Below are positions 1-60,472 of a DNA stretch of 60,472 bases, one piece after another. The notes under the pieces were generated by a model. That model was given only the letters and a program-made list of their open reading frames with translations, had not been told where the DNA came from and did no database searches. Numbering within the stretch: the stretch's first letter is position 1; the number at the start of each line of letters is the position of its first letter. The stretch is from Clostridia bacterium (GTDB lineage Bacteria > Bacillota > Clostridia > Christensenellales > UBA1242): positions 1-60,472 of the forward strand of contig JAFQFI010000008.1 in assembly GCA_017398655.1 (NCBI GenBank). Reading direction: 5' to 3'. Position numbers and translations under genes: made by a program.

Positions 1-60
1 CGTTTTGTTAAGTTTTTTTATATTTAAATTCTACTTTTTTTTAAATAATTAAAGTAAAAG

Positions 61-1323
61 TTAAACCAATCTTATTTTGTGTGCTTCAAGATAATATCTT
101 TTTTCTCTTGCCTCACCTATAGAAAAAGATTTTCTTGGTAATGCACCATATTTAATAATAAATTCAAATAACTGATTTTTATCAATTGTAGGCATAGTAA
201 TGCCAACAGAATTTAATTTTCTATCACATACTGCTTTAAGGTCTTCTTCTCCATGAATATAATCTACAGAAACCTCAAATTTTTTACTTACAACTTTATC
301 TATGTAATCTTGAACCATTTTTATTGCAAGTGGTGAATTATTTGGTAAGAAAAATTCAATTTCTTCATTATTAAAAAACATTTTATGTTTTGAATAAGTG
401 CTTGGATCAGCTTTTTTAGGGTTTACCTTAAATAATTTTTTAATACCTTTTACAAACTTTTTACCTGCATTAAAAACTACTCTATGAATTGGTTCAAACT
501 CAATGCCTTCATCATGAATATTTATTGCTTCAACCAATGCAAATCTTGCTGGGTGAGCAGATTGTTCATCTTCTGTTAAACCTGCTTTAATTCTGTTCCA
601 ATGTTCTTTTGCTGTTGCCAAACTATGGTTACCATCACCTACAGCAAATAAAAGTGGTTTGTTTGTATTAAAAGTTTTTTGTAAATATTCAGGGTCTAAA
701 AGTTCATCAAACTTTTTCATAACAGGTGCAACATCTTTAATTTTATAACCTGTTATCTGCCCACCTTCCATATTTAAATAAAAGTTATAAACTTGTTCAA
801 GTTGGTCTTTATTTTCAAATAAAGTTTCTGCAATTTTTAACTCTCTATCATCATACAAAAGCATAATGTGAGGAAGTTCAAAAATAGCATCTTTTCTTAT
901 TTCTACTCTTGGTGGAATTCTATCTATAATAGTTCCTTCTGTAGCTTTTATTAAAGCTGGTTCATCTGCCTTAAAAGTATATTCTTCTAAATCTACACAC
1001 ATAACAATACCAAGGCGTTGTTTATGTTGTTTTGTAGACCTATTAACCAAAATCATACAAGGGCCTTCGTCTACCATCAAATTGCTTTGATAATATGCCA
1101 CCATATTTTGATTAATTTCTTTAATTTTTTCTTCGTTATTTTTACTTAAATAAATTTCAGGAAAAATTAAACTAAGTGCTGTTGGGCTACCACTTGTATA
1201 ATTTTTTACAGTTTCCCAATACTCTTCATCACTTGTAAATTGGTCGCAAGCAATAACAGCCCATTTTGAATAATCAAGATTTCTGTTTGGCAAATAAATG
1301 TGTTGATTTTTAATAACTGACAT
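61..1323 (-). CDS. DUF1015-family protein (uncharacterised conserved)
   Basis: 420-aa ORF, ATG with AAGGA SD upstream. The GDGNHS motif and overall size resemble the DUF1015 family. Recognised from memory only. Confidence 0.5.
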   Translation of the reverse strand: MSVIKNQHIYLPNRNLDYSKWAVIACDQFTSDEEYWETVKNYTSGSPTALSLIFPEIYLSKNNEEKIKEINQNMVAYYQSNLMVDEGPCMILVNRSTKQHKQRLGIVMCVDLEEYTFKADEPALIKATEGTIIDRIPPRVEIRKDAIFELPHIMLLYDDRELKIAETLFENKDQLEQVYNFYLNMEGGQITGYKIKDVAPVMKKFDELLDPEYLQKTFNTNKPLLFAVGDGNHSLATAKEHWNRIKAGLTEDEQSAHPARFALVEAINIHDEGIEFEPIHRVVFNAGKKFVKGIKKLFKVNPKKADPSTYSKHKMFFNNEEIEFFLPNNSPLAIKMVQDYIDKVVSKKFEVSVDYIHGEEDLKAVCDRKLNSVGITMPTIDKNQLFEFIIKYGALPRKSFSIGEAREKRYYLEAHKIRLV

Positions 1324-1351
1324 AATAATTTTTCCTTTATTTTATTTAACC

Positions 1352-2689
1352 TTACTCACTAATAATTGTAAGTTCAACTTCTCTTATTCTGCGTTTTTCT
1401 ACGCGAGTAAGTTTAAAGTTCATTGTAATTTTCTTTTCTATAAATTTACTATCTTCATCAATAACTTCGTCTACCGTTTTATAAGAAATTATACTTTCTT
1501 GTTGTGGTATTTTTTTACTTATTTCACATAAGAAAGATGCAATACTTGCATACATATTTTCTGGCATTCTTTCAATTTCTAAATAATCAAACAATTCTTC
1601 AACACTAAGTTCTGCATTTACTAAATATTTATTTTCTTCAATTTTAGAAATTGTTGTTACAATACCATCGTCATGTTCGTCATAAACTTCACCAAAAACT
1701 TCTTCAAAGCAATCTTCCATTGTAACAACACCACTTGTACCACCGTACTCATCACTAACAATAACCATATGCTTTTTTTCTTTTTGCATAAGACGCATTA
1801 CACTATTAACTTTTGTACCTTTTGTTACAAAAAGTGCTGGTGTTATCATTGTTTTAATATCAATTTTTTCTTTGCCAATTATAGCAGAGAAAAAATCTTT
1901 TTGATTTAAAATACCAATAATATTATCTTTGCTTTTTTCATAAACTGGCAACCTTGAAAATTGATTTTTTAAGAAAACTTCTTTAATTTCGTCAACAGTA
2001 CTATTTACATTAACACATACAACATCTACACGAGGTGTCATAATATCTTTAACAGAAACATCATTAAATTTTAAGGCACCAAAAATAATATCGGCGTTTT
2101 GTTCGTCGATAACACCTTCATCTTCCATTGTTTCTACAATAGTTTCAAGTTCATCTTCTGTAATAGTTGGTTTTTGACTTTGCTCTGTTTTGCTTTTTAA
2201 TGATTTTTGAATTAAATTAAATGGCACACATACTATGTATAAAACTTTCATAACAACATACAATGTTGGAGCCAATTTTAAAGCAGTTTTTTCTGGGTCT
2301 ATTTTTGTTATTGCTTTTGGCAAGATTTCGCCAAAAATTAAAATAACAATTGTCATAATAACTGTGTTTACAATGTTGTAAAGTACAGGGTTAAAAATAA
2401 CCTTTGCAAATAAATAGCCACAAAGGGTTGTGCTTAAAATATTAACAAAATTATTGCCAACTAAAATGGTTGATAGAGCTTTATCAAAATGTTCTTGTAT
2501 ATATAAAGCTTTTCTTGCACCTTTGGTATTTTCTTCTGCAAAATTTCTAATACGAATATTACTTGAAGATGAAAATGCAATCTCACTTGCTGAGAAGAAA
2601 GCTGAAAATATTAAAAGTAATAAAATTCCTACAATAGTTAAAATGTTTGATACAGTAAAAAATTGAGCCGACAATAAAAGTGAATTCAT
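1352..2689 (-). CDS. CNNM/DUF21-CBS-CorC_HlyC family membrane protein (hemolysin/Mg-Co efflux-like)
   Basis: 445 aa. N-terminal multi-TM region, a central CBS-pair-like region (DIMTPR...), and a C-terminal CorC/HlyC-like domain. Confidence 0.8.
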   Translation of the reverse strand: MNSLLLSAQFFTVSNILTIVGILLLLIFSAFFSASEIAFSSSSNIRIRNFAEENTKGARKALYIQEHFDKALSTILVGNNFVNILSTTLCGYLFAKVIFNPVLYNIVNTVIMTIVILIFGEILPKAITKIDPEKTALKLAPTLYVVMKVLYIVCVPFNLIQKSLKSKTEQSQKPTITEDELETIVETMEDEGVIDEQNADIIFGALKFNDVSVKDIMTPRVDVVCVNVNSTVDEIKEVFLKNQFSRLPVYEKSKDNIIGILNQKDFFSAIIGKEKIDIKTMITPALFVTKGTKVNSVMRLMQKEKKHMVIVSDEYGGTSGVVTMEDCFEEVFGEVYDEHDDGIVTTISKIEENKYLVNAELSVEELFDYLEIERMPENMYASIASFLCEISKKIPQQESIISYKTVDEVIDEDSKFIEKKITMNFKLTRVEKRRIREVELTIISE

Positions 2690-2876
2690 AATAAAATATA
2701 ATTTCTCCTTATATATTTATATCATAACAAAAAAAAATTGTTAAACGATTGACTTATATTTCTTGCAATTAAAAAAACAAATAATTTTTAATTAAAATAA
2801 AAACTACTTTTTACTTTGAAAAAAAAGTTTAATTTGATATGATTTATTCAGTGTAAAAAAAAAGGGATTTACATAT

Positions 2877-3731
2877 ATGGAAAATAATAAAGAAAATAAT
2901 CAATATAAAATTTCTGTTGTAATGAGTGTATATAAAAATGACTTAGCAAAAAACTTTAAAATTGCAGTTGATAGCATTTTACAGCAAACCTATAAACCAA
3001 GTGAAATTGTTTTAATTATTGATGGTCCTGTACCAGAAGATACAGAAAAGCTTTTAAGCGTTTATGAAAAAGATAAAATGTTTAATGTAATAAGATTTGA
3101 ACAAAACAAAGGTTTAGGCACTGCCCTTCAAGTTGGTGTTGAAAATGCAAAATATCCAATTATTGCAAGAATGGATAGTGACGACATCTCTTACCCAGAA
3201 AGATTTGAAAAGCAAATAAATTATTTAAAAGAGCACCCAGAAATAGATGCTGTTGGAACCTATGGTATTGAATTTTTGGACGAACCTGAAAACACCTTTG
3301 CTATAAAAGAAGTTCCTGTTACAGACCAAGAAATAAAACAATATATGAAAAAACGCAATCCATTTAACCACATGACAATGACAATGAAAAAAGATAAAGT
3401 TATGCAAAGTGGAAACTATCAAGATTGGTATTATGCTGAAGATTATTATATGTGGTTAAGATTATATCTAAACGGAGCAAATTTTTATAACATACCAGAA
3501 GTTTTAGCAAAAATAAGAATTAACGAAGATACCTTTGGTAGAAGGCATGGTATGAAATATTTTAAAAGCATAAAAAATCTTTTTAAATTTATGCGTAAAA
3601 ACAAAATTATTGGCTTTTTTAGCTATGTTAAAAATATTTTTATTAGATTTGCAGGTCATGTTTTAATACCAAGAAAAATGAAGAAAAAAATGTATTCTAA
3701 ATTTTTAAGAAATAAGGTAAAAGAAAAATAA
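2877..3731 (+). CDS. family 2 glycosyltransferase
   Basis: 284 aa. The N-terminus (ISVVMSVYKND...) and the ARMDSDDIS (DxD) motif are typical of GT2. Confidence 0.8.
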   Translation: MENNKENNQYKISVVMSVYKNDLAKNFKIAVDSILQQTYKPSEIVLIIDGPVPEDTEKLLSVYEKDKMFNVIRFEQNKGLGTALQVGVENAKYPIIARMDSDDISYPERFEKQINYLKEHPEIDAVGTYGIEFLDEPENTFAIKEVPVTDQEIKQYMKKRNPFNHMTMTMKKDKVMQSGNYQDWYYAEDYYMWLRLYLNGANFYNIPEVLAKIRINEDTFGRRHGMKYFKSIKNLFKFMRKNKIIGFFSYVKNIFIRFAGHVLIPRKMKKKMYSKFLRNKVKEK

Positions 3732-3761
3732 TATATTTATTTAAAATAAAGAAATATAAGC

Positions 3762-3792
3762 AAAAAAGCACTGAGTTATCAGTGCTTTTTTA
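3762..3792. terminator. bidirectional rho-independent terminator
   Basis: Hairpin AGCACTGA-GTTA-TCAGTGCT, flanked by an A-run on one side and a T-run on the other, between convergent genes. Confidence 0.7.
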
Positions 3793-3840
3793 TTTGTTTT
3801 TTTATTTAATTTTTATTTAAAAAAATAATTTTTATAAAAT

Positions 3841-4959
3841 TTATTTTAACAAATTAACATAAATATTTTCTAAATTTTTTATTTGTTTTTTAATATCGTA
3901 TTTTTCTGTATTTAATTGTATTTTTTTAGGGTATTCTGCATTTAAAATTTCATTTGCCCAATATTCAGCTGTTTTGCTAAGAGGTAAATAAGTAATTAAG
4001 TTTGAAATATTACTTTCTTCTGGGCAAACACTTGAAGCAAAGCATAAAGTTTTTGATGTTTGTGCTTCAATTAAAACAATACCTAAACCTTCTTCAATTG
4101 AAGGGAAAATAAGGGCATGAGAAATATTAAGCAACACATCAACATCTTCTCTTGAACCCAAAAATCTTACTTTTTGAGTGAGCCCCAAACTATCTATTTT
4201 TCTTTGCAAAGTTAAAATGCTTTCTTCCGAACCACCACCTATAAATAATAAAATTGAGTTTGGTTCTTTTTTAACAATTTCATTAAAAATATCAATAACA
4301 AAAGGTTGATTTTTTTGTTTGCAAATTCTACCTATATGACAATAAACTTTTTCGTTGGTTAAACCTAAATTTTCTCTAAGTTTATCTGTTTTTTCATTTT
4401 CTTGTTTTTTATACTTTTCAAGATTAATAGCATTGTATAAAATTTCACCTGACTTTATAAAATGTTTACCAAAAAATTTTTTACCTGCCATTTTTGAACA
4501 TGCCAAAAGTTTATCTACACCTTTATTAACACCACAAAGCATAAAGCGTGTTCTTACACTTTTAATAAGATAGTGAGATAATTTTGAGCTATGTGAACTT
4601 AAAACCAACTTTATGTTTCTGTTTTGTTCTTTTTCTACTTTAGCAATTGCCTTTTTAACAAAGAAATGCAAAATAGGCATATGCAAATGTATAATTTGAC
4701 AATTTGATTTAATTATAATTTGTTTTAGTTGTTCAATAACTTTTTTTGCATTTGTTAGTTTTAATTTATCAAACTTATATAAATCAACTTTTTTTGATGT
4801 AAAATATTCAGACAAATTAAACTTAACATCTAAAAAATAAGCAATATCAAATGCAAATTTATCTGTGTTTAATTCTTCTAAATAATTTTTTACAACTGCA
4901 GTAATGCCACCAGAAGAGTTTAAACTTGATACTATATGTAGTACTTTAATTTTTTCCAT
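3841..4959 (-). CDS. family 1/4 glycosyltransferase
   Basis: 372 aa. The C-terminal EEGLGIVLIEAQ motif is typical of the GT1/GT4 fold. Confidence 0.8.
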   Translation of the reverse strand: MEKIKVLHIVSSLNSSGGITAVVKNYLEELNTDKFAFDIAYFLDVKFNLSEYFTSKKVDLYKFDKLKLTNAKKVIEQLKQIIIKSNCQIIHLHMPILHFFVKKAIAKVEKEQNRNIKLVLSSHSSKLSHYLIKSVRTRFMLCGVNKGVDKLLACSKMAGKKFFGKHFIKSGEILYNAINLEKYKKQENEKTDKLRENLGLTNEKVYCHIGRICKQKNQPFVIDIFNEIVKKEPNSILLFIGGGSEESILTLQRKIDSLGLTQKVRFLGSREDVDVLLNISHALIFPSIEEGLGIVLIEAQTSKTLCFASSVCPEESNISNLITYLPLSKTAEYWANEILNAEYPKKIQLNTEKYDIKKQIKNLENIYVNLLK

Positions 4960-4973
4960 AAATAAAACCTTTT

Positions 4974-5414
4974 TTACTTATTAATACCTGTAGACCCAAA
5001 ACCACCATCACCCCTGTTTGTTTGTGACATTTCACACACAACTTGTGTTTTAAGGTGTTCTACTTTATTTATTACCATCTGAGCAATTTTTTGATATTTT
5101 TCAACTTTGTAATCAACATCTGAAACATTCATTAAAATAACGCCCACTTCTCCACGATAATTTTCGTCAATTGTTCCCGGACTATTTAAAACAATTAAAC
5201 CACTTTTTAATGTTAAACCACTTTTACTTCTTACTTGTGCTTCATAGTTGTGTGGTAATTCCATACTAAAACCCGTTTTTACAAGTGCCCATGTTTTTGC
5301 TGGAATTATCTTTTCTTCATTACTAAAAATATCCATACCGGCATCTTCTGGGTGAGCGTAACTTGGAAGCATAGCAGATTCATCTTCTTTTTTAAACTTT
5401 AAAACAAGTTCCAT
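4974..5414 (-). CDS. dut: dUTP diphosphatase
   Basis: 146 aa. Motifs AGMDI, NSPGTIDENYRGE and C-terminal GGFGSTG match trimeric dUTPase. Confidence 0.9.
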   Translation of the reverse strand: MELVLKFKKEDESAMLPSYAHPEDAGMDIFSNEEKIIPAKTWALVKTGFSMELPHNYEAQVRSKSGLTLKSGLIVLNSPGTIDENYRGEVGVILMNVSDVDYKVEKYQKIAQMVINKVEHLKTQVVCEMSQTNRGDGGFGSTGINK

Positions 5415-5445
5415 TTTTGTTATCCTTTGTTTTTACTTTTATAAC

Positions 5446-6837
5446 TTAAATATTTTCTACAATATCAATTGTTTCTTTTAACAATTTTTCGAGGTCTTTT
5501 TGTGAATTTTCTTCTATAACAAGACGGATTAAATTTTCTGTGCCACTAAACCTTATTAAAAGCCAAGTGCCGTCTTCAAAAATATATTTAAAGCCATCAA
5601 GAGTGCCTTTGTTTACTACTTTTTTAGTAAATTTTGGTGTATTTTTTTGTAAATAATTTATAATACCCTCTTTATTATCTATTTTGAAAGAGTATTCTAT
5701 GTATGCCATATCATAATTAGCAAATTTTTTAACATCATCAAAAATTTGACTAAGTGGTTTTTTATAAAACTCAATAATTTCAAGAAGCAAAGCAAAAACA
5801 ACTAAGCCATCTTTAACATAAACATGACCTTTTACTTCACTACCACTATTTTCTGCACCAATTAAAGCATCATTTTCTATTAAAGCTTCTGTTACATATT
5901 TAAAGCCAACTTTTGTTTCTACAACATTTGTGCCAAACTTATCTGCAATTTTATCTACTATTGTAGAAAAGGAATAATTTTTAACAAAAGCCCCATTTAA
6001 ACCTTTTTCTTTTAGCATAAAGTAATAAATAAGAGCGTTTAGTTCGTTTCCATTATAAAATTTACCATTTTCATCAAAAACAGCAATTCTATCACCATCG
6101 CCATCTGTTGCAAAAGCAAATTCATATTTGTTTTTTAATGCATATTCTTTGTATTCTTGCAAATTTTCTTCTGTAGGTATTGGACCACCAAGATTAAACA
6201 ATGCATCACGATTTGTGTTAACAATATCTAAATTTTTTAAATTGAGTTGTTTTTTAAGTTCCATTACTGCATTTAATGAAGAACCATTCATTACATTATA
6301 GATTGCTTTAGCTTCAAAGTTGTCTTTAAATTTAAGAAGAGAAATAATATTATCTACAAAGTTTTTAGTATATTCAACTTTTTCAACCATATTTTTTTCT
6401 ATTGCTTCTTTAAAATTAACAGTTTTAATTTCCTTTATTGTTTCCGGTTCAGAATTAAAAATATCTTCCATACGCTTATCAACTTCTCTACCAAGTTTAG
6501 AAAATATTTTTAAACCATTATAAAAATATGGGTTGTGGCTTGCTGTTATCATAATGCCAAAATCTAAATTTAATTTTTTTGTCATAAAACTAACAAGTGG
6601 TGTTGGAACAGAAGTGTTAGTTAATTGAACTTTTACATTATTGCCTACTAAAACTTCTGCAATCCACTCTGCATAAACCTCAGACATAAATCTGTTATCA
6701 TAGCCAATTAAAACTTCTCTTTTTAAGTTTTCTCTATCAATAATGTTACACATACATTGAATAATTTTTGTAACACTCTCTTTTGTAAATTCGTCACCAA
6801 TTATACCTCTAAAACCAGCTGTTCCAATTTTCATCAT
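5446..6837 (-). CDS. phosphoglucomutase/phosphomannomutase family protein
   Basis: 463 aa. Active-site TASHNP and the metal loop DGDGDR are present. Confidence 0.85.
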   Translation of the reverse strand: MMKIGTAGFRGIIGDEFTKESVTKIIQCMCNIIDRENLKREVLIGYDNRFMSEVYAEWIAEVLVGNNVKVQLTNTSVPTPLVSFMTKKLNLDFGIMITASHNPYFYNGLKIFSKLGREVDKRMEDIFNSEPETIKEIKTVNFKEAIEKNMVEKVEYTKNFVDNIISLLKFKDNFEAKAIYNVMNGSSLNAVMELKKQLNLKNLDIVNTNRDALFNLGGPIPTEENLQEYKEYALKNKYEFAFATDGDGDRIAVFDENGKFYNGNELNALIYYFMLKEKGLNGAFVKNYSFSTIVDKIADKFGTNVVETKVGFKYVTEALIENDALIGAENSGSEVKGHVYVKDGLVVFALLLEIIEFYKKPLSQIFDDVKKFANYDMAYIEYSFKIDNKEGIINYLQKNTPKFTKKVVNKGTLDGFKYIFEDGTWLLIRFSGTENLIRLVIEENSQKDLEKLLKETIDIVENI

Positions 6838-7026
6838 AATTTTAAAATCCTTTTTAAAAAATTTAAGTTTGCTTTATTATACTTTTTTTGTTTAATAAGA
6901 GCAAAAGTTTTTAAGTATTTTTACTTACAACAATTTAAAAATATTGTAAAATGCCTTATTTTTATTGATTAATAAAAAAATTTTTTATATACTAATATCA
7001 AGAATTTTTAAAAAGGAAGGGTAAAA

Positions 7027-7455
7027 ATGGATTTATATCAAATTTTTTGTTTAATTTTACTTGGTGTAGTAGTTTTAATGGGTATTGTTTTCTTTTTTGT
7101 TAACAGAAAATACACAAAACTTCTTAAAGCTATGAGCGAAAGAGAAGTTGATGATGTAAACATCAAAAAAGGTGTTAGATACACCGTTGACCAAACTGTT
7201 GTTGATGAAAATGGAGAAATGAATGTTTCTTTCTCACAAGGAGATGTTGTTTTACAACAAAATCAAACAGAAGTTGTAGGTGTTAAAAACAAAGTTAAAC
7301 CGGGTAAATATACAATGCTTTCTGCAAAAGATGAAGATGAAACTTTTAATCTTAGAGTTGGTGCTTATGTAAAAGAATATAAACACAACCAAAAAATTGT
7401 TTTAGCAGAAGGTCAAGAAATTACTGCCGTAAACTGCACAGTAATTCTTAGATAG
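7027..7455 (+). CDS. hypothetical membrane-anchored protein
   Basis: 142 aa with strong SD (AAGGAAGGG). One N-terminal TM helix followed by a soluble domain. First gene of the SPFH cluster. Confidence 0.6.
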   Translation: MDLYQIFCLILLGVVVLMGIVFFFVNRKYTKLLKAMSEREVDDVNIKKGVRYTVDQTVVDENGEMNVSFSQGDVVLQQNQTEVVGVKNKVKPGKYTMLSAKDEDETFNLRVGAYVKEYKHNQKIVLAEGQEITAVNCTVILR

Positions 7456-7494
7456 TATTAAAAATATCATATTAACAAGAGGTAAAAATAAATT

Positions 7495-8547
7495 ATGGGA
7501 CTTTTTAAATTTTTAAAATCACAATTACTTAAAAGTATTGATTGGACTGATGCTTCTTCCAACACAATGGTTTACAAATACCCTATGGACGGCAGAGAAA
7601 TTATGATTGGCTCTAAACTTACTGTTAGAGAAAGTCAAGTTGCTGTATTTATGGTTAAAGGTAAAATTGCAGATGTTTTCCAACCGGGTATTCATACATT
7701 GGTTGTAAACAACATTCCAATTCTTTCATCACTTTTATCAATTGGCAGAGATAAAAAAGCTTTTACAGCTGATGTATTTTTTGTAAATACAAAACAATTT
7801 ACAAATCAAAAATGGGGTACTACTAACCCAATTACAATGAGAGATAAAGATTTTGGTTCTATCAGAATTAGAGGTTATGGTAGTTTTGCTTTTAAGGTTG
7901 GCGATGCTGCTGTTTTCCTAAAAGAAGTTTTTGGTACAAACCAAACTTATACAAGTGAAAGTGTTGCAAATTATTTAAAATCAATTTTAGTTTCAGGCAT
8001 TTCTGATACTATTGCAGAATCAAAAATTGGTGCACTTGACCTTGCAAGCAACTTAATGGAATTTAGTAAAGTTGTTAAGGAGCAAGTTGGCGAACAATTT
8101 ACCAACCTTGGTTTAACTTTATCTAACTTGGTTATTGAAAATATTTCTTTCCCAGAACAAGTTGAAAAAGCAATTGATACTCAATCTTCAATGGGCGTAC
8201 TTAAAAATAGTATGGATACATACACAAAATTCAAAGCTGCAGAAGCTATTGGTGACGCTGCTAAAAATCCGGGTATGGCTGGTTTAGGTAGCCAAATTGG
8301 TACAGGTATGGCTCTTGGCGAAATTGTTAAAGAATCAATTAAAGGTACAACAAAAACAGAAGATGCAAGCAAACCTGCTGCTGCAGAAAGATTCTGCCCA
8401 GAATGTGGTGCTAAAAACTCTGCAAAAGCAAAATTCTGCTGCGAATGTGGCAAAAAATTTAATGCAGGCAATGTTTGCCCAGAATGTGGAGAAAAAGTTA
8501 ATCCAAATTCAAAATTCTGTGCTAACTGTGGACACAAATTAAAATAA
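7495..8547 (+). CDS. SPFH/band-7 domain protein with C-terminal double zinc ribbon (YdjI/COG4260-like)
   Basis: 350 aa. The tail carries three CPECG/CCECG/CANCG CxxC pairs, and the body resembles the YdjI-type SPFH family. Confidence 0.7.
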   Translation: MGLFKFLKSQLLKSIDWTDASSNTMVYKYPMDGREIMIGSKLTVRESQVAVFMVKGKIADVFQPGIHTLVVNNIPILSSLLSIGRDKKAFTADVFFVNTKQFTNQKWGTTNPITMRDKDFGSIRIRGYGSFAFKVGDAAVFLKEVFGTNQTYTSESVANYLKSILVSGISDTIAESKIGALDLASNLMEFSKVVKEQVGEQFTNLGLTLSNLVIENISFPEQVEKAIDTQSSMGVLKNSMDTYTKFKAAEAIGDAAKNPGMAGLGSQIGTGMALGEIVKESIKGTTKTEDASKPAAAERFCPECGAKNSAKAKFCCECGKKFNAGNVCPECGEKVNPNSKFCANCGHKLK

Positions 8548-8562
8548 TAAAAATTAAAAAAT

Positions 8563-8597
8563 AAAAAAGAGATTGATTTTTTCAATCTCTTTTTTTT
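8563..8597 (+). terminator. rho-independent terminator
   Basis: Hairpin AGAGATTGA-N5-TCAATCTCT followed by a T-run. Confidence 0.7.
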
Positions 8598-8707
8598 AAC
8601 AATAAAAAGTTTTTAAAATGAAATTTAATAAAAAATACAAAAAACGATAGTCAATTTTATGTTTTTTTTGTTATTATTAAATATAGTAAAATTATTTGAG
8701 GTTAAAA

Positions 8708-9736
8708 ATGGATATTGTAAAAAACAAATGTAAAAATTGTGGTGGCGAATTAATTTATGATGCAGAAAGCCAAGAATTAAAATGTATACAATGTGATAGT
8801 ATTGTAGATATTCCAGAACAAAATACAACTATACAAAAAAAACAATACCATAAAGATAGTACAATTCAACTTAGTGAAACAGAATATACACAATATACTT
8901 GTGGTACTTGTGGAAGAAGACATATTGCACCTAAAAATCAAGATATTGTTAACTGCCCAACTTGTGGAGATAGTAATTTAGAAAAAAACATAACTGTTGA
9001 GTATCTTCCTGACGGAATTATTCCTTTTAAATTAAATCAAGAAAAAGCCCTATTGTGTTTTAAAGATTGGCTTAAGAAAAGAAAATTTGCACCAAACAAC
9101 CTTAAAAAACTTGCAAAAACTCAATCTTTAAAAGGTATTTACTTACCTATTTATGATTATGATTTTGATACATCTACAACTTATTCTGGCGTAGGTATTA
9201 ACGAATATAAAGATAGTGACGGAAAAAGACACACTTCAAGACACCCTTTTAGAGGCAATAGAAATGATTTCTTTGAAGATTATGTAGAATCTGCAAATAC
9301 AGAAATCAATTCTCCAGATTTAAGAGATATGGCAAACTATAATTACAAAAATATTTATGTTTATAGACCAGAATTTTTATATGGTTGGATTGGCTCTAAT
9401 ATAAACATTTCACTTCACGATAGTTGTGTACGAGCAAGAAACGCAGTTGCAAATAAAATTTCAAGCGATATTAAAAATAGTATGCATTATGATAGAATTG
9501 AAAACTTTGTTTGCAACACTACTTTCAATGCTATTAAATACAGTTATTTATACATACCTGTTTGGATTAATCACTATAAATATAAAGATAAAAATTATAA
9601 CTGCTATATAAATGGTATAACAGGTAAAGTAAGTGGCAAAGCACCAAAATCTTTCTGGAAAATATTCTTTACTACAATTGCAGTTATCGCTGTTATTGGT
9701 GCCATTGTATTTCTTGCTTATAAATACTCTGCTTAA
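8708..9736 (+). CDS. zinc-ribbon protein with C-terminal TM anchor (YdjG-like), paralogue 1
   Basis: ATG at 8708 with GAGG SD; the ORF-track start at 8696 is a TTG. Has CKNCGG...CIQCD and CGTCG...CPTCG ribbons and a C-terminal TM helix. Collinear with the next gene. Confidence 0.65.
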   Translation: MDIVKNKCKNCGGELIYDAESQELKCIQCDSIVDIPEQNTTIQKKQYHKDSTIQLSETEYTQYTCGTCGRRHIAPKNQDIVNCPTCGDSNLEKNITVEYLPDGIIPFKLNQEKALLCFKDWLKKRKFAPNNLKKLAKTQSLKGIYLPIYDYDFDTSTTYSGVGINEYKDSDGKRHTSRHPFRGNRNDFFEDYVESANTEINSPDLRDMANYNYKNIYVYRPEFLYGWIGSNINISLHDSCVRARNAVANKISSDIKNSMHYDRIENFVCNTTFNAIKYSYLYIPVWINHYKYKDKNYNCYINGITGKVSGKAPKSFWKIFFTTIAVIAVIGAIVFLAYKYSA

Positions 9737-9843
9737 AACAAAATAATAAAAGAGAAAATTTATATTGATTTCTCTTTTTTATTAGGATATTTCTTTGTTT
9801 TAATGTAAAATTTAATTGAATAAATTATTTTATGGAGTTTTAT

Positions 9844-10857
9844 ATGACTATTGATAATAAATGTAAAAACTGTGGCGGAGAATTAATTTATGATGTATCT
9901 TCTGGAGAATTAAAATGTATGCAATGTGATAGCATTGTAGATATTCCGGAACAAAATGCTAATGCAACTAAAGTTGATTACACAGAAACATCTACTTTAA
10001 AAACCAGCACCGAAGAATATACACAATATTCTTGTTCTACCTGTGGTAGAAAACACATAACACCTGTACATCAAGAACTTGTAAATTGCCCAAGCTGTGG
10101 CGATTGTAATTTAGAAAAAAATGTAAGCGTAAGTTATATCCCTGATGGAATTATTCCTTTTAAGTTAGATAAAGAAAAAGCAATGCAAAGTTTTTCACAA
10201 TGGTTAAGAAAAAGATTTTGGGCACCAAGCAACTTAAAAAAACTTGCCAAAACCGAATCTTTAAAAGGTACATACTTTCCTATTTACAATTATGATTTTA
10301 ATTGTTTTTCAAAATACTCTGGTGTTGGGGTTAAAAGTCGTAGAGGTTTAGACGGAAAAACTTATACTACACGACATAAATTTAAAGGCGACAGAAATGA
10401 TAACTTTATTAACTATGTAGATAGTGCAAATACTACAATTCCTTCTGGTCTATTAAGAGAAATGTCAAACTTTGATTACACCCAATGTTATATCTACAGA
10501 ACAGAATTTTTATATGGTTGGATTGGACTTGATAATAATATAGATATCCATAATAGTTTTGTAAAAGTAAAACAATCTTCTAAACAAGAAATTGAAAAGA
10601 GAATTAAGCAAGAATCTAAATATGATAGTGTTGAAAATTTGATATGTGATACCGAATATACAAATATAAAATACAATTACTTATATGTTCCTGTTTGGGT
10701 TAACTATTATAACTATAAAGGCAAAACTTTCAATTGCTTTATAAATGGTATAACCGGCAAAGTAAGTGGAGATGCTCCAAAATCATTTTGGAAAAGATTT
10801 TTTGCAATTCTTGGTATTATTGCTGTTGGTGTATTATTATATTTCCTTACAAAATAA
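9844..10857 (+). CDS. zinc-ribbon protein with C-terminal TM anchor (YdjG-like), paralogue 2
   Basis: ATG at 9844 preceded by GGAG. Same Cys pattern and same C-terminal block (FNC(Y/F)INGITGKVSG.APKSFWK) as 8708-9736. Confidence 0.65.
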   Translation: MTIDNKCKNCGGELIYDVSSGELKCMQCDSIVDIPEQNANATKVDYTETSTLKTSTEEYTQYSCSTCGRKHITPVHQELVNCPSCGDCNLEKNVSVSYIPDGIIPFKLDKEKAMQSFSQWLRKRFWAPSNLKKLAKTESLKGTYFPIYNYDFNCFSKYSGVGVKSRRGLDGKTYTTRHKFKGDRNDNFINYVDSANTTIPSGLLREMSNFDYTQCYIYRTEFLYGWIGLDNNIDIHNSFVKVKQSSKQEIEKRIKQESKYDSVENLICDTEYTNIKYNYLYVPVWVNYYNYKGKTFNCFINGITGKVSGDAPKSFWKRFFAILGIIAVGVLLYFLTK

Positions 10858-10867
10858 TATTAAAATA

Positions 10868-10906
10868 ATAAAAGAGTTAGGTTTTAAAACTTAACTCTTT
10901 TTTTTA
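10868..10906. terminator. bidirectional terminator
   Basis: Hairpin AAGAGTTAG...TTAACTCTT with flanking A- and T-runs, between convergent genes. Confidence 0.7.
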
Positions 10907-10909
10907 TTT

Positions 10910-11476
10910 TTACTTATCTTTTTTCTTATTTTCTTTTTTATTTTTATATTCTTCTATTACTGTTTTTATTTGTTTGTATGTTTCGTATGGGTTAACAATA
11001 TGAGCAAATCTATATGCGCTACCACCCTTTTCTGCCACCATTGGGCTTGCCATACTTCCATATGTTAATGTTCCTGTATTTTTTCTTACAATTTTATCAA
11101 TTAAACTAACATTTACATTAACAGCGCCAATCATATCCATATCTAAGCATTTATAGTCAACACCAAAGATACCACTTCTAATTACAATTCTTCTATCTGT
11201 ATAAGCATAAAAAACATTTTTGTAATATAAACATAAAAATAATATAGCCAACCCAAGTAAAACCAAATAAATACCAATTGGAATAAATAAGTAAAATAAA
11301 CTTATTTGTACGCCCTCTTCAGGAAAAACAATTGCAAATACACTTATTGTTAGAAACAATAAAAAGAATAAAGCAAAACCTAAAATATTTGTTGTAAAAA
11401 ATTTTGTTCTATTTGGTTTAAAAACCTTTAAAAGTTCTTCGTCATCATCTAAAACATGGTCAAACATACTTTCCAT
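10910..11476 (-). CDS. membrane protein with bacterial PH (bPH_2/YdbS-like) domain
   Basis: 188 aa. Two TM helices are followed by a YAYTDRRIVIRSG...-type PH-like segment. Confidence 0.55.
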   Translation of the reverse strand: MESMFDHVLDDDEELLKVFKPNRTKFFTTNILGFALFFLLFLTISVFAIVFPEEGVQISLFYLFIPIGIYLVLLGLAILFLCLYYKNVFYAYTDRRIVIRSGIFGVDYKCLDMDMIGAVNVNVSLIDKIVRKNTGTLTYGSMASPMVAEKGGSAYRFAHIVNPYETYKQIKTVIEEYKNKKENKKKDK

Positions 11477-11499
11477 TTTTATATCCTCACTTACAAAAA

Positions 11500-13602
11500 T
11501 TAATCGTTATTTAAAAACAATATGTCATCATAATTTGGAAAAGGTTTGTTGCTTTCTGGCAAAATCAACTCTATTTGGTCATAAATATTTCTTAATTCCA
11601 ACATTTTATTGCAGATTTCTTTTTGACAAAACTCTGCTTTATCTTCAATAACAACTTTACCTTTAATTTTTTCTATTAAAACATTTAAATCTTCTACCTT
11701 ATTAGATAACTTAATATTTTGTTCAATTAAATTTTTGGTAGAGTGTATTGCTTCTTTGTTTTTAACACCAAACTTTTCCAATTTGTTATTTGTATCAATA
11801 AGATTATTAATAAAATTTTCTATACTTGGCATAACTTGTTTTTTGCACATATCTACCAAAGTTTTTGCTTCTATTAAACAATCACTAACATATGTTTCCA
11901 TAAAAGTATCATATCTAACTTTTACTTCTGTATTAGATAAAACTCCACTCTCTTCAAAAAGTTTTATGTTGTTTTCGTCTAATAATCTTTTATAACACTC
12001 TACACTATTTTTATAATCAATAAGTCCTCTACTTTGTGCTTCTTTTGCCCAATTGTCATCATAACTATTTCCGTTAAAAATAATGCGAGAGTGATTTGTT
12101 ATATTATCAATAATTATTTTAACAACTTCTTGTTCTACAGATTTTGATTTTTGCAATCTTTCGTTTATTTGTTTAAACTCATCTGCCACAATTGTAGCAA
12201 GAACTGTATTACTAAAAGCAATACTTTGTGAAGAACCCACCATTCTAAATTCAAACTTATTGCCTGTATAAGCAAAAGGGGTTGTTCTATTTCTATCACA
12301 ATTATCCTTATATGCCTTTGCAACAGAAGAGGTTTTCATATCAAGAAGTGAACCTTTTTTCTTTTTAACTTTATTAAGTTTAACAAAGTCAGACATCATT
12401 TCACTCATATCATCTCCAACAAAAACAGAGATAATTGATGGTGGGGCTTCACTTCCCCCTAAACGAAGGTCGTTACCCAAAGAAGATGTTGACATTTTAA
12501 GCAAATCATAATGTTTATCAATGGCAGAAATAACAGAAGTAAATGCAAGCATAAATACAAGTTCGTTTGCTTTGTTACAATCTAATAAATTAATTCCGGT
12601 ATTTGTAGAAATAGACCAGTTATTATGCTTACCACTACCATTAACACCTTTATAAGGTTTTTCGTGAAATAAAACTTTAAAACCATGTTTATCTGCAACT
12701 TTATTCATAACTTCCATAAGAAGAGAGTTTTGGTCTGCAACAATATTGGCTTGAGAATAAACTGCAACAATTTCGTGCTGAGTAGGAGCAACTTCATTAT
12801 GTTGAATTTTTGCCATAATGCCAAGTTCCCACAACTCCTTGTTTAAGTCGTGCATAAAGGCACTAACTTTTGGTTTAATTTGACCTAAATAGTGATGAGA
12901 AGTTTCTTGACTTTTAATTGCCTCTGCCCCCAAAAGAGTTCTACCAGTTAAAACAAGGTCTTTTCTTTTATTAAACAAATTTTTGTCAATTAAAAAATAT
13001 TCTTGCTCACAACCAACATGACAAATTACACTTGTCACATCACTATATCCAATTGTATTTAAAAGTTTTGTTGCTTGCTTGTTTAAAAATTCTGTTGCCC
13101 TTAAAAGAGGTGTTTTTTCATCAACAGCAACACCCATATATGTACAAAAAGCAGTTGGAATGTACAAAACTTTATTATCTTTATCGTCTTTTTTAATAAA
13201 AACAGGACTGGAGTAATCCCAAACAGTATAGCCACGAGCTTCAAAAGTTAATCTTTCTCCACCACTTGGAAAACTTGAGGCGTCTGTTTCGCCTTTAATT
13301 AATGCTTTGCCATTAAACTTTTTAATAAAGTCACCTTTAGAATTATACTCTAAAAAACTAATATGCTTTTCTGCATACTTACCTGTAAGAGGGAAAAACC
13401 AATGAGTGTAATGAGTTGCACCCATAGATATTGCCCACTTTTTTATTGCACTTGCAATTTTATCTGCAAGAGCAAAATCCATTTGACCATTAAAAGTTTT
13501 GAGTTTTATATATTCGTTATAATCTTTTCTTTTCATAAAATGTTTTAACTTATTATCTGTTAAAACATAACTTGAAAATTTATAAAGCAAATCTTTTTCC
13601 AT
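11500..13602 (-). CDS. glnN: type III glutamine synthetase
   Basis: 700 aa. Length and the N-terminal MGATHYTHWFFPLTG segment are typical of GSIII. Confidence 0.8.
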   Translation of the reverse strand: MEKDLLYKFSSYVLTDNKLKHFMKRKDYNEYIKLKTFNGQMDFALADKIASAIKKWAISMGATHYTHWFFPLTGKYAEKHISFLEYNSKGDFIKKFNGKALIKGETDASSFPSGGERLTFEARGYTVWDYSSPVFIKKDDKDNKVLYIPTAFCTYMGVAVDEKTPLLRATEFLNKQATKLLNTIGYSDVTSVICHVGCEQEYFLIDKNLFNKRKDLVLTGRTLLGAEAIKSQETSHHYLGQIKPKVSAFMHDLNKELWELGIMAKIQHNEVAPTQHEIVAVYSQANIVADQNSLLMEVMNKVADKHGFKVLFHEKPYKGVNGSGKHNNWSISTNTGINLLDCNKANELVFMLAFTSVISAIDKHYDLLKMSTSSLGNDLRLGGSEAPPSIISVFVGDDMSEMMSDFVKLNKVKKKKGSLLDMKTSSVAKAYKDNCDRNRTTPFAYTGNKFEFRMVGSSQSIAFSNTVLATIVADEFKQINERLQKSKSVEQEVVKIIIDNITNHSRIIFNGNSYDDNWAKEAQSRGLIDYKNSVECYKRLLDENNIKLFEESGVLSNTEVKVRYDTFMETYVSDCLIEAKTLVDMCKKQVMPSIENFINNLIDTNNKLEKFGVKNKEAIHSTKNLIEQNIKLSNKVEDLNVLIEKIKGKVVIEDKAEFCQKEICNKMLELRNIYDQIELILPESNKPFPNYDDILFLNND

Positions 13603-13716
13603 AATCGTTAAAATCCTAAAAATAAAATCAAATTGATTATAACACTTAAATAGTTATTTTGTCATTAAAAAAATAAAAAAGAACCCTGTATAGAGTTCTT
13701 TTTATATATTTTTATC

Positions 13717-14250
13717 CTAAGCCCAACTATCACCATTAATAAATTTTGTTAATGCCATAACAAAGGCAACCTCAGTTAAATCTATTCTTGAAACTTCTCC
13801 GTGGGTTAAAAGTTGAACTCCTCCACCATAATTATGCCTATTGTCATCAGGAGTAAAAACTTTATTTATTACTTTACTTAAATCTGTTAATTTTATTTCT
13901 TCCACATATTTATCTGGCACCGGAAAAGATGGACTTGTAGAACAACTACTATTGCCTTTATCATCTTCGATAACTGCAATATTTGTTATCATATATTCTC
14001 CAAACAAATTTTGAATACCACTTTCAATAGATAAAAACATATCTGTTTTTATATTATTCTTTTTTGCATATTCTTTTAAGTTTTTAACTCTATTTTTTGC
14101 CCCTAAAAAAATTTCATTATTTACAGGTTGTTCAGGTACATTTGAATTAACTGAAACACCTTCAATTTCAACATCTTTAAAAAATTTATCTAAAGCTTTT
14201 TTAGCCCCTTCTATCTTACCATAATTTTTTGTTGCAATTAAAACTTTCAT
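13717..14250 (-). CDS. inosine/xanthosine triphosphatase (YjjX/DUF84-like)
   Basis: 177 aa. NVPEQP...GAKNRV aligns with the YjjX signature. Confidence 0.7.
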   Translation of the reverse strand: MKVLIATKNYGKIEGAKKALDKFFKDVEIEGVSVNSNVPEQPVNNEIFLGAKNRVKNLKEYAKKNNIKTDMFLSIESGIQNLFGEYMITNIAVIEDDKGNSSCSTSPSFPVPDKYVEEIKLTDLSKVINKVFTPDDNRHNYGGGVQLLTHGEVSRIDLTEVAFVMALTKFINGDSWA

Positions 14251-14295
14251 TTTTATTTCCTTTTTTAATATAAAAAATAAATTGTTTTTTGTTAT

Positions 14296-15198
14296 TTATT
14301 CAAAACTACAGCCCTGAAAAATGTTTCTTTTTTCAAGTTCTCTATTTATTGAATTTAATATAATTTTTTTATGACTGTTCCACTCGGGCGCTACCAAAAT
14401 ATCTTTTGGGGCATCACCTGTTATTCTACAAATTATTATATCTTTTTTTAAATAAGATAAAATATCGCAAACTTTATCAACATAAGTTTCTAATTCTAAC
14501 GGAACATATTTTCCTTTATTAAACAATTTTTCAAGTTGAGTATTTTTTATAATATAAGTTGAGTGAATTTTTACCCCTAAGATATTTAATGAATTTATAA
14601 AACTAACTGTTTTTAAAACATCTTCATTTTCTTCAAAGGGAAGCCCTACCATAATATGGGTTATAACATCAATGTTTGCTTTGTTTAACAGTTCCACTGC
14701 ATTAACAAAATCTTGATTTGTGTACCCCCTATTAAACTTTTTTGCAACTTCTTCGTTTGCTGTCTGAAAGCCAAGTTCTACATAAACATAATATTTTTTT
14801 TGATATTCTTTTAATAAATTTACAACATCTTCATTTATGCAATCAGGTCGTGTTGCAATTGCAAGGGCAACAATCCTATTATCAACTAAAGCACTATCAT
14901 ATTTTTTCTTTAAATTTTCAACGCTATCATAAGTATTAGTAAAATTTTGAAAGTAGGCAATAAACTTATTTGCCCTTTTACCCCTATAACTATCTAAGTG
15001 ATTTTTAACTTGACTACCTATATCAATTTTTTTTGTATTTTCGCCAGAACCCCTTTCTCCACAAAAAGAGCAACCCCCAACCCCACACTTACCATCACGG
15101 TTTGGGCAAGTAAAACCACCATCAATGCAAACCTTTAAAGTTCTCTCTCCAAATTTTTCTTTTAAAAAATCATTAAACTGATTATATCTTTTTACCAT
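14296..15198 (-). CDS. TIGR01212-family radical SAM protein
   Basis: 300 aa. CPNRDGKCGVGGCSFCGERGSG near the N-terminus. Confidence 0.8.
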   Translation of the reverse strand: MVKRYNQFNDFLKEKFGERTLKVCIDGGFTCPNRDGKCGVGGCSFCGERGSGENTKKIDIGSQVKNHLDSYRGKRANKFIAYFQNFTNTYDSVENLKKKYDSALVDNRIVALAIATRPDCINEDVVNLLKEYQKKYYVYVELGFQTANEEVAKKFNRGYTNQDFVNAVELLNKANIDVITHIMVGLPFEENEDVLKTVSFINSLNILGVKIHSTYIIKNTQLEKLFNKGKYVPLELETYVDKVCDILSYLKKDIIICRITGDAPKDILVAPEWNSHKKIILNSINRELEKRNIFQGCSFE

Positions 15199-15317
15199 AC
15201 ATTAATAATATTATAAAAAACTTTTAAATTCAACAATATATATAAAAAGTAATTGTTTTCACCATATAAAAGATTTAATAAACATAATCCACATTTAATT
15301 TAGATTAATAAATTTTT

Positions 15318-15367
15318 ATAAAAAAAATCTAAGCCAAACACTTTTTCTATGTGTTCAACTTAGATTT
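15318..15367 (-). terminator. rho-independent terminator after the Mrr-cat gene
   Basis: Imperfect hairpin AAATCTAAG..AAACAC / GTGTT..CTTAGATTT, followed by a T-run on the minus strand. Confidence 0.55.
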
Positions 15368-15405
15368 GTCTTGGTGGAGTTCAACTAAGCTAAGTTAAAC
15401 TCCAT

Positions 15406-16755
15406 TTATAGTTCTAAATCTTCTATTTTTTCAATCAAAACATCTCTATTCCACAGTTCGACTTTATTAACTTTAGCCAATTTTATTGCTGACGGAGTAA
15501 AATAATTATTTGTAACAACCATACACTTGTCAGCTTTATAGTATTTCATACCAGCAACAGCTTCCATTATTGCATGATTTCCAACTTTGTTATTATAACA
15601 TTTTGCTTGAATTGCGATTTTCAAATCATTTTTCTCAGCTATCACATCTATTCCTTGGTCATTACTTGCTTTGGTAATTTTCGTTTGATAACCCATATTT
15701 TTAAATAAATCAGATACGCAACTTTCAAACTCTTTACCAGACATTACATCTATATCAACAATAGAAACTGAATCTTTCTCTTTTTCTTCTTTTAACAAAT
15801 CGTTTAAATATTTTTCTGCATGTATTTGATTTTCGATTAAATCTAATTTTTCTTTATAAATTTCACTTGCTATATCCATATTTTCATTTTTATAAATTTC
15901 TTTAGAAAATAAAATAAAAGTAATTTCTTCAATTAACAAATTTTCTCTTCTTAATTTTTTTATTATATTTTTTTCATTTTCTTCATTTATTAAAAATTCA
16001 TATTTTTTACAAAAATTGTTTATATAATTATTTTTAATTTCATTATAAAATCTTTCATTTAAAAGTAAGAAAAAGGCATCTTCTGTATTTTTATCTCCTT
16101 CAATAACACCTTGTGTTACTAAGGCATCATAAAATTGACGCAATTCCCTACATTCAAATCCACCCTTATCAAATTGATTAGCACTAAAATGTTGTTTTTT
16201 TAAAATAAATCGAGACTTAATATCAAAAGATAAATTTATATCTTTTTCTGCTATAGTTACTATTTCCCAATATTCTAAAAATCGATTAAAAGTTTGTAAT
16301 GGAGGAATTTGAATATCTTCCTCTTCATTATTTTCATGTTTAGTTAATTCCTTAAATTTCTCTAACTCTTCTTTTAAAATCAATGGCTTGTAGTTATTTC
16401 CAAAATTATTAATCTTAACACTTGGCATTGCTATACTATCAACATTCTTGTATAAAAAAATATCTAAATTTTCTCTTTTAGAAAAAAATTTTGCTAAATA
16501 TTGATTTAATTTATCATTTTCACACAAATTAACATACTCTTCTAAAATATCCTTGAATGTGGATATATTTTTAATTAATTCTTCATTTTCAATCTTTAAT
16601 CCTTCTTTATTTAATTCTGGAGAATTAAATTTATCTATATCTTTTTTTTTCTTCTCATTTTTTAATCCCACTACAACATATATAATAGCGATTATAACCA
16701 AAGACACCAAAAAGATTACTGACCCAATTCCTGAAGCTCCCAATAAATTAACCAT
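15406..16755 (-). CDS. membrane-anchored protein with C-terminal Mrr-cat (PD-(D/E)xK) restriction-endonuclease domain
   Basis: 449 aa. N-terminal TM helix, a long K/E/N-rich middle region, and a C-terminal GKEFE...GIDVIAEK...IAIQAKCY block typical of the Mrr_cat fold. Confidence 0.7.
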   Translation of the reverse strand: MVNLLGASGIGSVIFLVSLVIIAIIYVVVGLKNEKKKKDIDKFNSPELNKEGLKIENEELIKNISTFKDILEEYVNLCENDKLNQYLAKFFSKRENLDIFLYKNVDSIAMPSVKINNFGNNYKPLILKEELEKFKELTKHENNEEEDIQIPPLQTFNRFLEYWEIVTIAEKDINLSFDIKSRFILKKQHFSANQFDKGGFECRELRQFYDALVTQGVIEGDKNTEDAFFLLLNERFYNEIKNNYINNFCKKYEFLINEENEKNIIKKLRRENLLIEEITFILFSKEIYKNENMDIASEIYKEKLDLIENQIHAEKYLNDLLKEEKEKDSVSIVDIDVMSGKEFESCVSDLFKNMGYQTKITKASNDQGIDVIAEKNDLKIAIQAKCYNNKVGNHAIMEAVAGMKYYKADKCMVVTNNYFTPSAIKLAKVNKVELWNRDVLIEKIEDLEL

Positions 16756-16890
16756 AAAAGTAAAACCTCTTTAATAAAAAGATAACATAGAATTAGATTT
16801 TTGTCATTTGATAGAATACTATTTTACTTTTGTAAATCAAAATATTGAAAAAATAGTTTCTATAAAACAATAAATAATTATACAAATAAT

Positions 16891-17964
16891 TTATTTTTTC
16901 TCTAAACCTTCTAATATTCTATGACACCTATCAAGTTGTTCTTTTACATATTTTGTTATTAAATTCGTAAACTTTTTTATTTTTGCAAAATAATTAGGAT
17001 ATGCTTTTTGCAAAGAAGCTATTGACTTTGCAGACACAAGAACAACATCTGTATTAATATCTTTATTTAATTCCAATTTTGCATAAGTTTTTATGGCTTT
17101 TTTTGTTGACTTTTCATCTTCATCAAAATATTTAATTTCCAAAGAAGGATTCATAGTTTTTAATTGAAGTAAATAGTACCCCGATTTATTATAATTTTTT
17201 TTACTATCAAATATTATTTTAACAGTAGCAAAAGTATATAATTTCTTAGTTAAACCATATTTTTTGTTTAAATTGAAAAACTCTCCAATTGTTTCTAAAT
17301 GTTTTTTTATGTCATCTATGGTCTTTATTTTTTTACACTCTTCTTCTTCAAATATCAATGAAGATAATCTAAAAAAATCAAGCCAAATTTTTTCACCTTG
17401 ATTAAATTTCAATCCGTTATTTGTGAACATACCTACAGATTCAACAGCTGTAGCCCATAAATGCTGCAGTCTTGTTCTTAGTTGAAGTTCTACAGAGATT
17501 TTGTCGTAGTTATTGTCTTTTATAAAATCATATATAAGGTGAATTCCTCTATATCCAGTGTCTTTATTCGGATTTTTTATATAATCTTTTTCTTTATTCA
17601 ATAAAAAATCTTCACTAATATTTAATATTGAGTCTCTAAAAGAATAAACTTCTTCTAAATTTGAAAAGATTACTCTACATCCTCCAAGATCTTGCATACT
17701 GCTTAATCTCATATTTGGATAACGCACCAGTTTATTTACTATGGTGTCTAACCTTTTTAATCTTTGTGCAAAAACAACTCCTTTACGAGTCCCTATAGCT
17801 CTTTTCAATTCTTTTGCCAATTTAATCATTGGATGAGCATGAACAGCTCTCCAGCGTTCCACAATTTTTAAATGTTCGTTGTTTTTTCTATCTAAAGAAT
17901 TCTTTGCTATTTCTTTTCCAATAATATCTATTTGATTTTTACTGTAAATAATATTTCTATCCAT
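16891..17964 (-). CDS. RelA/SpoT-domain nucleotide pyrophosphokinase, long single-gene form (toxSAS/CapRel-like)
   Basis: 357 aa. Synthetase motifs GGCRVIF, YRGIHLIY and ELQLRTRLQHLWA, no HD hydrolase domain, and a ~170-aa C-terminal extension of unknown fold. Confidence 0.7.
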   Translation of the reverse strand: MDRNIIYSKNQIDIIGKEIAKNSLDRKNNEHLKIVERWRAVHAHPMIKLAKELKRAIGTRKGVVFAQRLKRLDTIVNKLVRYPNMRLSSMQDLGGCRVIFSNLEEVYSFRDSILNISEDFLLNKEKDYIKNPNKDTGYRGIHLIYDFIKDNNYDKISVELQLRTRLQHLWATAVESVGMFTNNGLKFNQGEKIWLDFFRLSSLIFEEEECKKIKTIDDIKKHLETIGEFFNLNKKYGLTKKLYTFATVKIIFDSKKNYNKSGYYLLQLKTMNPSLEIKYFDEDEKSTKKAIKTYAKLELNKDINTDVVLVSAKSIASLQKAYPNYFAKIKKFTNLITKYVKEQLDRCHRILEGLEKK

Positions 17965-17992
17965 TATTCTTCCTTTGTCTTTAAATCAAAAT

Positions 17993-18022
17993 AAAAAAGC
18001 TTAAACCTTATTTGGTTTAAGC
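17993..18022 (-). terminator. terminator downstream of the displaced tRNA-Lys 3' end
   Basis: 9-bp hairpin GCTTAAACC-N6-GGTTTAAGC followed by a T-run on the minus strand. It sits where the native tRNA terminator would be expected. Confidence 0.6.
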
Positions 18023-18028
18023 AACTTG

Positions 18029-18077
18029 TGGTGGGCCACCGGGGACTCGAACCCCGGACCCACTGATTAAGAGTCAG
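18029..18077 (-). repeat. attL: displaced 3' portion of tRNA-Lys (49-bp direct repeat)
   Basis: Base-for-base identical to 32489-32537 (tggtgggccaccggggactcgaaccccggacccactgattaagagtcag). Confidence 0.9.
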
Positions 18078-18112
18078 AGAATAGTCCTTTATTTAAGCCA
18101 CTTATAGCGTTT

Positions 18113-18134
18113 AGTACCCAAATAAGTACCCAAA
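18113..18134 (+). repeat. tandem AGTACCCAAA arm-type sites (left arm)
   Basis: AGTACCCAAA occurs twice at a 12-bp period. The same pair occurs at 32384-32405. Confidence 0.6.
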
Positions 18135-18148
18135 AAAAGTCTTGCAGT

Positions 18149-18931
18149 TTATTTAAAAACCACAAGACCATTTTGTTGTACATGATATTGATTCTTCGAA
18201 TATATAGCTTTAATAAAGTCTTTTATATCAATACCTTTAAGGTGCCCTTCTTTATTTATTGTCACATTACAATTCTTTACATGAGCTCTCGACCAAGCCT
18301 TGCCTAAATTTATTGCATTTTCTTCAGAAATAATATCTTTTAGTAAATAAAAAACAGAATAACAATCATAAGACTTAACATTGTTCGGCATATTTAAAAT
18401 ATATTGCCTCGCGGATGAATCATGTGAAAGTAACGCAAAAATATCAGCGTCACCAATTCTATTTGCAATTGATATATTTAAAATTGTCATGATTTCCCCC
18501 ATGTTGTTTCCACTAGGTATATTTCTAACAATTTTATTCAACTGTATAATAAACATTTTTAACTTTGTTTCGTTCATACAAAGATTTTCTAATTGGCTAA
18601 AATAATTTTTATAAAAAGTATCACTTTTAGAAATTTCAATTGATATTTTACGAATCTCATCCAAAATAATATGTTTAATAGTTATATCATCAAAAAAATG
18701 CTTTAGGCCTTTTACAATTTCAAAATTGTCAACTATGCTTATTTTTTCTTCTTGATGATATTTATAAATTATTTTTAAAATATTAGGATTCTTTATTTCA
18801 TCAAGAACCTTTGAAACCATAATAAATTTATACGGAAGTTTTATAATTTCATCGAAAAATGTGGAAGAATTATTTTTTGCTTTTATTGTTTTATTTATAA
18901 AATCCGTATCTAAATATGCAACTTTACTCAA
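18149..18931 (-). CDS. PIN-like domain protein (putative nuclease effector)
   Basis: 260 aa with a TTG start overlapping the upstream stop by 8 nt. YLDTDFI, VLDEI and SHDSSA are spaced like PIN acidic residues. Tentative call. Confidence 0.4.
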   Translation of the reverse strand: MSKVAYLDTDFINKTIKAKNNSSTFFDEIIKLPYKFIMVSKVLDEIKNPNILKIIYKYHQEEKISIVDNFEIVKGLKHFFDDITIKHIILDEIRKISIEISKSDTFYKNYFSQLENLCMNETKLKMFIIQLNKIVRNIPSGNNMGEIMTILNISIANRIGDADIFALLSHDSSARQYILNMPNNVKSYDCYSVFYLLKDIISEENAINLGKAWSRAHVKNCNVTINKEGHLKGIDIKDFIKAIYSKNQYHVQQNGLVVFK

Positions 18932-19757
18932 CTGAATCTTTTTTAGTAATTTTTTTTAAAATTTCTTCCACTTTTAATTTTGTACTATTTGCTTTACTAT
19001 TACTGATAAACTGAAATTCCTCATTCTCACTTATGAGATAATCTAGATCATCCAAATCATAATAATTACTGCACTTTTGTTCCCATCTTTCAAAACGAAG
19101 TTTTATTATTACTTCATCTAATAATTTTATTGTCTCTTTGCCTATTCCTAAAAAAATTTTCAATTCTTTTTCACTGATTTTTTCTAATTCATATGCTCTT
19201 ATAACTGCAGTTTTATAAGGAACCATAAATGAATCCATTAATTTTTCAATATAAAAAACTTTTTCTTTTGATGTTTTTGGTTCTCTTTTACAAACAAGTT
19301 CAACCCTCTCTTTAGGCATTAGAAAACAAGAACTAAAAGCATTTGCCTTTTTATCGTTTATATTGCACTCAACTTCATTTGGATTATCCTTAAGTACATC
19401 TATTAAATTGTCATCCGTAGAATCTTCATGATTTTCTAGGAAATCAATAAAATGATAGAACTCATGAGCTAATGCTACATTTTGTTTGTTCATTGGAAAT
19501 TCTGAATTTATAACAATGAAAAATATTCCAGATATTTTATAAAACATACCCCATACTTGATCATCGTTAAAAGGAAGATATAATATTTTTAAACAAACAT
19601 TCTTTCTTTCTGCATATTCCTTTATAAATAATTTAAGATTATAAGCAATAGGTGTTAATTCTGAAATATTATAAAGAATCATGTTAGCTTTTTTTTCAAT
19701 ATCTCTAAATAAACTTTTATCAGAATAAAACAAACAATCTTTGATTTTAATAGACAT
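18924..19757 (-). CDS. ImmA/IrrE-family (M78, COG2856) zinc metallopeptidase
   Basis: 277 aa with the HExxH motif ALAHEFYHF. Its ATG directly abuts the stop of the upstream XRE gene, and the SD AAGGAGG lies inside that gene. Confidence 0.7.
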   Translation of the reverse strand: MSIKIKDCLFYSDKSLFRDIEKKANMILYNISELTPIAYNLKLFIKEYAERKNVCLKILYLPFNDDQVWGMFYKISGIFFIVINSEFPMNKQNVALAHEFYHFIDFLENHEDSTDDNLIDVLKDNPNEVECNINDKKANAFSSCFLMPKERVELVCKREPKTSKEKVFYIEKLMDSFMVPYKTAVIRAYELEKISEKELKIFLGIGKETIKLLDEVIIKLRFERWEQKCSNYYDLDDLDYLISENEEFQFISNSKANSTKLKVEEILKKITKKDSVE

Positions 19758-20108
19758 TTATGCCTCCTTATTATCATTTAAGTATTGTTGTTCAACAATA
19801 ATATCTGATAACTCAAAAATCAATTCAAAAGTTTTATTTGTCTCTTTTTTTGTAATCTCTCCCATAAGTTGAGCAGAAACTTTTTCTTTTAAAACTTTTC
19901 TTTGTCTTGTCAAATCTTCTATTTTACATGAAAAAAAATTAGCAATCTTTGCAAATTCGCTTGCTAATAAATTTCTCTTTCCTGCTAAAATTTTATTTAC
20001 TGTTTGTCTTGGCAAATCTAAAAACCTTCCTAGATCTGATTGTTTCTTCTTTTGTTTATTAAGTAAATCTAAAATATTTTGAGCAACCATTAAATCAAAA
20101 TTTTCCAT
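19758..20108 (-). CDS. XRE-family helix-turn-helix regulator
   Basis: 116 aa. QSDLGRFLDLPRQTVNKILAGKR is an HTH_3-type motif. Strong SD (AAAGGAGGG). Confidence 0.8.
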   Translation of the reverse strand: MENFDLMVAQNILDLLNKQKKKQSDLGRFLDLPRQTVNKILAGKRNLLASEFAKIANFFSCKIEDLTRQRKVLKEKVSAQLMGEITKKETNKTFELIFELSDIIVEQQYLNDNKEA

Positions 20109-20131
20109 AATTACTCACCCTCCTTTGGTAT

Positions 20132-20159
20132 TTTATATTAATTATTATGTCCTTGTCAA
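20132..20159 (-). promoter_or_regulatory. putative promoter of the XRE-ImmA-PIN operon
   Basis: TTGACA, 16-nt spacer, TATAAA on the minus strand just upstream of the SD. Confidence 0.4.
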
Positions 20160-20281
20160 TATTAAATATGCAAAATGTAACTAAATTAGTGACAAATGTA
20201 CATAAAAATTTCTTATTTAGAAGACATTTTTTAGTAAAAAAATTTTAATATAATCTAATAATTACTTCAATCTTTAGTGAC

Positions 20282-20320
20282 AAAAAAAATAAATCCAAAG
20301 ATTTTTTGGATTTATTTTTA
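20282..20320. terminator. bidirectional terminator downstream of the kinase gene
   Basis: Hairpin AATAAATCCAAA-N6-TTTGGATTTATT with A- and T-runs on either side. Confidence 0.65.
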
Positions 20321-20476
20321 AATATTTTCTTTGATTAAATCTCTATTTAATCTAAATATTAGATAACAAAATCAATTATAAAATTACATCAATTATAGAA
20401 AGAATTAAAAATCAGATAAAGTCTCTTATTAAGTCACTTATAAAGTTCAGTACAAAAATTTTAAAATTGTGTTTCA

Positions 20477-21610
20477 TTAAAAAGGCAAATCTTCATCTAT
20501 TTTAACTTTTACTTTAGACAATTTTGCTTTTATACTTTTTATTACAATTTCTTGAAAATGCCTATCTTTTCTTTCAAACCAATTTAAAAAATCTTTAACC
20601 AATGCTGTTTCTATTCTTATGCCATTTGAATATGCATAATTATTTTTCACAAAAATCGATATTAGACTGGAGTTTTCTATTAAAACATTCTCCAAACAAT
20701 TTTCTTCTAATAAATTCTCTAAACCGTTTATTATTTCATCAACATTATCGTTAATCTTTTGTTCTGAAGAATGGTGATCTAAAGCCAAAATCATGCTAGA
20801 TGAAAAATTTAAATAAATTTCTTTGTCTTTTTCTGTTATATCTAATCTTGTTAACTCTTTATGGTTTATTTTATTTAAAATATCTTCAAAAGAAGCAAAC
20901 CTTTTACTAGGATCAGTTTCCAACATCTTATTTAAAATTGTTTTATACTCAAAATTGTTTAAACTATTTTTTTTCAAAAGTCTACTAAACAATTCTGCAA
21001 GACAAAACATATCTGTTTTTGACGTGTATTTCCCTACATTTATTTCAGACGGTATTTTTTCCATTCCTCTTCTATCTATAACTTTATTTAAGCTATCTTT
21101 AGACATTGATGATTCAGAGAAATCTTTTCCCAAACCAAAATCTATTATTTTTACAACGCCATTTTTGTCAATCATAATATTATTTGGTCTAATATCTCTA
21201 TGAATTATGTTGTTTTTTTCTAAACAATTAAAGGCGTTAATTAATTGTATAAAAATTGAATTCGCATCAATTTCAATATCTTTTTTTGATAGATACTTGT
21301 CAATAGTTTCTCCGTCAATGTATTCCATTAATATAAACCCAGCATTGTATTCATCATATAAATAATAATTATAAATTCTCACTATGTTTGGATTATTAAG
21401 TTTGTACATTATTTTTATTTCTTTTTTAAACATATCATAAAAATATTTTATATTTACACCTTCTTGAGGAAGATATTTTTTACATACAAAAAGTTCTTCT
21501 AGAGAATTATCCCTTAGTAAAACTGTTTGCCCACAAGAACCTTTACCTAATTTTGCATTAACCATTGTATAACTTTTTGTCTTTATAAAATTAATTATTT
21601 CGTTTTCCAT
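20477..21610 (-). CDS. Hanks-type Ser/Thr protein kinase with unknown C-terminal domain
   Basis: 377 aa. Has LGKGSCGQ (G-loop), VCKKY, HRDIRPNN and IIDFGLGK motifs, followed by ~125 aa of unknown function ending in DEDLPF. Confidence 0.8.
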   Translation of the reverse strand: MENEIINFIKTKSYTMVNAKLGKGSCGQTVLLRDNSLEELFVCKKYLPQEGVNIKYFYDMFKKEIKIMYKLNNPNIVRIYNYYLYDEYNAGFILMEYIDGETIDKYLSKKDIEIDANSIFIQLINAFNCLEKNNIIHRDIRPNNIMIDKNGVVKIIDFGLGKDFSESSMSKDSLNKVIDRRGMEKIPSEINVGKYTSKTDMFCLAELFSRLLKKNSLNNFEYKTILNKMLETDPSKRFASFEDILNKINHKELTRLDITEKDKEIYLNFSSSMILALDHHSSEQKINDNVDEIINGLENLLEENCLENVLIENSSLISIFVKNNYAYSNGIRIETALVKDFLNWFERKDRHFQEIVIKSIKAKLSKVKVKIDEDLPF

Positions 21611-21640
21611 AACTTCTCCTTAATTTCACCATATCACAAT

Positions 21641-21680
21641 AAAAAAAGAGACTCAAGTATTTTTTTAAGTCTCTTTTTTT
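21641..21680. terminator. bidirectional terminator between the replication-like gene and the kinase gene
   Basis: Hairpin AAGAGACT...AGTCTCTT flanked by A- and T-runs. Confidence 0.6.
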
Positions 21681-22512
21681 ACAAATCTATTTCATCTAAA
21701 TTATCAAAAAGCGATTCTAACTCTTCAGTTGTATAGTTCCTGGAGATAAAAGCTTTGCGTTCTTCTTTTTGGTTTGGTTGTTTATAATCATCATAGTATC
21801 CAGTTATAATTTTATGGTAGTTGTCCATTAAGAAATCAAAATCAATTCTTGGATTGTTCTGAAGAAATAAACTTTTATCCAAAGCTGCAAGAAGAGAATC
21901 ACATTTAAAACCTACAGGAAGTAGTGTTAATCTATCCACTTTAAATCTTGGATATTTTTCGAATAAAGGAACAAGTCTCTCATCTATACTACAATTTATA
22001 TTACTACTATAATTATTATCTTTTTGAGTGTCTATTTCTATATTATATATACTACTAATATTATTATTTTTAGTATTTATATTATAATATGTTAACCAAC
22101 TTGGACATTTTTGACCAAGTTCACTTGCCAACTTGGACATTTTTGACCAAGTTAGAAGTAAAAAATATTTTTTCACTCCAACTGTTTCACTTTGCTTTTT
22201 AGATAGAACGTGGAGAGATTTTTTTGTAAGACAGATATTTATACCTGCAAAAAGATTTTGTTTCTTAAGATAACCGGCATTTACAAGCTTTGAAATTAAA
22301 CGTTTTAATTGTTTAACTTCAATGTTTAAAATTGGAAGTGCTTCAAGAACTTCTCTATAATTAAACGTTTTAAAAAGAGAAACTTCTTGGCCAGAAACAA
22401 ACTCTTCAGATATTATTGACTTGGAGAAATAAAAAAGCAGCAATAGTTCGTTTGCTGACAATTTATCTTTTAAAATTATTCTTTGTTGATAATCAAAAAC
22501 GTAATCCCACAT
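21679..22512 (-). CDS. winged-helix replication-initiator/replisome-organiser-like protein
   Basis: 277 aa. N-terminal wHTH-like segment, N/S/I-rich linker, acidic C-terminus, and internal DNA iterons. The functional call is an inference. Confidence 0.35.
   Translation of the reverse strand: MWDYVFDYQQRIILKDKLSANELLLLFYFSKSIISEEFVSGQEVSLFKTFNYREVLEALPILNIEVKQLKRLISKLVNAGYLKKQNLFAGINICLTKKSLHVLSKKQSETVGVKKYFLLLTWSKMSKLASELGQKCPSWLTYYNINTKNNNISSIYNIEIDTQKDNNYSSNINCSIDERLVPLFEKYPRFKVDRLTLLPVGFKCDSLLAALDKSLFLQNNPRIDFDFLMDNYHKIITGYYDDYKQPNQKEERKAFISRNYTTEELESLFDNLDEIDL
22096..22153. repeat. two identical 26-bp iterons, each with an internal dyad (candidate origin)
   Basis: ccaacttggacatttttgaccaagtt occurs at 22096-22121 and 22128-22153. 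Each copy contains the dyad AACTTGG-N10-CCAAGTT. The 32-bp period is not a multiple of 3. Confidence 0.7.
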
Positions 22513-22571
22513 AAAAAACCCTCTAATTTTTCGCGTAGTTAAATTAGGGTATTGATTTTAATACCCTTTTT

Positions 22572-22789
22572 TTATAAAAAAGTCGATTTTAAAGCATTTT
22601 CGAGTGCTACGCACACAAGAGCTGAACAGCGTTTTTCTAATCGGATTTTCGATAATATATTTGCTCGTCCATACTCTTGCATACATATCGCACTACAGCA
22701 ACAGGTAGCCCCATTTTGACCCACAGGGGCTAAAGCCGATCCTGTGGGTAAATAAATCAAAATGGGGCATTAACAAAGTTGCTGTAGTG
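22572..22789 (-). other. GC-rich structured non-coding block (candidate ncRNA, packaging signal or single-strand origin)
   Basis: Nested perfect stems of 12, 12 and 8 bp span 22691-22789. More small hairpins lie at 22572-22690. The composition is clearly more GC-rich than the surroundings. Confidence 0.55.
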
Positions 22790-22946
22790 TATCCCTCGTT
22801 ACCAGTTTTTCTAATTCTGTTATCTTTCCCAAGGTTGCTTTCAATATTACCTGTTTGTTGATTTTGTCAGATTTGTAAATTCCTACTTTTACCAATCTGT
22901 CAACTTCTTTCCTGCAGACCTTTCTTTCTTGAGATATTTCAGCCAT
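22770..22946 (-). CDS. small hypothetical protein (58 aa)
   Basis: ATG with AGGAGA SD. Translates to MAEISQERKVCRKEVDRLVKVG... It is below the ORF-track length cutoff, and its 3' end runs into the 5' arm of the hairpin. Confidence 0.45.
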   Translation of the reverse strand: MAEISQERKVCRKEVDRLVKVGIYKSDKINKQVILKATLGKITELEKLVTRDTLQQLC

Positions 22947-22958
22947 ATTTTTCTCCTT

Positions 22959-23261
22959 TTATTTTAAAATTAAAGTGAAAATAATAAAAATAGCAGTTAT
23001 TGCTAAATATAAAAAAATAATGAGTTTTTGTAACATTACTAATAATATATTTTTAGTTCTTTTTGCTTTAGTTAACATAATAAGAGAAGTAATAAAGCCA
23101 ACTACTAAAGTAAATAAAGCGTATGGCAGTAAAAATATTGACCCTAAAACGTCACCAGTTTTAAATGGTAAAATATTAGTAATTGGCAAAATAATTCTGA
23201 CTGAAAACGCCAAGCAAACAACTTCTATTAAAAAACCAATTAAAGATAATATTTTTCTCAT
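22959..23261 (-). CDS. small multi-pass membrane protein
   Basis: 100 aa from the ATG at 23261, with an AAGGAGA SD. About 3-4 hydrophobic helices. Confidence 0.6.
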   Translation of the reverse strand: MRKILSLIGFLIEVVCLAFSVRIILPITNILPFKTGDVLGSIFLLPYALFTLVVGFITSLIMLTKAKRTKNILLVMLQKLIIFLYLAITAIFIIFTLILK

Positions 23262-23293
23262 CAATTCTCCTTAAATAATTTTATTTACAAATT

Positions 23294-24754
23294 TTAAGCC
23301 AATTTTTTGACCTTGTAAGCCCTGTTTATAATTTCTTGGTTAAATAGTTGTTTTATTTCATCTTCGCTTAAAACGGGTGTTTTAAAGGTCTCTACGCTGG
23401 CAGATTGATATTGACAAGCATATAAATTTCTAAAAGTTCGGTCATCATAAAAACAATTTAAGTTTGGTGGTAAAACAAAAGATTTTACACGAGAGCCAAT
23501 TTGACCTTTATTTCCAACTTCAAGGTTTCCATAATCTTCATACTTGAATTTTCTAAAACCAACTGAATTAACATAAGTTCTTAAATCGGATATAATTTTT
23601 ACTTTAGTGTCTGTAGGTTCATAATTTTGAATAAACTCTTCAAGCCAAGAAACAATCCAATCTAATAGATAAGGTTTTAAAACGTGTTTTTGTTCTATCA
23701 TTTTTTTATTTTCTGCTGTAACACGTCTTGCAGAAATTAAAGTAGCATTTCCGTCTTGTTCTGTAGAAACTAATCTAAAATCCTTATACTGTCTTGTAAA
23801 TCTAAACATGTGGTCTATCAATTGGATTTTATTATTAGAAAGTTCTGGTGGAAGCATTGAACCAATTTCGTCCAAGAAAGCAACGCCTTTATATAAAAGT
23901 TTACTTTTTTGTAGTAGGTGATCTGCTGTAAATTTACAAGCAGGTTTTCCGTCTTTAAAAATTGGAATGTTACTCCAGAAACAAGGAATGCAATCGTTTT
24001 CGCTATAAAACTCATAAGCTTCAACAACTTCTATTACATGTTTTATTTTGACTTCATCTCCGGTGTACTTCCTTTGATATTCGACAATTGGAAAACCTTT
24101 TTTATCAAGGCCGATAACTTTATGTTCCAAATGAGTTCCAGAATAAATCCTTATTATTTTATTTTCCAACTTCCAATATTCAAATTGAAGATTTTTCCAT
24201 AATTTATCTGCAATTTCAATTGAGTCGTATATACCTGAAGACGACTTTCCTGCTCCAGGTTCTCCCATTCTTAAAACAACGTATTTTGACATACTTAAGT
24301 TTTCAGAATGTGATATTACAGATAGTTCATAAAATTCGTTAGAAACAAAATATATAAGGGTGAAAAAAGTCGCAACTGCTAAAGGAATAAAAAGTATTAG
24401 TTTTTTAGCTGTAAATCCAAAAGATGAAACATAAAGAATATCTAAAAGCAAAACTATAATAAATTCAATCAAATAATGAAAACGTGCTAATTTTTGAAGA
24501 AAAGATTTTTTTACTTTAAAAACCAAAACTTTATCTATTAAGTTTTCATCGTCTTCCGGTTCTGGTTCATAAAATTTTGTTTGAGCTTCTTCTTTCTTTT
24601 TAAAATACTTTGCATAATCTCTCCAGTGCTGGAGGGCAAATAAATCTTCTTTTAAATGTTTATCTGCCAACTTCCAACGCTGTTTTGTTTTTTGATTACC
24701 TTTGTATTTTGAATATGTTAATAATTTAGGTTCTGAATAAGTTAATAACTCCAC
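23294..24754 (-). CDS. membrane-anchored P-loop NTPase, Zot-like
   Basis: Probable GTG start at 24754 after GAGG. Two TM helices are followed by Walker A GEPGAGKSS, Walker B AFLDEIG and FRFTRQYKDFRLVSTEQD, resembling the Zot/pI family pattern. Confidence 0.55.
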   Translation of the reverse strand: MELLTYSEPKLLTYSKYKGNQKTKQRWKLADKHLKEDLFALQHWRDYAKYFKKKEEAQTKFYEPEPEDDENLIDKVLVFKVKKSFLQKLARFHYLIEFIIVLLLDILYVSSFGFTAKKLILFIPLAVATFFTLIYFVSNEFYELSVISHSENLSMSKYVVLRMGEPGAGKSSSGIYDSIEIADKLWKNLQFEYWKLENKIIRIYSGTHLEHKVIGLDKKGFPIVEYQRKYTGDEVKIKHVIEVVEAYEFYSENDCIPCFWSNIPIFKDGKPACKFTADHLLQKSKLLYKGVAFLDEIGSMLPPELSNNKIQLIDHMFRFTRQYKDFRLVSTEQDGNATLISARRVTAENKKMIEQKHVLKPYLLDWIVSWLEEFIQNYEPTDTKVKIISDLRTYVNSVGFRKFKYEDYGNLEVGNKGQIGSRVKSFVLPPNLNCFYDDRTFRNLYACQYQSASVETFKTPVLSEDEIKQLFNQEIINRAYKVKKLA

Positions 24755-24755
24755 A

Positions 24756-27062
24756 TTAAACCTCAAATTCAATAGAATCAATTGTTAATGATGTCACTTT
24801 TCCATCAGTAAAACCTACAGGATTTTCTTCACCAGAAGCGTAAACTTTATTTATTTTTTCATACGATTTTACATAGATTTCTAAAGAATTAGTATCTAAA
24901 TCAATTTTTGCAGAAAAATATAGTGGGAAATAATAATAAGTAGAATCATTATACTGTTCGTTAAAAACTCCCATATAAGCAAAACTTTTAGCTAATAAAG
25001 GAACTGTAACTAATTCATCTAATTTATAAAGACCACTTTCTTCATCAAAAGTTAAATTTAAATCATAATCAACTGATTTATTTACACTATAACTATTTAT
25101 TTTTGTATAAGAAGAACCAAAAGTTTTCACATAATTTACCGTTTCAAGATAATAAGAACTAATATTTATAGCAATATTTTTAAAATCAGTTATAGGTTGC
25201 TCCAAAGAAGATAAATCAACTGTGAAAGTTGTATATGTGGAATAATTACCAGTTCCACTAAAAGCAGTTCCATATGTTAAAGTTTTTGATGCAATTTTAT
25301 AAATTGGATAAAAATCAGTATCTGAAGTTATTGCTATTGTTGAAATATCTATTACTGTTTCTTGATCTGTTGACCAACCAACAAAAACATATCCTGTTCT
25401 ATCACTTAAGATAGGTGTAACAGAGTATTTGTCTGTTTCAATAAGTTGAGTTTCTAAAATTACTAATTCTTCATTTTCATCATAGCCATAGAAATTAACA
25501 ACGTTTAATCTTTCAAATTCAGCAATATATGTTGTATGGCTTGTAATTGCTTCAGATAACACGTCTGTTAATATTCCATTCTTTAACCAGCCATTAAATT
25601 TATATCCGTCCTTTATTGGCTCTGCAGGAAGTTCTGGATAATGATTTAATTCAATTATTTGAGAATTATGTATATCTTCACTATCCTCATCAAGTTTGAA
25701 TATAACGTCAAAACTATAAGTTATATTTGCAACTAAAACAGTATCTGCAACAATTGGTGTTGTTGTTATATCAAATACAACATCATTTGAGTACCAACCA
25801 TTAAATTTCCTGTAAACACTACTTTCAACTTCAATTTCTGAAGCGTACTCATTATTTCTTACAATTTGAGTGTCTTGAGTAGTATCTTCATAAATAAAAG
25901 TTACTGTGTGAAGTTTTGTAAATACAGCTACAAAAATTGTATCTTGTGTTATTTGAATTTCTGTAGGATTTACTTTATCAACACCATTCAAAGACCAATA
26001 GTCAAACTCATATCCGTCTTTTACTGGCTCTGCAGGAAGTTCCGGATAATAATTAAGTTCTATAATTTGAGAACTATGTAAATCTTCATCTACTTTAAAC
26101 TTAACATCATATCTGGTTGTTATATCAGCATAAAATGTTGTATTTGCAGAAAGTGGATAAGAACTTAATTCAACTTCTTGTTTTTCTCCGTCAACTTCAA
26201 CGTACCAATAATTGAAAGTTACATATTCAGTTGATTCTGGATTAACAAGTGCAGGTGTAGTTCCTTTATTAATTACTTGAATGTTATAAACGCTATTATT
26301 AAAATAGAACGTTGCAACAACTTGATTTTCGTTTTCTAAATTTTTGATATATTGTTCATAATATTCAATTGATTTTTTTAAGCTTTCAACTTCGTTTTTA
26401 AGTGAAGTTAAAGCTGCAGAATTATTTTCTGAAGCAGTTGTCATTTCAGAAATTTGTTTATTTAAAGTTTCAATTTGTAAATTCATATTTACAATTGTTT
26501 GAGTGTTTAAATCATTGGTTGATTGTAAAGAAGCATTTACTGTTTGAAGATTTGAAATTTGTTTCTGAAGTAGCTCTATTTCTTCAGATTTATCTTCATC
26601 ACTTGCTTTAAGTTTTGTAACTTCATTTTTTAAATTTGAAATAGTTACTTTGTTTTCTGCAATTATTTTTTCATTTTCAGCATTAATTGTTTCTAAAGAA
26701 AGTACTCTATTTTGATAAGTATTTCTTTCACTTGTTAACGTTGAAATTTTAGTTTGATATTCCCAATTATTGTCTGTTAATACTTTAATTTGAGATTGAG
26801 AATCTGCTATTTCTTTTTCATAAGTTGCTACAAGTTTTTTATAGTAACTTTCATTATTCTTGGCGTCAGAATAACCGTCATTGTAAGCATCAGAAGTTAT
26901 TTCATCTACTTGTGTTTGAGTATAAATAGAACTTCCTTTTATAAGAGCAAATAACCCCTCTTTATTATTAAAAGTCCACCAAACACCAAAAACTAACGCT
27001 CCCACAATCAGTACACAAACCAAGGAAAAAGCTATGCTTCTTGCGTTCTTATTTTTTTCCAT
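24756..27062 (-). CDS. N-terminally anchored surface protein: coiled coil plus repeated P.P.K.GY.F.GW (Listeria-Bacteroides-repeat-like) domains
   Basis: ATG at 27062 after GAGGAGG. TM helix, ~200 aa of heptad-like sequence, then repeats such as YPELPAEPVKDGYEFDYW and YPELPAEPIKDGYKFNGW. Confidence 0.6.
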   Translation of the reverse strand: MEKNKNARSIAFSLVCVLIVGALVFGVWWTFNNKEGLFALIKGSSIYTQTQVDEITSDAYNDGYSDAKNNESYYKKLVATYEKEIADSQSQIKVLTDNNWEYQTKISTLTSERNTYQNRVLSLETINAENEKIIAENKVTISNLKNEVTKLKASDEDKSEEIELLQKQISNLQTVNASLQSTNDLNTQTIVNMNLQIETLNKQISEMTTASENNSAALTSLKNEVESLKKSIEYYEQYIKNLENENQVVATFYFNNSVYNIQVINKGTTPALVNPESTEYVTFNYWYVEVDGEKQEVELSSYPLSANTTFYADITTRYDVKFKVDEDLHSSQIIELNYYPELPAEPVKDGYEFDYWSLNGVDKVNPTEIQITQDTIFVAVFTKLHTVTFIYEDTTQDTQIVRNNEYASEIEVESSVYRKFNGWYSNDVVFDITTTPIVADTVLVANITYSFDVIFKLDEDSEDIHNSQIIELNHYPELPAEPIKDGYKFNGWLKNGILTDVLSEAITSHTTYIAEFERLNVVNFYGYDENEELVILETQLIETDKYSVTPILSDRTGYVFVGWSTDQETVIDISTIAITSDTDFYPIYKIASKTLTYGTAFSGTGNYSTYTTFTVDLSSLEQPITDFKNIAINISSYYLETVNYVKTFGSSYTKINSYSVNKSVDYDLNLTFDEESGLYKLDELVTVPLLAKSFAYMGVFNEQYNDSTYYYFPLYFSAKIDLDTNSLEIYVKSYEKINKVYASGEENPVGFTDGKVTSLTIDSIEFEV

Positions 27063-29037
27063 AAACGTTCCTCCTCTTGTTACCTTTTTTGTAAAAACCA
27101 AATATCCAAAGAAGAAGTTGAATTGGTAAAGAAACAATCCAAACTACGCCTTTAAATAAAAGCTTTAAAATTGGTTTTAAAAATGGAATTGCTAATAAGC
27201 AAATAAGAATTACTATTGCAATAAGTATCCATGTGAAAGTATTTAAACTTTTATCTTCAAGAGTTACATCTACATCAGAGATAATATCAAAAGGACTTGA
27301 AACAACAGGAATTGTATAAAACATAGCGTCATTTGTGAGAGTTAATTGAATAATATCAAAATCTAAAAAAACATTCTCTTGTGCAGAACTCATTGCATAA
27401 TCAGTTGCCGGAAAGTAAAAATCTCCTAAACGTTTTTCATAAGAAACTTGCAAATTTGAATAAGAAAGATAATCTGTTTCTGCAAATCTAAATAAGAAAA
27501 CTGTTTCTTCATTTTCAGTTGCATTATTAAAATATTCTCTAAAATCATCTACATCATTTTTTGCAATAAGTAAATTTTCAGAAACTTTTGAATCACTTCC
27601 GATAACTTCATCTGAAGTAACGCTTTTGATTGGAGCAATTGTTTTATCTTCAATAGTATTAACAGTAAAGAATGTTTCCCACCATGAAGCACTTTCATTT
27701 AATTTTGTAATCTCGATATTATCTTCCACTGTAATATCAATTTTGTTATATCCCATTTTTCTATCTGAAGTTGCTGTAGATGTATTGTAGTATTTAGCAT
27801 TGAACTCTTCTTCTGATAAAAATAAATCTGCAGATATTTCTCTACCATTACAGTCAATAATTCCATTTTTAAAAATGCTATAGTTATAAATATAATTACT
27901 TAAATCTTCACTCTTTAACGTGTAATCGCCAACTATATCTTCAGCTAAAAAAAGATAATTTATTTCATTTAAAGTGTTAAGAGCATAATCAGAATCTGCA
28001 TTGTAAATAAATGAATCCTCTAACCATTCTTTATATGGCGTATAAAGAGGTGATCCAACGGTAGTCCAAAAACCTCCCGGTCTTAAAACAGCACAATCTG
28101 GAACGTCTCCGGAGTTGTGAGCAATATTTACTCCAATATAATCTTTTAAACTATTATAAACTTTGCTTGATGATGTTATAAAAATATCTTTTGTTGCATA
28201 TTCCCAAAATTCTGCCTTAACAGAATAAATACTTCCATATTTTTCAATAATTGAATTTGGCACACTAAAGTAAACACTGTTTATTTGAGAACCTTTAAAA
28301 CGTTCTTCCATTCCGTCAGAGTCAAATCTGTAATAAGAGTGCTTAACGTCTAACGTTAGAGTTTCAATTGCATTAGCTTCACATTTTAAAGTAGATTCTT
28401 CACTATCTCCACCAAAACCTTTAGCATATCCAGTAAAAGAATATGAAGTTGAAACGTTATACTCTGTAGCATTTTCTCTATCAGCAACGTTTAATTCAAT
28501 ACCAGAGATATGATAAGTTCTTTTTAAAGAATTAAGTTTTGTTAAAAAGATTGAAGTATCAGATATTTTGAATTTATAAAAAAGTTCAGCATAATCTCCT
28601 TGAGAACGGTCGCAATATTCCAGGTTAAATTTTTCATAATTTATTGGATTATTTTCTTCATCAAACTCTACAGCAATTTGAACTTTATTTGTTTTTATAG
28701 TATCAATTTCAATACCTTGAGGATTGTATATGTAAAGATATAAATTGTAATTATCTTGCATATCCAGTTTGTATGAATAGCAATATTCAACAAAGTTAAT
28801 TACCACCATTTTATCTTCAGATTGGTCAAACGGATATTTTAAAATATCAAAGTTTTCACAAGACAATAAATCTTCCATTACTCTTGTTTGGTCTAAATTT
28901 TTAACTTCATCTGAAGAAGTTGAAGCATAAACGTTTACAGAACTTATTGTTGGTATTAAAAAAGAAATGGCAAAAATAATTGCCATTAACAATAAAAAAA
29001 TTTTATTCTTCTTTTCTTTCTTTTTCATCATAAGCAT
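27049..29037 (-). CDS. large secreted protein with signal peptide and C-terminal TM anchor (spike/adsorption-like)
   Basis: 662 aa. N-terminal signal-like segment ending ...VYAS, and a C-terminal hydrophobic region with a basic tail. Confidence 0.55.
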   Translation of the reverse strand: MLMMKKKEKKNKIFLLLMAIIFAISFLIPTISSVNVYASTSSDEVKNLDQTRVMEDLLSCENFDILKYPFDQSEDKMVVINFVEYCYSYKLDMQDNYNLYLYIYNPQGIEIDTIKTNKVQIAVEFDEENNPINYEKFNLEYCDRSQGDYAELFYKFKISDTSIFLTKLNSLKRTYHISGIELNVADRENATEYNVSTSYSFTGYAKGFGGDSEESTLKCEANAIETLTLDVKHSYYRFDSDGMEERFKGSQINSVYFSVPNSIIEKYGSIYSVKAEFWEYATKDIFITSSSKVYNSLKDYIGVNIAHNSGDVPDCAVLRPGGFWTTVGSPLYTPYKEWLEDSFIYNADSDYALNTLNEINYLFLAEDIVGDYTLKSEDLSNYIYNYSIFKNGIIDCNGREISADLFLSEEEFNAKYYNTSTATSDRKMGYNKIDITVEDNIEITKLNESASWWETFFTVNTIEDKTIAPIKSVTSDEVIGSDSKVSENLLIAKNDVDDFREYFNNATENEETVFLFRFAETDYLSYSNLQVSYEKRLGDFYFPATDYAMSSAQENVFLDFDIIQLTLTNDAMFYTIPVVSSPFDIISDVDVTLEDKSLNTFTWILIAIVILICLLAIPFLKPILKLLFKGVVWIVSLPIQLLLWIFGFYKKGNKRRNVYGKK

Positions 29038-29131
29038 TTGCTCCTAATAAAATGAATCTTGCTAATTCATTTGAATTTGGCAATCTACCATATTTTTTAT
29101 AAAATTCATTTCTAAAATCTTGCTTTGACAT
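29003..29131 (-). CDS. possible 42-aa protein
   Basis: ATG 8 nt after GGAG (ggagaaaacaaa atg). Translates to MSKQDFRNEFYKKYGRLPNSNELARF... Overlaps the start of the 662-aa gene. Confidence 0.3.
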   Translation of the reverse strand: MSKQDFRNEFYKKYGRLPNSNELARFILLGANAYDEKERKEE

Positions 29132-29145
29132 TTTGTTTTCTCCTT

Positions 29146-29466
29146 TTAAAAATTAAAAATATTTCCTACTTTGGTAATAGTAAATTTTTGAAAAATACCT
29201 TTTATTTCATGTAAGGTATAGAAGATTTTTGCTTGGTCTTCTGTTTGAAAACCATAAGCTAATTTATCCTGGTTAAAAACAACTCTAAATTGTTTTGAAA
29301 TAATATCATTTTCGATTATTACTAAATCATTTGTAAAAAGCTCTTGTCCGTTGTAATCATACAGGTTTATAAACTCTGACAACGTTTCAGAAGTGTTTTC
29401 AAACAACTTGATTAAAATCCACTTTTTCTCTTGTTTAGAATAATCTTTTATTTTAATTTCCCTCAT
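29146..29466 (-). CDS. hypothetical protein (106 aa)
   Basis: Internal ATG at 29466 preceded by GGAG. Overlaps the upstream gene by 14 nt. Confidence 0.5.
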   Translation of the reverse strand: MREIKIKDYSKQEKKWILIKLFENTSETLSEFINLYDYNGQELFTNDLVIIENDIISKQFRVVFNQDKLAYGFQTEDQAKIFYTLHEIKGIFQKFTITKVGNIFNF

Positions 29467-29776
29467 AAACTTTCTCCAATTCTTCAGAGTTAGATGAAGT
29501 TGTTTTTTTATTTTCATCTATGTTTTGAGTAAGAATTGTTAAATAAACAACCATTCCGTTTTTCTCAAAATCTTTTTTAAGATGTAAAGCTTTTTCTAAC
29601 GTTAACCCTTTATACTCAATTTTTATTTCATCATCTAAATTATTAAAAACGTTAACGGAAATTTTATCTTTCTTGTTTATTTTTCTAATATCTAAAAATG
29701 TTGGAAAAGTTAATTCAAAATAAATTGTTAAAAATAAAACAAAGAAAGCTAATAAAAATGTTAAAAATACTTGCAT
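29453..29776 (-). CDS. hypothetical protein with N-terminal TM helix
   Basis: 107 aa with a hydrophobic N-terminus (MQVFLTFLLAFFVLFL). Confidence 0.5.
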   Translation of the reverse strand: MQVFLTFLLAFFVLFLTIYFELTFPTFLDIRKINKKDKISVNVFNNLDDEIKIEYKGLTLEKALHLKKDFEKNGMVVYLTILTQNIDENKKTTSSNSEELEKVYEGN

Positions 29777-29790
29777 TATTAACCTACCCC

Positions 29791-30078
29791 TTATTCAAAC
29801 ATGTAAATAATTTTGATTAGTAAAGTTACATAAACCAGAATTAAAGCACAGTTTAATAAAGTCATGATTGTTGATTTTGCCTTGACCGATTCTATTAAAC
29901 TTTTTAAAGCTGAAATAAAACCAATAACTTTTAAAACGATAAGTAAAATAATATTTAAAACTTTTAAGAAAACATCAGAATTGTTTATTTCTCCACCAAC
30001 CAAGAAAGCAAAAATAAGACAGATAAATGAAACAAAAATCAATATTTCTTTAGTTCCTGACTTTTGATAATTAGCCAT
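29791..30078 (-). CDS. small three-TM membrane protein
   Basis: 95 aa, strong SD (AAGGAGG), three hydrophobic helices. Confidence 0.55.
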   Translation of the reverse strand: MANYQKSGTKEILIFVSFICLIFAFLVGGEINNSDVFLKVLNIILLIVLKVIGFISALKSLIESVKAKSTIMTLLNCALILVYVTLLIKIIYMFE

Positions 30079-30109
30079 AAATTAACCTCCTTTTTCATAA
30101 GTTTCAAAT

Positions 30110-30361
30110 TTATACAAATTTTTTGCCAACACCATTTTTATCCAGGACAATAAATTTTCCTAAAGGACATTTTGGAGAGCAGAAATGATAATCAATCATC
30201 TCGCAGGACTTATCACAAAACCTATTTGGAAAATCAGAATCATCATCTAAAAATTTGCATTTAGAACAAATTGCAATAACCTTTTTAAATTCAGAATCTA
30301 ACTTGTTAAAGTTAAAACTTCCTGTTGGTGAATTGTTTGCATTTCCATAAATTATCTCCAT
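30110..30361 (-). CDS. small Cys-rich (putative zinc-binding) protein
   Basis: 83 aa from the ATG at 30361 after GGAGGAA. Cysteines are arranged as CxxC...CxxxC...CxxxC. Confidence 0.5.
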   Translation of the reverse strand: MEIIYGNANNSPTGSFNFNKLDSEFKKVIAICSKCKFLDDDSDFPNRFCDKSCEMIDYHFCSPKCPLGKFIVLDKNGVGKKFV

Positions 30362-30386
30362 AACTTCCTCCAAATTTTTTTTATTT

Positions 30387-30545
30387 ATCCAGAGAAAACG
30401 GTAAAGAGAGCAAAGTTCTCTCTGGATATATTTACGAGTTTTTCGTAAATATTACTTTAATATTTACAATATTTTCGTAAATAGTCAAGTGTTTTTACGA
30501 AAATGTTGAAATTATTTTAATTTTTTTTACAATATTCTCGAATAA
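30387..30545. promoter_or_regulatory. divergent switch region: dyad hairpin plus four phased operator-like repeats
   Basis: TTTAC(G/A)A half-sites start at 30431, 30463, 30494 and 30526. O1 is a perfect 8-bp-arm palindrome (ATTTACGA-N5-TCGTAAAT). A 9+3-bp dyad lies at 30387-30427. Confidence 0.6.
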
Positions 30546-30557
30546 GGGGGCAATACA

Positions 30558-30905
30558 ATGAATTTAAAAGAAATAAGAGAAAGAAAAAAAATAAAACAAG
30601 TAGAAGTTGCAAAAGCACTAAACTTACCAAATTCAACATATAACGGGTATGAAAAAGAAACGAGTCAACCTAATATCGAAACTATTATTAAATTAGCCAA
30701 ATATTTTAATGTTTCCACAGATGAACTTCTTGGAGTTTCAAAAACAAAAAATATCAATCTAACTGAAAAAAATGCTTTATTAGATGTTATAGATTCTCTT
30801 ACTGAAATTGAATGTCATAAACTTAAAATTTTTGCTGAAGGTTTAATTTCTAATAGAATTGAAAAAACACCAGCATTCAAAGTTTTAAAAGATGATAGAG
30901 AGTAA
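30558..30905 (+). CDS. XRE-family HTH regulator (repressor candidate 1)
   Basis: 115 aa. HTH_3 motif QVEVAKALNLPNSTYNGYEKE. Confidence 0.8.
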   Translation: MNLKEIRERKKIKQVEVAKALNLPNSTYNGYEKETSQPNIETIIKLAKYFNVSTDELLGVSKTKNINLTEKNALLDVIDSLTEIECHKLKIFAEGLISNRIEKTPAFKVLKDDRE

Positions 30906-30908
30906 AAT

Positions 30909-31220
30909 ATGAAATTAAAAGAAATAAGATTAAAACAAGGTTTAAAACAATATCAAGTTGCAGATTTCCTTAATACAACTCAACATACAATATCAAATTA
31001 TGAAAAAGGAACCAGTCAACCTAATATCGAAACTATTATCAAATTAGCTAAATATTTTAACGTTTCCACAGATGAACTTCTTGGACTTTCCCAAGCAGAA
31101 ACAAATGAAACAGTTTTAACAAACAAAATCAAACTTTTAAACGAAGAAGAACTTTTCAAGTTGAACGTATTTGCAGACGCACTACTTTCTCTTCGTGAAC
31201 ATGAGGAAAAAAATAAATGA
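30909..31220 (+). CDS. XRE-family HTH regulator (repressor candidate 2)
   Basis: 103 aa. HTH_3 motif. Shares the block SQPNIETIIKLAKYFNVSTDELLG with the upstream gene. Confidence 0.8.
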   Translation: MKLKEIRLKQGLKQYQVADFLNTTQHTISNYEKGTSQPNIETIIKLAKYFNVSTDELLGLSQAETNETVLTNKIKLLNEEELFKLNVFADALLSLREHEEKNK

Positions 31221-31415
31221 ATCAACAAACAACAGAATATATAAAAACAAGTTGCCTTAATTAAGCAACTTGCTGAAGATTTAGAAATATATATACTCGG
31301 TGCTGAAGAAAGCACCAAACCTGTACTAATTACTAACAATGTTGTACCTTTTAAAAAACTGAACACTGTAAGTGGCGTTTCAAACTCTGACTCATTAAAA
31401 GGAGTTGAAGAAGAA

Positions 31416-32375
31416 ATGCCAAATTATAGAAAAAGAAAAAACGGAATATGGGAAGGAAGACAATACATAAATGGGAAAAGTTTTTCTGCATATTCCAAAA
31501 ACCTTAAAACATGTAAACAAAAATTAAAAGAAAAAATTTCAAATATAACATCAAATTCATTAAATAAAAATCTGCTTGTAAGTGAATGGTTTTTAACCTG
31601 GGCTGAAGTTTACAAACAAAAAAATCTTAAGATAAAAACATTCAACTCTCTTTTAGGTTTAATTAAAAATCACATAAATAAACTATTCAGGAACATATCT
31701 TTACAAAATTTAACCGGGGATATAATTCAAAAAAAATTAACAGAACTAAAACCAAGCAGAACCACCAACCTAATTTGCACGTATTTAAACGCCGGGTTAG
31801 AAAAAGCTTTACAACTTGGTTATATAAAAAGAAACCCTTACAAATCAACTGAAATAAAAAAACATAAAGTTGGCAAAGGTAAAGCTTTTACATACCAAGA
31901 GCAAGTAAAGATAGTAAACGAAGTTATTGGTTCTGATATTAAAGATTTGTTTTTTATTTATGTTTTAACCGGGATAAGAAAAAACGAAATTTACAACATA
32001 ATCAGTTTTGATTATGAAAAAGAACAAATAAAAGTTATTAGAGAAAAGAGTGATAATAAAATAAAAACAATCTTTGTTAAAAAAGAAGTTATTTCAATAA
32101 TTGAAAATTTGCAGCTAACAAAAACTTCAAGTGATGTTTTTTATAAAAAATTCAAAAAGATTTTAAAACGTTTAAACGTTACCGGAACAGTCCATTCCTT
32201 AAGACACACTTACGCAACAAATAATTATTATCTTGGAACTCCAATAAAACATCTGCAACAGTTTATGGGGCACGAAGATATAGCATTAACTTACAATATT
32301 TATACTGATTTTGATGAAGAATTAACAAAAGAAAAAATTGTTAAATTATATAATAATTTATATTACACTTTTTAG
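31416..32375 (+). CDS. int: tyrosine recombinase (phage-type integrase)
   Basis: 319 aa. C-terminal HSLRHTYAT...GHEDIALTYNIYT fits the R..H-x-x-R..H..Y catalytic pattern. Adjacent to the att site. Confidence 0.85.
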   Translation: MPNYRKRKNGIWEGRQYINGKSFSAYSKNLKTCKQKLKEKISNITSNSLNKNLLVSEWFLTWAEVYKQKNLKIKTFNSLLGLIKNHINKLFRNISLQNLTGDIIQKKLTELKPSRTTNLICTYLNAGLEKALQLGYIKRNPYKSTEIKKHKVGKGKAFTYQEQVKIVNEVIGSDIKDLFFIYVLTGIRKNEIYNIISFDYEKEQIKVIREKSDNKIKTIFVKKEVISIIENLQLTKTSSDVFYKKFKKILKRLNVTGTVHSLRHTYATNNYYLGTPIKHLQQFMGHEDIALTYNIYTDFDEELTKEKIVKLYNNLYYTF

Positions 32376-32383
32376 CGTTTTTT

Positions 32384-32405
32384 AGTACCCAAATTAGTAC
32401 CCAAA
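32384..32405 (+). repeat. tandem AGTACCCAAA arm-type sites (right arm)
   Basis: AGTACCCAAA occurs twice at a 12-bp period, the same arrangement as 18113-18134. Confidence 0.6.
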
Positions 32406-32488
32406 TTTTTAACCTGGAGCAATAAAAAAACGACTTTCAGGTATTAACCTAAAAATCGCTGCTTTCCTTTATTTTAAAGGAGTTTATT

Positions 32489-32564
32489 TGGTGGGCCACC
32501 GGGGACTCGAACCCCGGACCCACTGATTAAGAGTCAGTTGCTCTACCAACTGAGCTAGTGGCCC
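32489..32564 (-). tRNA. tRNA-Lys (anticodon CTT); its 3' 49 nt form attR
   Basis: Reverse complement is GGGCCACTAGCTCAGTTGGTAGAGCAACTGACTCTTAATCAGTGGGTCCGGGGTTCGAGTCCCCGGTGGCCCACCA. It folds as a cloverleaf with CTT in the anticodon loop. Confidence 0.9.
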
Positions 32565-32759
32565 AAATAAAATATTAAGTTTTATCTCACACAAAAATTA
32601 ATAAAAAACATTAACTTTTATGCGAGATAAATTTTAATATGATTTTATTAAAAAGTCAACACTTATTTGTTTGTTTTACCTTGTAAGTTTTTAAAACACT
32701 ACTGCCCAACTTTTAAGTTGGTTAAAATTAAAATTTAAAAAACAACGCAAATAAAAATT

Positions 32760-33281
32760 TTATTGTGGTCTAATTGTTCTTGTTGTGTTAAGTGCAAAAA
32801 TAAAATCAATAAGTTCTTTTCTGTATGGAATAAACTTTTTAGTATCAAGCAACTCAAAAATTTGTTCTTTTGTTGCCCACTCAACTTTTTCTACTTCTGT
32901 TTCTTGAAGTTTAAGTTTTGAGATATCCACATCTTCGCTTAAAATGTAGATATCGTTAAAGCCCTCTGTAAAGTTAAAAGTAAATGCTGGTCTTTCATTA
33001 CTAAAATCGTATTTATAGCCAAGTTCTTCAAACACTTCTCTTTCTACTGCTTGGCAACTTGTTTCGCCAGAAATTGAAGAGCCACCACAAGAAAAATCCC
33101 ATAAACCCGGAAAAGGTCTTTTTTCTTCTAACCTTTTTTGAATAAGCATTTTGTCTTTTGCTTTATTTAAAATTATGCAGTGGACAACCATTCTGTAGCA
33201 ATTTTCAGGAACTTTTGTTCCCCTTACCATTGTTCTATCAAGTGGCAATCTGTTTTTATCAAATAAATCAAAAATTTCCAT
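32760..33281 (-). CDS. NUDIX hydrolase
   Basis: 173 aa. Nudix box GGSSISGETSCQAVEREVFEELG. Confidence 0.8.
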   Translation of the reverse strand: MEIFDLFDKNRLPLDRTMVRGTKVPENCYRMVVHCIILNKAKDKMLIQKRLEEKRPFPGLWDFSCGGSSISGETSCQAVEREVFEELGYKYDFSNERPAFTFNFTEGFNDIYILSEDVDISKLKLQETEVEKVEWATKEQIFELLDTKKFIPYRKELIDFIFALNTTRTIRPQ

Positions 33282-33391
33282 TTTATATCACCCCTTAGGG
33301 CAATATAATAACACACCTTTTGGGTTTTATTAAGCATTTTTTTGTTTTTTCTATTTACTTATTATTAATTTTATTTTATTATATATACATT

Positions 33392-33928
33392 ATGAGAATT
33401 ATCGCAGGAAAATATAGGGGTACAAATATTCCTTCACCAAAAGAAGAAATTGTAAAACCTACCCTTGATAGAGTTAAAGAAAATATTTTCAATATTCTTC
33501 AATTTCAGGTACAAGATAGTGTTTGTCTTGACCTTTTTTGTGGTAGTGGTGCATTAGGCCTTGAGTGCTTAAGCAGAAATGCAAAAGAAGTTTATTTTGT
33601 AGATAACAACAAAAAAAATATAACAGCCCTTAAAAATTTGCTAACAAAACTAAATGCAACTGACTACATATTATCTTCCAGCGATTATTACGAAGCATTA
33701 AAACAATTTAGTGGAGAGAAAAAACAATTTGACATAATTTTTTTAGACCCTCCATATGATACCGACTTAGCAGAAGTTGCTTTGCAAAAGATTTTCAAAT
33801 TTAATTTACTTTCTCCAACCGGAGTGGTGGTGTGGGAGCATCCCACAGATTATGAAAACTTAAAGTTTAAGTCAAAAGTAAAAAACACAAAAGTTTATGG
33901 TAAAGTTCAAATAGATTTTTTGGCTTAA
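33392..33928 (+). CDS. rsmD: 16S rRNA (guanine966-N2)-methyltransferase
   Basis: Starts MRIIAGKYRG; contains LDLFCGSGALGLE and DPPY. The ORF-track TTG start at 33320 adds an implausible hydrophobic extension. Confidence 0.85.
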   Translation: MRIIAGKYRGTNIPSPKEEIVKPTLDRVKENIFNILQFQVQDSVCLDLFCGSGALGLECLSRNAKEVYFVDNNKKNITALKNLLTKLNATDYILSSSDYYEALKQFSGEKKQFDIIFLDPPYDTDLAEVALQKIFKFNLLSPTGVVVWEHPTDYENLKFKSKVKNTKVYGKVQIDFLA

Positions 33929-33975
33929 ACCGACATACTAAATTGCAAATAAAAAATTAAAGGATAAAAAGAAAA

Positions 33976-36402
33976 ATGTTAGATAAAAAATATGATTTTA
34001 AAACTGCCGAAAAGAAATGGCAAGAATATTGGCAACAAAACGGCACTTACAAATTTGATAAAGATAGTAAAAAACCAATTTATTCAATTGATACTCCACC
34101 ACCAACTGTTAATGGTAAAATTCACATTGGCCACATTTTTAGTTATAGCCAAGCAGAATTTATTGCAAGATACAAAAGAATGATGGGTTACAATGTTTTC
34201 TACCCATTTGGATTTGACGATAATGGCTTACCTACTGAGTTATTAGTAGAAAAAGAAAGGGGCTTAAAAGCATATACAGTTTCTCGTGAAGAATTTTCAA
34301 AAATGTGTATGGAAACTGTTGATAAATATGAAAAGAGCTTTAAAGATTTATTTATCTCTGTTGGTAACAGTGCAGATTGGTCACTTGCTTACCACACAGT
34401 TAGCCCAGATTGTCAAAAATCAAGCCAAATGTCTTTCTTAGACCTATACAAAAAAGGTAAAGTTTATTATGCAGAAGCACCAGCACTTTGGTGTACAAAA
34501 TGTGCAACAGCAATTGCTCAAAGTGAATTAGAAAGCGAAGAAAAAGAAAGTACTTTTAACTATTTAAAATTCTACATTGAAGGTAGCGATGATTATGTTG
34601 AAATTGCAACAACTCGTCCAGAACTTCTTTGTGCTTGTGATTGCATTTTTATCAATCCTAAAGACGAAAAGAATGCTCATTTGTTAGGCAAAAAAGTAAG
34701 AGTTCCATTATACAACTTTTATGTACCAGTAATGAGTGACGATAAAGTTGACCTTGACAAAGGTACTGGCGTTGTTATGTGCTGTACTTTTGGTGATCAA
34801 ACAGATACTCAATGGTTTAAAAAATACAACCTTGAACTTAAAGTTGCTATTGATGACTTAGGTCGTATGACAGCAATTGCTGGTAAATACGAAGGTATGA
34901 AAACAAAAGAAGCTCGTGCTGCAATTATTGAAGACCTTAAAGCAGAAGATTTACTTATTAAACAAGACCCTATTTCCCACCAAGTTTCTGTTCACGAAAG
35001 ATGTGGAACTGAAATGGAAATAAAACTTAAAAAACAATGGTTTATTAAAACTTTAGAAAATAAAGAAGAATGGATTAAAAAAGGCAACGAAGTTGAATGG
35101 CACCCAAGTTTTATGAAAGCCCGTTATATGGACTGGGTTGAAAACTTGATGATGGATTGGTGTATTTCTCGTCAAAAATACTTTGGCGTACCATTCCCAG
35201 TTTGGTATTGTAAAGATTGTGGTGAAATTATAGTAGCTGGCGAAGATGAACTTCCTGTTAACCCACTTACAACAAATCCAAAACATGCATGCCCAAAATG
35301 TGGTAGCAAAAATTACATTCCAGAAAGTGATATTATGGATACTTGGGCAACAAGTAGTATTACCCCACAAATCAACACAAAATGGAATGTTGATGACGAG
35401 TTTTACAAAAAGATGATGCCTATGACATTAAGACCTAATGCTCACGACATTATTAGAACTTGGGATTTTTACACAATTGTAAAATCTTTCTATCACTCAA
35501 ACTGCTTACCTTGGAAAAATGTTATGATTAGTGGCTTTATTATGGCAAGCCAAGGTCAAAAAATTTCAAAGAGTAAATCAAACTCAAAAAGCGATCCAAT
35601 TGATTTAATTAACACCCACTCTGCTGATGTTGTTAGATATTGGACAGCAACTGGTAGTTTAGGTAGAGATATTATCTTTAACGAAGATAAATTTAAAATT
35701 GGCGCAAGATTAACAAACAAAATCTTTAACGCAAGTAAATTTGTTTGGTTGTTCTTAGAAAATTATAAACCAAAGAAAAATACAAAATTAAAACCAATGG
35801 ATAAATGGATTCTTTCCAAATTCAATGAAATGAGAGAAAGATTTATCAGTTATTTTGAAAAATATGAAGTTGGTCTTGCAATGCAAGAACTTGAAAACTA
35901 TTTCTGGAACTTCTGCGATAACTACATTGAACTTGTAAAAGTAAGATTATATAATCCAGATATTTATGGCGAAGATGCAAAAGAAAGTGGACAATATGCT
36001 TGCTACCATGTATTACTTGAAATGCTTAAAATGTTTGGTATTTACCTTCCTCACATTACAGAAGAAGTTTATCAAAACACATTTAAAGATACAGTGGGTG
36101 CTCCTTCAATTCATAATATAGAATTAACTGCACTTCCTGTTGAAATTGACAAAGATTTAATTAAAAAAGGCGATGAAGTTTGTGATATAGTTTCTCAAAT
36201 AAGGGGCTATAAAACAGATAACAAACTTTCACAAAAAACAAAATTAACAAAAGCAACAATCACATCAAATAATACAGAGTTCTTTAAATCTGTAGAAGAT
36301 GATGTTAAAGCAGTTTCTTCTGCACAAGATATTGAATACCTTGAAGGCAACACTGCTGTTGAAATTGCAGGTTTTATTGTAGAAGAAAAAGAATCAAAAT
36401 AA
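33976..36402 (+). CDS. valS: valine--tRNA ligase
   Basis: 808 aa. HIGH-type GKIHIGH, editing-domain ATTRPE, and KISKS (KMSKS-type). Confidence 0.75.
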   Translation: MLDKKYDFKTAEKKWQEYWQQNGTYKFDKDSKKPIYSIDTPPPTVNGKIHIGHIFSYSQAEFIARYKRMMGYNVFYPFGFDDNGLPTELLVEKERGLKAYTVSREEFSKMCMETVDKYEKSFKDLFISVGNSADWSLAYHTVSPDCQKSSQMSFLDLYKKGKVYYAEAPALWCTKCATAIAQSELESEEKESTFNYLKFYIEGSDDYVEIATTRPELLCACDCIFINPKDEKNAHLLGKKVRVPLYNFYVPVMSDDKVDLDKGTGVVMCCTFGDQTDTQWFKKYNLELKVAIDDLGRMTAIAGKYEGMKTKEARAAIIEDLKAEDLLIKQDPISHQVSVHERCGTEMEIKLKKQWFIKTLENKEEWIKKGNEVEWHPSFMKARYMDWVENLMMDWCISRQKYFGVPFPVWYCKDCGEIIVAGEDELPVNPLTTNPKHACPKCGSKNYIPESDIMDTWATSSITPQINTKWNVDDEFYKKMMPMTLRPNAHDIIRTWDFYTIVKSFYHSNCLPWKNVMISGFIMASQGQKISKSKSNSKSDPIDLINTHSADVVRYWTATGSLGRDIIFNEDKFKIGARLTNKIFNASKFVWLFLENYKPKKNTKLKPMDKWILSKFNEMRERFISYFEKYEVGLAMQELENYFWNFCDNYIELVKVRLYNPDIYGEDAKESGQYACYHVLLEMLKMFGIYLPHITEEVYQNTFKDTVGAPSIHNIELTALPVEIDKDLIKKGDEVCDIVSQIRGYKTDNKLSQKTKLTKATITSNNTEFFKSVEDDVKAVSSAQDIEYLEGNTAVEIAGFIVEEKESK

Positions 36403-36512
36403 TTTATTAAAACAAAAAGAGTAAGTACAAAACTTACTCTTTTTTATATTAAATTGACATAATTATACATATATCTTAAAATGATTATGAAAAACATAAG
36501 GAGATAAAAATT

Positions 36513-37160
36513 ATGAAAACTTTTTTTTCTAACATTGCAAAAACAAAAAAAGGTAAAGTTCAGCTTTTAACAATGGCACTTTCTACCCTACTTGCTGTTA
36601 TTTTTACAATTATTTTAATTGTTTTTGGCGCACAACAATGCAAATATGGTTCTGCATATAAATTTGAAATGAATACTATGGGATATTCCGTGTCAGAAGA
36701 AATAACACTAAATGAAAATGGGACTGCTACATCTGTTGGTGTTACTGGAACAGATGTTATGACTGCTACAGCACAATATTTTATTTCTGATGGTAAACTA
36801 TTTATAAAGGGCCAAGGATCAACAGAATATAAATTATTTGGTAAAATTTCATACTACGAAATTAAAGTGACTGTTGATGGTTATACTATGTCTTTACAAT
36901 GTGAAGATACTATTACTGCAAAAAATGTTTGTATAACATTTTTAGTACTTTCACTTGTAGCAATTGCAAGTATGATTGCTTGGATTTTAATTGAAAAATA
37001 TTTAAAAAACAGAAAACCTGCTACTCAAAATGTAGTATCAACACCTACTGACAATAACGAAAAAGAAACAGCACAAACTGAAACTAAAGAAGAAACAGTG
37101 GAAGAACCTAAGGAAGTAGAAAAAGAAACTACAAGTACTGATACTTCTGCAAAAGAATAA
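36513..37160 (+). CDS. hypothetical membrane protein
   Basis: 215 aa. N-terminal and near-C-terminal TM helices, and an acidic T/E-rich tail. Confidence 0.5.
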   Translation: MKTFFSNIAKTKKGKVQLLTMALSTLLAVIFTIILIVFGAQQCKYGSAYKFEMNTMGYSVSEEITLNENGTATSVGVTGTDVMTATAQYFISDGKLFIKGQGSTEYKLFGKISYYEIKVTVDGYTMSLQCEDTITAKNVCITFLVLSLVAIASMIAWILIEKYLKNRKPATQNVVSTPTDNNEKETAQTETKEETVEEPKEVEKETTSTDTSAKE

Positions 37161-37200
37161 TAAAAAAATAAAAGAGTAAGTTTAAAATCTTACTCTTTTT

Positions 37201-38361
37201 TTATAAAATATTTTTTATTATTGGTATTTTTTTTATTAAATAACTTAACCCAAAACAAATTAAAATTATTGCAAATGAGTATATTACTGCAAACCAAAAA
37301 CTACATAATATTGGTACTTGTTTAATAAAACCTTTTGTTAAATCAATTAAAATTAAATGTATAAAATAAATCCCTAAAGTATTGCCGGAAATATTTTTAA
37401 TTGTGTTATTTAAAAATTTAAATTTCCCTTTATAATTAATACATAATATAAAAATAGCTATAACATTTATTAAACTAAAAATGGTATCATATCCTTCCCA
37501 TACAATATCATACATAGAACCTTGATTAAAAGAAGTAAATACTCCAAACAAAAATAATAAGGTACAAGAAATTACTATACTAATTACAGCAACTATATTT
37601 CTCTTTTTTACACTTATTTTCATTATTTTTGGTAACCATAAATATAAAAGTCCACCTAAACAAAAATAAACAAACGAATAAGCATAAGGACCAAATACAC
37701 TAAAATATGAAAACAAATTGAAGTTTAAATTTATTTGATAATTAAAAATTAAATTGCTAAAAACACTTACAAGCATATTAAAAAAACGACTGCCAAAACT
37801 AAAAATAAAACAGATAATTATAAAATAAATGAAAATTTTATTATACTTATCAAAAGCTATTTTTAACAATGGAAAAATTAAATAAATACAAATTAATGCT
37901 CTTAAAAACCAAAGGTGATTAGTCCATGTTTGCTTTAATGTAAAACTATATTCAAGTATTTGGTTAAAAGATAAACTTTCTCCTCTAATCAACATTAAAA
38001 AAAGCGTTGTTATTAGTCCCCATATAACCATTAATATTAAAAATTTTAATATCTTAAACAAATGCTTTTTCAAATTAAATTCTTTTTGAAAAAGTAAAAA
38101 GCCATTAGCAACAAAAAACAGTGGACAACAGGTAGAAAGAAGCGCTCTTAAAAAGTATCTTAAGTAATATAAAAAACTACTTTCTTGTAAAAAATTTAAA
38201 GCGTAAATAGTAGAGTGATATAAAACAACAAAAAATATAGCAATAAACTCTAATAAATCTATAAAGTTATATCTTTCTTTTTTTATTGCAGTATTTATAC
38301 TGTTACTTTTATCTATGTTTTCATTTTTTACAACAACTTCACTCATATTGTAACAATACAT
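37201..38361 (-). CDS. acyltransferase family 3 (integral membrane)
   Basis: ~386 aa with about 10 TM helices, typical of the acyltransferase_3/OatA-like family. The start codon is uncertain (38361 or 38346). Confidence 0.65.
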   Translation of the reverse strand: MYCYNMSEVVVKNENIDKSNSINTAIKKERYNFIDLLEFIAIFFVVLYHSTIYALNFLQESSFLYYLRYFLRALLSTCCPLFFVANGFLLFQKEFNLKKHLFKILKFLILMVIWGLITTLFLMLIRGESLSFNQILEYSFTLKQTWTNHLWFLRALICIYLIFPLLKIAFDKYNKIFIYFIIICFIFSFGSRFFNMLVSVFSNLIFNYQINLNFNLFSYFSVFGPYAYSFVYFCLGGLLYLWLPKIMKISVKKRNIVAVISIVISCTLLFLFGVFTSFNQGSMYDIVWEGYDTIFSLINVIAIFILCINYKGKFKFLNNTIKNISGNTLGIYFIHLILIDLTKGFIKQVPILCSFWFAVIYSFAIILICFGLSYLIKKIPIIKNIL

Positions 38362-38437
38362 CACTTTGTGATGTAGGTCAATTATTTTACATCATTTTGT
38401 GGTGTATTAAAAGAATAATACATCACTTTGTGATATA
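38357..38437. promoter_or_regulatory. three phased palindromic operators
   Basis: TACATCAC-TTT-GTGATGTA at 38357, with near-copies at 38388 and 38419 (31-bp spacing). The last copy overlaps a TATAAT 6 nt from the HTH gene's ATG. Confidence 0.55.
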
Positions 38438-38446
38438 TAATAAAAT

Positions 38447-38659
38447 ATGAATTTATCTCAAAAAGTCGGCAAAAATATAAGTGAAGCAAGAAAATCAAAG
38501 GGGTTAACTCAAACACAGTTAGCCCAATATTTACATATGACCCAACAACAATATAGCCGATTTGAAACCGGCAAATTTGAACTTAATTATCAACAAATTT
38601 ATGATATTTGTAAATTATTAGATACAACCCCAAACGAATTGTTTGAAATAGATTTTTAA
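38447..38659 (+). CDS. XRE-family HTH regulator
   Basis: 70 aa. Motif QTQLAQYLHMTQQQYSRFETG. Confidence 0.8.
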   Translation: MNLSQKVGKNISEARKSKGLTQTQLAQYLHMTQQQYSRFETGKFELNYQQIYDICKLLDTTPNELFEIDF

Positions 38660-38730
38660 AAAACAAAAAAAGAGTAAGTACAAAAACTTACTCTTTTTAT
38701 TATTAACCTTAAAATTTTTATATTTATTTT

Positions 38731-39327
38731 TTACTTATTTTCTTCTCTTAATTTTTTAATATACTCTTGGTTGGTATAAAAAACATCGTCCCAAGGCATA
38801 TATTCTTCTGGGTTTGCTTGAAGAATAAAGGCAGGTTCTGTAATTAATGCTTCTTTAAACATTTTATAAATTTTTGATATTTCTGTTTCAAAATTATTTT
38901 GTTTAATAAATTCTTCATATAAAGGCAAACTTTCTTCTTCTGTTAAATCTTGTACTATTTCTTCATATTTTTGAGCAAATATAAGCAAATTATCAAAAGT
39001 TCCTTTATTAAAATAATAACTTAATGTTTTACATACTGCCATTAAATTAAAAAATTCTTTTACATTTTTTGCAATAATACCACAGCCACCTTCACTTGAA
39101 ATGTAGCCAACATACTCATCATCTAATAAGCAAAATACCCCACCCATAGAATCTTTGCCAAATGGATAAATTTGGTAATTACTTTCTTCCCCACAAATTA
39201 AAATATCTTCTTTTACATTTAAATCATCTCTAAAATTAAAATCACATTCATTTCTAAAAGTAGTTTCTAATTTTTCGTTACTTTCAATTTGTTTTCTATA
39301 TTCATTTAAAAGTTCTTTATTATCCAT
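38731..39327 (-). CDS. hypothetical protein (possibly SUKH/SMI1-KNR4-like)
   Basis: 198 aa. FGKDSMGGVFCLLDD...GIIAKNVKEFF weakly resembles SUKH-type immunity domains. Confidence 0.3.
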   Translation of the reverse strand: MDNKELLNEYRKQIESNEKLETTFRNECDFNFRDDLNVKEDILICGEESNYQIYPFGKDSMGGVFCLLDDEYVGYISSEGGCGIIAKNVKEFFNLMAVCKTLSYYFNKGTFDNLLIFAQKYEEIVQDLTEEESLPLYEEFIKQNNFETEISKIYKMFKEALITEPAFILQANPEEYMPWDDVFYTNQEYIKKLREENK

Positions 39328-39442
39328 ACTCTTTTCCTTTTTTTTATTTAATAAAATTGTAACAAAATAAAAAAATATAACAAAATAATTTTATATAAAT
39401 TAGCATAAAAAAAGCAAGTTATAATCACTTGCCTTTTATTGT

Positions 39443-40150
39443 TTAACTAAAGTTTTTTAAATTTTCTTTATCTTTCATTTTTCTTGCAATATACACTGCC
39501 GGGGTGTCGAGTAATGAAGTAAAAATGTATATAACATAACTTGAAATCATTATATTTATTAATGTATTAATATCATACCAACCAGCAAATGAAATTGTAG
39601 TAAAAATTATTGTGTTTAAAAGTTGAGAAATTAATGTAGAACCATTATTTCTAAGCCACAAAAATTTTCTTTTATTTCCTGTTTTATTTTCTGTAAATTT
39701 CCACCAAGAGTGATAAAGCCAAACATCAAATAATTGAGATACAATATAACCAGCAATGCTACCTAATATAAGTCGTGGAGTTGTTGCAAAAATTGTATTT
39801 ATATACACTTTTGCCCAATCACTTTCGGCTGGAATATAAAGTCGCATATACTGAGTAAAAACAAGCATAACAATTGAAGTAAAAACACCAATCCAAACAG
39901 CTTTAGATGCCGACTTTTTACCTTCGTTTTCACTTAAAATATCTGTAATTAAATAAGTAGAAGCAAACATAACATTACCTAAAGTTTGCTCTAAACCAAA
40001 AGCATTTACTAAAATTAAAACTTCTATGTTTGCTATGATTGTAGAAATAACCATCATAACATAAAGCCCTGTTTTACTAAATAACTTATATGACAATAAA
40101 ACAAGACCATAAATAATTATAACAGAACCTATGAGCAAAAGTTCATTCAT
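39443..40150 (-). CDS. yhhQ: VUT/YhhQ-family queuosine-precursor transporter
   Basis: Start MNELLL at 40150 after AAGGAGA. Multi-TM, with ITDILSENEGKK similar to the YhhQ signature. Confidence 0.65.
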   Translation of the reverse strand: MNELLLIGSVIIIYGLVLLSYKLFSKTGLYVMMVISTIIANIEVLILVNAFGLEQTLGNVMFASTYLITDILSENEGKKSASKAVWIGVFTSIVMLVFTQYMRLYIPAESDWAKVYINTIFATTPRLILGSIAGYIVSQLFDVWLYHSWWKFTENKTGNKRKFLWLRNNGSTLISQLLNTIIFTTISFAGWYDINTLINIMISSYVIYIFTSLLDTPAVYIARKMKDKENLKNFS

Positions 40151-40307
40151 AATTTTCTCCTTATTTACAACTAAAATAAATAATATATTTTTGTAAAACA
40201 AAAAACAACTAAAAATAAAAAAAGGAATTTCAGATAAAATAGAAGATAATTCTATAAATTAACAATAAATAGTCAATTAAGATACTTTTTATATTTTTAA
40301 GTACATG

Positions 40308-40336
40308 TTGATTTTTTATTAATTTTATATTATAAT
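40308..40336 (+). promoter_or_regulatory. sigma-A-type promoter of a small transcript
   Basis: TTGATT, 17-nt spacer, TATAAT. Confidence 0.55.
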
Positions 40337-40395
40337 AAAAATGCTTAAAATTTAGGTGTTAAAAATTTTAAGTATTGTGCAAAGGTGGTGATGAT

Positions 40396-40470
40396 ATGTT
40401 AATAGAAGGTTTGATATATTATTCCGGCTCCCAAATAACACCGTGGGACACCACCTTATTCAAAAATTAA
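40396..40470 (+). CDS. possible 24-aa peptide (MLIEGLIYYSGSQITPWDTTLFKN)
   Basis: SD AAAGGTGGTGA lies 5 nt upstream and a terminator follows directly. The SD can pair with CACCACCTT inside the ORF. Confidence 0.3.
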   Translation: MLIEGLIYYSGSQITPWDTTLFKN

Positions 40471-40500
40471 AGAGTCCATAATTTTATGGATTCTTTTTTT
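40471..40500 (+). terminator. rho-independent terminator
   Basis: Hairpin GAGTCCATA-N-TATGGATTC followed by a T-run. Confidence 0.6.
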
Positions 40501-40632
40501 ATATATTTCCATATTTCTTACATTAGATATTACAGAAAAAAACAGATAAACAATTAGTTTCACACAAACGGAAGTGCCTTTAATAGTAAAAAAAATAAAG
40601 TGTGAACTTAATCACACCTTATTTTTTTAAAT

Positions 40633-40708
<76 letters not shown>

Positions 40709-40928
40709 ATATAAAAACAATGGTATTATATCAAAGCAATACTTTGCTGTCAAGTACATTTTTTGTAAGATTTTGTTTTTTAATTTTAACTATAATCTAT
40801 TATATTATTATTTTTTTTATATTATTACATTTATTATAAATTTTATTTTTTTTTAGTTTATTTAGTTTTTTTATTTGGTTAAATCCTTATATAAAAAAGC
40901 CCACAAATTGTGAACTTTTTTATTACCT

Positions 40929-41492
40929 TTAACCTAACACTGGTTGTATTTGATTTTTATTTATTGCTTCTTTTAAAGTTTCTTTAATTTTATCCCAACA
41001 AACCATTAATGATTTTGGTTTATTTGTTGGGTCATCTTGTTTAAATGGTACAAAATACACATTTTTACTATTCATAAGTGTTGCAATATTTTTTAAATTT
41101 AAACCTAAGCCATCGTTTGAAGCAATGCCAATTACAATAGGTCTATTATTTCTCATTAAAGATTTTGCAGTCATAGTAACAGCATTATCTGTTATTGCAT
41201 TTGCCAGTTTTGCAAGAGTGTTACCTGTACATGGGGCTACAACTAAAACATCAATCATATTTTTAGGACCAAGAGGTTCTGCATCAACTATACTTGCAAC
41301 AATTTCATTTTTTGTTATTTGTTTTAATTCTTTTAAAAATTTTTCTGAAGAACCAAAGCGTGTATTTGTTTTACCAACTACATCAGTGATTATTGGAATA
41401 ACATTATATCCGTCATCAACAAGTTGTTTAACAGCAACCAAAGCTTTATCGTGCGTGCAAAACGAACCTGTAATGCCAAATCCTATATTCAT
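40929..41492 (-). CDS. dpaB: dipicolinate synthase subunit B
   Basis: 187 aa. Collinear with B. subtilis SpoVFB (GFG.TGS.CT..., AEPLGPK, NNRP.V.GI.SND.LG). Confidence 0.85.
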   Translation of the reverse strand: MNIGFGITGSFCTHDKALVAVKQLVDDGYNVIPIITDVVGKTNTRFGSSEKFLKELKQITKNEIVASIVDAEPLGPKNMIDVLVVAPCTGNTLAKLANAITDNAVTMTAKSLMRNNRPIVIGIASNDGLGLNLKNIATLMNSKNVYFVPFKQDDPTNKPKSLMVCWDKIKETLKEAINKNQIQPVLG

Positions 41493-41509
41493 TAATTTTC
41501 TCCTTTTTG

Positions 41510-42265
41510 TTATAGATAAAGATTTAATATTTCAATCATTAAATCTGCAGCCGTTTTAGGCGTGTATTTAGAAGGTAATGCTGGACACAACACATAATTG
41601 AAGTTTTGTGTAGATACGCCTTCTAAGCATTGTTTTGAGGCCAATTCAAATACATAACAATCTTTTTTAAACTTATTTGCGTCGTTTTTATTAAATATAA
41701 CTGCAGGGATTGTGTTTATAACAACATCATAATTTTTTAATGCATTTTTATAACTATCGCCTAAAATACATTTTCTTGCAAAAAGTTTTGCATGGTTATA
41801 CTCTTTTTCGTTTCTCATTGCAAAATCAAAAGTTAAACCAAGTTTGTAAAATAAGTATCCTACTGCTTTTGCCACTCTGCCACTACCAAGAATTAAAATT
41901 TGTTGATTATACATACTTGACTTTGTATTTAAAATTAAATCACCTAAAAAACCTTCTGCTGTTAATGTTGCATTTTTTAAAACAAAATCTTCGTGTGCCA
42001 TAAAATTAATGTATTTTATGTTTTTGTTATTTATTTCTTTTAAAAATTCTTCGGAAATATTGCCTGCAAAAATAGTTATGTTACTTGGCAAATCATTAAC
42101 CAAAGTTTCACTCCACTTAAAAGCAGGAGAAACAATAATAACATCTTCTGAGTTTATGTTAGATACATCTTCTTTATTAAAGTTTTCAACTTGTTTTTTT
42201 TGTTGTTGCAAATACTCTTTTACAAAAGGTAAACGCTTGTCAGTTAAATCTAAAAAAAATTTCAT
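41510..42265 (-). CDS. dpaA: dipicolinate synthase subunit A
   Basis: 251 aa. Rossmann motif ILGSGRVAKAVG, and position immediately upstream of dpaB. Confidence 0.7.
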   Translation of the reverse strand: MKFFLDLTDKRLPFVKEYLQQQKKQVENFNKEDVSNINSEDVIIVSPAFKWSETLVNDLPSNITIFAGNISEEFLKEINNKNIKYINFMAHEDFVLKNATLTAEGFLGDLILNTKSSMYNQQILILGSGRVAKAVGYLFYKLGLTFDFAMRNEKEYNHAKLFARKCILGDSYKNALKNYDVVINTIPAVIFNKNDANKFKKDCYVFELASKQCLEGVSTQNFNYVLCPALPSKYTPKTAADLMIEILNLYL

Positions 42266-42441
42266 ATATTAAATTTCCTTTTCAAATCACTTTATGTTTA
42301 TAATTAAAAATTTGATACTAATAAAAATATCAATTTAAAAAACAATTTATGATTATTTTTTTGTAAATACTTTTAAAAATAAAAAATGAAAAACTTTTTT
42401 ATGCGTTAACATTAATTAAAATAAAAAAATACAATGGTAAT

Positions 42442-43404
42442 ATGAACAAACATTTTTTAGCATCAGCAAATACCTGTCAAGGTTTTAAAAATAAATTTAA
42501 TAATATAAACACATCAAATAATGGTTTTACTTTTATATTAAAAGGTGGACCGGGCACAGGCAAAAGCACAATAATGAAACGCTTTGGCAAAAGATATGAA
42601 GACAAGGGTTATAATGTAGAATACTTTTATTGTTCTTCTGACCCAGAAAGTTTAGACGGAGTTTTTGTGCCTAAGAAAAAAATTTCTATTGTAGATGGCA
42701 CTGCACCACATATAACCGAAGCAACTATGGTAGGCATAAAAGAAAAAATTATAAATGTAGGAGAATTTATTAAACCAAGCATTAAAAAATATAAAAAGAT
42801 AATTGAAGAAAATTTACAAAAAAAGAGTATGTGTTTTAAACTTGCCTATAGTTATTTAAGTGCAGTATCTTCTCTTATTAAATGTGAAGAAATAGAAAAC
42901 GAAAAACAAAAAAGAACTCCACCTTTTAATTTTAAAGAAATAGTTTCGCTATTACCTCAAAACAATAAAGGCAAAAAAAGAGAGTTGTTTTGTAGTTATG
43001 TTTCAAGTAAAGGATTAAAATACTTATATCATAAAAACAGATATAAAGAAGTTATACCACTAAAAGGAAACTATTTTGAAAACACAAAAATCTTAAGCGA
43101 TATTGAAAAAAGTTTAGAAGAAAATAACTATAACTTTATTTGCTTTAAATCCATTTTAAATCCAGATTTAAACGAAGCAATTTTTGTAGAAAACACCCAA
43201 ACTCTCGTTTTAAGTTTTAACCCTAAAAACGATTATTTTGAAAATTTTAAAAATAAAAATACTATTAAAAAACTTTTATGCATTGCTGGCAAAAATATAG
43301 AAAAAGCAAAATATTATCATAAAAAAGTTGAAAAATATTATATAGAAAATATGGATTTTAACGCTTTATCAAATTATACAAAAAGCGTTGAAAAATATCT
43401 TTGA
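42442..43404 (+). CDS. P-loop ATPase (PRK06851-like)
   Basis: 320 aa. N-terminal HFLASANTCQGF and Walker A GGPGTGKST. Confidence 0.45.
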   Translation: MNKHFLASANTCQGFKNKFNNINTSNNGFTFILKGGPGTGKSTIMKRFGKRYEDKGYNVEYFYCSSDPESLDGVFVPKKKISIVDGTAPHITEATMVGIKEKIINVGEFIKPSIKKYKKIIEENLQKKSMCFKLAYSYLSAVSSLIKCEEIENEKQKRTPPFNFKEIVSLLPQNNKGKKRELFCSYVSSKGLKYLYHKNRYKEVIPLKGNYFENTKILSDIEKSLEENNYNFICFKSILNPDLNEAIFVENTQTLVLSFNPKNDYFENFKNKNTIKKLLCIAGKNIEKAKYYHKKVEKYYIENMDFNALSNYTKSVEKYL

Positions 43405-43738
43405 TTTTTAGTTTAATTTTAACTTAATTTTAACAAGGTTCTACAATTAATTTAAATAAAAAAAACAACTTTCAAATATTAAATACAAGTTGTTTTTTAT
43501 TTTTATTAAATATTACTTTATATTTTTTTAGATTTTTATTTTACATCTTTATTTGATATTTTTTATTATTTAATTTATTATTTATTTCTTAATTAATTTA
43601 TTTTTATTTCTTAATTAATTTATATTTATTTTTAAATTAATTAAATTTATATTTATTTTTGTTATATTTAATTTAAAAAACTATTTATTCTCCTTTATTT
43701 ATGCGTATTTTATTAATAAAAGAATAATTAATTTTTAA

Positions 43739-44188
43739 TTAATATTTAAAAAACTCAATGGTCGGTTTTTTATTTTTTTGTAAAGACAAAATACCATAAT
43801 CATTATTTTTAAAACTACCCGGATTAATTAAATAAATATTATCAATTTCTTCGCATAATTGTTTATGAGTGTGACCATAACAAACAATATTACAATAATT
43901 TTCTTTTGCTTTTTTTAACATTAAAAGTGTGGTTAATTTTGCCTTATATTCGTGACCATGAGTAATCATAATTTTAAAGCCCTCAATTTCTAAAAATTGA
44001 GTGATTGCTTCAAAATTAAAAAGGTCACAATTTCCACTTACCTTTTTTAAATTATCTTCATCTATATTTTCAAAATCTCTAAGCCCATCGCCCATAAAAA
44101 ATATATAATCAAAGTTATTAGAAAATATTAAATCTTCTATTTTACTTCTACTACCGTGACTATCGCTTAGCAAACAAATTCTTTTCAA
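43739..44188 (-). CDS. YfcE/MJ0936-family metallophosphoesterase
   Basis: 149 aa. Motifs LSDSHG, GDG, GNCD, HGH and GHTH. Confidence 0.8.
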   Translation of the reverse strand: MKRICLLSDSHGSRSKIEDLIFSNNFDYIFFMGDGLRDFENIDEDNLKKVSGNCDLFNFEAITQFLEIEGFKIMITHGHEYKAKLTTLLMLKKAKENYCNIVCYGHTHKQLCEEIDNIYLINPGSFKNNDYGILSLQKNKKPTIEFFKY

Positions 44189-44336
44189 AATTTTATTTCC
44201 TTTTTTTTATTTGTTAAAATTTAGTTTAATATAGTTATAAAAAATTTTCAAATTTTTTAATGTAAAAATGCAAAACAAAATTTTGTTTGGTTGATAAAAT
44301 TATTTATGCTAAAATGCATTTAGAGAGATAAATATT

Positions 44337-44927
44337 ATGGAAGAAAATTTAAAACAAATTATTGCAAACAATTTAACATATTTACGCAAAAAAAATAATT
44401 ATACTCAACTTGAACTTGCAGAGAAATTAGAATATTCTGACAAGTCAATTTCTAAATGGGAACACGCTGAAACTTTACCTGATATTGAAGTTTTACACAA
44501 ACTTGCAAATTTATACAATGTTACGCTTGATTATTTAGTAAGTAATAAACCAAACGAAGAAAGAGAAAAATTGTTTACTAAGAAAAACCAAAACAAACAA
44601 AATAAAATTATTATTACCCTTCTTGCTATTTCTTTTGTATGGTTACTTGCAACAATAATTTTTGTATACTCAAGCATAATGGACGAAAGTAAATTTTGGC
44701 AAATTTATTTATGGGCAGTTCCTGTTTCTTGTTTTGTACTTATGTACTTTAACAAAATCTGGGGCAAACGCATTTTTAGTTTTTATATTATAAGTGTTTT
44801 AACTTGGTCATTACTTACCTGTTTTTATATACAATTTATAAAACTAAATATGTTTCCATTATTTTTAATTGGAATACCAATTCAAATTGCAATTATACTT
44901 TGGTCACAGTTAAAATATAAACAATAA
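44337..44927 (+). CDS. XRE-family HTH regulator fused to a membrane domain
   Basis: 196 aa. N-terminal HTH_3 followed by about 4 TM helices. Confidence 0.7.
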   Translation: MEENLKQIIANNLTYLRKKNNYTQLELAEKLEYSDKSISKWEHAETLPDIEVLHKLANLYNVTLDYLVSNKPNEEREKLFTKKNQNKQNKIIITLLAISFVWLLATIIFVYSSIMDESKFWQIYLWAVPVSCFVLMYFNKIWGKRIFSFYIISVLTWSLLTCFYIQFIKLNMFPLFLIGIPIQIAIILWSQLKYKQ

Positions 44928-44993
44928 TTTTTTATTGTAAAAAAACACTTGAAAATTTCAAGTGTTTTTATTTTTAAATTAAATAATTTTATA

Positions 44994-45881
44994 TTAACCT
45001 AAAATTCTTGAAGGGTCTATTTTTTTTAAAAGATTATCTATTAAATTTGTAGGAATATCTGTTTGTCCAAAGTTGGCTTTTGCAAAACTTTGACCCGGGT
45101 AGTTATGATAATCACTACCACCAGTAGAAATTAAATTATGTTTTTTACATAAGTTTAACAAATACTCAGTTTGCTCTGGCAAAATGTTTGCGTGATAACA
45201 CTCTAACCCATCAAGTCTGTTTTTAGCCAACAATTCGTCTAAAACTTTTTTAGGGTCATCAACCTTATAAACACCAAATGGGTGTGCCAATACTGCAACT
45301 CCACCACAAGAATGAATAAGGTCTACAGCATCTTCAAAACTAAGCGAATAATTTGTAGGGTCAAAATACATAGGACTTGATGAAGAAGCAACCATTTTTC
45401 TAAAGAAATCCCCCGAGTGTTTTACGCCAAAACGCTCTAATATAGGAAGATTTTCTGGGTAAGACAAAACTTCTTTATAAAATATTTTTTCTGACTTTTC
45501 ATCTGGGTCGTACTCAAGCATATTATATTTAAAACCAGCATCTTTGCCTTTTGTTAAGCAATTTTCAAGCAATGCTTTTTTTATTGCGTGATAACTTTCT
45601 TTATTAACCCAATAGTTATCTTTAATCTTGTTAAGGTCATAACCATAACCCAAAACTTCCATTTGCATATTATTATATACAAATCTTAACTCACAACCCG
45701 GTATTATTTTGCCAGAAAAATATTTTTTGTAGTCAAAAGTTTGAAGTTCTTTAAAAGCACCAACTTGGTCGTGATCTGTTATAGAAATATAGTCAAGGCG
45801 TTTTTCTTCTGCTAAACTCAAAATTTCCTTTACGGTTGGAAGTCCATCAGAGTGTGTGGTATGAATATGTAAATCTATCAT
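44994..45881 (-). CDS. PHP-domain phosphoesterase
   Basis: 295 aa. MIDLHIHTTHSDG start, plus downstream HP and GGSDYH motifs. Confidence 0.8.
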   Translation of the reverse strand: MIDLHIHTTHSDGLPTVKEILSLAEEKRLDYISITDHDQVGAFKELQTFDYKKYFSGKIIPGCELRFVYNNMQMEVLGYGYDLNKIKDNYWVNKESYHAIKKALLENCLTKGKDAGFKYNMLEYDPDEKSEKIFYKEVLSYPENLPILERFGVKHSGDFFRKMVASSSSPMYFDPTNYSLSFEDAVDLIHSCGGVAVLAHPFGVYKVDDPKKVLDELLAKNRLDGLECYHANILPEQTEYLLNLCKKHNLISTGGSDYHNYPGQSFAKANFGQTDIPTNLIDNLLKKIDPSRILG

Positions 45882-46001
45882 ATAACTTTCCTTTTAAGTT
45901 TCGCCAAAAACATAAGGGCGACAAAGTTTTTATATATTTTATATTAACAAAAACAAAAATAAAAAGCCAATCATTTTGTTTGATTGACTTTTGTTTTTTA
46001 A

Positions 46002-47417
46002 TTATTCATCGCCTTGACCAACATCTGTTGTAGTTGTAAGTTTTGATATATCAAAGCCATATGGATTTTGTGCAAAATTTGGGTCATATGGTACAATTTG
46101 ACTTTGGCTTTCTGCCTTTTGCATTGCATAATGCTTCATAGCTATAACATCTGCAGCAACTTCAAAACTTGTTGATTGAATTGATGCACCACTTCCGTCA
46201 AGTTTTGTAATTAAACAACCTTCTTCTGTTTGAGTTAAGTATACAAAGTTTTCTGGTGCAACATTCCATTGTTCAATTAACTCGTCACATTGTTCAAGTT
46301 CATCAACCTTAGCATTTGCATATGCGCCACCACTTCTTACAAGCAAAGTGTCTACCAATCTATCTTGCAAAGCAACAATAACAGGAATATCTTCTGGTTT
46401 TACACTTGGATAAGCAACTTCTTCATTAATATCATCATGAATAATTGTTATTACTCCACTTTTATTTAATTTTGTTATAGCACTTGCAATTTCTTGATTT
46501 GCATAAGCATTACCATTTTCGTCTACTCTAATAATATCGCTTGCTCTTAAAACAGCTGCTGTTTGAGAATATTTATTTGGGTTTCTAAAAGCAGGTACTC
46601 CACACTCTAATTCTGATACACCTTCGTGAAATCTACTTACAGTGCCAATATCTTTAATATAACAAGGAGTGTTCCAACCTGCAACTTCATATCTACCGTC
46701 GTAGATAAGTTTTGTTAAAACATTTTCTTCCATATCTAAATAAGTTGGCAAATCTGGTAAGATATCAAAGAAAGAATCGTTTAATATCATAAAACTATTT
46801 TTTGGGGTATTTGGAAACAAACTTCCTCTTGGACCATCACCTTTACCTTGCTTTGGTATTAAATCTATAATTTCTTTACTATCTTTAGCAAAAACACAAA
46901 GAGGTCTATCGTCTGGCTCTGAACAAGGTGAAACTAAAACTGCAGCATCTACATTTTGTTCTTTATAAAATTGATACATTTGTTGAATATTTACATCAAA
47001 CAACACATCTGAATATGTAAACAAGAAACTTTGTCTACCTATTAATTGTTGTAAATCTTTAGAGCAGAATGCACCTGCAGTGCCTAATGGGGCTATTTCT
47101 TCATAAAAAGTAACTGTTATATCGTCGCAACCCAAATTTGCATTTATTTGTTCGCTTGTAAATGCACTTTCAATAAATTCTTTTTTGTTGCCTACAATTA
47201 AAATAAAGTTTTTAATTCCGTTTTCATGCAACATACGCATTTGATGTTCCAAAATTGTATCTTTTGCAGTTCCGTGGTTTTCGTGGTCTGTCCTTTTAAT
47301 GTTTACCATTGCTTTTGGAAGTTCGCCAGTTATCGAAGCAAGTCGTGTTCCTGCCCCACCAGCCATAATAATTGCTGTTTCCAGTTTTTCGTCATCTCTA
47401 AACTTTCTTTTACCCAT
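46002..47417 (-). CDS. sugar-phosphate nucleotidyltransferase fused to an uncharacterised C-terminal domain
   Basis: 471 aa. N-terminal IIMAGGAGTRL...LPKAMV, and about 200 aa of unassigned sequence at the C-terminus. Confidence 0.6.
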   Translation of the reverse strand: MGKRKFRDDEKLETAIIMAGGAGTRLASITGELPKAMVNIKRTDHENHGTAKDTILEHQMRMLHENGIKNFILIVGNKKEFIESAFTSEQINANLGCDDITVTFYEEIAPLGTAGAFCSKDLQQLIGRQSFLFTYSDVLFDVNIQQMYQFYKEQNVDAAVLVSPCSEPDDRPLCVFAKDSKEIIDLIPKQGKGDGPRGSLFPNTPKNSFMILNDSFFDILPDLPTYLDMEENVLTKLIYDGRYEVAGWNTPCYIKDIGTVSRFHEGVSELECGVPAFRNPNKYSQTAAVLRASDIIRVDENGNAYANQEIASAITKLNKSGVITIIHDDINEEVAYPSVKPEDIPVIVALQDRLVDTLLVRSGGAYANAKVDELEQCDELIEQWNVAPENFVYLTQTEEGCLITKLDGSGASIQSTSFEVAADVIAMKHYAMQKAESQSQIVPYDPNFAQNPYGFDISKLTTTTDVGQGDE

Positions 47418-47609
47418 AAAATATTACCCCATCTTAAATATTTTTTGATTATTATGCAAATATTTTACTACTTTGGGCTAATTTTTCAAGGGGTAAAAAG
47501 TTTTTTATGCACTTTAAATAAACTTGCAAATATTGCTTTTTTTAGTGTTGACTTTGAATATTTTTTTATTTATAATATGAAAGGTTAGGGTGAAATTTTG
47601 GCTAATCAA

Positions 47610-47686
47610 GCAATCATAGCTCAATTGGATAGAGCGTTGCGCTACGGACGCAAAGGTTTGGGGTTCGAGTCCCTATGGTTGCACCA
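47610..47686 (+). tRNA. tRNA-Arg (ACG)
   Basis: GCAATCATAGCTCAATTGGATAGAGCGTTGCGCTACGGACGCAAAGGTTTGGGGTTCGAGTCCCTATGGTTGCACCA folds as a cloverleaf with anticodon ACG. Confidence 0.9.
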
Positions 47687-47832
47687 AAATAAGGGTAAAT
47701 CTTTTTAAGGTTTATCCTTTTTTTATTTGCTAATTAATTTGAAAGTAACTATATTTATATTTGTTGTTTTATTATATATAATATTTACATATATAAACAA
47801 AACAAAAAACTGCTTATAAGGAAGACAAAGAA

Positions 47833-48657
47833 ATGAAGATTATGTTTGCTGGTATTGGGCTTATTGGTGGCTCAATGGCAAAAAGTTTAAATAGAGCCAA
47901 TATTAAAGTTGACGGATTTGATAGAGATAATGTTATAGAATATGCTTTAAAAAACAAAATTATAGAAAATAAAGCCATTGATTTTAGTTTGTATGATTTA
48001 GTTTTTATAGCACTACCACCCGATGCCACTATGAATTTTATTGAAAATAACACTTTTAAAAACAATGCCATTGTATGTGATATTTGTGGTGTAAAAGGTG
48101 TTGTTGAAAAACTTGTTTATAGTAAACCACGCAATTTTAAATATGTTGGTTGTCACCCAATGGCAGGCAAAGAAGTTTCTGGTATAGAAAACTCTACTGA
48201 AAAACTTTTTGATAATGCTAATATGATTATTATAGAAAACGAAAACACTAATGCCGAAGCCGTACAAACCCTAACCGAACTTTTTACAAAAATGGGTTTT
48301 AAATTAATTAAACACTGCTCTGCTGACCATCACGATAGAAAAATTGCATACACATCTCAACTTGCACACATTGTAAGCAACGCTTATGTTAAAAGTCCTG
48401 CTGGCAAAAACTATGTTGGTTTTACAGGTGGAAGTTTTCAGGATATGACTCGTATTGCAGGTGTTGATGAAGAAGTTTGGACACGACTATATATGTTAAA
48501 CCGTGAAAAAGTTGAAGAAGAATTGTCAATTCTTATTTCAAACCTACAAAAATATTTGGAAGCTTTTAAAAACAATGATGAGCCAACTTTAAAGCAATTA
48601 CTTAAAGAAGGCAGAAACGAAAAAGCAAGATTAGATGCCGAAAAACCTATTATTTAA
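47833..48657 (+). CDS. tyrA: prephenate dehydrogenase
   Basis: 274 aa. N-terminal FAGIGLIGGS dinucleotide fold and a GCHPMAG motif. Confidence 0.8.
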   Translation: MKIMFAGIGLIGGSMAKSLNRANIKVDGFDRDNVIEYALKNKIIENKAIDFSLYDLVFIALPPDATMNFIENNTFKNNAIVCDICGVKGVVEKLVYSKPRNFKYVGCHPMAGKEVSGIENSTEKLFDNANMIIIENENTNAEAVQTLTELFTKMGFKLIKHCSADHHDRKIAYTSQLAHIVSNAYVKSPAGKNYVGFTGGSFQDMTRIAGVDEEVWTRLYMLNREKVEEELSILISNLQKYLEAFKNNDEPTLKQLLKEGRNEKARLDAEKPII

Positions 48658-48754
48658 AAATTATAAAATAAAAAGCCAGATTTTTTGTTTGGCTTTTTTT
48701 ATTTAAAAAGATAAAATTAAATTAATGTAAATATAATATAAAAGAGGGATTATT

Positions 48755-49669
48755 ATGGACAAATTAAAAGAACTTAGAATTGTAGATAATTTTTATCAAA
48801 CATCAGCTTTTTATCCAATGCCAACCGTTTTGATTAGCACTGTAAGTGAAAATGGTCAAACAAATTTAGGGGCTTATTCTCTATGCTTTCCTTACTACAT
48901 TGCTGGTAAAGATTATTATTCTATGCTTTTAGAGTGCAGAAATAGTTCTAACACAGCACAAAATATTTTAAGAACAAAAAAAGCAACAATAAATTTTATT
49001 CCAGACGATAAAAAATATTTTAAAGAAGCAGTTCGTCTTGGTTTCCCCGGTGATACAACCGAACAAAAAATGAAAGATTGTTTATTTACTTTGGTAGATA
49101 GCGAACTTGGTAAAGATAGACCTCAAATTGTTGAAGAAAGTTTTCAAGTTTTTGAATGTACTTGGGACGATAGTTTGGAAAATGCTTCAAAAGACAAACC
49201 GGGTTGTTTGGAAGGATACGAACCACCTTACAGAAATTTCAATGGTATAACAAGTAAATTTGGTGCACACTTTATTTTAAAAATTGACAAGATTTTAATG
49301 AAAGAAAAATATCATAACGCTATTGTAAATGGCGTTAAGAAAAACAACTTTCCTAAAGTTCCTGTTGACTATGGTTATAGAGATAGTACAAACTTTTGGT
49401 ACACTCAATTTAAGTCAAAACCTATTCCAGAAAAAATTCCTGCAAAAGATAATGGCGATGTAAAATCTGTTATGTATGCAGCAGAAAGAATTGACTCAGA
49501 AGTAAAGTTTACCGAAGAAGCTTGTGCAAAATTAACTAAGATACCAAGAATTTTCTTAAAAGCAGCTCTTACCCAAATGGTAAATATTGCAAAAGAAGAA
49601 GGTTTTAAAACAATTGGTCCAAATGAACTTGATGTAATTAACGATAAGCGCAGAAAAGAAAAAAAATAA
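48755..49669 (+). CDS. flavin-reductase-like domain protein with PCP_red-like C-terminal domain
   Basis: 304 aa. Split-barrel-like N-terminal region; the C-terminal FTEEACAKLTKIPRIFLK resembles the PCP_red domain. Confidence 0.45.
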   Translation: MDKLKELRIVDNFYQTSAFYPMPTVLISTVSENGQTNLGAYSLCFPYYIAGKDYYSMLLECRNSSNTAQNILRTKKATINFIPDDKKYFKEAVRLGFPGDTTEQKMKDCLFTLVDSELGKDRPQIVEESFQVFECTWDDSLENASKDKPGCLEGYEPPYRNFNGITSKFGAHFILKIDKILMKEKYHNAIVNGVKKNNFPKVPVDYGYRDSTNFWYTQFKSKPIPEKIPAKDNGDVKSVMYAAERIDSEVKFTEEACAKLTKIPRIFLKAALTQMVNIAKEEGFKTIGPNELDVINDKRRKEKK

Positions 49670-49833
49670 AAGATTTAAAATTATAAAAAATATTAATAAA
49701 ATAATCCACAAAACTTTAAAATTTGTGGATTATTTTTTATTTGTTAAAAATCATACTTTTCTTTATTTTAGCGACATATACAAATTTTTTATATGTTTAT
49801 TTTTTTAATTATTTTTTTATTATCTATTTTTAA

Positions 49834-50556
49834 TTAAAAATTATATTTTTTGCCACTATAAGTTGTTTCTATATCATACTCTTTTGCTTTTAAAATAAAT
49901 TCATCTGTACTATGAGTTGCAATTAATCTTTTGTTAGGAAAACATTGTTGCAAATATTTAAATTTGTCTGCACCCATATGACTTGGGGTTGTTTTTTCAC
50001 TACAACAATCTAAAAATGCAACTTTAGTATTTGCAACAAATTCTTTTACATTTTCATCATAAGTGCAGTCACCAGAAAAGCCAACAGCTGAAGAAAAATC
50101 TTCAAACACATAACCTATATTTGTAAGTCCACCATGGTTTAAAATAAATGGTTTAATCTTAAAATTTTCAACTTCTATAATTTGCTCTTTTGAAGATATT
50201 TCTACAACATTAATATAATCTTCCACTTTTTTATTTATAGTAGGACATGCAAAATTCTGGGCTAAAATATTTAATGCTTTTTTAATGCCTTTTGGACCAT
50301 AAATAGATAATCTATATTTTTTGCTTTCATCTTCATATACTAAAACTTGACTTATATAAGCCCCAAGCCCAGCAAAATGATCGGTATGCAAATGTGTTAT
50401 AAAAATGTTATTTACATCTAAAAAATTTACATTATTTTGTTTGTAATATTTTAGTGTACCTTCACCACTATCAACAATAATTTTATTATTTATACAATAA
50501 CAACTAACCGGTTTATCTGTCCAAGTTGTACTACAACCAATTACTTTAACTTCCAT
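49834..50556 (-). CDS. MBL-fold metallo-hydrolase
   Basis: 240 aa with the HLHTDH motif. Confidence 0.75.
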   Translation of the reverse strand: MEVKVIGCSTTWTDKPVSCYCINNKIIVDSGEGTLKYYKQNNVNFLDVNNIFITHLHTDHFAGLGAYISQVLVYEDESKKYRLSIYGPKGIKKALNILAQNFACPTINKKVEDYINVVEISSKEQIIEVENFKIKPFILNHGGLTNIGYVFEDFSSAVGFSGDCTYDENVKEFVANTKVAFLDCCSEKTTPSHMGADKFKYLQQCFPNKRLIATHSTDEFILKAKEYDIETTYSGKKYNF

Positions 50557-50655
50557 TGTTTATTTCCTTTTTATTAAAATATCACTTAAAATAAAACACT
50601 GTCAATTTATATTAAAAAAAAGAAAGAGTTTCTACTCTTTCCTTTTATATTCTTT

Positions 50656-51204
50656 TTATTTAAAAAAGCCATAATAATCGCCATCCGGGTCATAAGTTTT
50701 AATTTTTATTCCACATTGTTTTTTTGTTAAAGTTCCTACCAAATTGCTTGGAGAATATTCTTTTAGTGGAATAACTGTTTCTTGCTTTTGAGTAGTAGCC
50801 AAACTATTTGCATATCTGTATGTACCTGTTGCCAAACCTTTTTGAACTACAGATTGTGGAAATTTACATTGAATTACTGCGCAATCTACACCTTCTGCTT
50901 CTTCATAATCACTCCAATAAGAACCAGCGTCGTTTTTATCTAAAAAGAAGTGTAATAATCTTTCTTCTGGTGGAAATTGTGTGTAATCTAAATTACTTCC
51001 AGTATTACCATAAAAGGTTTTGGCTTCTGCACAAGCAATTTTATCTGGTTCACTTTCATAATTTTGAAGTTCATCTACTCTAACAACCCTAAAAACATCA
51101 GTCATTTCTTCAGTTGTTTCATTAGCAGGAATTTCTGCAGAAGATGCCATAGGAGTTTTAAAATGATTTACAATATCTTGTCCTGTTAAAGTTATATCAT
51201 CCAT
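50656..51204 (-). CDS. hypothetical protein
   Basis: 182 aa from the ATG at 51204 after GAGGGGGA. No recognisable motif. Confidence 0.5.
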   Translation of the reverse strand: MDDITLTGQDIVNHFKTPMASSAEIPANETTEEMTDVFRVVRVDELQNYESEPDKIACAEAKTFYGNTGSNLDYTQFPPEERLLHFFLDKNDAGSYWSDYEEAEGVDCAVIQCKFPQSVVQKGLATGTYRYANSLATTQKQETVIPLKEYSPSNLVGTLTKKQCGIKIKTYDPDGDYYGFFK

Positions 51205-51398
51205 TGTTTTATCCCCCTCTAAAAAATAAACCAATTTTCTATTATAATTAGTTTATCATACATTAAAAAATTTTTCAATACATAGCAGTTTTAATTTCTT
51301 TTATTTAATTATTAATTTTTTTCAAAAAATATTTATTTTTTGGATTGCTACCTAAAAAATGATGTGCTATAATCCGTATTATAGGAGAGTATTTTTAT

Positions 51399-52934
51399 AT
51401 GGCAGAAAAAGAAACAATTGTTGTTGTTGATTTTGGCTCACAAACAAGCCAACTTATTGCAAGGCGTGTAAGAGATATTAATGTTTATTCAGAACTTGTA
51501 CCTTACACATCATCAGCAGAAAAAATTAAAAGTTATAATCCAATTGGTATTATTTTAACAGGTGGACCATTAAGCACTTTTGAAAATGGTTCTTACAAAA
51601 TTGACCCAGAAGTTTATAATTTGGGAGTTCCTGTATTAGGCATTTGCTATGGTATGCAACTTACAGCACAAACTTTAGGTGGCGAAGTAAGCACAGGTAA
51701 AAATGCAGAATATGGTAAAGTGGAAATTGAATACGCTGATCACCCACTTTTTGATGGTGTTAAAAAGAATAATTCTGTTTGGATGAATCACCACGACCAA
51801 GTAACAAAACTTGGTAAAGATTTTAAAGGCATTGGCAAAACTAAAAACACAAAATATTCTGCCATAGCTAATGACAAAAAGAAAATTTATGGTGTACAAT
51901 TCCACCCAGAAGTTGCACATACAGAACAAGGTATTGATATTTTAAAGAACTTTGTTTATAAAATTTGTGGAGCAACTGGTAGTTGGACAATGAACAGTTT
52001 TGTTAAAGACCAAGTTGAATTACTAAGAAAAAAATTAACAGGTAAAAAAGTATTACTTGCCTTATCTGGTGGTGTTGATAGTTCTGTTTGTGCAGCACTT
52101 ATCCAAAAAGCTTGTCCAGAAAGTTTAATTTGCGTATTTGTAGACCATGGTTTGCTTAGAAAATATGAAAGAGAACAAGTTGAAGAAGTTTTTAAAGAAC
52201 AATTTAAAATTAATCTTATTACAGCAGATGCTTCAGAAAGATTTTTAAAGAAACTTAAAAACAAAACCGATCCAGAAGCAAAAAGAAAAATTATTGGTAA
52301 ACAATTTATTAAAGTTTTTGAAAAAGAAGCAAAGAAAATTGGTAAAGTTGATTTCTTAGCACAAGGAACTATCTACCCTGATGTTGTAGAAAGTGGCGTT
52401 GCAGGTTCTGCAGTTATCAAAAGTCACCACAATGTAGGTGGTCTTCCAAGCGTTGTCGATTTTGAAGAAATTATTGAACCACTTCGTGACCTTTACAAAG
52501 ATGAAGTTAGAAAAGTTGGTTTTGAACTTGGTCTTCCAGAAAAAATTGTTATGCGTCAACCATTCCCGGGTCCGGGTCTTGGCATAAGAGTAATTGGCAA
52601 AATAACAAAAGAAAAATTAGAAATTTTAAGAGATGCTGATTTCATTTTTAGAGATGAAATTGAAAAAGCAGGACTTTCTGATAAAATTTGGCAATACTTT
52701 GCAGTTATTACAAATATGCGCTCTGTAGGTGTTATGGGCGACCATAGAACATATGATTACACTGTTGCACTTAGAGGCGTAAATAGTATTGATGCTATGA
52801 CTGCTGATTGGTATAAAATACCTTATGAAGTATTAGATAAATGTAGTAACAGAATTGTAAACGAAGTTAAACATGTTAACAGAGTTGTTTACGATATTAC
52901 TTCAAAACCACCAGCAACAATTGAGTGGGAATAA
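51399..52934 (+). CDS. guaA: GMP synthase (glutamine-hydrolysing)
   Basis: 511 aa. GATase GICYGMQ, PP-loop SGGVDSS, and a C-terminal ...ATIEWE. Confidence 0.95.
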
Positions 52935-52994
52935 AATTTATAAACAAAAAAAGAGGCAAAAACGCCTCTTTTTATTTTAAAGGAAAAAACAAAA

Positions 52995-53543
52995 ATGATT
53001 TTACTAAACCAAATAAATACAAAAGAAACTTTTAAAAAAGCAAAGAAATTATATAAAAGAGCTTTTCCTAAAGAAGAGCAAAAACCTTTTAAGTTTTTAA
53101 TTAAAAATCAACAAAAAGGCACATATGATTTATTCTCCGTTGAAGATGACGAATCTATCTTTTATGGACTTGCCTTTTTAGTAAAAAAAGATAATTTAGT
53201 TTTACTTGATTTTTTAGCTATAAGTGATGAATTTAGAAATCAAGGTATAGGGAGCAAAGTTTTAAAACTTTTACAAGAAAAATATGGTGATAAAAAACTA
53301 TTTTTAGAAATTGAAAACACAACTTCAAATAATGCACCAAACATCTTACAAAGAATTAAACGCAAAGAGTTTTATTTAAAAAACAATATGACTGCTCAAC
53401 CATACAAAGTTTTACTTTTTGGTTGCGATATGGAAATTTTATCTTTTGAAAAACCCGTTAGTTTTGAAGAGTACTTTTCTATTTTTGTTAAACTTTATGG
53501 CAATAAAAAAGCAGAGAAAAAAATTAAATTATTTCAAGAGTAA
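52995..53543 (+). CDS. GNAT-family N-acetyltransferase
   Basis: 182 aa. RNQGIGSKVL motif A. Confidence 0.7.
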   Translation: MILLNQINTKETFKKAKKLYKRAFPKEEQKPFKFLIKNQQKGTYDLFSVEDDESIFYGLAFLVKKDNLVLLDFLAISDEFRNQGIGSKVLKLLQEKYGDKKLFLEIENTTSNNAPNILQRIKRKEFYLKNNMTAQPYKVLLFGCDMEILSFEKPVSFEEYFSIFVKLYGNKKAEKKIKLFQE

Positions 53544-53609
53544 TTAACAAACAATTATCTACAAAAAGCCCAAAAATAATACAATATTCCTGCTTTTAAA
53601 ATTTTAAAA

Positions 53610-53638
53610 TTGACAATACTACAAAGATGGAATATAAT
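53610..53638 (+). promoter_or_regulatory. consensus sigma-A promoter
   Basis: TTGACA, exactly 17 nt, TATAAT. Confidence 0.7.
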
Positions 53639-53684
53639 GTAGTTACTATGAAAATACAAACAACTAAATTCGTTATAAATATTA

Positions 53685-53727
53685 GGGAAATTTAAACTTG
53701 CAAGCAAGTTTTATTTCCCTTTTTTTT
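53685..53727 (+). terminator. intrinsic terminator/attenuator inside the leader of the zeta-toxin operon
   Basis: Long hairpin GGGAAAT..AAACTTGC-AA-GCAAGTTT..ATTTCCC followed by T8. Confidence 0.65.
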
Positions 53728-53760
53728 AAGGTTTTATAGTTGTTAAGGAGGTCATAAAAA

Positions 53761-53955
53761 ATGGATAGTAATACTAAACTTGAAATTGCAAAAGAAGTTA
53801 TTGCAGGTTTAATAGGTAATGCTATTACAAACTTAAATTTATCTACAAAAGATAAAGCTTTAGTTGATTTATTAAATTTAAAAGAAAGAATTGATAGTTG
53901 CGATATGGAAGCTATCGATCATGTTTTAAAAGTTGCTAAGGAAAGGGGGGTCTAG
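53761..53955 (+). CDS. small protein upstream of the zeta-like toxin (candidate antitoxin)
   Basis: 64 aa, SD AAGGAGG. Predicted helical. The call rests on its position. Confidence 0.45.
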   Translation: MDSNTKLEIAKEVIAGLIGNAITNLNLSTKDKALVDLLNLKERIDSCDMEAIDHVLKVAKERGV

Positions 53956-53959
53956 TTCT

Positions 53960-54913
53960 ATGTACGATGAAGAAATTGTTAAACAACATACAATATCGCA
54001 AGAGCAAATTGAAACAATTACAGAACAAGTAATTGAAACAAAAACTTTTGGAAAAGAACCTGTTAAAAACCCTGTATGTGTTATTGTTATGGGCCAAACT
54101 GGTTCAGGAAAAAGTGGCTTAATTGCACACTCAAAAAAGATGTTCCCTGACGGAAATGTTGTTGTTATTGAAGATGACGATATAAGAAAGTTCTTCCCTA
54201 ACGAAAAACAAATTGCAAAAGATCACCCTGAAGAACATGTTCCTATTACAAACCAACTTAGCAGACCAGCAACACAAAAATTATTTGCTGCACTTATGGA
54301 AGCTGGTTATAATATTGTTTTTCACCAAACAGGTGGAAACAAAATGATTGCTGACGATGGTATGATGAAATTGGTTGAAAACGGATATTCTATTGTTGTT
54401 AATGCATTAGCTGTTAGTGGAGAAAAAAGTTTGGCATCTATGATTGGCAGGGGTTTAGGCCAAATTGAATATGAAGGATATTATAGACCTGTTACAATTG
54501 CTGACCACGATAGAACTTTAAATGGTATGCCTAACACTATTAAATATATTGAAGAAATTGGTAGATTTGATGTTGTTCAAGTTTTCCAAAGAGGCCCACA
54601 ACCAGATCAACCTGTTATGGTTTATTCAAAAATAAATCCAGACAGACCAGAACATGTAGCAAATATTGCTTCTCACCCAGCCGTTAGTGCTGAAGACCAA
54701 TTTGGAGAATTTTCATCTGCTCACGAAGCATTAATTGCAACAAGAGAGGCAGATAGAGTTGCTTTTATAGAACAATACCCAGAAATAAGAGAAGGTTTGG
54801 TTACAAGTCCTTTCATTACTCCAGAACTTGCAGAACAAACTGTAGTTCTTGACCAAAGAGTTGGCTTTAGCCCAGCACCAGTAACTGGACCTATTGATTC
54901 TTTCACAGAATAA
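53960..54913 (+). CDS. zeta-toxin-family P-loop kinase with C-terminal extension
   Basis: Start MYDEE at 53960 after AAGGAAAGGGGGG. Walker A GQTGSGKSG and a downstream IEDDDIR. Confidence 0.65.
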   Translation: MYDEEIVKQHTISQEQIETITEQVIETKTFGKEPVKNPVCVIVMGQTGSGKSGLIAHSKKMFPDGNVVVIEDDDIRKFFPNEKQIAKDHPEEHVPITNQLSRPATQKLFAALMEAGYNIVFHQTGGNKMIADDGMMKLVENGYSIVVNALAVSGEKSLASMIGRGLGQIEYEGYYRPVTIADHDRTLNGMPNTIKYIEEIGRFDVVQVFQRGPQPDQPVMVYSKINPDRPEHVANIASHPAVSAEDQFGEFSSAHEALIATREADRVAFIEQYPEIREGLVTSPFITPELAEQTVVLDQRVGFSPAPVTGPIDSFTE

Positions 54914-54944
54914 TACTTATAAAAAATAATAAAAAAAAGGAAAT

Positions 54945-55784
54945 CTATTTTAAGATTTCCTTTTTTTCTTTTATCATTTTTTCAATTACATCTACTCTTT
55001 TTTTTGCTTCTTTTAGATATTCTTCTAAAGTAAGCATTTTATATTTATCTGGATTGCCCAATGTTTTTTTGTTAACTTCAAGCATTATAACATTATTATA
55101 ACTTGATTGTGCAATATTTGAAGTAATATTTTCATAATTCAATTTGCCGTCAAATGGAAGTAAGTGTCTATCTTTTGTATAATCGTCATACTTTTTATAA
55201 TCCATATAATTATCGTGCAAATGTATAGCAATTACCCTATTGCTATATTTTTTTAATATATCAATTTTTGGATAATATAAGTTGTGATGACCAGTATCAT
55301 AGCAATAACCTAATTTTTCTTGCGGAATATTTTCTAAAATATAGTCAAGATATTTTAAACTTTCTTTATCCACATTTTCTATTGCCAAATGTACATTTTT
55401 ACTTATTGCATAATTTACAACTTCCAAAACAGATTCTAAACCCTTTTTATTAACTCCAACTGGCTTTGTATTTGGGTTTCCTGCTATTGGGTGAATAATT
55501 GCAATTGGTATATTATATTTGCTACAAATATCAATTTCATTTTTTAATTTGTTTATGTATTTTACATTAACTGGACTATTTACCCAAAAAGCATTTGCTT
55601 CTCTACAAGACAAATGAACATAAGGTATATTAAGACCTAATCTTTTTGCTTCTAAAATAGATTCTTCAATTTCTGCTTCTTTAAATGCAATCATAACATT
55701 GTTAAATCCAGCATTTTTGATTTCTGCATATAAAGATTTCATATCTAAGCCATATTCAATATTTGTATTAATTCCAACACTCAT
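54945..55784 (-). CDS. xylose-isomerase-like TIM-barrel protein (sugar phosphate isomerase/epimerase or AP-endonuclease-2 family)
   Basis: 279 aa. The spacing of IHP...E...HLHD residues is typical of this fold. Confidence 0.6.
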   Translation of the reverse strand: MSVGINTNIEYGLDMKSLYAEIKNAGFNNVMIAFKEAEIEESILEAKRLGLNIPYVHLSCREANAFWVNSPVNVKYINKLKNEIDICSKYNIPIAIIHPIAGNPNTKPVGVNKKGLESVLEVVNYAISKNVHLAIENVDKESLKYLDYILENIPQEKLGYCYDTGHHNLYYPKIDILKKYSNRVIAIHLHDNYMDYKKYDDYTKDRHLLPFDGKLNYENITSNIAQSSYNNVIMLEVNKKTLGNPDKYKMLTLEEYLKEAKKRVDVIEKMIKEKKEILK

Positions 55785-55887
55785 TAAACTAACCTACTTA
55801 TTATATTTTACAAAAACAATTATTACACAACTATTATATTTTCTCAACCTTTAAACAATAATTATTTAAAAAGAAATTTTTTTAATT

Positions 55888-56883
55888 TTAGTTTAACCCT
55901 AAAACTTTTGAAACTTCTTTTATTTTTTTATTAGCTACTCTTCTTGCTTTTTGCGCACCTTTTTGAAGTATATTTTTTAAAAAATTTTCATTATTATATT
56001 TTTTATATTTTTCTTGAATATCCTTAAGCAAATCACCTACTGCTTCTGCTACTTCTTTTTTAAAATCTCCGTATCCCTTATTTTTAAATCTATTTTCAAT
56101 GCTCTCAAAACTTTCGCCCGTTATTTTTGATAATATGCTCATTAAGTTTGATATTCCCGGTTGATTTTCTTCGTCAAATTTTACTTGATTTAAACTATCA
56201 GTTTTTGCACTCATTATTTTCTTTTTGGCAACTTCTATATCGTCTAATAAAAATATTGTTCCTTTATTATCTCCATTATCTGACTTATTCATTTTTTCTT
56301 CTGGATTCTGCAAGTTTAAAATTTTATTGCCAATGGGTGCTATAAAAACATCTGGCATGTTAAAAACATCACCATACTTTTTGTTAAATCTTTCTGCTAA
56401 ATCTCTTGTTAATTCAACATGTTGTTGTTGGTCTTTTCCAACTGGAACAATAGCCGTATCATATAGTAAAATATCAGACACCATTAAAGTTGGATAAACA
56501 AACAGTCCCGTATCAACCCCAAATTTGCCCACATTTTGAGATTTATACTTAAACTGAGTCATTCTTTGCAATTCTCCCATTTTTGTCTGAAAGGTCATAA
56601 TAAAACCCAAAAAACCATGTTCTAATACATCGCTTTGCTTAAAAATTGTTGTTTTTTCAAAATCTACCCCACAAGATAAGTACATTGCAATAGAATTTCT
56701 TATAGATTCTTTTAATTTTTTTGGCTCAACATAACTGGTTAAAGCGTGTAAATCTGCAATAAAAATATAACTTTTAAAATCATTTTGTTTTTCAACAAAA
56801 TTTTTAATAGCACCAAGATAATTACCCAATGTTAAATTTCCACTTGGTCTAACACCTGTTAACATTACCTTTTTATTTTTCAT
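55888..56883 (-). CDS. trpS: tryptophan--tRNA ligase
   Basis: 331 aa. GVRPSGNLTLGNYLG (HIGH-like) and KMNKS. Overlaps the trpB stop by 11 nt. Confidence 0.9.
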   Translation of the reverse strand: MKNKKVMLTGVRPSGNLTLGNYLGAIKNFVEKQNDFKSYIFIADLHALTSYVEPKKLKESIRNSIAMYLSCGVDFEKTTIFKQSDVLEHGFLGFIMTFQTKMGELQRMTQFKYKSQNVGKFGVDTGLFVYPTLMVSDILLYDTAIVPVGKDQQQHVELTRDLAERFNKKYGDVFNMPDVFIAPIGNKILNLQNPEEKMNKSDNGDNKGTIFLLDDIEVAKKKIMSAKTDSLNQVKFDEENQPGISNLMSILSKITGESFESIENRFKNKGYGDFKKEVAEAVGDLLKDIQEKYKKYNNENFLKNILQKGAQKARRVANKKIKEVSKVLGLN

Positions 56884-58060
56884 TTTTGTTTTCTCCTTTT
56901 AAAGACAAAATAAAATCAATATCTTTATCTCCTCTACCAGAAAGATTTACTACAATGCTTTTTTCCTTATCTAAAGTTTTTGCAATTTTTATTGCGTATG
57001 CTAAAGCATGCGAAGATTCAAGTGCCGGAATAATACCTTCTTCTTTTGTAAGCATATAAAAAGCGTTTAAAACTTCTGCGTCGCCTACGGCCTCATACTT
57101 CACTCTTTTAATTTCATCTAAATATGCATGTTCTGGTCCTACTCCGGGATAATCAAGCCCACTGGCAATAGAATATGCATCAGAAATATTTCCATTTTTA
57201 TCCTTTAAAACTTTTGATTTAAACCCTTGATAAACCCCAACTTCACCAAATTTAATTGTACAAGAATTATCTCCTATATTTTCTCCTCTGCCCAAAGCTT
57301 CAACACCAATTAATTTAACTTCTTTTTCTTTAATAAATGGATAAAAAATTCCAATTGCATTAGACCCCCCTCCAACACAAGCAACAATATAATCTGGATT
57401 TTTGTTTTCTGCTTTCTTAAATTGTTTTTTAGTTTCTTTCCCTATCACACTTTGAAAATCTCTAACCATAGTTGGAAATGGATGTGGACCTACTACAGAG
57501 CCAATACAATAAAGTGAAGTTTTGTATTGTTTATAATAAGACAATAGTGCACTATCTACTGCATCTTTTAAAGTTCCGTCTCCTTGAGAACACTCTATTA
57601 TTTTTGCCCCCAACATTTTCATTTTTTCTACATTTGCTCTTTGTTTTTCTATATCAACAACTCCCATATGAATTTCACATTTTAGCCCCAACATAGTACA
57701 AGCAGTTGCAATAGATACTCCATGTTGCCCTGCGCCTGTTTCTGCAATAATTTTTGTTTTACCCAATCTCTTTGCAAGCAAACACTCGCCTATTGCGTGG
57801 TTTATTTTGTGAGCACCAGTATGATTTAAATCTTCTCTTTTTAAATATATTTTTGCACCTCCAATTTTTTCGGTTAGGTTTTTACAAAAATATAATGGAG
57901 TTGGCCTTCCTTGAAAATCTCTTCTTAAATTATTTAATTCTTTTATAAAATCTTTGTCTTTTTTTATTTTTAAATATTCTTTTTCTACTATATCTAATTC
58001 TTGTTGAATTTCACTTGAAACAAAACTGCCTCCGTAAATTCCAAAATATCCTTTTTTCAT
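56873..58060 (-). CDS. trpB: tryptophan synthase beta chain
   Basis: 395 aa. HTGAHKINH (PLP lysine), GGGSNAIG and related motifs. Confidence 0.95.
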   Translation of the reverse strand: MKKGYFGIYGGSFVSSEIQQELDIVEKEYLKIKKDKDFIKELNNLRRDFQGRPTPLYFCKNLTEKIGGAKIYLKREDLNHTGAHKINHAIGECLLAKRLGKTKIIAETGAGQHGVSIATACTMLGLKCEIHMGVVDIEKQRANVEKMKMLGAKIIECSQGDGTLKDAVDSALLSYYKQYKTSLYCIGSVVGPHPFPTMVRDFQSVIGKETKKQFKKAENKNPDYIVACVGGGSNAIGIFYPFIKEKEVKLIGVEALGRGENIGDNSCTIKFGEVGVYQGFKSKVLKDKNGNISDAYSIASGLDYPGVGPEHAYLDEIKRVKYEAVGDAEVLNAFYMLTKEEGIIPALESSHALAYAIKIAKTLDKEKSIVVNLSGRGDKDIDFILSLKGENKNEK

Positions 58061-58090
58061 AAATAAAATCTCCTTTTTAAAAAAAACATA

Positions 58091-58137
58091 AAAAATACCC
58101 GTTGATAAGTTTTAACTAACAAAACATACCAACGGGC
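58091..58137 (-). terminator. attenuator terminator in the trpB leader
   Basis: On the minus strand, CCCGTTG...CAACGGG followed by a T-rich run, just before the trpB SD. Confidence 0.55.
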
Positions 58138-58239
58138 ACTCAGATTTTATTTATATATAAAAATATCCAATCCATTTATATGCTTTGTGACGACATAAAA
58201 AAGCCCTCACAAAACATACCATTTTGCGAACGCTTTACC

Positions 58240-58272
58240 TTACCAACGCCACCAAATAAATGAATTAAACAT
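58240..58272 (-). CDS. Trp-rich leader peptide MFNSFIWWRW
   Basis: 10 codons, 3 of them TGG. SD AAGGAGA lies 8 nt upstream, between the promoter and the attenuator of trpB-trpS. Confidence 0.6.
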   Translation of the reverse strand: MFNSFIWWRW

Positions 58273-58306
58273 TATATTTTTCTCCTTAAATTTAATTTAC
58301 ATAAAA

Positions 58307-58335
58307 AGTATATGGCATAAATTAACTATTGTCAA
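58307..58335 (-). promoter_or_regulatory. promoter of the trp leader-trpB-trpS unit
   Basis: TTGACA, 17 nt, TATACT on the minus strand. Confidence 0.6.
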
Positions 58336-58431
58336 TATTATTATATGGCAATTAATCATAGTTTTTTAATAAAAATATCAAAAAAAGAAAAGGATTCATA
58401 TATATATTTAAAAATATTAAGGAGATTTTTT

Positions 58432-59748
58432 ATGAATCCATTTAAAGAAAAACCTATAAATTTAATAAATTGCTTTCAAAACTGGAAACAACTATATCCA
58501 AAGCCATATGATAAATTTAAAGTAGACCCTTATACAAAAGCAAGAATAATTCTTATGAACGGTACAGAGTTTGAAGCAAATTGGTTTTCACATAACTTTG
58601 CTCGTCACACAACAAACAATGACCTTCGCAGAGAACTTGCCTTAACTCGATCAATAGAAAAACAACAACAAATAAAATTATCATTGCTTAAACCAGCCAA
58701 CGAAAGTATTTTAGAACATACCATTAGTTATGAACAACTTGCTGTTGACTTAACTGCAGAATTAGCAAAAAGAGAAACCGATTGTTATGTTAAAAAAGCA
58801 CTTGATTTTGCTTTATTAGAAGATTTTGACCATCTTTATCGCTTTTCAAATTTATTAGAAATAGAACAAGGCATAAAAGCCGAAAAGTTGGTGGGAAGAT
58901 ACACAGAAATAATGCCGGGAAGACCAACAATTGCTCATCATAGATTTAATGTAGATAATGTAAAAAGAGCAATAGATTCAAAAAAATTAGATAAGCAATC
59001 TGTGTTAAACACTATGATTATTACAGCTGCAGAGCAACAAACTATGAACTACTACATGAATGTAACAAACTTGGTAAAAGGTGACCTTGCAAGAAAACTT
59101 TACCAAGAAATATCCCAAGTAGAAGAAGAACATGTAACCCAATACGAATCTCTTATGGATTCTGGTACAACTTGGCTTGAAATGTTGTTGTGGCACGAAT
59201 ATACAGAATGTTATTTGTACTGGTCTTGTTTTTTAACCGAAACAGATTCTTATGTTAAATCTATTTGGGAAGAAAATTTAAAAATGGAAATAGCTCACCT
59301 TCATAAAGCATGCGAATTGTTAGAAAAATATGAAAATAAAAATTGGCAAGATATTATACCAGACGGAGAGTTTCCTGAGCCAATTTCTTTACACGAAAAC
59401 ATAGAGTATGTTAGAAATATTTTAAATAATACAGTTCAATTTACTGGTAATTTTGAAGAATATATAAATATCAATCAATTACCAAACGATTCCAACTTTT
59501 TTAAATATCAAAATATCATTAATCCAAGTTCAGAAATTGTACCATCCCATATTGTTATCAATTCTCATATCAAAGCATACGGTCAAGATTATAGATTTGA
59601 AGTCGCTCCAAATCCAGTAGAACAATTGCGTAATAGGCAAAAAGATAATACTAATGTTGGTAGAGTTCCTAACGAAGCTTATAGTTCCGATTTCTTTTGC
59701 AACACCCTCAATTTAAACTCTAATCCCCCACCCTTTTACGATTGTTAA
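58432..59748 (+). CDS. ferritin-like (di-iron four-helix-bundle-like) domain protein
   Basis: 438 aa from the ATG at 58432 after AAGGAGA. Contains ExxH motifs EEEH and EIAH. The ORF-track start at 58345 lacks an SD. Confidence 0.4.
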   Translation: MNPFKEKPINLINCFQNWKQLYPKPYDKFKVDPYTKARIILMNGTEFEANWFSHNFARHTTNNDLRRELALTRSIEKQQQIKLSLLKPANESILEHTISYEQLAVDLTAELAKRETDCYVKKALDFALLEDFDHLYRFSNLLEIEQGIKAEKLVGRYTEIMPGRPTIAHHRFNVDNVKRAIDSKKLDKQSVLNTMIITAAEQQTMNYYMNVTNLVKGDLARKLYQEISQVEEEHVTQYESLMDSGTTWLEMLLWHEYTECYLYWSCFLTETDSYVKSIWEENLKMEIAHLHKACELLEKYENKNWQDIIPDGEFPEPISLHENIEYVRNILNNTVQFTGNFEEYININQLPNDSNFFKYQNIINPSSEIVPSHIVINSHIKAYGQDYRFEVAPNPVEQLRNRQKDNTNVGRVPNEAYSSDFFCNTLNLNSNPPPFYDC

Positions 59749-60139
59749 AAACAATAACACAACCATTTTTTTATATACCATAAATTTAAATTATAAATTG
59801 CTAATAAATTATTAAGTTAAATACCTTAAGGTTTATTAAGTTAAACACTAAATATATTTAATAACCCAATAATAAAAAGTCCTGAAAATAATCAGGACTT
59901 TTTATTTTCAATTCTAAATAACTATTTTACTTTTATATCAAATGATAATAATATATTAAAGTTCATTTAATTTATTTAATTTTTAAAATTAATAAAAATT
60001 AGTATTTTTATTGCTAACAAAGTTTAATTTTTAAAATTTTATTATTAAGTAAAATAAAATTAAAAAAAAATAGTTGAAAAAATAAATAAAATGTGTATAA
60101 TATAATTCTGTTGATTAAATCAACAAATTAAATATCTAT

Positions 60140-60227
60140 GGAGAGTTGGCTGAGCGGTCGAAAGCGGCGGTCTTGAAAACCGTTTAGGTGAAAGCCTACT
60201 GGGGTTCGAATCCCTAACTCTCCGCCA
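60140..60227 (+). tRNA. tRNA-Ser (TGA)
   Basis: GGAGAGTTGGCTGAGCGG...CTTGAAAACCG...long variable arm...GGGGTTCGAATCCCTAACTCTCCGCCA. Confidence 0.9.
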
Positions 60228-60231
60228 ACAT

Positions 60232-60280
60232 AGTGTTCAAAAATGTCTCTTTTATAGAGTTCAGCTTGAACACTTTTTTT
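60232..60280 (+). terminator. terminator after tRNA-Ser
   Basis: AGTGTTCAA...TTGAACACT followed by T7. Confidence 0.6.
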
Positions 60281-60472
60281 ATTCCCTAAACCCCAGTAAT
60301 ATAGGCATATTTAAGGATTTGGGGATTTTTTTATTTTATATAAAACTATAAAAACAAATGTCTCTCCACAAAATTAACATTACAAGACACACACTCTTGC
60401 CACCACTTTGTTGTAAAAATATCTAGGAGGGATTTGAACTAAATTTCAAAAAATTACTTAAAAATATAATAA

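Follow-up and report, generated by a model that had tools for sequence, protein, structure and literature searches.

The two neighboring genes analyzed here are, in our considered judgment, very probably independent of each other, two single-gene candidates for anti-phage defence that share a hypervariable slot and not the parts of a co-evolving system. They lie on the minus strand of a 60,472-nucleotide stretch of DNA (the window) from an uncultured, low-GC gut Clostridia bacterium. The upstream gene (the Rel gene, 16891-17964, 357 aa) has the open reading frame, homology and AF2 model of a fused CapRel-type toxSAS, with an N-terminal toxSYNTH part and a C-terminal antitoxin/sensor region. 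The downstream gene (the Mrr gene, 15406-16755, 449 aa) is predicted from its reading frame, Pfam match, family alignment and AF2 model to encode a stand-alone, membrane-anchored Mrr_cat nuclease. The initial annotation, which numbered the genes by plus-strand coordinates and so in the reverse of their transcription order, had taken them for a candidate two-gene defence locus. All features given below are on the minus strand unless stated otherwise.

Both open reading frames are real, and they share a strand and a gap of 135 nt without a terminator, as had been described. Promoter-like hexamers occur in the spacer (16756-16890), and the Mrr ATG is preceded there by an AGAGG ribosome-binding site. 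A search for terminator-like hairpins in the spacer found none, and its fold was no better than that of shuffled sequences (z = -0.16). Promoter-like matches numbered 16 where 22.8 were expected, which is not above chance in such AT-rich DNA; since the matches fall below the shuffle expectation, the scan is uninformative. The outer flanks both carry terminators. A double hairpin followed by a U-run at 15321-15404 (ΔG = -35.5 kcal/mol, z = -7.0) is likely to terminate the Mrr (or Rel-Mrr) transcript, and forms the right border of the variable slot. On the other side, ahead of the Rel gene and downstream of a displaced tRNA-Lys 3′ end, there is a terminator hairpin (17999-18022) that would insulate Rel from the adjoining island; in a relative (L257) a hairpin with TTTTTTATTTTGA occupies the equivalent position after an intact tRNA-Lys. 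With terminators on both outer sides and none in the spacer, co-transcription is plausible, and Rel and Mrr may share a transcript.

The island beside the slot extends over 18029-32537 and bears a tyrosine integrase (31416-32375, plus strand; Pfam Phage_integrase). Its integration target is the intact tRNA-Lys(ctt) at 32489-32564, found by ARAGORN, and a 49-nt copy of the 3′ part of this tRNA at 18029-18077, 100% identical to 32489-32537, forms the distal att repeat and the left border of the slot. The description of the pair as tRNA-adjacent thus holds for the 49-nt copy, which adjoins the Rel gene, but not for the intact tRNA, which is 14.5 kb away. Because 18029-18077 is the far att repeat of the island, the pair does lie where the initial annotation had placed it, between the original tRNA-Lys 3′ end with its terminator and the radical-SAM gene. 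The latter is the core tRNA-modification gene MnmL/YtqA (TIGR01212). A search for a further copy of the 49-nt att sequence, complete or degenerate, of the kind that would make the Rel-Mrr pair the remnant of an older element, found none, and a comparison of the island's unannotated genes with PHROGs, made in order to class it as a prophage, gave no matches.

The proposal that this site is an accretion hot spot is well supported. The same gap between tRNA-Lys and the radical-SAM gene holds five different cargos among relatives whose radical-SAM proteins are 89-98% identical. These include a TM-HNH nuclease, a TrkA_C protein with a 189-aa or 537-aa protein, and a 444-aa protein with a SHOCT membrane protein. 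In strain L254, which is 98% identical in its core and provides the only close-strain comparison, the Rel and Mrr genes are both missing and the TM-HNH nuclease stands in place of the TM-Mrr_cat protein; homology with this strain resumes at window position 15379, at the right border of the slot. Since L254 lacks both genes together, no single-gene state is seen at the slot. Copies of the 15321-15404 double hairpin are found at cassette borders in L254 and in two further relatives (L255 and L256).

The Rel protein contains a Pfam RelA_SpoT domain (aa 67-173, E = 8e-18) and neither an HD hydrolase nor any other domain. The core motifs GGCRVIF, YRGIHLIY and ELQLRTRLQHLWA are all present. Its resemblance to CapRel extends over the full length. 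A phmmer search of the PDB matched Rel aa 5-340 to residues 13-370 of CapRel-SJ46 (7ztb/9erv, E = 3e-42), and tblastn with Rel retrieves the SJ46 gene itself at 32% identity and 94% query coverage. The AF2 model (pLDDT 87) has 7ztb as its top Foldseek match, over 358 columns (E = 1e-21, TM 0.65). In each of the sequence and fold comparisons applied, therefore, the protein behaves as a fused CapRel, in keeping with the original suggestion. The PADLOC and HMM searches that had been proposed at that stage gave a match of Rel aa 4-342 to positions 5-343 of the 349 in the PDC-S33 profile (E = 2.5e-101), i.e., essentially from end to end. PDC-S33 is a bioinformatic label, for a single-gene ‘phage defence candidate’ obtained by guilt-by-embedding (bioRxiv 10.1101/2024.01.29.577857); our literature search found no text describing it.

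Alignment to CapRel-SJ46 places the toxSYNTH catalytic core at about aa 60-200 (17365-17787). Rel residues R68, R97 and Y138 align with SJ46 R79, R116 and Y155, and are invariant in 38 homologues; in SJ46 the two arginines coordinate the ATP adenine and Y155 belongs to the G-loop (PMC9712102). The mean identity among homologues in this core is 59%. The C-terminal region (about aa 245-357, 16894-17232) aligns with SJ46 residues of about 270-370, and corresponds by homology to the pseudo-ZFD, the anchors and the C-terminal helix of CapRel. It is modelled as three strands and a helix (E249-252, E262-269, E274-280, H284-300, E305-312). The stretch 201-300 is only 30% identical among homologues, in line with what is reported for the specificity domain of CapRel. 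A YXXY motif, Y322-P-N-Y325 (16990-17001), aligns with Y352-P-N-Y355 of SJ46, where the motif is autoinhibitory (PMC9712102), and A321, Y322, N324, Y325 and F326 are invariant in the homologue alignment. The SJ46 interface residues A77, V338, L339 and A351 are conserved as Rel A66, V308, L309 and A321, while A341 is replaced by S311.

The Rel gene is a single open reading frame, although an apparent A5 to A6 frameshift in it is associated with samples ERZ28653886 and ERZ28018964. The spacer contains only TTG reading frames of 30 and 21 aa, which bears out the earlier statement that there is no neighboring small antitoxin gene, and no recurrent small neighbor that might be a separate antitoxin was found around CapRel homologues in 166 loci. 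The settings of these homologues range from type I R-M operons and phage genomes to islands of various kinds, and the family is common on viral contigs (175 matches). The nearest is only 55% identical to Rel. Judged by its sequence, the Rel protein is a member of the known, widespread, stand-alone fused CapRel toxin-antitoxin family, in which it is a divergent Clostridia representative that retains all the mechanistic residues.

The Mrr protein has the layout that had been noted, with a predicted transmembrane helix, a K/E/N-rich middle and a C-terminal Mrr_cat domain. The helix (about aa 7-31, 16663-16737; Kyte-Doolittle maximum 3.2) is followed by KNEKKKK, and the segment is modelled as a helix over residues 7-43. 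The positive-inside rule places the nuclease in the cytoplasm, a topology we infer from the sequence. Residues 32-320 consist of E, K and N to 38%. The Mrr_cat domain (aa 336-442, 15430-15750; Pfam E = 1.8e-31) is of the PD-(D/E)xK type, and E344, D370, Q383 and K385 are invariant in the family alignment. The AF2 model (pLDDT 76) finds Foldseek matches on the C-terminal domain only (AF1548, MspJI, AspBHI and Hjc); the N-terminal 320 aa, comprising the transmembrane helix and an all-alpha region, have no fold match in the PDB. A search with aa 32-325 alone against 1.84 billion representative proteins, aimed at finding the middle region joined to other effectors, gave zero matches at E ≤ 0.001. 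With the complete protein NCBIfam gave no matches and a PDB sequence search nothing significant, and PHROGs returned generic ‘restriction endonuclease’ matches confined to the nuclease domain. Membership of two PADLOC families, PDC-S02 (182-306 of 334 positions aligned) and Zorya ZorD (920-1061 of 1071), was rejected because only their Mrr-like C-terminal nuclease part aligns.

Identity within the Mrr family rises from 15% in the N-terminus through 21% in the middle to 63% in the nuclease. An N-terminal hydrophobic segment is found in 72 of 119 family members (61%) compared with 1 of 119 CapRel homologues, and other Mrr homologues bear TM2 or FtsK-like N-termini. The nearest homologue is 47% identical over 56% of the length. 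From these alignments, the protein is taken to belong to an uncharacterised stand-alone family whose nuclease domain is strongly conserved, whose helical middle is conserved only weakly, and whose membrane-anchoring N-termini vary.

Each gene might be given a more conventional identity. Rel could be a housekeeping small alarmone synthetase of the RelQ/RelP kind, making (p)ppGpp for stress signalling, since its core matches the structures of RelP, RelQ and YjbM with E about 1e-9. Yet that likeness is restricted to the core, over about 110-190 residues (small alarmone synthetases cover about 190 Foldseek columns), whereas CapRel matches from end to end. With the NCBIfam YjbM profile (NF053588) Rel reaches 48 bits where the cutoff is 320, and by this score it is not a RelQ/RelP enzyme; a grouping with RelQ/RelP is what the initial annotation had named as counting against its proposal. 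Moreover, the protein has 357 aa where such enzymes have about 200-230, and carries the C-terminal YXXY/antitoxin region. The gene is missing where core genes are 98% identical (L254) and is therefore not a core gene, and its family is frequent on viral contigs. On the YjbM score, the CapRel-wide match and the fold we have rejected a housekeeping role, which is scarcely credible. A conventional Type IV restriction enzyme resembling E. coli Mrr or MspJI, cytoplasmic and acting on modified DNA, is a less remote but still improbable description of the Mrr protein. The catalytic domain is intact and MspJI and AspBHI are among the best fold matches, and the hydrophobic N-terminus might be incidental or the product of a mis-called start: one gene caller chose an internal GTG, giving a 421-aa protein that has lost most of the helix (P0121). 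Against this, another caller used the upstream ATG, which is the one preceded by the AGAGG ribosome-binding site, and Pfam detects the nuclease only, with no Mrr_N/winged-helix or SRA-like domain for reading DNA. The frequency of hydrophobic N-termini among the homologues, and the TM2 or FtsK-like alternatives in others, also argue that the segment is not incidental.

There remains the question of whether the two genes function together, as one bicistronic abortive-infection system in which, for example, sensing or execution falls to the membrane nuclease with the toxSAS as a backup, or in which one of the two regulates its partner. The shared strand, the short terminator-free gap and the terminators on both outer flanks are what such a system would look like; L254 lacks both genes, and PANGU type I offers a precedent for a toxSAS in a two-gene system other than a toxin-antitoxin pair (bioRxiv 10.64898/2026.04.06.716658). 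The arrangement is also identical in three independent assemblies, but these do not count as separate cases of conservation because they come from one strain and are about 99.9% identical. Comparison from both sides speaks against a system. An Mrr_cat reading frame occurs within 6 kb of a CapRel homologue at 1 of 166 loci, where it is not adjacent, and a CapRel-type reading frame near Mrr-family homologues at 0 of 83 loci (540 kb). Thus the two families are not co-conserved, the very result that had been specified as refuting the two-gene proposal. No recurrent partner was found for either family, neighbor families of the Mrr homologues each appearing at 3 or fewer of 82 loci. Unrelated neighbors surround the three relatives nearest to Rel (47-55% identity) and also two of the Mrr relatives whose alignment covers most of the protein. 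In addition, Rel bears a cis-antitoxin/sensor of its own, in which the YXXY motif is intact, and CapRel was found experimentally to be sufficient by itself in E. coli (PMC9712102; Zhang et al. 2022). Because the nearest homologues are distant (Rel 55%; Mrr 47% over 56%), a partnership particular to this lineage could have escaped such a survey; all told, however, we regard a bicistronic system as decidedly unlikely.

With two independent genes as our preferred interpretation, the locus would consist of two single-gene conflict modules stacked between the original tRNA-Lys(ctt) 3′ end and the radical-SAM gene. The Rel module (16891-17964) would operate in the manner of CapRel-SJ46. In the uninfected cell the C-terminal domain would dock on the active site, with the YXXY motif plugging the adenine pocket. 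A phage protein such as the major capsid protein would bind the variable pseudo-ZFD and so open the enzyme, which would then pyrophosphorylate tRNA 3′-CCA ends, stopping translation and aborting the infection. The Mrr module (15406-16755) would be a PD-(D/E)xK nuclease with an intact E-D-QxK site, anchored by a single membrane pass. By analogy with SNIPE, the tether may keep the nuclease off the chromosome, and the architecture suggests that its substrate could be DNA at the membrane, with injected phage DNA the most plausible case. We put forward only tentatively, as an idea that may well prove wrong, that proteins of the TM/helical/Mrr_cat layout are a widespread SNIPE-like family of membrane-tethered PD-(D/E)xK nucleases, which would cut phage DNA at the site of injection and distinguish self from non-self by subcellular location. 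If so, the slot would swap membrane nucleases of different folds among sister strains, TM-Mrr_cat here and TM-HNH in L254. More speculative still is a defence pair made up of this nuclease and the CapRel next to it, transcribed together locally and acting at entry and at a late stage.

That genes in a defence hot spot adjoin each other on one strand, with no terminator between them, is not evidence for a multi-gene system, and the comparative data from the two gene sides correct what was an attractive inference. The divergent Clostridia CapRel could be of use in studies of trigger specificity in Gram-positive gut bacteria, and its neighbor points to a large, unstudied family of Mrr_cat nucleases with predicted membrane anchors.

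The closest known system to Rel is CapRel-SJ46 (PMC9712102; 7ZTB, 9ERV). The two share a single reading frame of about 360 aa, the toxSYNTH, pseudo-ZFD and anchors, the YPNY sequence and a variable specificity domain, and both are stand-alone, of a kind that occurs in defence islands, R-M operons and phages. They differ in that Rel is about 30-32% identical to SJ46, has S311 in place of A341, and is about 15 residues shorter through loop deletions in the toxSYNTH and pseudo-ZFD regions; moreover, it comes from an uncultured Clostridia chromosome whereas SJ46 is from an enterobacterial prophage. PDC-S33 resembles Rel along the length of its profile, and Rel homologues in our set also occur in type I R-M operons. 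PANGU type I (bioRxiv 10.64898/2026.04.06.716658) is similar in having a toxSAS that adjoins a second, non-antitoxin gene. There, however, the partner is a nucleoid-associated protein and the toxSAS a GRel with a DNA-mimic domain, whereas here the partner is a TM-Mrr_cat protein, Rel is of the CapRel type with cis-autoinhibition, and the pair is not co-conserved. A PANGU-like NAP-toxSAS pair was accordingly rejected, given the Mrr_cat partner and a Rel C-terminus homologous to the CapRel antitoxin.

The Mrr protein shares with E. coli Mrr and MspJI an Mrr_cat domain with a D...QxK site, but in place of their N-terminal modification-reading domain it has the transmembrane helix and an all-alpha region of unmatched fold. 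It differs from SNIPE (PD-lambda-1; PMC13190303) in the nuclease itself, which is PD-(D/E)xK Mrr_cat where SNIPE has GIY-YIG. Pfam finds neither GIY-YIG nor DUF4041, the middle domain of SNIPE, in the Mrr protein, the PADLOC PD-lambda-1 model does not match it, and we detected no sequence or fold similarity to SNIPE beyond the general layout. The layout is analogous: a stand-alone gene, an N-terminal single-pass transmembrane helix (predicted for the Mrr protein), a poorly conserved middle and a best-conserved C-terminal nuclease, with highly variable N-termini and transmembrane segments in about 60-66% of members. The conservation gradient described for SNIPE (PMC13190303) is likewise similar to the 15%/21%/63% of the Mrr family. 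The common layout and gradient suggest that nucleases located at the membrane may be built on several different folds.

The RelA/SpoT-type gene (Rel; 16891-17964, − strand, an ORF of 357 aa) is transcribed first and the gene encoding the transmembrane (TM) Mrr_cat protein (Mrr; 15406-16755, − strand, an ORF of 449 aa) second, the ORFs being separated by a 135-nt spacer. We found no terminator-like hairpin in the spacer, whose fold is not more stable than those of shuffles (z = −0.16). Rel is immediately preceded by a terminator hairpin (17999-18022), and Mrr is closely followed by a double hairpin of very high stability and its U-run (15321-15404; ΔG = −35.5 kcal mol-1, z = −7.0). The anatomy in the initial annotation was thus correct as to ORF coordinates, domains, the quoted motifs, which are present in translation, and the unterminated spacer. 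In one gene caller's annotation in a public collection, Mrr starts from a GTG inside the ORF, which affects 16672-16755 and gives a 421-aa protein (P0121); this start would cut away most of the TM helix. We favor the 449-aa form as the probable product: the upstream ATG is preceded by an AGAGG ribosome-binding site, and a second caller models the protein with 449 aa.

Pfam identifies a RelA_SpoT domain in Rel (aa 67-173, E = 8e-18) and no further domain. Searching the PDB by sequence returned the fused toxSAS toxin-antitoxin CapRel-SJ46 (7ZTB, 9ERV; E = 3e-42) in a single alignment over aa 5-340 of 357; RelP, RelQ and YjbM match on the catalytic core only, at about 1e-9. The SJ46 gene itself was matched by tblastn against phage genomes, at 32% identity and 94% query coverage. 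Foldseek ranks 7ZTB/9ERV highest for an AlphaFold2 model from 38 homologues (mean pLDDT 87, pTM 0.86), aligning them over ~358 columns (E = 1e-21, TM 0.65, rmsd 10 Å); small alarmone synthetases align with the model over only ~180-200 columns. If the model is closed, an rmsd of 10 Å is as expected for its comparison with an open crystal structure.

The residues that matter in CapRel-SJ46 were shown by Zhang et al. (PMC9712102). A77, R79, R116, Y155, V338, L339, A341, A351, Y352 and Y355 correspond, respectively, to A66, R68, R97, Y138, V308, L309, S311, A321, Y322 and Y325 of Rel, and the alignment of 38 sequences shows no variation at any of these positions but that of A341. Identity within the family is 59% in toxSYNTH, 30% in the region equivalent to the pseudo-ZFD and 56% in the anchor/YXXY stretch, a profile that agrees with the published CapRel pattern. 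Homology, predicted fold and residue conservation thus uphold the CapRel-like assignment made initially, and by these measures Rel is a new, divergent member of the known CapRel family.

The PADLOC single-gene candidate PDC-S33 matches Rel end to end (E = 2.5e-101). PDC systems were derived by 'guilt by embedding' in R-M, BREX and DISARM operons (bioRxiv 10.1101/2024.01.29.577857); consistent with this origin, 14-16 of the Rel-homologue loci fetched lie inside type I R-M operons. In these (among L001-L173) the CapRel-family gene is placed between putative HsdM/HsdS genes upstream and HsdR downstream, as judged by sequence. It is a very large family: the scoring of candidates gave >6,500 homologues, and there are 408 matches in species-representative genomes of bacteria and archaea, and 175 on viral contigs. 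In about 25 related large IMG/VR contigs (~80-160 kb) the CapRel homologue is followed each time by the same 132-aa gene. The reading of Rel as a housekeeping synthetase grouping with RelQ/RelP, considered in the initial annotation, was rejected, as Rel reaches 48 bits with the NCBIfam YjbM model, whose cutoff is 320.

Two further metagenome assemblies of the same strain (L090, L091) have A6 in place of A5 at 17005-17009 within Rel. The frameshift yields a 323-aa product that ends in LQKSIS; A321-K357 are lost, and with them the YXXY autoinhibition motif. The two contigs stop at the same point, 16929. Population variation may account for the frameshift, or it may be a genuine allele that inactivates or activates Rel.

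The pair had been described as adjacent to tRNA-Lys. According to ARAGORN, the intact tRNA-Lys(ctt) itself is 14.5 kb from the pair, at 32489-32564; what adjoins Rel is a perfect 49-nt copy of its 3′ part, 18029-18077 being identical to 32489-32537. These direct repeats bound an integrated island (18029-32537). Since the island lies between the two tRNA-Lys 3′ copies, the pair is outside it. The adjacency therefore stands in that the pair lies between the displaced original tRNA-Lys 3′ end with its terminator and the radical-SAM gene, but not for the intact tRNA. The radical-SAM gene is core (TIGR01212, MnmL/YtqA); its closest orthologues carry the name 'MAG: Clostridia bacterium', the organism being an uncultured Clostridia bacterium.

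Among the island's genes are one for a tyrosine integrase (31416-32375, +) and, side by side, two of HTH type (30558-31220); Pfam and PHROG gave no match for most of the cargo. One operon contains an HTH gene (19758-20108, −) and an M78/ImmA-like peptidase gene (18924-19757, −) that together match PADLOC candidate PDC-M69A/B. The peptidase gene is overlapped by the operon's third gene (18149-18931, −), for a 260-aa protein of unknown family, with no match in any library searched. A Ser/Thr protein kinase (20477-21610, −; Pfam Pkinase, E = 1e-30) resembles the PADLOC PD-T4-6, mad6 and MkoA kinases. Two large ORFs (24756-29037, −) overlap by 89 nt; one, of 793 aa, contains Listeria-Bacteroides repeats, and the other, of 662 aa, gave no matches. 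About 4.4 kb of the island (21621-26035) is 92.5% identical in the related strain L254; the island ends differ.

Relatives were located through orthologues of the radical-SAM protein. L257 and L258 (89% radical-SAM identity) have no island; the intact tRNA-Lys and its terminator are followed by 2.7 kb of unrelated cargo, comprising a 444-aa protein (split in L257 into calls of 96 and 292 aa) and a SHOCT membrane protein. L255 and L256 (94%) carry TrkA_C and a 189-aa gene, L260 (95%) TrkA_C and a 537-aa gene, and L254 (98%, as for its core DNA) a 408-aa TM and HNH protein plus other small genes. No CapRel-type or Mrr_cat ORF was found in L254-L258 or L260, and the exact Rel-Mrr arrangement was seen only in same-strain assemblies (99.9% identity). 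With such differing cargo in the same gap among relatives of 89-98% identity, the tRNA-Lys to radical-SAM site is an accretion hot spot, as had been suggested.

L254 becomes homologous to the window again from 15379, at the hairpin that follows Mrr. Copies of the double hairpin flank the HNH gene in L254 (5323-5350 and 6880-6955), and occur further upstream in L255 (6022-6097) and L256 (785-860). Recurring at the borders of differing cargo genes, this element may be a cassette-boundary mark or a recombination anchor in the hot spot. The L254 HNH gene (5626-6852) is directly upstream of the radical-SAM gene, and its product has an N-terminal TM helix and HNH at aa 187-237. The slot at the TM-Mrr_cat position is there occupied by a membrane-anchored nuclease of different fold.

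Do Rel and Mrr constitute the two-gene abortive-infection or defence system originally proposed? They share a strand without an intervening terminator, and are present or absent together in the sole close-strain comparison, but all this is expected of two cassettes stacked in a hot spot. On the Rel side, a family-built Mrr_cat HMM was run on 166 loci with ≤6 kb of flank each (80 from species genomes, 80 from viral contigs and 6 from metagenome places) and matched one ORF (L022), non-adjacent at 3.8 kb upstream. On the Mrr side, 83 loci (540 kb) contained no CapRel-family HMM match at E ≤ 0.01. This lack of co-conservation makes a two-gene system very improbable.

The closest relatives tell the same story. 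The three nearest Rel relatives all have other neighbors: P0002 (55% identity) has a methyltransferase, P0008 (50%) is preceded by housekeeping genes and followed, where its contig ends, by a short uncharacterised ORF, and P0012 (47-48%) has a DarT/Macro/Schlafen-helicase island. Two of the Mrr relatives whose alignment spans most of the protein, P0155 (100% coverage) and P0123 (87%), are surrounded by unrelated genes. Clustering of all neighbors within 3 kb revealed no partner family for either set of homologues; recurrent Rel neighbors are type I R-M operon genes or come from one group of related phage contigs, and no neighbor family occurs in more than 3 of 82 Mrr loci. On this genomic comparison the two families are independent of each other.

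Acting by itself, Rel would probably follow the scheme in the CapRel literature. Its C-terminal domain would autoinhibit through YXXY until a phage structural protein bound the variable pseudo-ZFD; the activated enzyme would then pyrophosphorylate tRNA CCA, leading to translation arrest and abortive infection.

Mrr contains Pfam Mrr_cat at aa 336-442 (E = 1.8e-31), and no Mrr_N or other DNA-reading domain was found by Pfam. Its N-terminus is strongly hydrophobic (~aa 7-31, Kyte-Doolittle maximum 3.2) and is followed by KNEKKKK; E, K and N make up 38% of residues 32-320. The AF2 model (pLDDT 76) opens with a long helix at the N-terminus, followed by an all-alpha middle, confident over aa 200-320, and a PD-(D/E)xK domain. 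The PDB neighbors (AF1548, MspJI, AspBHI, Hjc) are confined to this last domain, as are the PADLOC matches (PDC-S02, ZorD, LmuA). The middle region alone had no matches among 1.84 billion representative proteins. Across the family the C-terminal domain is strikingly conserved (63% mean identity), with E344, D370, Q383, K385 and a long VGNHAIMEAVAG...LWDR block invariant. The ~130-aa helical region before it is weakly conserved (21%), and the N-terminal part is of variable length without conservation (15%). On the N-terminal side of the nuclease domain, 72 of 119 Mrr homologues have a hydrophobic segment, compared with 1 of 119 CapRel homologues taken as control. In some close homologues the TM helix is replaced, by a TM2 domain in P0140 and P0149 (Pfam annotation), and by a long N-terminal extension in P0122-P0124 and P0126, annotated as FtsK_SpoIIIE (PF01580) in P0126. 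As judged from its sequences, the family has an intact catalytic motif and a recurrent membrane anchor, and the variable N-termini suggest interchangeable localisation or DNA-handling modules.

This layout recalls the membrane-bound nuclease SNIPE (PD-lambda-1; PMC13190303), likewise the product of a stand-alone gene, with a membrane anchor, N-termini that vary, a poorly conserved middle and a C-terminal nuclease that is its best-conserved part. SNIPE differs in having its own DUF4041 and a GIY-YIG nuclease; as Mrr contains neither, we propose SNIPE-like action as an analogy, with no claim of membership. By that analogy Mrr, an uncharacterised stand-alone nuclease with an interesting resemblance to SNIPE in layout, might act while sequestered at the membrane on entering DNA.

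Follow-up and report, generated by a model that had tools for sequence, protein, structure and literature searches.

A 14.4-kb interval lodged in a tRNA-Lys gene of an uncultured gut Clostridia bacterium is, on firm evidence, a real insertion, and its best explanation is that it is probably a temperate, non-lytic and tail-less prophage of the filamentous-phage (inovirus-like) type that carries swappable defence-like cargo. The window that we analysed is a 60,472-nt stretch of contig JAFQFI010000008.1 (GCA_017398655.1, forward strand), and all coordinates refer to it.

An element inserted in tRNA-Lys

The interval is bounded by two 49-bp copies of one sequence, at 18029–18077 and 32489–32537, that are identical base for base, with identity extending 0 bases past either edge. 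A 37-nt part of this core, with up to three mismatches allowed, was found solely at the two att copies, and 100 shuffles gave 0 matches. ARAGORN and Rfam (72.3 bits) identified an intact tRNA-Lys(CTT) on the minus strand at 32489–32564, and the right copy, the proximal att core (attL), is thus tRNA positions 28–76. The left copy is the distal core (attR, minus strand), a displaced version of the same positions that gives only a partial tRNA score (25.6 bits, model positions 8–63). Directly downstream of it lies a minus-strand hairpin with a 9-bp stem and a T-run (17999–18022), which is probably the original tRNA-Lys terminator. A tyrosine integrase (31416–32375, plus strand; PF00589 and PF14659), in which the catalytic residues R188, H260-x-x-R263, H286 and Y293/296 are present, converges on the intact tRNA. 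A preliminary description of this DNA had reported the perfect repeats, the derivation of both copies from tRNA-Lys and the adjacent integrase, all of which we recovered, and its placement of the terminator (17993–18022) was essentially right.

Repeat dimers of the arm type flank the core on the plus strand: TAGTACCCAAATAAGTACCCAAA at 18112–18134, 35 bp inside the left core, and TAGTACCCAAATTAGTACCCAAA at 32383–32405, between the integrase gene and the core. Exact AGTACCCAAA units occur solely in these two places. The dimers are a candidate arm-binding site of the integrase, and the circular relative L016 has a similar pair on both sides of its attP. The layout of the insertion is itself ordinary for elements with tRNA-targeting tyrosine integrases; such prophages and islands share a block of identity that spans anticodon stem to 3' CCA, and they have the integrase beside the restored tRNA and arm-type repeats either side of the core. 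The tRNA sublocations used by these integrases were reportedly classified by Williams in 2002.

We propose that the temperate element comprises 18078–32488 plus one 49-bp core. Its integrase targeted the 3' part of tRNA-Lys(CTT), which runs from anticodon stem to CCA end; the tRNA remains intact because the element supplies a replacement 3' end, and the original 3' end and terminator were displaced by 14.46 kb. Excision would bring the two 23-bp dimers, which flank the core, together in the circle, where they could serve as integrase arm sites. We identified no excisionase in the element and found no attP junction of the present copy.

Repressors and a conserved leftward operon

Next to the integrase, two XRE/cI-type HTH regulators are encoded in tandem on the plus strand (30558–30905, HTH_3 6e-17; 30909–31220, HTH_3 2e-18), and these paralogues share 103 nt at 90% identity. 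The divergent regulatory region beside them (30374–30557) contains an imperfect inverted repeat and three exact TTTTCGTAAA motifs (30440, 30472, 30494 (reverse)) that have no other exact copies in the window and are candidate operators. Across this region, the two cI-like repressors oppose a leftward operon.

The operon lies on the minus strand and begins with a Cys-rich 87-aa protein (30110–30373). It continues with a highly conserved 95-aa three-TM protein (29791–30078), a candidate virion or membrane structural protein, a 107-aa protein with one N-terminal TM segment (29453–29776), a weakly YopX-like protein conserved among relatives (29146–29517; PF09643 1.7e-3, under the curated cut-off) and a soluble 42-aa ORF (29003–29131) that is also called as a gene in the related element L010. 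Two large proteins follow. The first, of 662 aa (27049–29037), matches no family. A signal peptide, a TM anchor at the C terminus and a basic tail give it a topology that is repeated in four relatives (L011, L013, L016 and L018) and is that of filamentous-phage pIII or an envelope spike. The second (24756–27137), a candidate host-recognition protein, is anchored by a TM segment at its N terminus and has a coiled coil and Flg_new repeats of the Listeria–Bacteroides type (2.5e-21). It is called at 793 aa, but its true start is probably the ATG at 27062 (~770 aa); among relatives, its length ranges from 602 to 1205 aa, and the large surface protein of L016 carries LRR_5 repeats. Next comes a membrane-anchored P-loop ATPase assigned to the Zot/pI family (23294–24781, true start probably the GTG at 24754), with two N-terminal TM segments, a Walker A motif (GEPGAGKS) at residue 173 and a Walker B motif (FLDEIG) at 302. 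A 101-aa protein with three predicted membrane spans (22959–23264), conserved in L010 and L016, and a conserved 58-aa soluble basic protein (22770–22946) complete the series. All element ORFs are intact, and the topologies of the core membrane proteins are conserved across relatives.

Downstream of the operon is a structured non-coding region (22513–22769, minus strand; z = -5.4, both strands) with a conserved two-tier hairpin at 22707–22769, in which 10 of the 20 pairs show compensatory changes across relatives. It is a candidate origin, packaging signal or small RNA, and a 62-aa ORF within it (22572–22760) is probably spurious. Adjoining it, a conserved protein of 277 aa (21679–22512, minus strand) bears a MarR-like winged helix at its N terminus and has nine homologues, every one in related elements. 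In a structure comparison, its low-confidence AF2 model found MarR-type wHTH proteins as the best PDB matches (the structure models are of modest quality, with pLDDT of 65 and 59). Its position alone makes this protein a candidate for initiating or organising replication; in L031, a distant relative, the same place is taken by an RCR-type Rep. Together, the structured region and the winged-helix protein may serve replication. The 277-aa protein has no Rep domain, and no HUH/RCR Rep or ssDNA-binding protein was recognised in the element.

The preliminary description had called every gene in the interval element-like. Its three XRE regulators and ImmA-like (M78) peptidase are confirmed by Pfam matches, but as an account of gene content the statement can be verified only in part. 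The 'replication-like' genes were not confirmed, and 'morphogenesis-like' applies solely if Zot/pI of filamentous phages is meant. The element ORFs yielded no domain of a capsid, portal, terminase, tail, lysin, relaxase or T4SS, and a tailed prophage was rejected for want of capsid, portal, terminase and tail genes.

An inovirus-like ATPase

The inovirus-like identity of the element, which we consider probable, draws on the ATPase. The window's own protein has no Pfam, PHROG, NCBIfam or PDB sequence match, and its connection to Zot is made by a profile comparison over about 90 columns and by distant relatives. In hhalign, the ATPase family matched the Zot of bajarodino virus 71 (Inoviridae, 5.3-kb circular genome) at 96.3% probability and E 1.7e-9. 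Pfam Zot is matched on their own by 8 of 53 distant family members (best 5e-9), and the IMG/VR relative L031, in which the RCR-type Rep adjoins, passes the Zot gathering score. A TM segment ahead of the P-loop is present in 38 of 42 family members as well as in the bajarodino Zot, and Foldseek matches of the ATPase include an Inoviridae Zot and the P-loop protein of Plasmavirus L2.

Bajarodino viruses 71 and 16 (PQ006122 and PQ006182), Inoviridae from rodent faeces with circular genomes of 5.3 and 8.5 kb, are the only annotated records with a detectably homologous Zot (tblastn 8e-3; hhalign as above); virus 16 was compared by its tblastn match alone and virus 71 in detail. The viral Zot and the element's ATPase share the motifs IPCLxSNIP and hhhhDEIG in addition to the N-terminal TM segment. 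Virus 71 differs in being about a third of the element's size, in having its own 'replication initiator protein' and in lacking an integrase, and its other proteins have no match to the element except a marginal XRE-type one (E 0.003).

The element also resembles cryptic integrated inoviruses (Tubulavirales; operational definition in Roux et al. 2019, PMC6813254), in which a pI/Zot-type ATPase is likewise the only recognisable hallmark. Shared with them are small membrane proteins and mostly unannotated short genes, direct-repeat integration in a tRNA beside the integrase, and toxin–antitoxin-like and regulatory cargo. Unlike theirs, the ATPase of the element has diverged too far for Pfam Zot to match it and carries N-terminal TM segments as its anchor. 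Two of the element's surface proteins are very large (662 and about 770 aa), no 30–90-aa single-TM major coat protein or RCR Rep was recognised, and no close relative was found in IMG/VR or among GenBank phages. The element's 14.4 kb exceed the roughly 4–11 kb given for characterised filamentous phages (bioRxiv 10.64898/2026.09.15.751708). The same work describes Dehalococcoides IME1, integrative elements for which circles were seen and which were proposed to be budding or filamentous viruses. They combine a tyrosine recombinase with a lambda-like repressor and a pI-like ATPase beside several TM or signal-peptide proteins; proteins with adhesion domains, a YopX-like protein and accessory genes of a defence-like kind are also present, and they too lack tailed-phage hallmarks. 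Their length is 21–28 kb, a primase-helicase and a resolvase are among their genes, and they reportedly occur in Chloroflexota only; the likeness is one of gene architecture. In a filamentous prophage, the small membrane proteins, the pIII-like protein, the surface-repeat protein and the Zot/pI-type ATPase would assemble particles and extrude them through the membrane.

Alternative explanations, related elements and empty sites

It is rather unlikely that the element is a non-viral integrative one, such as a mobilisable or AICE-like conjugative island, in which a membrane-anchored ATPase belonging to the FtsK/HerA superfamily would drive DNA into a recipient, with the large surface proteins as adhesins. 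N-terminal TM segments followed by a P-loop are seen in DNA translocases, the Flg_new repeats (and LRR_5 in L016) are typical of adhesins, many islands integrate in tRNA genes, and neither a coat protein nor a Rep was recognised. However, viral Zot proteins have the same topology, and the only annotated relatives of the ATPase are the Zot proteins of small circular inovirus genomes; tblastn against 72,556 plasmids gave no match. Domains of the relaxase, T4SS, FtsK_SpoIIIE or TraB type were not detected, and the cI/Cro-like switch, along with an S24 LexA-like repressor in L013, is prophage-style.

We consider it improbable that the element is a provirus whose virus is pleomorphic, with an envelope and release by budding (plasmavirus- or pleolipovirus-like), instead of filamentous. 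In pleolipoviruses and Plasmavirus L2, a small multi-pass membrane protein is encoded first, a protein that has both a signal peptide and a C-terminal anchor comes next, and an NTPase follows; the gene pattern of the element matches that order, with the three-TM protein as membrane protein, the 662-aa protein as spike and the P-loop protein as NTPase. L2 of Acholeplasma (L13696) is likewise temperate, low in GC and roughly 12 kb long; it encodes an integrase, large envelope proteins with signal peptides and a P-loop protein (ORF3), and an XRE-type ORF lies near its attP. Its 11.97 kb is close to the 11–15 kb of the family, a single-TM coat protein was not found here, and Foldseek matched the ATPase to ORF3 (P42538) at E 1.6e-4. 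Against this, profile comparison with ORF3 is not significant (probability 1% and 11%), and among the other L2 proteins just the XRE ORF matches; the significant sequence link goes to inovirus Zot proteins. Acholeplasma has no cell wall. Family hosts carry the labels Clostridia, Bacilli or Lachnospiraceae and are presumably walled, and budding from them would be difficult.

Related elements argue that the putative inovirus-like prophage belongs to a mobile family. L016 is a circular contig of 11,246 bp (55-bp terminal overlap); int and an XRE gene are present on it, as are a fragment of a tRNA 3' end (attP) and paired flanking repeat dimers. Others are integrated in tRNA-Val (L011), tRNA-Ala (L024) and tRNA-Lys (L026), and L013 and L031 use a serine recombinase instead. 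The membrane-protein and ATPase module is retained across relatives at 45–60% identity, which argues for selection on it. The junction of the window element recurs in a second sample (L002), and a third sample contains the same element (L010), with the att core at both ends; in both samples it occupies the same site. The core genes of L010 are 97% identical to those of the window element, the kinase is absent and the XRE/M78 module is 74% identical.

These comparisons bear on a further reading to which we give little credence, a PICI-like phage satellite or a decayed cryptic remnant that depends on a helper phage or has lost its mobility and is kept for useful defence cargo. Consistent with it are the defence-like cargo, the lack of recognisable capsid, packaging or replication genes and the unobserved attP junction of this copy. 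Nevertheless, intact ORFs, the integrase catalytic residues, perfect att repeats, a conserved core alongside exchanged cargo, the complete module in relatives and a circular relative all speak against it, and the satellite hallmarks terS, capsid-remodelling genes and a primase were not found.

Two relatives with the same flanks provide empty sites. L028 (an ENA scaffold) and L030 (NCBI GCA_017456305.1, 'Clostridia bacterium') match the window at 1531–15240 (87% identity) and 32489–36367 (94.5%) and have one identical tRNA-Lys(CTT), followed by their own terminator, with neither integrase nor element. No exact attB for the present strain was seen, because both relatives belong to a different species and, immediately downstream of the tRNA, their DNA is unlike the left flank of the window. 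The preliminary view of an integrated element, with an empty tRNA-Lys site to be expected in relatives, is upheld. A conserved chromosomal duplication of the tRNA 3' end unrelated to insertion, in favour of which nothing was found, can be dismissed almost entirely, since these relatives have a single tRNA copy without the 14.4 kb and their right-hand homology ends exactly at 32489, and in the window the repeat stops exactly at the tRNA 3' terminus and is abutted by the integrase.

Variable cargo

The left third of the probable inovirus-like prophage is swappable cargo, all on the minus strand. A Ser/Thr protein kinase (20477–21610; Pkinase 1.4e-30; PADLOC mad6 1e-36, PD-T4-6 3e-32), the gene missing from L010, is a candidate anti-phage gene. 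A module follows of a third XRE-family HTH protein (19758–20108; Pfam HTH_3; PADLOC PDC-M69A 7e-13), its partner, a Peptidase_M78 of the ImmA/IrrE type (18924–19757; PF06114 3.8e-10; PADLOC PDC-M69B 1e-28), and a co-transcribed 260-aa protein that matches no family (18149–18931). This last protein is 56% identical in L010, against 97% for core genes, and might be an effector or toxin; a terminator-like hairpin (18138–18169) marks the end of this last gene of the element. From these family matches, the cargo would probably protect the lysogen against other phages, and the element most likely belongs to a barely described family.

Integration into tRNA-Lys(CTT)

The preliminary description had reported two 49-bp repeats, at 18029-18077 and 32489-32537, that are identical base for base. 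The comparison gave 49/49 identical bp, and the match stops at both edges, with 0 further matching bases on either side. When we scanned with a 37-nt stretch of this core, allowing ≤3 mismatches, only two sites were found in the window and 0 in shuffles. The right repeat lies within an intact tRNA-Lys(CTT) gene on the minus strand (32489-32564; ARAGORN and Rfam) and thus covers tRNA positions 28-76, which run from the anticodon stem through to the terminal CCA. For the left repeat, described earlier as a displaced tRNA 3' end with its apparent terminator, only a partial-tRNA score was obtained; on the same strand it is followed by a terminator with a 9-bp stem (18022..17999). The tyrosine integrase placed next to the intact tRNA was recovered at 31416-32375 (+; PF00589 and PF14659). 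It converges on the tRNA, with 113 bp separating its stop codon from the core, and is intact, retaining all catalytic residues (R188, H260, R263, H286 and Y293/296). These earlier observations were upheld. Dimers of AGTACCCAAA at 18112-18134 and 32383-32405 are the sole exact copies in 60 kb; in the excised circle they would flank the core on either side, where they may act as arm sites. GC content is ~27% across the whole window and ~22-30% in the element, matching the host, and no compositional anomaly of the element relative to the host was found.

The empty tRNA-Lys site sought in relatives was found, with shared flanks, in two long contigs from another species that we reached through the glutamine synthetase cluster: L028 (ENA) and L030 (NCBI GCA_017456305.1, 'Clostridia bacterium'). 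Both align to the window at 1531-15240 (87% identity) and 32489-36367 (94.5%). They carry an identical tRNA-Lys(CTT) in one copy, followed by its own terminator and two unrelated genes, with no integrase and no element, and their right-hand homology stops exactly at 32489, the tRNA 3' end. The interval spans 17.2 kb in the window (15241-32488) versus 2.66 kb in these relatives, and the 17.2 kb is made up of a 2.8-kb islet and the 14.46-kb repeat-bounded element. The two contigs are of a different species (87-94% identity), and their 2.7 kb adjacent to the tRNA does not correspond to the left flank of the window. A conserved chromosomal duplication as the origin of the repeats was rejected: both contigs have a single tRNA and lack the element. 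A scan with the core also identified a more distant relative in a JGI metagenome (L027), in which tRNA-Lys is unoccupied and the immediate flanks are different. The junction of NUDIX gene, tRNA and integrase is present again in another sample (L002), and a 14,221-bp Logan contig (L010) contains the same element with the core at both ends. Exact look-ups of flanking proteins yielded mostly short contigs interrupted within the tRNA, and all Logan contigs considered for a strain-level empty site end inside the tRNA or the core; both sets were uninformative. We conclude that the element integrated into tRNA-Lys and that the tRNA gene was restored.

The 2.8-kb islet (15241-18028) sits between a conserved radical-SAM gene and the element, and carries genes for an Mrr-type nuclease (15406-16755) and for a RelA/SpoT-like protein (16891-17964; PADLOC PDC-S33, 2.5e-101). 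Its place in L028 and L030 is taken by two unrelated genes of 444 and 316 aa, and PADLOC gave no match for these tRNA-adjacent genes. Because the islet is replaced in these relatives, we regard the DNA downstream of tRNA-Lys as a variable defence-type hotspot that is independent of the element. In a variant contig, L006 (ENA ERZ27302496 k141_1890328, 1007-1141), the NUDIX protein is identical to that of the window, and in the tRNA-Lys(CTT) the 3' acceptor strand reads ACAGCCC, with three mismatched pairs against the 5' strand GGGCCAC, before a different terminator and the start of a gene. A third hotspot variant, an assembly chimera or the junction of a different element could each account for this contig. 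L027 (JGI Ga0310786_10001678, 12850-12990) has a second tRNA-Lys-like 5' half beside its unoccupied tRNA-Lys, followed by a GC-rich insert of ~100 nt and a tRNA-like 3' end; ARAGORN made no call there.

A membrane module among unannotated genes

We compared all 18 ORFs of the element with Pfam; PHROGs, PADLOC and NCBIfam were each searched with a subset of ten ORFs. Domain matches comprised the integrase, two tandem plus-strand XRE proteins, a third XRE protein paired with an M78 peptidase, a Ser/Thr kinase, Flg_new repeats in a 793-aa protein and a weak YopX-like match. No Pfam match above the curated cut-off was obtained for 11 of the 18 ORFs, and no PHROG annotation was obtained among the 10 ORFs scanned; the 662-aa and 277-aa proteins matched nothing in Pfam, PHROGs or NCBIfam. 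Scans against these three collections detected no HK97-fold capsid, portal, terminase, tail or lysin, and no relaxase, coupling protein (VirD4/FtsK type) or T4SS. No HUH/Rep domain was found in any element ORF.

By a simple hydropathy scan, the core of unannotated genes is a membrane module. Three transmembrane (TM) segments are predicted in both the 95-aa and the 101-aa protein, and one N-terminal TM anchor in the 107-aa protein. The 662-aa protein has a signal peptide and a C-terminal anchor, the 793-aa protein combines an anchor at the N terminus with a coiled coil and with surface repeats (Flg_new), and in the 495-aa ATPase the Walker A and B motifs come after two TM segments. The same simple scan found no single-TM protein of 30-90 aa among the membrane proteins of 95, 101 and 107 aa. 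A 42-aa ORF upstream of the 662-aa gene was considered as a coat protein and rejected because it is hydrophilic. The mechanical starts of the ATPase (24781) and 793-aa (27137) ORFs probably lie upstream of the true ones. Gene calls in L010 point instead to GTG at 24754, for an ATPase of 486 aa, and to ATG at 27062, for a surface protein of 768 aa; with these starts the genes become tightly packed or overlapping, as is typical of an operon.

The ATPase is related to Zot

A word-indexed search identified 14 close homologues of the ATPase, all metagenomic and all unannotated, and a full HMM search extended the family to 296 cluster representatives (E ≤ 1e-3; clusters at 50% identity). The ATPase of the window itself had no match in direct Pfam, PHROG, NCBIfam or PDB searches, or in tblastn against plasmids; in IMG/VR, neither the alignment of the ATPase nor that of the 277-aa protein nor the 49-bp core gave a match. 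Among GenBank phages, matches were confined to genes annotated as 'Zonula occludens toxin' in two Inoviridae genomes, which are small, circular and derived from rodent faeces; hhalign of the family against the Inoviridae Zot of one such genome gave 96.3% probability (E 1.7e-9). Pfam Zot (PF05707) was matched independently by 8 of 53 distant family members, and the ATPase of L031, a distant relative in IMG/VR, scores above the Zot gathering threshold. With a modest model of the ATPase (pLDDT 65), Foldseek returned Inoviridae Zot, the P-loop protein of Plasmavirus L2 and RecA-like folds. As judged from these sequence comparisons, the ATPase is of Zot-family ancestry. An N-terminal TM segment ahead of the P-loop is common to 38 of 42 family members and the Zot of bajarodino virus 71, an Inoviridae genome; the canonical pI layout differs from this arrangement.

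Related elements share an architecture and exchange cargo

Relatives of the element have a common gene order: recombinase, repressor, small genes, a 3-TM protein, an anchored protein of 400-660 aa, a surface protein of 600-1200 aa, the ATPase, small proteins and a winged-helix protein of ~280 aa. This architecture is conserved across different recombinases, which are a tyrosine integrase beside tRNA-Val (L011) or tRNA-Ala (L024) and a serine recombinase in L013 and L031. One relative, L016, is an 11,246-bp contig without host genes that we consider circular because its ends overlap by 55 bp. Its int gene adjoins a tRNA 3' fragment with GAGTAGAAT dimers on both sides, and the window shares this attP design of paired repeat dimers around the core, with AGTACCCAAA in place of GAGTAGAAT. 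L031 (IMGVR_UViG_3300002469_000208, 9878-18691) encodes its Zot-domain ATPase, then a protein with Rep_OBD and SF3-helicase domains (a rolling-circle type initiator), then a complete type I restriction-modification system (HsdM, HsdS and HsdR) as cargo; a serine recombinase and tRNA-Ser lie at the far end.

The divergent region at 30374-30557 contains three exact TTTTCGTAAA motifs, the only ones in the window, and together with the XRE genes it may form a cI/Cro-like switch. The two XRE repressor genes (30558-31220) are paralogues in tandem, and a block of 103 nt (30648-30750 and 30999-31101) is 90% identical between them. In L010, the XRE copies have 67-73% amino-acid identity to those of the window and one differs in length; the immunity region thus varies between elements that are otherwise 97% identical. 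Plasmavirus L2 (L13696) has an unannotated XRE-type ORF (5072-5260, reverse; tblastn 1.5e-11 to the XRE protein of the window) that overlaps its annotated putative attP.

Nine homologues of the 277-aa protein were found, every one of them in a related element, and the sole recognisable feature of this protein is a MarR-like winged helix. We considered it as a replication initiator; the homologue search with Pfam on all members, and an AF2 model (pLDDT 59) with Foldseek, together returned this winged helix only, and a PDB profile search with the family gave nothing useful. A role in replication is suggested by its position, which is that of Rep in L031. Just upstream of the 277-aa gene, a 257-nt non-coding stretch (22513-22769) forms a much more stable fold than shuffled sequences do, on both strands (z = -5.4). 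It includes a two-tier hairpin (22707-22769) with compensatory changes at 10 of 20 pairs across L011, L013 and L018, and this hairpin may function in replication together with the winged-helix protein. A 62-aa ORF in this stretch (22572-22760) is probably not a gene.

L010 and the window are 97% identical across 21621-30435. L010 lacks the kinase and has other genes instead, and identity over the XRE/M78/260-aa module falls to 74%, from which we conclude that the left third of the element is an exchangeable cargo region. The cargo matched candidate systems that PADLOC defines by anti-phage phenotype (PDC-M69A, 7e-13; PDC-M69B, 1e-28; PD-T4-6, 3e-32 over the kinase domain only), and it may act in defence. 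PADLOC gave no match for the alternative cargo.

Discussion

The integration event is ordinary, of the textbook kind; the element itself is divergent within an already known kind. By the operational criteria for inovirus-like viruses of Roux et al. 2019 (PMC6813254), it is a putative integrated inovirus, with a pI-like ATPase, a tRNA att site beside the integrase and short unannotated genes. In comparison with characterised filamentous phages, it is larger, has no recognisable Rep or classic coat protein, and encodes very large surface proteins; the distant relative L031 has Rep_OBD and SF3-helicase domains, whereas the 277-aa protein has a winged helix only. Particles would be assembled at the membrane and extruded without lysis.

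Three other readings are possible, at lower probability. The element could be a non-viral island; the domain scans detected no relaxase, coupling protein or T4SS, and the ATPase has no plasmid match, which speaks against membership of the ICE/IME class. It could be a plasmavirus-like budding virus. When all L2 proteins and profiles were compared, only the XRE ORF matched, and for this reason we dropped Plasmaviridae membership; hhalign of the ATPase against L2 ORF3 was not significant, and the Foldseek match (E 1.6e-4) reflects a generic P-loop fold. It could also be a satellite or remnant; the integrase is intact and a circular relative exists. A Caudoviricetes prophage is rejected, as the Pfam, PHROG and NCBIfam scans detected no terminase, portal, HK97-fold capsid or tail gene.

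The putative inovirus resembles the Dehalococcoides IME1 elements in architecture, a likeness of gene layout. IME1 elements were recently put forward as viruses of a new lineage, budding or filamentous, and the reports of them come from Chloroflexota only (10.64898/2026.09.15.751708). No close relative of the element family was found in IMG/VR or among GenBank phages. We tentatively propose, as one joint reading that is possible rather than probable, that the element and its relatives form a lineage of gut Clostridia viruses that is so far undescribed, temperate, non-lytic and tail-less, with genomes of 11-15 kb that are possibly double-stranded. As relatives we count the 14 close homologues of the ATPase and, for its wider family, about 300 clusters at 50% identity. 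Particle assembly would take place at the membrane and rely on a Zot-type ATPase with an N-terminal anchor, a conserved 3-TM protein, an anchored pIII-like protein and a hypervariable surface-repeat protein. The conserved covarying hairpin would be an origin or packaging signal, exchangeable defence cargo would occupy a slot of its own, and the lineage would be a Bacillota counterpart of the IME1 viruses.

In gut Firmicutes, detection of chronically shed phages without tails is very poor, as these lack the usual marker genes. The window provides a reference copy that is complete and has clean boundaries, in which att and candidate arm sites, a putative regulatory switch, the conserved core and the cargo slot can all be located. 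The comparison with L010 indicates that candidate defence genes are swapped in this slot, and the tRNA-Lys flank is itself a variable defence-type islet. If they are shed without lysis, such elements could spread defence genes among uncultured gut Clostridia.

Follow-up and report, generated by a model that had tools for sequence, protein, structure and literature searches.

Genes for an XRE-family repressor and an M78/ImmA/IrrE-type zinc metallopeptidase, followed by a third gene of uncertain function, lie together on an integrated element of an uncultured, gut-type Clostridia bacterium. The locus raises the question of whether these genes form the induction switch of the element itself or a protease-gated toxin or defence module that the element carries as cargo. 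We addressed this question in a 60,472-bp stretch of DNA (the window) and in related loci, which are denoted below by L numbers.

Organization of the three genes and their carrier element

The XRE protein, the peptidase and the 260-aa third protein are encoded as one unit on the minus strand (Table 1), with the junctions AAGGAGGCATAAATG and TTGAGTAA. The limits of the open reading frames and these junctions agree with the tightly packed three-gene operon described in the original prediction. At the first junction the sequence reads ...AAGGAGGCA TAA ATG..., with the XRE stop codon directly abutting the peptidase start codon, so the Shine-Dalgarno sequence of the peptidase gene lies inside the XRE gene, as had been proposed. 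The third gene had likewise been read correctly as starting at a TTG that overlaps the peptidase stop (...TCAG TTG AGT AAA...). Every related locus with upstream sequence has the same gene order and junctions of -17 to +33 nt. The recurrence of this order and of the tight junctions indicates that the arrangement is not due to chance.

Table 1 Features of the three-gene operon and its carrier element in the window.
Feature	Position	Strand	Description
att repeat	18029..18077		Displaced 3' fragment of tRNA-Lys, element end; exact 49-nt direct repeat with 32489-32537
Intrinsic-terminator-like hairpin	18138..18169	minus	13-bp stem followed by a T run; overlaps the stop codon of the third gene
Predicted PIN-like nuclease gene (third gene)	18149..18931	minus	260 aa; TTG start
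M78/ImmA/IrrE-type zinc metallopeptidase gene	18924..19757	minus	277 aa
XRE gene	19758..20108	minus	116 aa
Promoter-like site	20130..20159	minus	Sigma-70-like, TTGACA-18-TAAAAT; 11/12 matches; conserved in L001
Candidate operator O1	20177..20193		Dyad GTCACT-AATTT-AGTTAC (minus strand); exact match to GTNWCY-N5-RGWNAC
Kinase-gene terminator hairpin	20285..20319		Inverted repeat with perfect 15-bp arms, 100% complementary; 5-nt loop
Candidate operator O2	20421..20437		Distal 17-bp dyad copy, GTNWCY-N5-RGWNAC; from motif search of the window
Tyrosine integrase gene	31416-32375		
tRNA-Lys(CTT)	32489-32564		3' part is the repeat copy 32489-32537

The carrier element is 14.5 kb long, is integrated in tRNA-Lys and is bounded by the exact 49-nt repeat, one copy of which lies 72 nt beyond the three genes. 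The repeat and the position of the integrase place the trio at the att-distal end of the element, the cargo end to which it had been assigned. There, 11 kb away from the integrase, it is preceded by a terminator and occupies the 3' end of a long array of co-directional genes. A separate XRE-XRE-integrase module lies at the other end of the element and faces the gene array. The integrase-proximal XRE proteins share ~20% identity with the XRE protein of the trio and do not have its [L/F]MG motif (described below). They were considered as substrates of the peptidase and rejected on the basis of the absent motif and the low identity. No capsid, portal or terminase gene was recognizable in the element, and its earlier description as a prophage was thus not borne out. 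A comparison with known phage types gave no match to which the element could be assigned. The defence-like neighbours of the trio are a PD-T4-6-type kinase, a PDC-S33 RelA/SpoT protein and an Mrr nuclease.

The XRE protein and the M78 peptidase

The XRE protein has a helix-turn-helix (HTH) domain at residues 14-66 (HTH_3, E = 4.5e-8) and a C-terminal region of ~50 residues. An alignment of 10 orthologues revealed an invariant [L/F]-M-G motif (L81-M82-G83) 15 residues past the HTH. The protein also matches PDC-M69A (E = 6.9e-13), with residues 7-102 aligned to positions 7-102 of the 113 in the profile.

The peptidase matches Peptidase_M78 with an E-value of 3.8e-10 and 40.1 bits (cut-off 22). 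Its catalytic core (residues 56-188) contains H98-E99-x-x-H102 (HEFYH) and D135-x-x-ANAF, and H98, E99, H102 and D135 are invariant among the orthologues. The C-terminal ~90 residues are conserved and family-specific. No Pfam domain was found past residue 188, and the C-terminal region gave no signal of a GAF domain or a cysteine switch, with no invariant Cys in the orthologue alignments. PDC-M69B matches the peptidase better than any other PADLOC model (E = 1e-28). The capP match (E = 1.8e-10) covers no more than profile positions 26-155 of 242, and the match to the IrrE profile is weak and confined to the catalytic core.

Predicted fold and active site of the third protein

The third protein belongs to a family of at least 91 clusters that are annotated only as "hypothetical" and are absent from Pfam. 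The original prediction had called the protein PIN-like from the motifs YLDTDFI, VLDEI and SHDSSA. All three are present, and their acids D8, D10, E45 and D171 are invariant in 35 members. Sequence and profile methods found no link to PIN proteins. The third protein had no match among the Pfam, NCBIfam, PHROG and PADLOC models, and no convincing match to a Pfam PIN family was found for any of 35 full-length members of its family; the best match to DUF3368/COG2405 came from one member, at E = 0.12 only. When the insertion described below was removed, 24 cores had no Pfam match, and the PDB profile search with these cores was empty or irrelevant. PDB profile searches with the alignments of the family also gave no PIN relationship. 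Comparing two family alignments with Shigella VapC by hhalign gave probabilities of 0.9% and 0.3%; the VapC query sequence was confirmed to be identical to 3tnd_A.

The structural model pointed to a PIN fold. AlphaFold (AF2), given a 35-sequence alignment, produced a model with a pLDDT of 94.1 and a pTM of 0.90, while a 3-sequence alignment gave a pLDDT of 54.8. The modelled order of elements, beta1-alpha-alpha-beta2-alpha-alpha-beta3-alpha-beta4-alpha-beta5, in a three-layer alpha/beta/alpha arrangement with a five-stranded parallel sheet, is that of a PIN domain. The predicted PIN core comprises residues 1-68 and 141-216 and is split after beta-3 by a helical insertion of ~70 residues (~70-140), which corresponds to the large insertion noticed earlier in the sequence. 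The modelled protein ends in a small beta-rich C-terminal subdomain (~220-260). Foldseek against the PDB, a check suggested with the original prediction, returned a probability above 0.5 for PIN-domain proteins only (HARP, Nmd4, Nob1, Utp24 and VapC20). At least 15 PIN entries had probabilities of 0.5-0.97, whereas no HAD or other Rossmann-like enzyme exceeded 0.15. The best structural match was HARP 8ssf_A, with a probability of 0.97 and a TM-score of 0.54 on target length; the PIN matches are statistically weak (best E = 0.044, TM 0.40-0.54). The search against viral predicted structures gave nothing credible.

Residue conservation was analyzed in 35 members of the family, down to ~20% identity. 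D8, D10, F11, K14, E45, G145, S169 and D171 are invariant, and E146 (at least 90%), A174 and R175 are nearly so. In the predicted structure, D8 follows beta-1, E45 follows beta-2, E146 (in a conserved GE motif) starts the helix before beta-4 and S169-x-D171 follows beta-4, an order that corresponds to the catalytic positions of PIN domains. The acids thus lie on either side of the helical insertion. The third acidic position is a Glu, not an Asp. The LDTDF of the third protein resembles the N-terminal LDTN motif of VapC. On the basis of the model, the Foldseek ranking and the positions of the acids, the third protein is predicted to be a PIN-like nuclease. The PIN-like assignment is supported by these structural results but was not confirmed by the sequence and profile searches, and the acids first proposed did not include the third one, E146.

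Candidate promoter, operators and terminators

The terminator hairpin of the upstream kinase gene implies that the three genes need a promoter of their own. A sigma-70-like site was found upstream of the XRE gene, but only ~6 nt lie between its -10 hexamer and the Shine-Dalgarno sequence GGAGGG (20123-20118), a spacing that leaves the real start site in doubt. A weaker alternative, TTGCAT-18-CATAAT (20173..20144), was read by eye and abuts O1.

The 17-bp dyad motif GTNWCY-N5-RGWNAC has two matches in the window, where 0.22 would be expected, and both are upstream of the XRE gene. The proximal copy, candidate operator O1, is 17 nt upstream of the -35 hexamer and is conserved in L001. Candidate operator O2 sits between the stop codon of the kinase gene and the kinase terminator hairpin. 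The motif has no further match in the element. L001, L010, L011 and L012 have a single match each, always upstream of the XRE gene, and dyads with one mismatch were seen by eye in L005, L008, L009 and L014. Because O1 is upstream of the -35 hexamer and not over the core promoter, simple steric repression is not evident, and the XRE protein could activate as well as repress. With a single promoter for all three genes, the repressor cannot be made without the nuclease. The nuclease must then be either tolerated at its basal level or checked by something that is invisible in the sequence.

Conservation of the operon in unrelated contexts

A survey of co-occurrence had been suggested along with the original prediction. 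The XRE-M78-third gene order was found to be intact in all 12 independent genomic contexts with upstream DNA. The proteins are orthologous over their full length in these contexts (120-189 bits for the XRE protein, 230-410 bits for the peptidase), and the third gene was never lost from the trio in the related loci examined.

The flanks of the trio are unrelated across contexts and include phage late regions, mobilisable elements, a restriction-modification (R-M) neighbourhood and plain chromosome. L013/L014 and L011 have the trio within phage late-gene regions, directly before the tape-measure gene in L013 and directly before terS/terL in L011. In L010 and L012 it lies between the gene for an ArdC polyvalent protein and those for a relaxase and serine recombinases. 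The trio adjoins a type III R-M system in L002 and a CAP12-type TIR gene in L006, and in L005-L007 its operon diverges from an operon that contains a sigma factor. In L017 it is found among metabolic genes on a 444-kb contig, with no defence or mobile genes nearby; this absence counts against reading the trio as a mobile defence module. The same is true of L020 and L021, where an integrase gene directly follows the trio and a small divergent gene lies upstream, an order that corresponds to immR-immA-int of ICEBs1.

No match to the third-protein family was found in GTDB representative genomes, nor in JGI metagenome contigs when the family alignment was the query, nor in deposited phage genomes and plasmids when the third protein of the window was the query. 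A single faecal phage fragment that carries no annotation showed a match to a distant family member.

Relationship to known systems

The trio has the same three-part make-up as PDC-M69 (A, B and C), a phage defence candidate of PADLOC-DB v2. PDC-M69 is a computational candidate only. A full-text literature search for "PDC-M69" found no paper naming or testing it. The PDC-M69C model matches 4 of the 35 members of the third-protein family (best E = 4.3e-6). The protein of the window is among the remaining 31, which suggests a divergent branch; phmmer links it to the matching homologues with E-values of about 1e-50 to 1e-4.

Three-component systems of an HTH protein, a DUF955 (COG2856) protein and a PIN protein were predicted by Makarova, Wolf & Koonin (2009) and by Matelska et al. 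(2017), the latter with the PIN-like families COG2405, DUF4411, PIN_14, PIN_20 and PIN_26. A literature search found no experimental test of three-component HTH-protease-PIN loci. The predicted loci have the same parts in one operon and are often on phages or plasmids. Their HTH and protease are often fused, whereas these are separate in the window. The effector also differs, with no match to DUF4411 or DUF3368/COG2405 and with the additional ~70-residue helical insertion and C-terminal subdomain. The trio is a divergent member both of PDC-M69 and of this HTH-DUF955-PIN class, and the idea of such a module is less new than the original prediction implied, as the class was already proposed in 2009 and 2017 and corresponds to a PADLOC candidate.

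In CapH/CapP (Lau et al. 2022; Calloji et al. 2026), an HTH repressor is cleaved by an M78 peptidase, which switches on an immune effector. The cut in CapH (107 aa) falls at F82|R83, and the comparable position in the XRE protein is L81|M82. CapP has a C-terminal GAF domain and a groove that binds ssDNA, and in many cases a cysteine switch as well, while the C-terminal ~90 residues of the peptidase in the window are family-specific. The effectors studied with CapH/CapP belong to separate multi-gene systems, for example CBASS, and here the single effector comes from the third gene of the regulators' own operon. The same protein pair is found in ImmR/ImmA of ICEBs1 and in IrrE/DdrO of Deinococcus, where the M78 protease cuts the C-terminal part of the XRE repressor after a hydrophobic residue (ImmR F95|M96, DdrO L106|R107), at positions comparable to that of the [L/F]-M-G motif. 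Those pairs regulate either the genes for excision and transfer of an element or a regulon of DNA repair; in contrast, the pair in the window is tied to a single effector gene, with which it moves among unrelated elements.

VapBC shares with the trio the predicted PIN fold, the D/E/E/D and Ser catalytic positions (as modelled) and an upstream, overlapping gene for a DNA-binding partner. It has two genes and a VapC of ~130 aa, compared with three genes, including a protease, and a 260-aa effector with extra domains in the window. The partner in VapBC is of the AbrB, RHH or PhD type rather than XRE, and there is no detectable sequence similarity to VapC. The nearest fold is that of HARP (PIN_5), a minimal RNase P in which helices also protrude from the PIN core.

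Discussion

The evidence favours a protease-gated toxin or defence module over an induction switch of the element itself. The three genes have moved together into unrelated settings, even into the middle of phage late operons; they keep their own candidate operator; and the opposite end of the element carries an XRE-XRE-integrase module of its own. The most likely role of the trio is that of a suicide or defence switch triggered by its protease. As a whole, we consider it somewhat more probable than its alternatives combined that the genes form a self-contained, horizontally mobile cassette triggered by cleavage, with an XRE repressor that regulates itself, an M78 peptidase dedicated to the system and a PIN-like nuclease as effector. 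In such a cassette, a dimer of the XRE protein would bind the 17-bp dyad or dyads in its own promoter region and hold the operon at a low basal level. A signal of stress or infection, presumably read by the family-specific C-terminal region, would activate the peptidase. The peptidase would then cut the XRE protein between the HTH and the C-terminal, probably dimerisation, region, most likely at L81|M82 in the invariant [L/F]-M-G; this site is proposed only by analogy with F95|M96 of ImmR. Loss of the repressor would de-repress the operon and possibly also release the nuclease. The PIN-like enzyme would build up and degrade RNA, and the resulting growth arrest or abortive infection would protect the clonal population and/or the carrier element.

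A more specific form of this proposal is plausible, although we would not go as far as calling it probable. The trio would be an anti-phage abortive-infection system in which a non-GAF M78 peptidase responds to a signal other than ssDNA, such as a phage protein, and cuts the XRE protein at [L/F]|M-G. This would unleash a new family of PIN-like RNases with a HARP-like helical insertion. The system would be a 2-kb "moron" with its own 17-bp operator, hopping between the phages, mobilisable elements and chromosomes of Clostridia.

The same components could instead make up a three-component addiction module, with the XRE protein binding and neutralising the PIN-like toxin as VapB does VapC and the peptidase degrading the antitoxin. 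The module would then stabilise its carrier element and not defend against phage. We regard this as unlikely, though it is the strongest of the competing explanations. It is the model that Makarova et al. (2009) and Matelska et al. (2017) put forward for HTH-COG2856-PIN loci. It fits the antitoxin-first order and overlapping genes, which resemble type II toxin-antitoxin operons, and the location of the trio almost always on mobile elements, and it would account for the tolerance of a co-transcribed nuclease. However, the sequence gives no sign of binding between the XRE protein and the nuclease, and the effector is double VapC in size and carries additional domains. The trio is also kept on a long contig of chromosomal DNA in which no mobile genes are seen, and the R-M, TIR and kinase defence genes that adjoin it fit a role in defence at least as well. 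Still less probable is an enzymatic or regulatory role of the third protein other than that of a toxic nuclease, on a Rossmann-like scaffold, for example as a phosphatase or in nucleotide processing through its DxD and SDD acids, in which case the trio would be a stress-inducible regulon. Its lack of a sequence-level link to any PIN family, the weak Foldseek E-values and the co-transcription of the third gene with its repressor are consistent with such a role. By our own reading, D8-x-D10 (following strand 1) and S-D-D (following strand 4) resemble the motifs of HAD phosphotransferases as well. We rejected the HAD-phosphatase reading on the Foldseek ranking, in which PIN entries stand far above HAD and Rossmann-like enzymes, and on the missing lysine of HAD motif III, whose position is occupied by an invariant Glu instead. 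LDT[D/N] followed by hydrophobic residues is moreover the N-terminal signature of PIN domains, and PADLOC places relatives of the protein in a candidate derived from defence islands.

The reading to which we give the least credence, and which appears very improbable, is that of a lysogeny or excision switch of the ImmR/ImmA type. Here the peptidase would cleave the repressor after DNA damage and induce the element, and the third gene would be an accessory expressed in the lysogen. XRE-M78 pairs act in this way in ICEBs1 and many Gram-positive prophages, and the integrase-linked loci L020 and L021 and the divergent sigma-factor-containing operons of L005-L007 are consistent with a switch of this kind. 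In the window, however, the trio lies between terminators at the integrase-distal end of the element, the integrase has its own XRE-XRE module with dissimilar proteins that lack the [L/F]MG motif, and the dyad occurs nowhere else in the element. Elsewhere the trio is inserted in phage late-gene regions or, in L017, is found with no element at all, and the constant retention of the third gene does not fit an accessory.

The cleavage-triggered cassette thus offers a compact test case of ~2 kb, with separate parts, a candidate operator, a candidate cleavage site and clear predicted catalytic residues. If our interpretation is true, the "cleave the repressor" switch of ImmA, IrrE and CapP would here be packaged with a single nuclease as a portable immune or addiction unit, and a family of hypothetical proteins would gain a function. 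If it is not true, the analysis still separates this cassette from true induction switches in the annotation of prophages and integrative elements of gut Clostridia.

A tightly packed three-gene operon on a tRNA-Lys integrative element

The three minus-strand open reading frames, encoding an XRE-family protein, an HExxH peptidase and a third protein (gene 3), have exactly the limits of the original prediction. Their tight packing and coupling can be read in the window sequence, where the XRE/peptidase junction is AAGGAGGCA-TAA-ATG and the peptidase/gene 3 junction is TTGAGTAA. Because a perfect hairpin terminates the preceding kinase gene, the trio forms its own transcription unit. The consensus promoter-like site leaves only ~6 nt between the end of its -10 element and the Shine-Dalgarno sequence, so the real start site may belong to the weaker alternative.

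Features of the trio, its carrier element and the adjacent region
Feature	Position	Strand	Remark
Two defence-like genes	15406-17964	minus	outside element, beyond displaced tRNA fragment
49-nt direct repeats	18029-18077; 32489-32537		exact
25-nt repeats	18110-18134; 32381-32405		
Terminator-like hairpin	18169..18138	minus	overlaps stop codon of gene 3
Third protein, 260 aa	18931..18149	minus	TTG start
HExxH peptidase, 277 aa	19757..18924	minus	
XRE-family protein, 116 aa	20108..19758	minus	
TTGACA-18-TAAAAT	20159..20130	minus	promoter-like consensus, upstream of XRE gene
TTGCAT-18-CATAAT	20173..20144		weaker alternative promoter, read by eye
Dyad copies	20177-20193; 20421-20437		both upstream of XRE gene
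Perfect 15-bp hairpin	20285-20319		end of kinase gene
Ser/Thr kinase, 377 aa	20477-21610	minus	directly upstream of trio; own hairpin terminator
ORF, 277 aa	21679-22512		weak winged-helix matches
Palindromic unit pair	22096-22153		inside the 277-aa ORF
Tandem XRE genes	30558-30905; 30909-31220		paralogous; adjoin integrase
Tyrosine integrase	31416-32375		between 49-nt repeats
tRNA-Lys(CTT)	32489-32564		

The carrier is a 14.5-kb integrative element (18029-32537) in an uncultured Clostridia bacterium of 27% G+C, bounded by repeats that correspond to the 3' part of tRNA-Lys(CTT). Besides the integrase, it holds the two tandem XRE genes, which share a 103-nt stretch of 90% identity and face a long minus-strand gene array, several large proteins without family assignment, the kinase and the trio, which lies at the element's end as proposed, 72 nt from the distal repeat. 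The trio had been described as prophage cargo. The integrated element is real, but its identity as a prophage is unproven, since it showed no recognisable capsid, portal or terminase and its 662-aa protein had no match among deposited phages.

Among the other element proteins are a coiled-coil protein of 793 aa that carries Listeria-Bacteroides repeats and one of 495 aa in which Walker A/B-like motifs were seen by eye. The 25-nt repeat TTTAGTACCCAAAT(A/T)AGTACCCAAA, a tandem of AGTACCCAAA, is found just inside each end, in the stretch separating the att core from the first gene, and may provide integrase arm-type binding sites. Within the 277-aa ORF, a 26-nt palindromic unit, CCAACTTGGACATTTTTGACCAAGTT, is present in two identical copies 32 nt apart, which may mark an iteron or an origin inside a gene for a replication initiator.

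The kinase matches the PADLOC defence models PD-T4-6 (E 2.9e-32) and MADS mad6 (E 1e-36). In a related element (L001), 180-aa and 57-aa genes take its place, so this position looks like a variable cargo slot adjoining the conserved trio. The defence-like genes outside the element encode a 357-aa RelA/SpoT-domain protein (PADLOC PDC-S33, E 2.5e-101; phrog_4773, E 1.3e-77) and a 449-aa protein, apparently hydrophobic at its N-terminus, whose C-terminal part is an Mrr_cat nuclease domain. The tRNA-Lys locus resembles a defence hotspot.

The third protein is predicted to be PIN-like

Pfam, PADLOC, NCBIfam and PHROGs gave no match to the third protein. Only 41 relatives, of ~255-283 aa each, emerged when 1.84 billion representatives were scanned exhaustively with HMMER, and a profile search of a 5.8-billion-cluster database found at least 91 clusters of the family. 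Every source giving a name calls the relatives 'hypothetical', and those named come from Clostridiales or Lachnospiraceae MAGs. Across 35 aligned sequences, reaching down to ~20% identity, residues D8, D10, F11, K14, E45, G145, S169 and D171 were invariant and E146, A174 and R175 nearly so.

The AlphaFold2 model built from this alignment (pLDDT 94.1, pTM 0.90) has a beta-alpha core with the PIN order of strands and helices, interrupted by helices inserted at ~70-140 and followed by a small beta-rich subdomain at the C-terminus. Foldseek against the PDB returned no match below E 1e-3, but the matches with probability above 0.5 were exclusively PIN-domain proteins: the HARP minimal RNase P (8ssf_A, probability 0.97, the best), Nmd4, Nob1, Utp24, VapC20 and PAE0151. 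Non-PIN Rossmann-like enzymes reached 0.15 or less. In the predicted fold, D8 follows beta-1 within an LDTDF motif resembling the LDTN of VapC, E45 follows beta-2, E146 starts the helix preceding beta-4, and S169-x-D171 follows beta-4; the modelled invariant residues thus occupy PIN catalytic positions. The fold and its structural matches agree with the PIN assignment proposed earlier, while all sequence-only tests of the relationship were negative. The protein is therefore labelled predicted PIN-like, which we consider probable, and a member of no named PIN family.

The trio is conserved in unrelated contexts

DNA around gene-3 relatives was taken from metagenome, isolate-derived and viral contigs and scanned with HMMs built from the window-type XRE protein and peptidase. 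Full-length orthologues of both were encoded immediately upstream of gene 3 in all independent contexts with upstream sequence (12/12), which bears out the proposed co-occurrence; in two further loci the contig ends within the peptidase gene. Neighbouring genes of the trio overlapped by up to 17 nt or were separated by up to 33 nt, and the flanks were unrelated from locus to locus. The trio adjoins a type III R-M system (L002) or a CAP12-type TIR gene (L006), and lies directly upstream of terS/terL (L011) or of a phage tape-measure gene (L013). In L014 the other flank carries genes that are tail-type by eye, without a Pfam match. L010 and L012 have an ArdC-type polyvalent protein on one side and a relaxase with large serine recombinases on the other, and L017 lies amid metabolic genes on a 444-kb Lachnospiraceae contig.

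In one lineage (L020, 6797-10194; L021, 380-3777), the trio is followed directly by a tyrosine integrase of 380 aa and preceded by a small divergent 52-aa gene, the block being inserted in a polysaccharide-biosynthesis locus. The block represents a minimal island of the ICEBs1 type or else a cassette captured beside an integrase. On a viral contig (L009), two paralogous ~335-aa genes (5214-6209, 8968-9993) bracket the trio. Their weak PD-(D/E)XK transposase match (PDDEXK_2, E 6e-5, below cut-off) hints at one way of moving the cassette.

The XRE protein, the M78 peptidase and a candidate operator

The XRE protein matched HTH_3 in Pfam (E 4.5e-8) and the peptidase matched Peptidase_M78 (E 3.8e-10, above the Pfam cut-off). 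Their best PADLOC models were PDC-M69A (E 6.9e-13) and PDC-M69B (E 1e-28), components of a 'phage defence candidate' system, well ahead of Rosmer RmrA and of capP, which matched in the catalytic core only (E 1.8e-10). Ten peptidase orthologues keep H98, E99, H102 and D135-x-x-ANAF. Their C-terminal ~90 residues are likewise conserved, with no Pfam match and no invariant cysteine. Among solved structures, only the IrrE and CapP catalytic cores gave a profile match, a weak one. The XRE orthologues share an invariant [L/F]-M-G motif (L81-M82-G83), ~15 residues past the HTH. Characterised M78 proteases cut their XRE substrates after a hydrophobic residue, between F95 and M96 in ImmR, L106 and R107 in DdrO, and F82 and R83 in CapH. 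Solely by analogy with these comparably positioned sites, we propose the motif as the cleavage site.

A 17-bp dyad, GTNWCY-N5-RGWNAC, is common to the promoter regions of distant cassettes; it was found only twice in the 60,472-bp window, against 0.22 expected from shuffles. L001, L010, L011 and L012 each contain a single match, just upstream of the XRE gene, and other loci carry one-mismatch versions. This rarity and position are good sequence evidence that XRE targets its own promoter and that the candidate operator travels with the cassette. As the main copy sits on the upstream side of the -35 element, not over the core promoter, binding may cause repression, activation or DNA looping.

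A possible protease-gated nuclease module

The best-supported reading makes the trio a portable nuclease module that is autoregulated and gated by a protease. The XRE protein would keep the operon at a low level until a stress or infection signal activated the peptidase, whose cleavage of XRE would de-repress the operon and possibly also release the nuclease. The PIN-like enzyme would then degrade RNA, proposed as substrate solely because the nearest folds are RNases, leading to growth arrest or abortive infection. An addiction-type three-component toxin-antitoxin system, with XRE as direct antitoxin, is a rival that differs from the protease-gated module mainly in the mode of neutralisation and the selective benefit; in another, gene 3 has a non-toxic enzymatic role.

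The original prediction also allowed that the trio is the element's own induction switch of the ImmR/ImmA type. The L020/L021 arrangement would suit such a switch, but we disfavour it and rate it low, given the trio's portability, its insertion inside phage late regions, its private candidate operator, and the separate integrase-proximal XRE module, in whose proteins the proposed cleavage motif is missing. The observation behind the original prediction is confirmed and its interpretation supported, with defence or toxin-antitoxin function preferred to an induction switch.

Makarova, Wolf and Koonin (2009) reported a strong link of COG2856-Xre with PIN/RelE genes and proposed a three-component toxin-antitoxin system, and Matelska et al. 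(2017) described PIN-like COG2405, DUF4411, PIN_14, PIN_20 and PIN_26 co-transcribed with HTH and DUF955 domains. PDC-M69 in PADLOC-DB v2 is the matching candidate: its PDC-M69C model was reached by 4 of the 35 gene-3 family members, the window protein giving no match. Our literature search found no paper naming PDC-M69 and none in which an XRE-M78-PIN trio was tested experimentally. The functional analogue studied in most depth is CapH/CapP, which differs from the trio in the sensor domain of its peptidase and in regulating separate multi-gene effectors. The XRE-M78-PIN architecture would not surprise a specialist. The trio is a divergent, low-G+C member of a predicted and catalogued kind of system, with a PIN-like family absent from Pfam at its centre, and the locus offers a clean and tractable test of a prediction made 17 years ago.

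Follow-up and report, generated by a model that had tools for sequence, protein, structure and literature searches.

What is the tail of a single-stranded DNA-binding protein doing at the end of a protein kinase? The question is posed by a gene in the 60,472-nt stretch of Clostridia bacterium DNA analyzed here (the window), whose predicted product is a Ser/Thr kinase closing with the residues D-E-D-L-P-F, and which a sequence-only reading had singled out for its likeness to the C-terminal tip of SSB.

The kinase gene and the element that carries it

The gene, its flanking signals and its surroundings are laid out as follows.

20477-21610, minus strand: kinase gene, 377 amino acids plus stop (Hanks kinase, orphan C-terminal domain and SSB-tip-like tail)
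21616-21620, minus strand: Shine-Dalgarno AGGAG, 5 nt before the kinase ATG
21639-21682, minus strand: upstream hairpin with A- and T-tracts, terminator-like, of the preceding ORF and directly preceding the kinase gene
20285-20319, minus strand: downstream hairpin with T-tract, terminator-like, 3' of the kinase gene
20130-20159, minus strand: promoter-like site TTGACA, 18 nt, TAAAAT (11/12 matches), for the next operon (XRE, ImmA, 260 aa)
18149-20108, minus strand: cargo operon of XRE (19758-20108), ImmA/M78 peptidase (18924-19757) and 260-aa protein (18149-18931), adjoining the kinase gene
18029-18077, unstranded: attL, which bounds the element on the left and repeats the 3' part of tRNA-Lys perfectly over 49 nt
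31416-32375, plus strand: tyrosine integrase of the element
32489-32564, minus strand: tRNA-Lys(CTT), of which 32489-32537 is the attR copy of the 49-nt repeat

The open reading frame starts with ATG and ends ...KVKIDEDLPF-TAA. The upstream hairpin begins where the preceding ORF (21679-22512) has its stop codon and folds with -19.9 kcal/mol (z = -6.2, equaled by 0 of 200 shuffles), and the downstream one with -13.3 kcal/mol (z = -3.1, equaled by 1 of 200). A-tracts and T-tracts accompany both, and neither is among the calls of a simple terminator scan. The hairpins on either side and the gene's own Shine-Dalgarno, both claimed from the sequence at the outset, are thus borne out. A weak promoter candidate for the kinase (-35 TTGAGT, 17 nt, TG-n-TATGGT) overlaps the upstream hairpin and falls below the scan threshold. 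Because the next operon has a promoter-like site to itself, the kinase gene is likely to form a separate transcription unit. Its sequence was seen in DNA metagenome runs only, and in none of the RNA runs.

The gene lies within a 14.4-kb element that is integrated at tRNA-Lys, with 49-nt att repeats and an integrase, and it constitutes separately punctuated cargo of that element. The adjoining operon of XRE, ImmA/M78 and 260-aa genes resembles the defense candidate PDC-M69 and is not kept beside kinase homologues. No capsid, portal, terminase or tail gene was found among the element ORFs scanned with Pfam, PHROGs and NCBIfam, and tblastn of the element's 495-aa P-loop protein against 50,697 phage records gave no match. 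An empty att site was not found in related contigs, which break at the repeat. The comparison with a prophage moron therefore holds insofar as this is a cargo gene of an att-bounded integrated element, but the label is looser than stated in that no phage structural genes were recognized.

A conserved SSB-like tail on a kinase with an orphan domain

The protein falls into three parts.

20960-21562, minus strand: catalytic domain of the protein kinase, which Pfam places at residues 17-217, with the C-lobe running on to about residue 245
20516-20878, minus strand: C-terminal alpha/beta domain, residues ~245-365, restricted to this kinase family
20480-20497, minus strand: tail (residues 372-377), D-E-D-L-P-F, which corresponds to DDD(I/L)PF, the C-terminal hexapeptide of SSB, and is followed by the stop codon at 20477-20479

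Pfam Pkinase (PF00069) matches residues 17-217 with E=1.4e-30 and 107.1 bits against a cut-off of 31.7. Invariant across a 38-sequence family alignment are the glycine loop (G22/G24/G27), K44, E64, H137-R138-D139, N144, D157-(F158)-G159, P187/E189 (APE-like), D200 and R237 in subdomain XI, so that the full set of Hanks motifs listed by the sequence-only reading is both present and conserved, and the kinase looks catalytically competent. The AF2 model adds a pLDDT of 85.6 to the evidence for the kinase domain, with the activation loop (residues 165-171) below 50.

The C-terminal domain of about 120 residues is modeled confidently (AF2 pLDDT 90.4) and, as had been suspected, can be assigned no function by relationship: searches found no relative among PDB sequences (best E = 0.47), none by fold in PDB and BFVD (best E >1, TM-scores <0.35) and no match when the domain alone was compared with the PADLOC models. 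Short matches of ~150 and ~281 residues were considered as stand-alone versions of the domain and rejected, since gene starts called at M229 and M95, both invariant, would give such lengths on contigs that are truncated. The orphan domain was never seen without the tail of the kinase family.

The tail itself is decisively conserved among homologues, and the lack of conservation by which the sequence-only reading would have been refuted does not apply. An xPF end occurs in all 120 of the closest homologues (43-61% identity). Of the 150 representatives with the best scores, taken from clusters at 50% identity, 128 have it and 7 more have it with one extra residue (~135/150), the rest being mostly fragments. 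Among 80 GTDB loci, 70 end in PF, 5 have one residue beyond PF and 5 are truncated. The ends in these sets are of the type acidic-acidic-(L/I)-P-F, lying at the C-terminus or one residue short of it. In a logo of 231 non-redundant tails, F and P each stand at 100% and L/I at 90%, followed by D/E at 87%, 77% and 68%. Over hundreds of homologues, drawn from at least 10 phyla, neither P nor F of the tail varies any more than the catalytic residues do, and about 95% of complete family members end exactly at F. The remaining ~5%, a Lachnospiraceae clade, carry LPFN or LPFD, one residue beyond the Phe, which would disturb recognition of the terminal carboxylate. When the window and 84 loci were screened for ends of the acidic-hydrophobic-PF type, 0 of ~1,970 non-kinase ORFs (length 80 aa or more) had one. 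By its sequence, then, the conserved kinase tail is the SSB-Ct hexapeptide signature, and the resemblance first noticed in a single protein proves real across its family.

The likeness consists of an invariant P-F, a preceding L or I and three acidic residues at the extreme C-terminus, and it extends to lineage variants. Host matching was judged by comparing kinase tails with published SSB tips of the lineages concerned: FDDDIPF in E. coli, DDDIPF in Gram-negative SSBs, DDDLPF in Gram-positive ones and (D)LDDEIPF in the alpha-proteobacterial C7/C8. Burkholderiales homologues of the kinase end in DDDIPF, like Gram-negative SSBs; the Hyphomonas kinase ends in DLDDEIPF and that of Hyphomicrobium in DDEIPF, to be compared with the alpha-proteobacterial SSB tip; and most Bacillota kinases have LPF, as Gram-positive SSBs do. 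The exceptions are Paludibacter, with IPF, and one alpha-proteobacterial MAG, with LPF. On this evidence the kinase tail appears to follow the SSB tips of its host type, though the match is confounded with kinase phylogeny: the I/L pattern largely tracks the kinase tree, and the host match consequently rests on few independent events.

There are also differences from SSB. The tip sits on a kinase and an orphan domain rather than on an OB fold, about 5% of members have the extra residue, and in the AF2 model the tail lies only ~6-10 residues past the last helix and a short beta-bridge, so that its reach is short. Having neither an OB fold nor a long disordered linker, the kinase protein is not an SSB. 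The last 7 residues are modeled with a pLDDT of ~62 (~60 for the tail), a low value such as expected for a free peptide.

Known systems and the distribution of the family

By any test run, the family is not Stk2, PD-T4-6, MAD6 or PknB, and full-text searches of the literature found no paper describing it. Stk2 of Staphylococcus epidermidis is likewise a single-gene Hanks kinase that is carried on a mobile element (SCCmec) and acts in phage defense. It is described as an abortive-infection Ser/Thr kinase activated by the phage protein PacK, and phage recombinases are reported as targets of this staphylococcal Abi kinase. The relationship is nevertheless one of generic kinase-domain similarity only, the PADLOC Stk2 model (PDLC02375) scoring 62 bits, below ~23 other kinase models, and the C-domain matching nothing. 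The earlier proposal of an Stk2-like role accordingly survives as an analogy and not as an assignment. Longer family members (~480-503 aa) were entertained as Stk2 and ruled out by the scores of the same model, which gives 54 bits for the ~480-aa member P0172 and is not among the matches listed for the other longer members.

PD-T4-6, MAD6 and PglW resemble the window kinase as defense-associated Hanks kinases, and their PADLOC models match its kinase domain with E of 1e-30 to 1e-37. PD-T4-6 is reportedly a single-gene Ser/Thr kinase defense of E. coli (Vassallo 2022). The PD-T4-6 and MAD6 matches differ from the full protein in ending at about residue 170-246, and the PD-T4-6 models also label the core-genome housekeeping PASTA kinase of S. 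thermophilus. We rejected membership in the known kinase defense families of PADLOC (mad6, PD-T4-6, MkoA, Stk2) on the grounds that the matches are generic to the kinase domain and that the C-domain matches none of them. Among curated NCBIfam kinases (PknB/Stk1, MAD6, PglW, PrkT and others) the highest-scoring model reaches 105.7 bits, its cut-off being 450, and the others are lower still. The Stk of prophage 933W, an Stx phage, shares the position of a kinase as accessory cargo beside the repressor and immunity genes of a temperate element, but its 24% identity is confined to the kinase domain and leaves the C-domain and tail uncovered.

The tip is also found elsewhere. A search of viral contigs for a host-like SSB tip, which used fixed codons, returned a canonical phage SSB, a gp32-like SSB and a D5-like primase-helicase. 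From these cases it emerges that the docking module DDDLPF-COOH is portable between unrelated folds, including non-OB phage proteins. They differ from the kinase in being viral replication proteins in viral contigs, where the kinase family is nearly absent.

The family itself is spread patchily over at least 10 phyla, Proteobacteria included; a profile search of the representatives of 50%-identity clusters gives it 392 matches with E <= 0.001, of which some are fragments. Full-length members number 0 in the 50,697 phage records of INPHARED and 0 in 72,556 plasmids, both collections yielding kinase-domain matches only, and 2 in the 2.9 million viral contigs of IMG/VR. Most homologues are instead chromosomal single-gene insertions in R-M operons and defense islands. 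Some lie within type I R-M operons, with Shedu, MmeI-type (type IIL) R-M, Schlafen/AlbA and recombinases nearby; neighbors at homologue loci further include AbiEii, GmrSD, ThsB-TIR, HipA and a caspase-like protease. Housekeeping genes flank some kinase loci, and member P0060 carries an N-terminal AbiJ_NTD5 fusion. Clustering of the ORFs within 5 kb at 83 loci revealed no conserved partner gene, a family being shared by at most 12 loci (hsdM), and the neighbors of the window kinase are unique among them. We infer from these genomic contexts, which favor it, a role in defense. Host takeover, the other function that had been envisaged, is disfavored by the near absence of the family from collections of phages.

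Possible roles of the tail

The reading we prefer, to which we give a probability of roughly 0.55, is that the protein is a single-gene defense Ser/Thr kinase, carried as element cargo, whose SSB-tip mimic docks on replication and recombination proteins that bind SSB tips. It would combine an intact RD-type Hanks kinase, a family-specific C-domain and an exposed tip, [D/E][D/E][D/E](L/I)PF-COOH, that copies the SSB peptide of the host lineage. To our knowledge, phage single-strand-annealing recombinases and replication proteins must bind SSB tips. The tip of the kinase would dock into the hydrophobic/basic pockets that normally receive that of SSB, and candidate bearers of such pockets are these same phage proteins and/or host SSB-interacting proteins on ssDNA. 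Docking may thereby place the kinase where phage DNA is replicated or recombined, and there it could be switched on, for example by trans-autophosphorylation, and phosphorylate the docked protein and its neighbors. The outcome would be a block of phage DNA metabolism or abortive infection, with docking serving either as the trigger or as substrate targeting. The portability of RecT is dependent on the host SSB-Ct, and the Sak protein of phage 80alpha requires the last 7 residues of SSB. A more specific version of this scheme, which we put forward tentatively, holds that the tail is an integrated decoy, a host-matched bait whose capture of a phage protein activates the kinase and leads to abortive infection. 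A phage could then escape solely by giving up its use of host SSB, which would account for a tip that is as invariant as an active site and follows the host lineage.

The same tail might instead act within the kinase, binding its own C-domain or kinase domain as an autoinhibitory latch in cis or joining oligomers in trans, with the likeness to SSB-Ct arising by convergence. This is the more conceivable for a tip that follows a conserved orphan domain after a very short linker, the domain never being found without it, and for a tail whose pLDDT of about 60 does not drop below 50; SSB's own tip, moreover, is able to fold back onto its OB domain. AF2 places the tail with confidence on no surface of the protein, however, and a purely internal ligand would have no reason to follow the SSB tip of the host lineage. 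In a variant of the idea, SSB tips freed or flooded during infection would compete off the latch and activate the kinase, but the tail must then be the equivalent of an SSB tip, and the variant becomes a sub-case of mimicry. Altogether, we regard an internal role as doubtful. A role as a C-terminal degron strikes us as less probable again. Here ClpXP would recognize LPF-COOH and keep a potentially toxic kinase at low levels, infection or an overload or inhibition of the protease would stabilize it, and the resemblance to SSB would reflect a shared degron. A study in Streptococcus mutans UA159 (PMC5143411) reports that the LPF of SsbA suffices for ClpXP-dependent degradation of GFP and that L, P and F each matter, and these are the best-kept positions of the kinase tail. 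The study also counts just 3 S. mutans proteins ending in LPF, 2 of which are SSBs, and mentions tests of purified ClpXP on GFP-LPF and of S. gordonii. By its account, though, recognition of LPF is strain-dependent and absent in E. coli, and one of its headings says that LPF is not recognized in other bacteria, whereas the kinase tail is kept in phyla that include the Proteobacteria. A degron would in addition require LPF only, and the kinase also retains acidic residues at three positions and changes, with the host, to DDEIPF or DDDIPF.

About equally improbable, in our estimation, is a service to the mobile element, the host takeover envisaged at the outset, in which the kinase would dock on host partners of SSB and remodel host replication or repair to the benefit of element replication, maintenance or superinfection exclusion. 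The window gene does sit in an integrated element, prophage kinases such as 933W Stk occupy immunity regions, and papers on the T7 kinase report that phage kinases are able to act against host defenses. Arguing the other way are the mostly chromosomal locations of the homologues and the near absence from phage, plasmid and viral collections described above, together with neighborhoods that hold no conserved element genes.

Stk2 and PD-T4-6 already stand as examples of defense Ser/Thr kinases, for which the sensing of infection and the choice of substrates are the questions at issue. The tail suggests how a kinase of the immune repertoire might connect to DNA metabolism, and the biochemistry attached to its six residues is understood well enough to make the trigger of the kinase a matter for direct test. 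If docking by SSB-tip mimicry is confirmed, the SSB interaction hub would count among the conserved features of the host that are guarded or imitated by immunity, the family would connect with the many defenses triggered by phage SSBs and recombinases, and an orphan domain invariably paired with the tail would be newly identified. Should the decoy interpretation prove true, no earlier immune sensor would be known to copy the SSB interaction hub, and the kinase would be a bacterial counterpart of the integrated decoys of plant NLRs.

The kinase gene and its SSB-like tip

Residues 17-217 of the protein form a protein kinase domain (Pfam, E = 1.4e-30), and 38 aligned full-length homologues show no variation at G22, G24 and G27 of the glycine loop, at K44 (the lysine that anchors ATP), at E64 (the glutamate of alphaC), or at H137-R138-D139, N144, D157 and G159 of DFG, the APE-like P187/E189, D200 and R237. 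This bears out the sequence-only reading, which had listed every Hanks motif as present, and with no motif missing the protein is an RD-type Hanks kinase. The gene and its flanks are laid out as follows:

20477..21610 (-), kinase ORF, 377 residues, C-terminus ...KVKIDEDLPF then TAA
21639-21682, upstream hairpin, fold -19.9 kcal/mol, z = -6.2
20285-20319, downstream hairpin, fold -13.3 kcal/mol, z = -3.1
20159-20130, promoter-like site of the next downstream operon, near consensus

Both hairpins fold as that reading described, and neither is among the results of a generic terminator scan. The upstream one begins at the preceding ORF's stop codon, a Shine-Dalgarno AGGAG lies 5 nt ahead of the kinase ATG, and the kinase's own promoter is a weak candidate only. 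Taken with the downstream operon's own promoter-like site, the hairpins and Shine-Dalgarno indicate that the kinase is punctuated as a separate unit.

The SSB-like tail is confirmed. Published SSBs end in DDDIPF in Gram-negatives, E. coli among them, and in DDDLPF in B. subtilis, S. aureus and S. mutans; at the level of sequence the kinase tail is this same C-terminal hexapeptide. A tail lost among homologues would have counted against the earlier proposal; instead, each of the 120 top database homologues, at 43-61% identity and 374-395 aa in length (475 aa in one case), terminates in xPF after acidic residues. Searching 1.84 billion cluster representatives with a profile built on the last 133 residues returned 392 proteins; among the best 150, each from a separate 50%-identity cluster, 128 terminate in xPF, 7 further in PF plus one residue, and the remainder are mostly fragments. 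Loci from GTDB species genomes behave similarly (PF end in 70/80, PF plus one residue in 5/80, truncated in 5/80). Over 231 non-redundant tails P and F each stand at 100%, L (71%) dominates position -3 ahead of I (19%), V (4%) and M (3%), and positions -4, -5 and -6 are D/E in 87%, 77% and 68%. The ~1,970 other ORFs, drawn from the window and 84 loci, never end in this signature, and in S. mutans just three proteins end in LPF, two being SSBs (PMC5143411). A Lachnospiraceae clade of the family carries one residue after the Phe (L016, L020, L026, L042, LPFN; L027, LPFD), which should alter terminal-carboxylate recognition and makes the clade a natural tail variant.

The tail also appears to track the SSB tip of the host lineage, a striking match, though host phyla are largely mirrored by the kinase tree and the matches are thus not independent evidence at each tip. 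Kinases of Burkholderiales end in NDDDDIPF, FMDDDIPF or EMDDDIPF, those of Hyphomonas and Hyphomicrobium in DLDDEIPF and DPDDEIPF, and those of Campylobacterota in DDEIPF or DEEIPF, while LPF is usual in Bacillota and Bacteroidota; tips of published SSBs read FDDDIPF for E. coli, DDDLPF for Gram-positives and, for alpha-proteobacteria (whose SSB C7 motif was found in 5,795/18,841 assemblies), LDDEIPF or DLDDEIPF. The pattern is broken by a kinase from an alpha-proteobacterial MAG, which ends in LPF, and by a Paludibacter one that has IPF and falls in a Bacillota clade.

Modelled by AF2 on the family alignment, the full kinase gave a confident structure (pLDDT 85.6; activation loop 165-171 below 50, last seven residues ~62). 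Modelled alone, the C-domain is a helix-rich alpha/beta structure (pLDDT 90.4) with the tail tip after a short beta-bridge. Its description as a domain without assigned function holds: it has no PADLOC or NCBIfam match and no Pfam family covering the region, and we found no relatives in the PDB by sequence or in the PDB or BFVD by fold. In complete proteins among the best 150 of the 392 profile matches it is always paired with the kinase. Short matches of ~150 and ~281 aa were rejected as stand-alone C-domain proteins, their lengths fitting truncated calls from M229 and M95, both invariant in the family. One homologue (P0060, 475 aa, ENA metagenome) has an N-terminal AbiJ_NTD5 domain (E = 4e-29) ahead of its kinase, C-domain and DIPF tail. 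In other members, 480-503 aa long, the N-terminus is extended by 100-140 aa that match no family.

The integrated element and its surroundings

18029-18077 and 32489-32537, 49-nt perfect direct repeat (attL, attR) copying the 3' part of tRNA-Lys(CTT)
32489-32564, tRNA-Lys(CTT)
31416-32375, tyrosine integrase, adjoining tRNA-Lys
18149-20108, XRE / ImmA-M78 peptidase / 260-aa operon adjoining the kinase, matching defence candidate PDC-M69 A and B (PADLOC)
15406-16755, Mrr-family nuclease, outside attL
16891-17964, RelA/SpoT-like protein, outside attL (PADLOC PDC-S33, E = 2.5e-101; phrog_4773)

The att repeat, tRNA-Lys and integrase make the kinase cargo of a 14.4-kb integrated element, at the end distant from the integrase. 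Phage structural genes were not recognisable among the element ORFs scanned, nor was any capsid, portal or terminase in 18078-32488, so its status as a prophage is not established. The label of prophage moron is looser than first proposed; the element may be a virus of unusual kind or an integrative element that is not viral. The third protein of the PDC-M69-like operon (18149-18931) matched nothing in any library, and the trio is absent beside kinase homologues elsewhere.

The element further encodes two tandem XRE repressor paralogues and large proteins that match no family, among them one of 662 aa, one of 793 aa (coiled coil, Listeria-Bacteroides repeats), one of 495 aa (P-loop GEPGAGKSS, membrane segments) and a membrane protein of 101 aa. 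The adjacent XRE genes (115 and 103 aa, 30558-31220) have a 103-nt stretch in common (90% identity, copies spaced 351 nt) and are recent duplicates. A second repeat of 25 nt (96% identical; 18110-18134 and 32381-32405) lies ~30-85 nt inward from each att copy. It may mark where a recombinase binds, as an arm-type site, or be left over from tandem integration. ORF 21679-22512 (277 aa, weak winged-helix match) contains two perfect 26-nt direct repeats, CCAACTTGGACATTTTTGACCAAGTT, at 22096-22153, each internally palindromic and 32 nt apart, which look like iterons or an origin inside a replication-initiator gene. Beyond attL, the Mrr and PDC-S33 genes form a second small defence cluster (15406-17964) that may be what is left of a previous insertion at this tRNA. 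Related-strain contigs L200, L202 and L207, from the same or related samples, break ~100-230 nt from the att repeats on both sides, which fits repeat-induced breaks or strain heterogeneity at the tRNA-Lys site; no empty att site was recovered in contigs of these samples.

Distribution and relation to known kinases

PADLOC models mad6, PD-T4-6, MkoA and Stk2 match the protein, and we rejected all four assignments because what matches is the generic kinase domain; by itself the C-domain matched no PADLOC kinase defence model, and the core PASTA kinase of S. thermophilus is likewise labelled by PD-T4-6 models. Every NCBIfam kinase model fell far below its cut-off. By analogy the family would work like single-gene defence kinases, yet it belongs to none of the known kinase families tested.

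The sequence is present in gut metagenomes, and the family is scattered through Bacillota, Bacteroidota, Proteobacteria, Campylobacterota, Spirochaetota, Saccharibacteria and other CPR, Acidobacteriota, Planctomycetota, Fusobacteriota, Melainabacteria and others. It has no conserved neighbour gene, the commonest being hsdM at 12/83 loci. Insertion among type I restriction-modification genes is repeated (hsdM or hsdS upstream; hsdR directly downstream in 6 loci), and other neighbours include Shedu SduA, MmeI-type R-M, Schlafen/AlbA_2 proteins, DUF4011 helicase-nuclease genes, a conjugative coupling protein, AbiEii, GmrSD, ThsB-TIR, HipA and a caspase-like protease; housekeeping genes flank some loci. 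Full-length members number 0 in 50,697 phage records, 0 in 72,556 plasmids and 2 in 2.9 million viral contigs. These traits are those of a stand-alone defence gene that spreads horizontally, and by them the family is neither a phage takeover factor nor a housekeeping kinase; the host-takeover role once suggested is disfavoured by the near absence from phage and viral collections and by the defence-type neighbours.

Possible roles of the tail

To our knowledge, the SSB-tip pockets of replication, recombination and repair proteins are the only broadly conserved receptors for an acidic-(I/L)PF-COOH end. Phages depend on the same tip: 80alpha Sak requires SSB's last seven residues, and RecT function in a new host hinges on compatibility with the host SSB-Ct. 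Together with the Abi-kinase statement and the viral-contig scan given below, these points favour a reading in which the kinase tip docks onto SSB-tip-binding replication or recombination proteins, to which we give slightly better than even odds (about 0.55). Docking could act as a trigger, the tip being bait for phage recombinases or replication proteins, or it could target substrates. According to one paper, phage recombinases are the targets of the staphylococcal Abi kinase.

An exact-codon scan of viral contigs for DDDLPF-stop found it on canonical, E. coli-type SSBs (47 ORFs), gp32-like SSBs (22), several small unclassified families (one with DUF669), a 161-aa protein of no known kind and a 466-aa D5-like primase-helicase (DUF5906 + D5_N + Pox_D5). 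Its presence on unrelated phage replication proteins argues that the SSB tip is a portable module.

L127:3783 onward (IMG/VR contig 3300046021_000479), viral-contig tail locus
L087-L199 generally, viral-contig tail loci

The main points against simple SSB-like docking are the short tether and the LPFN/LPFD clade. A rival is that the tail is a ClpXP degron, an activity shown for LPF in some S. mutans strains and not seen in E. coli (PMC5143411). The tip might otherwise contact the orphan C-domain, as an internal latch or in oligomerisation, or the kinase might serve the mobile element itself.

The sequence-only reading is thus partly supported, its sequence-level predictions strongly so, while its functional part is inferred. 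The full-text literature searched, with most subscription journals outside coverage, nowhere describes a kinase carrying an SSB-like tail; we do not claim proof of novelty. The family falls among defence-type kinases and has a distinctive, mechanistically suggestive feature. It is well worth experimental attention.
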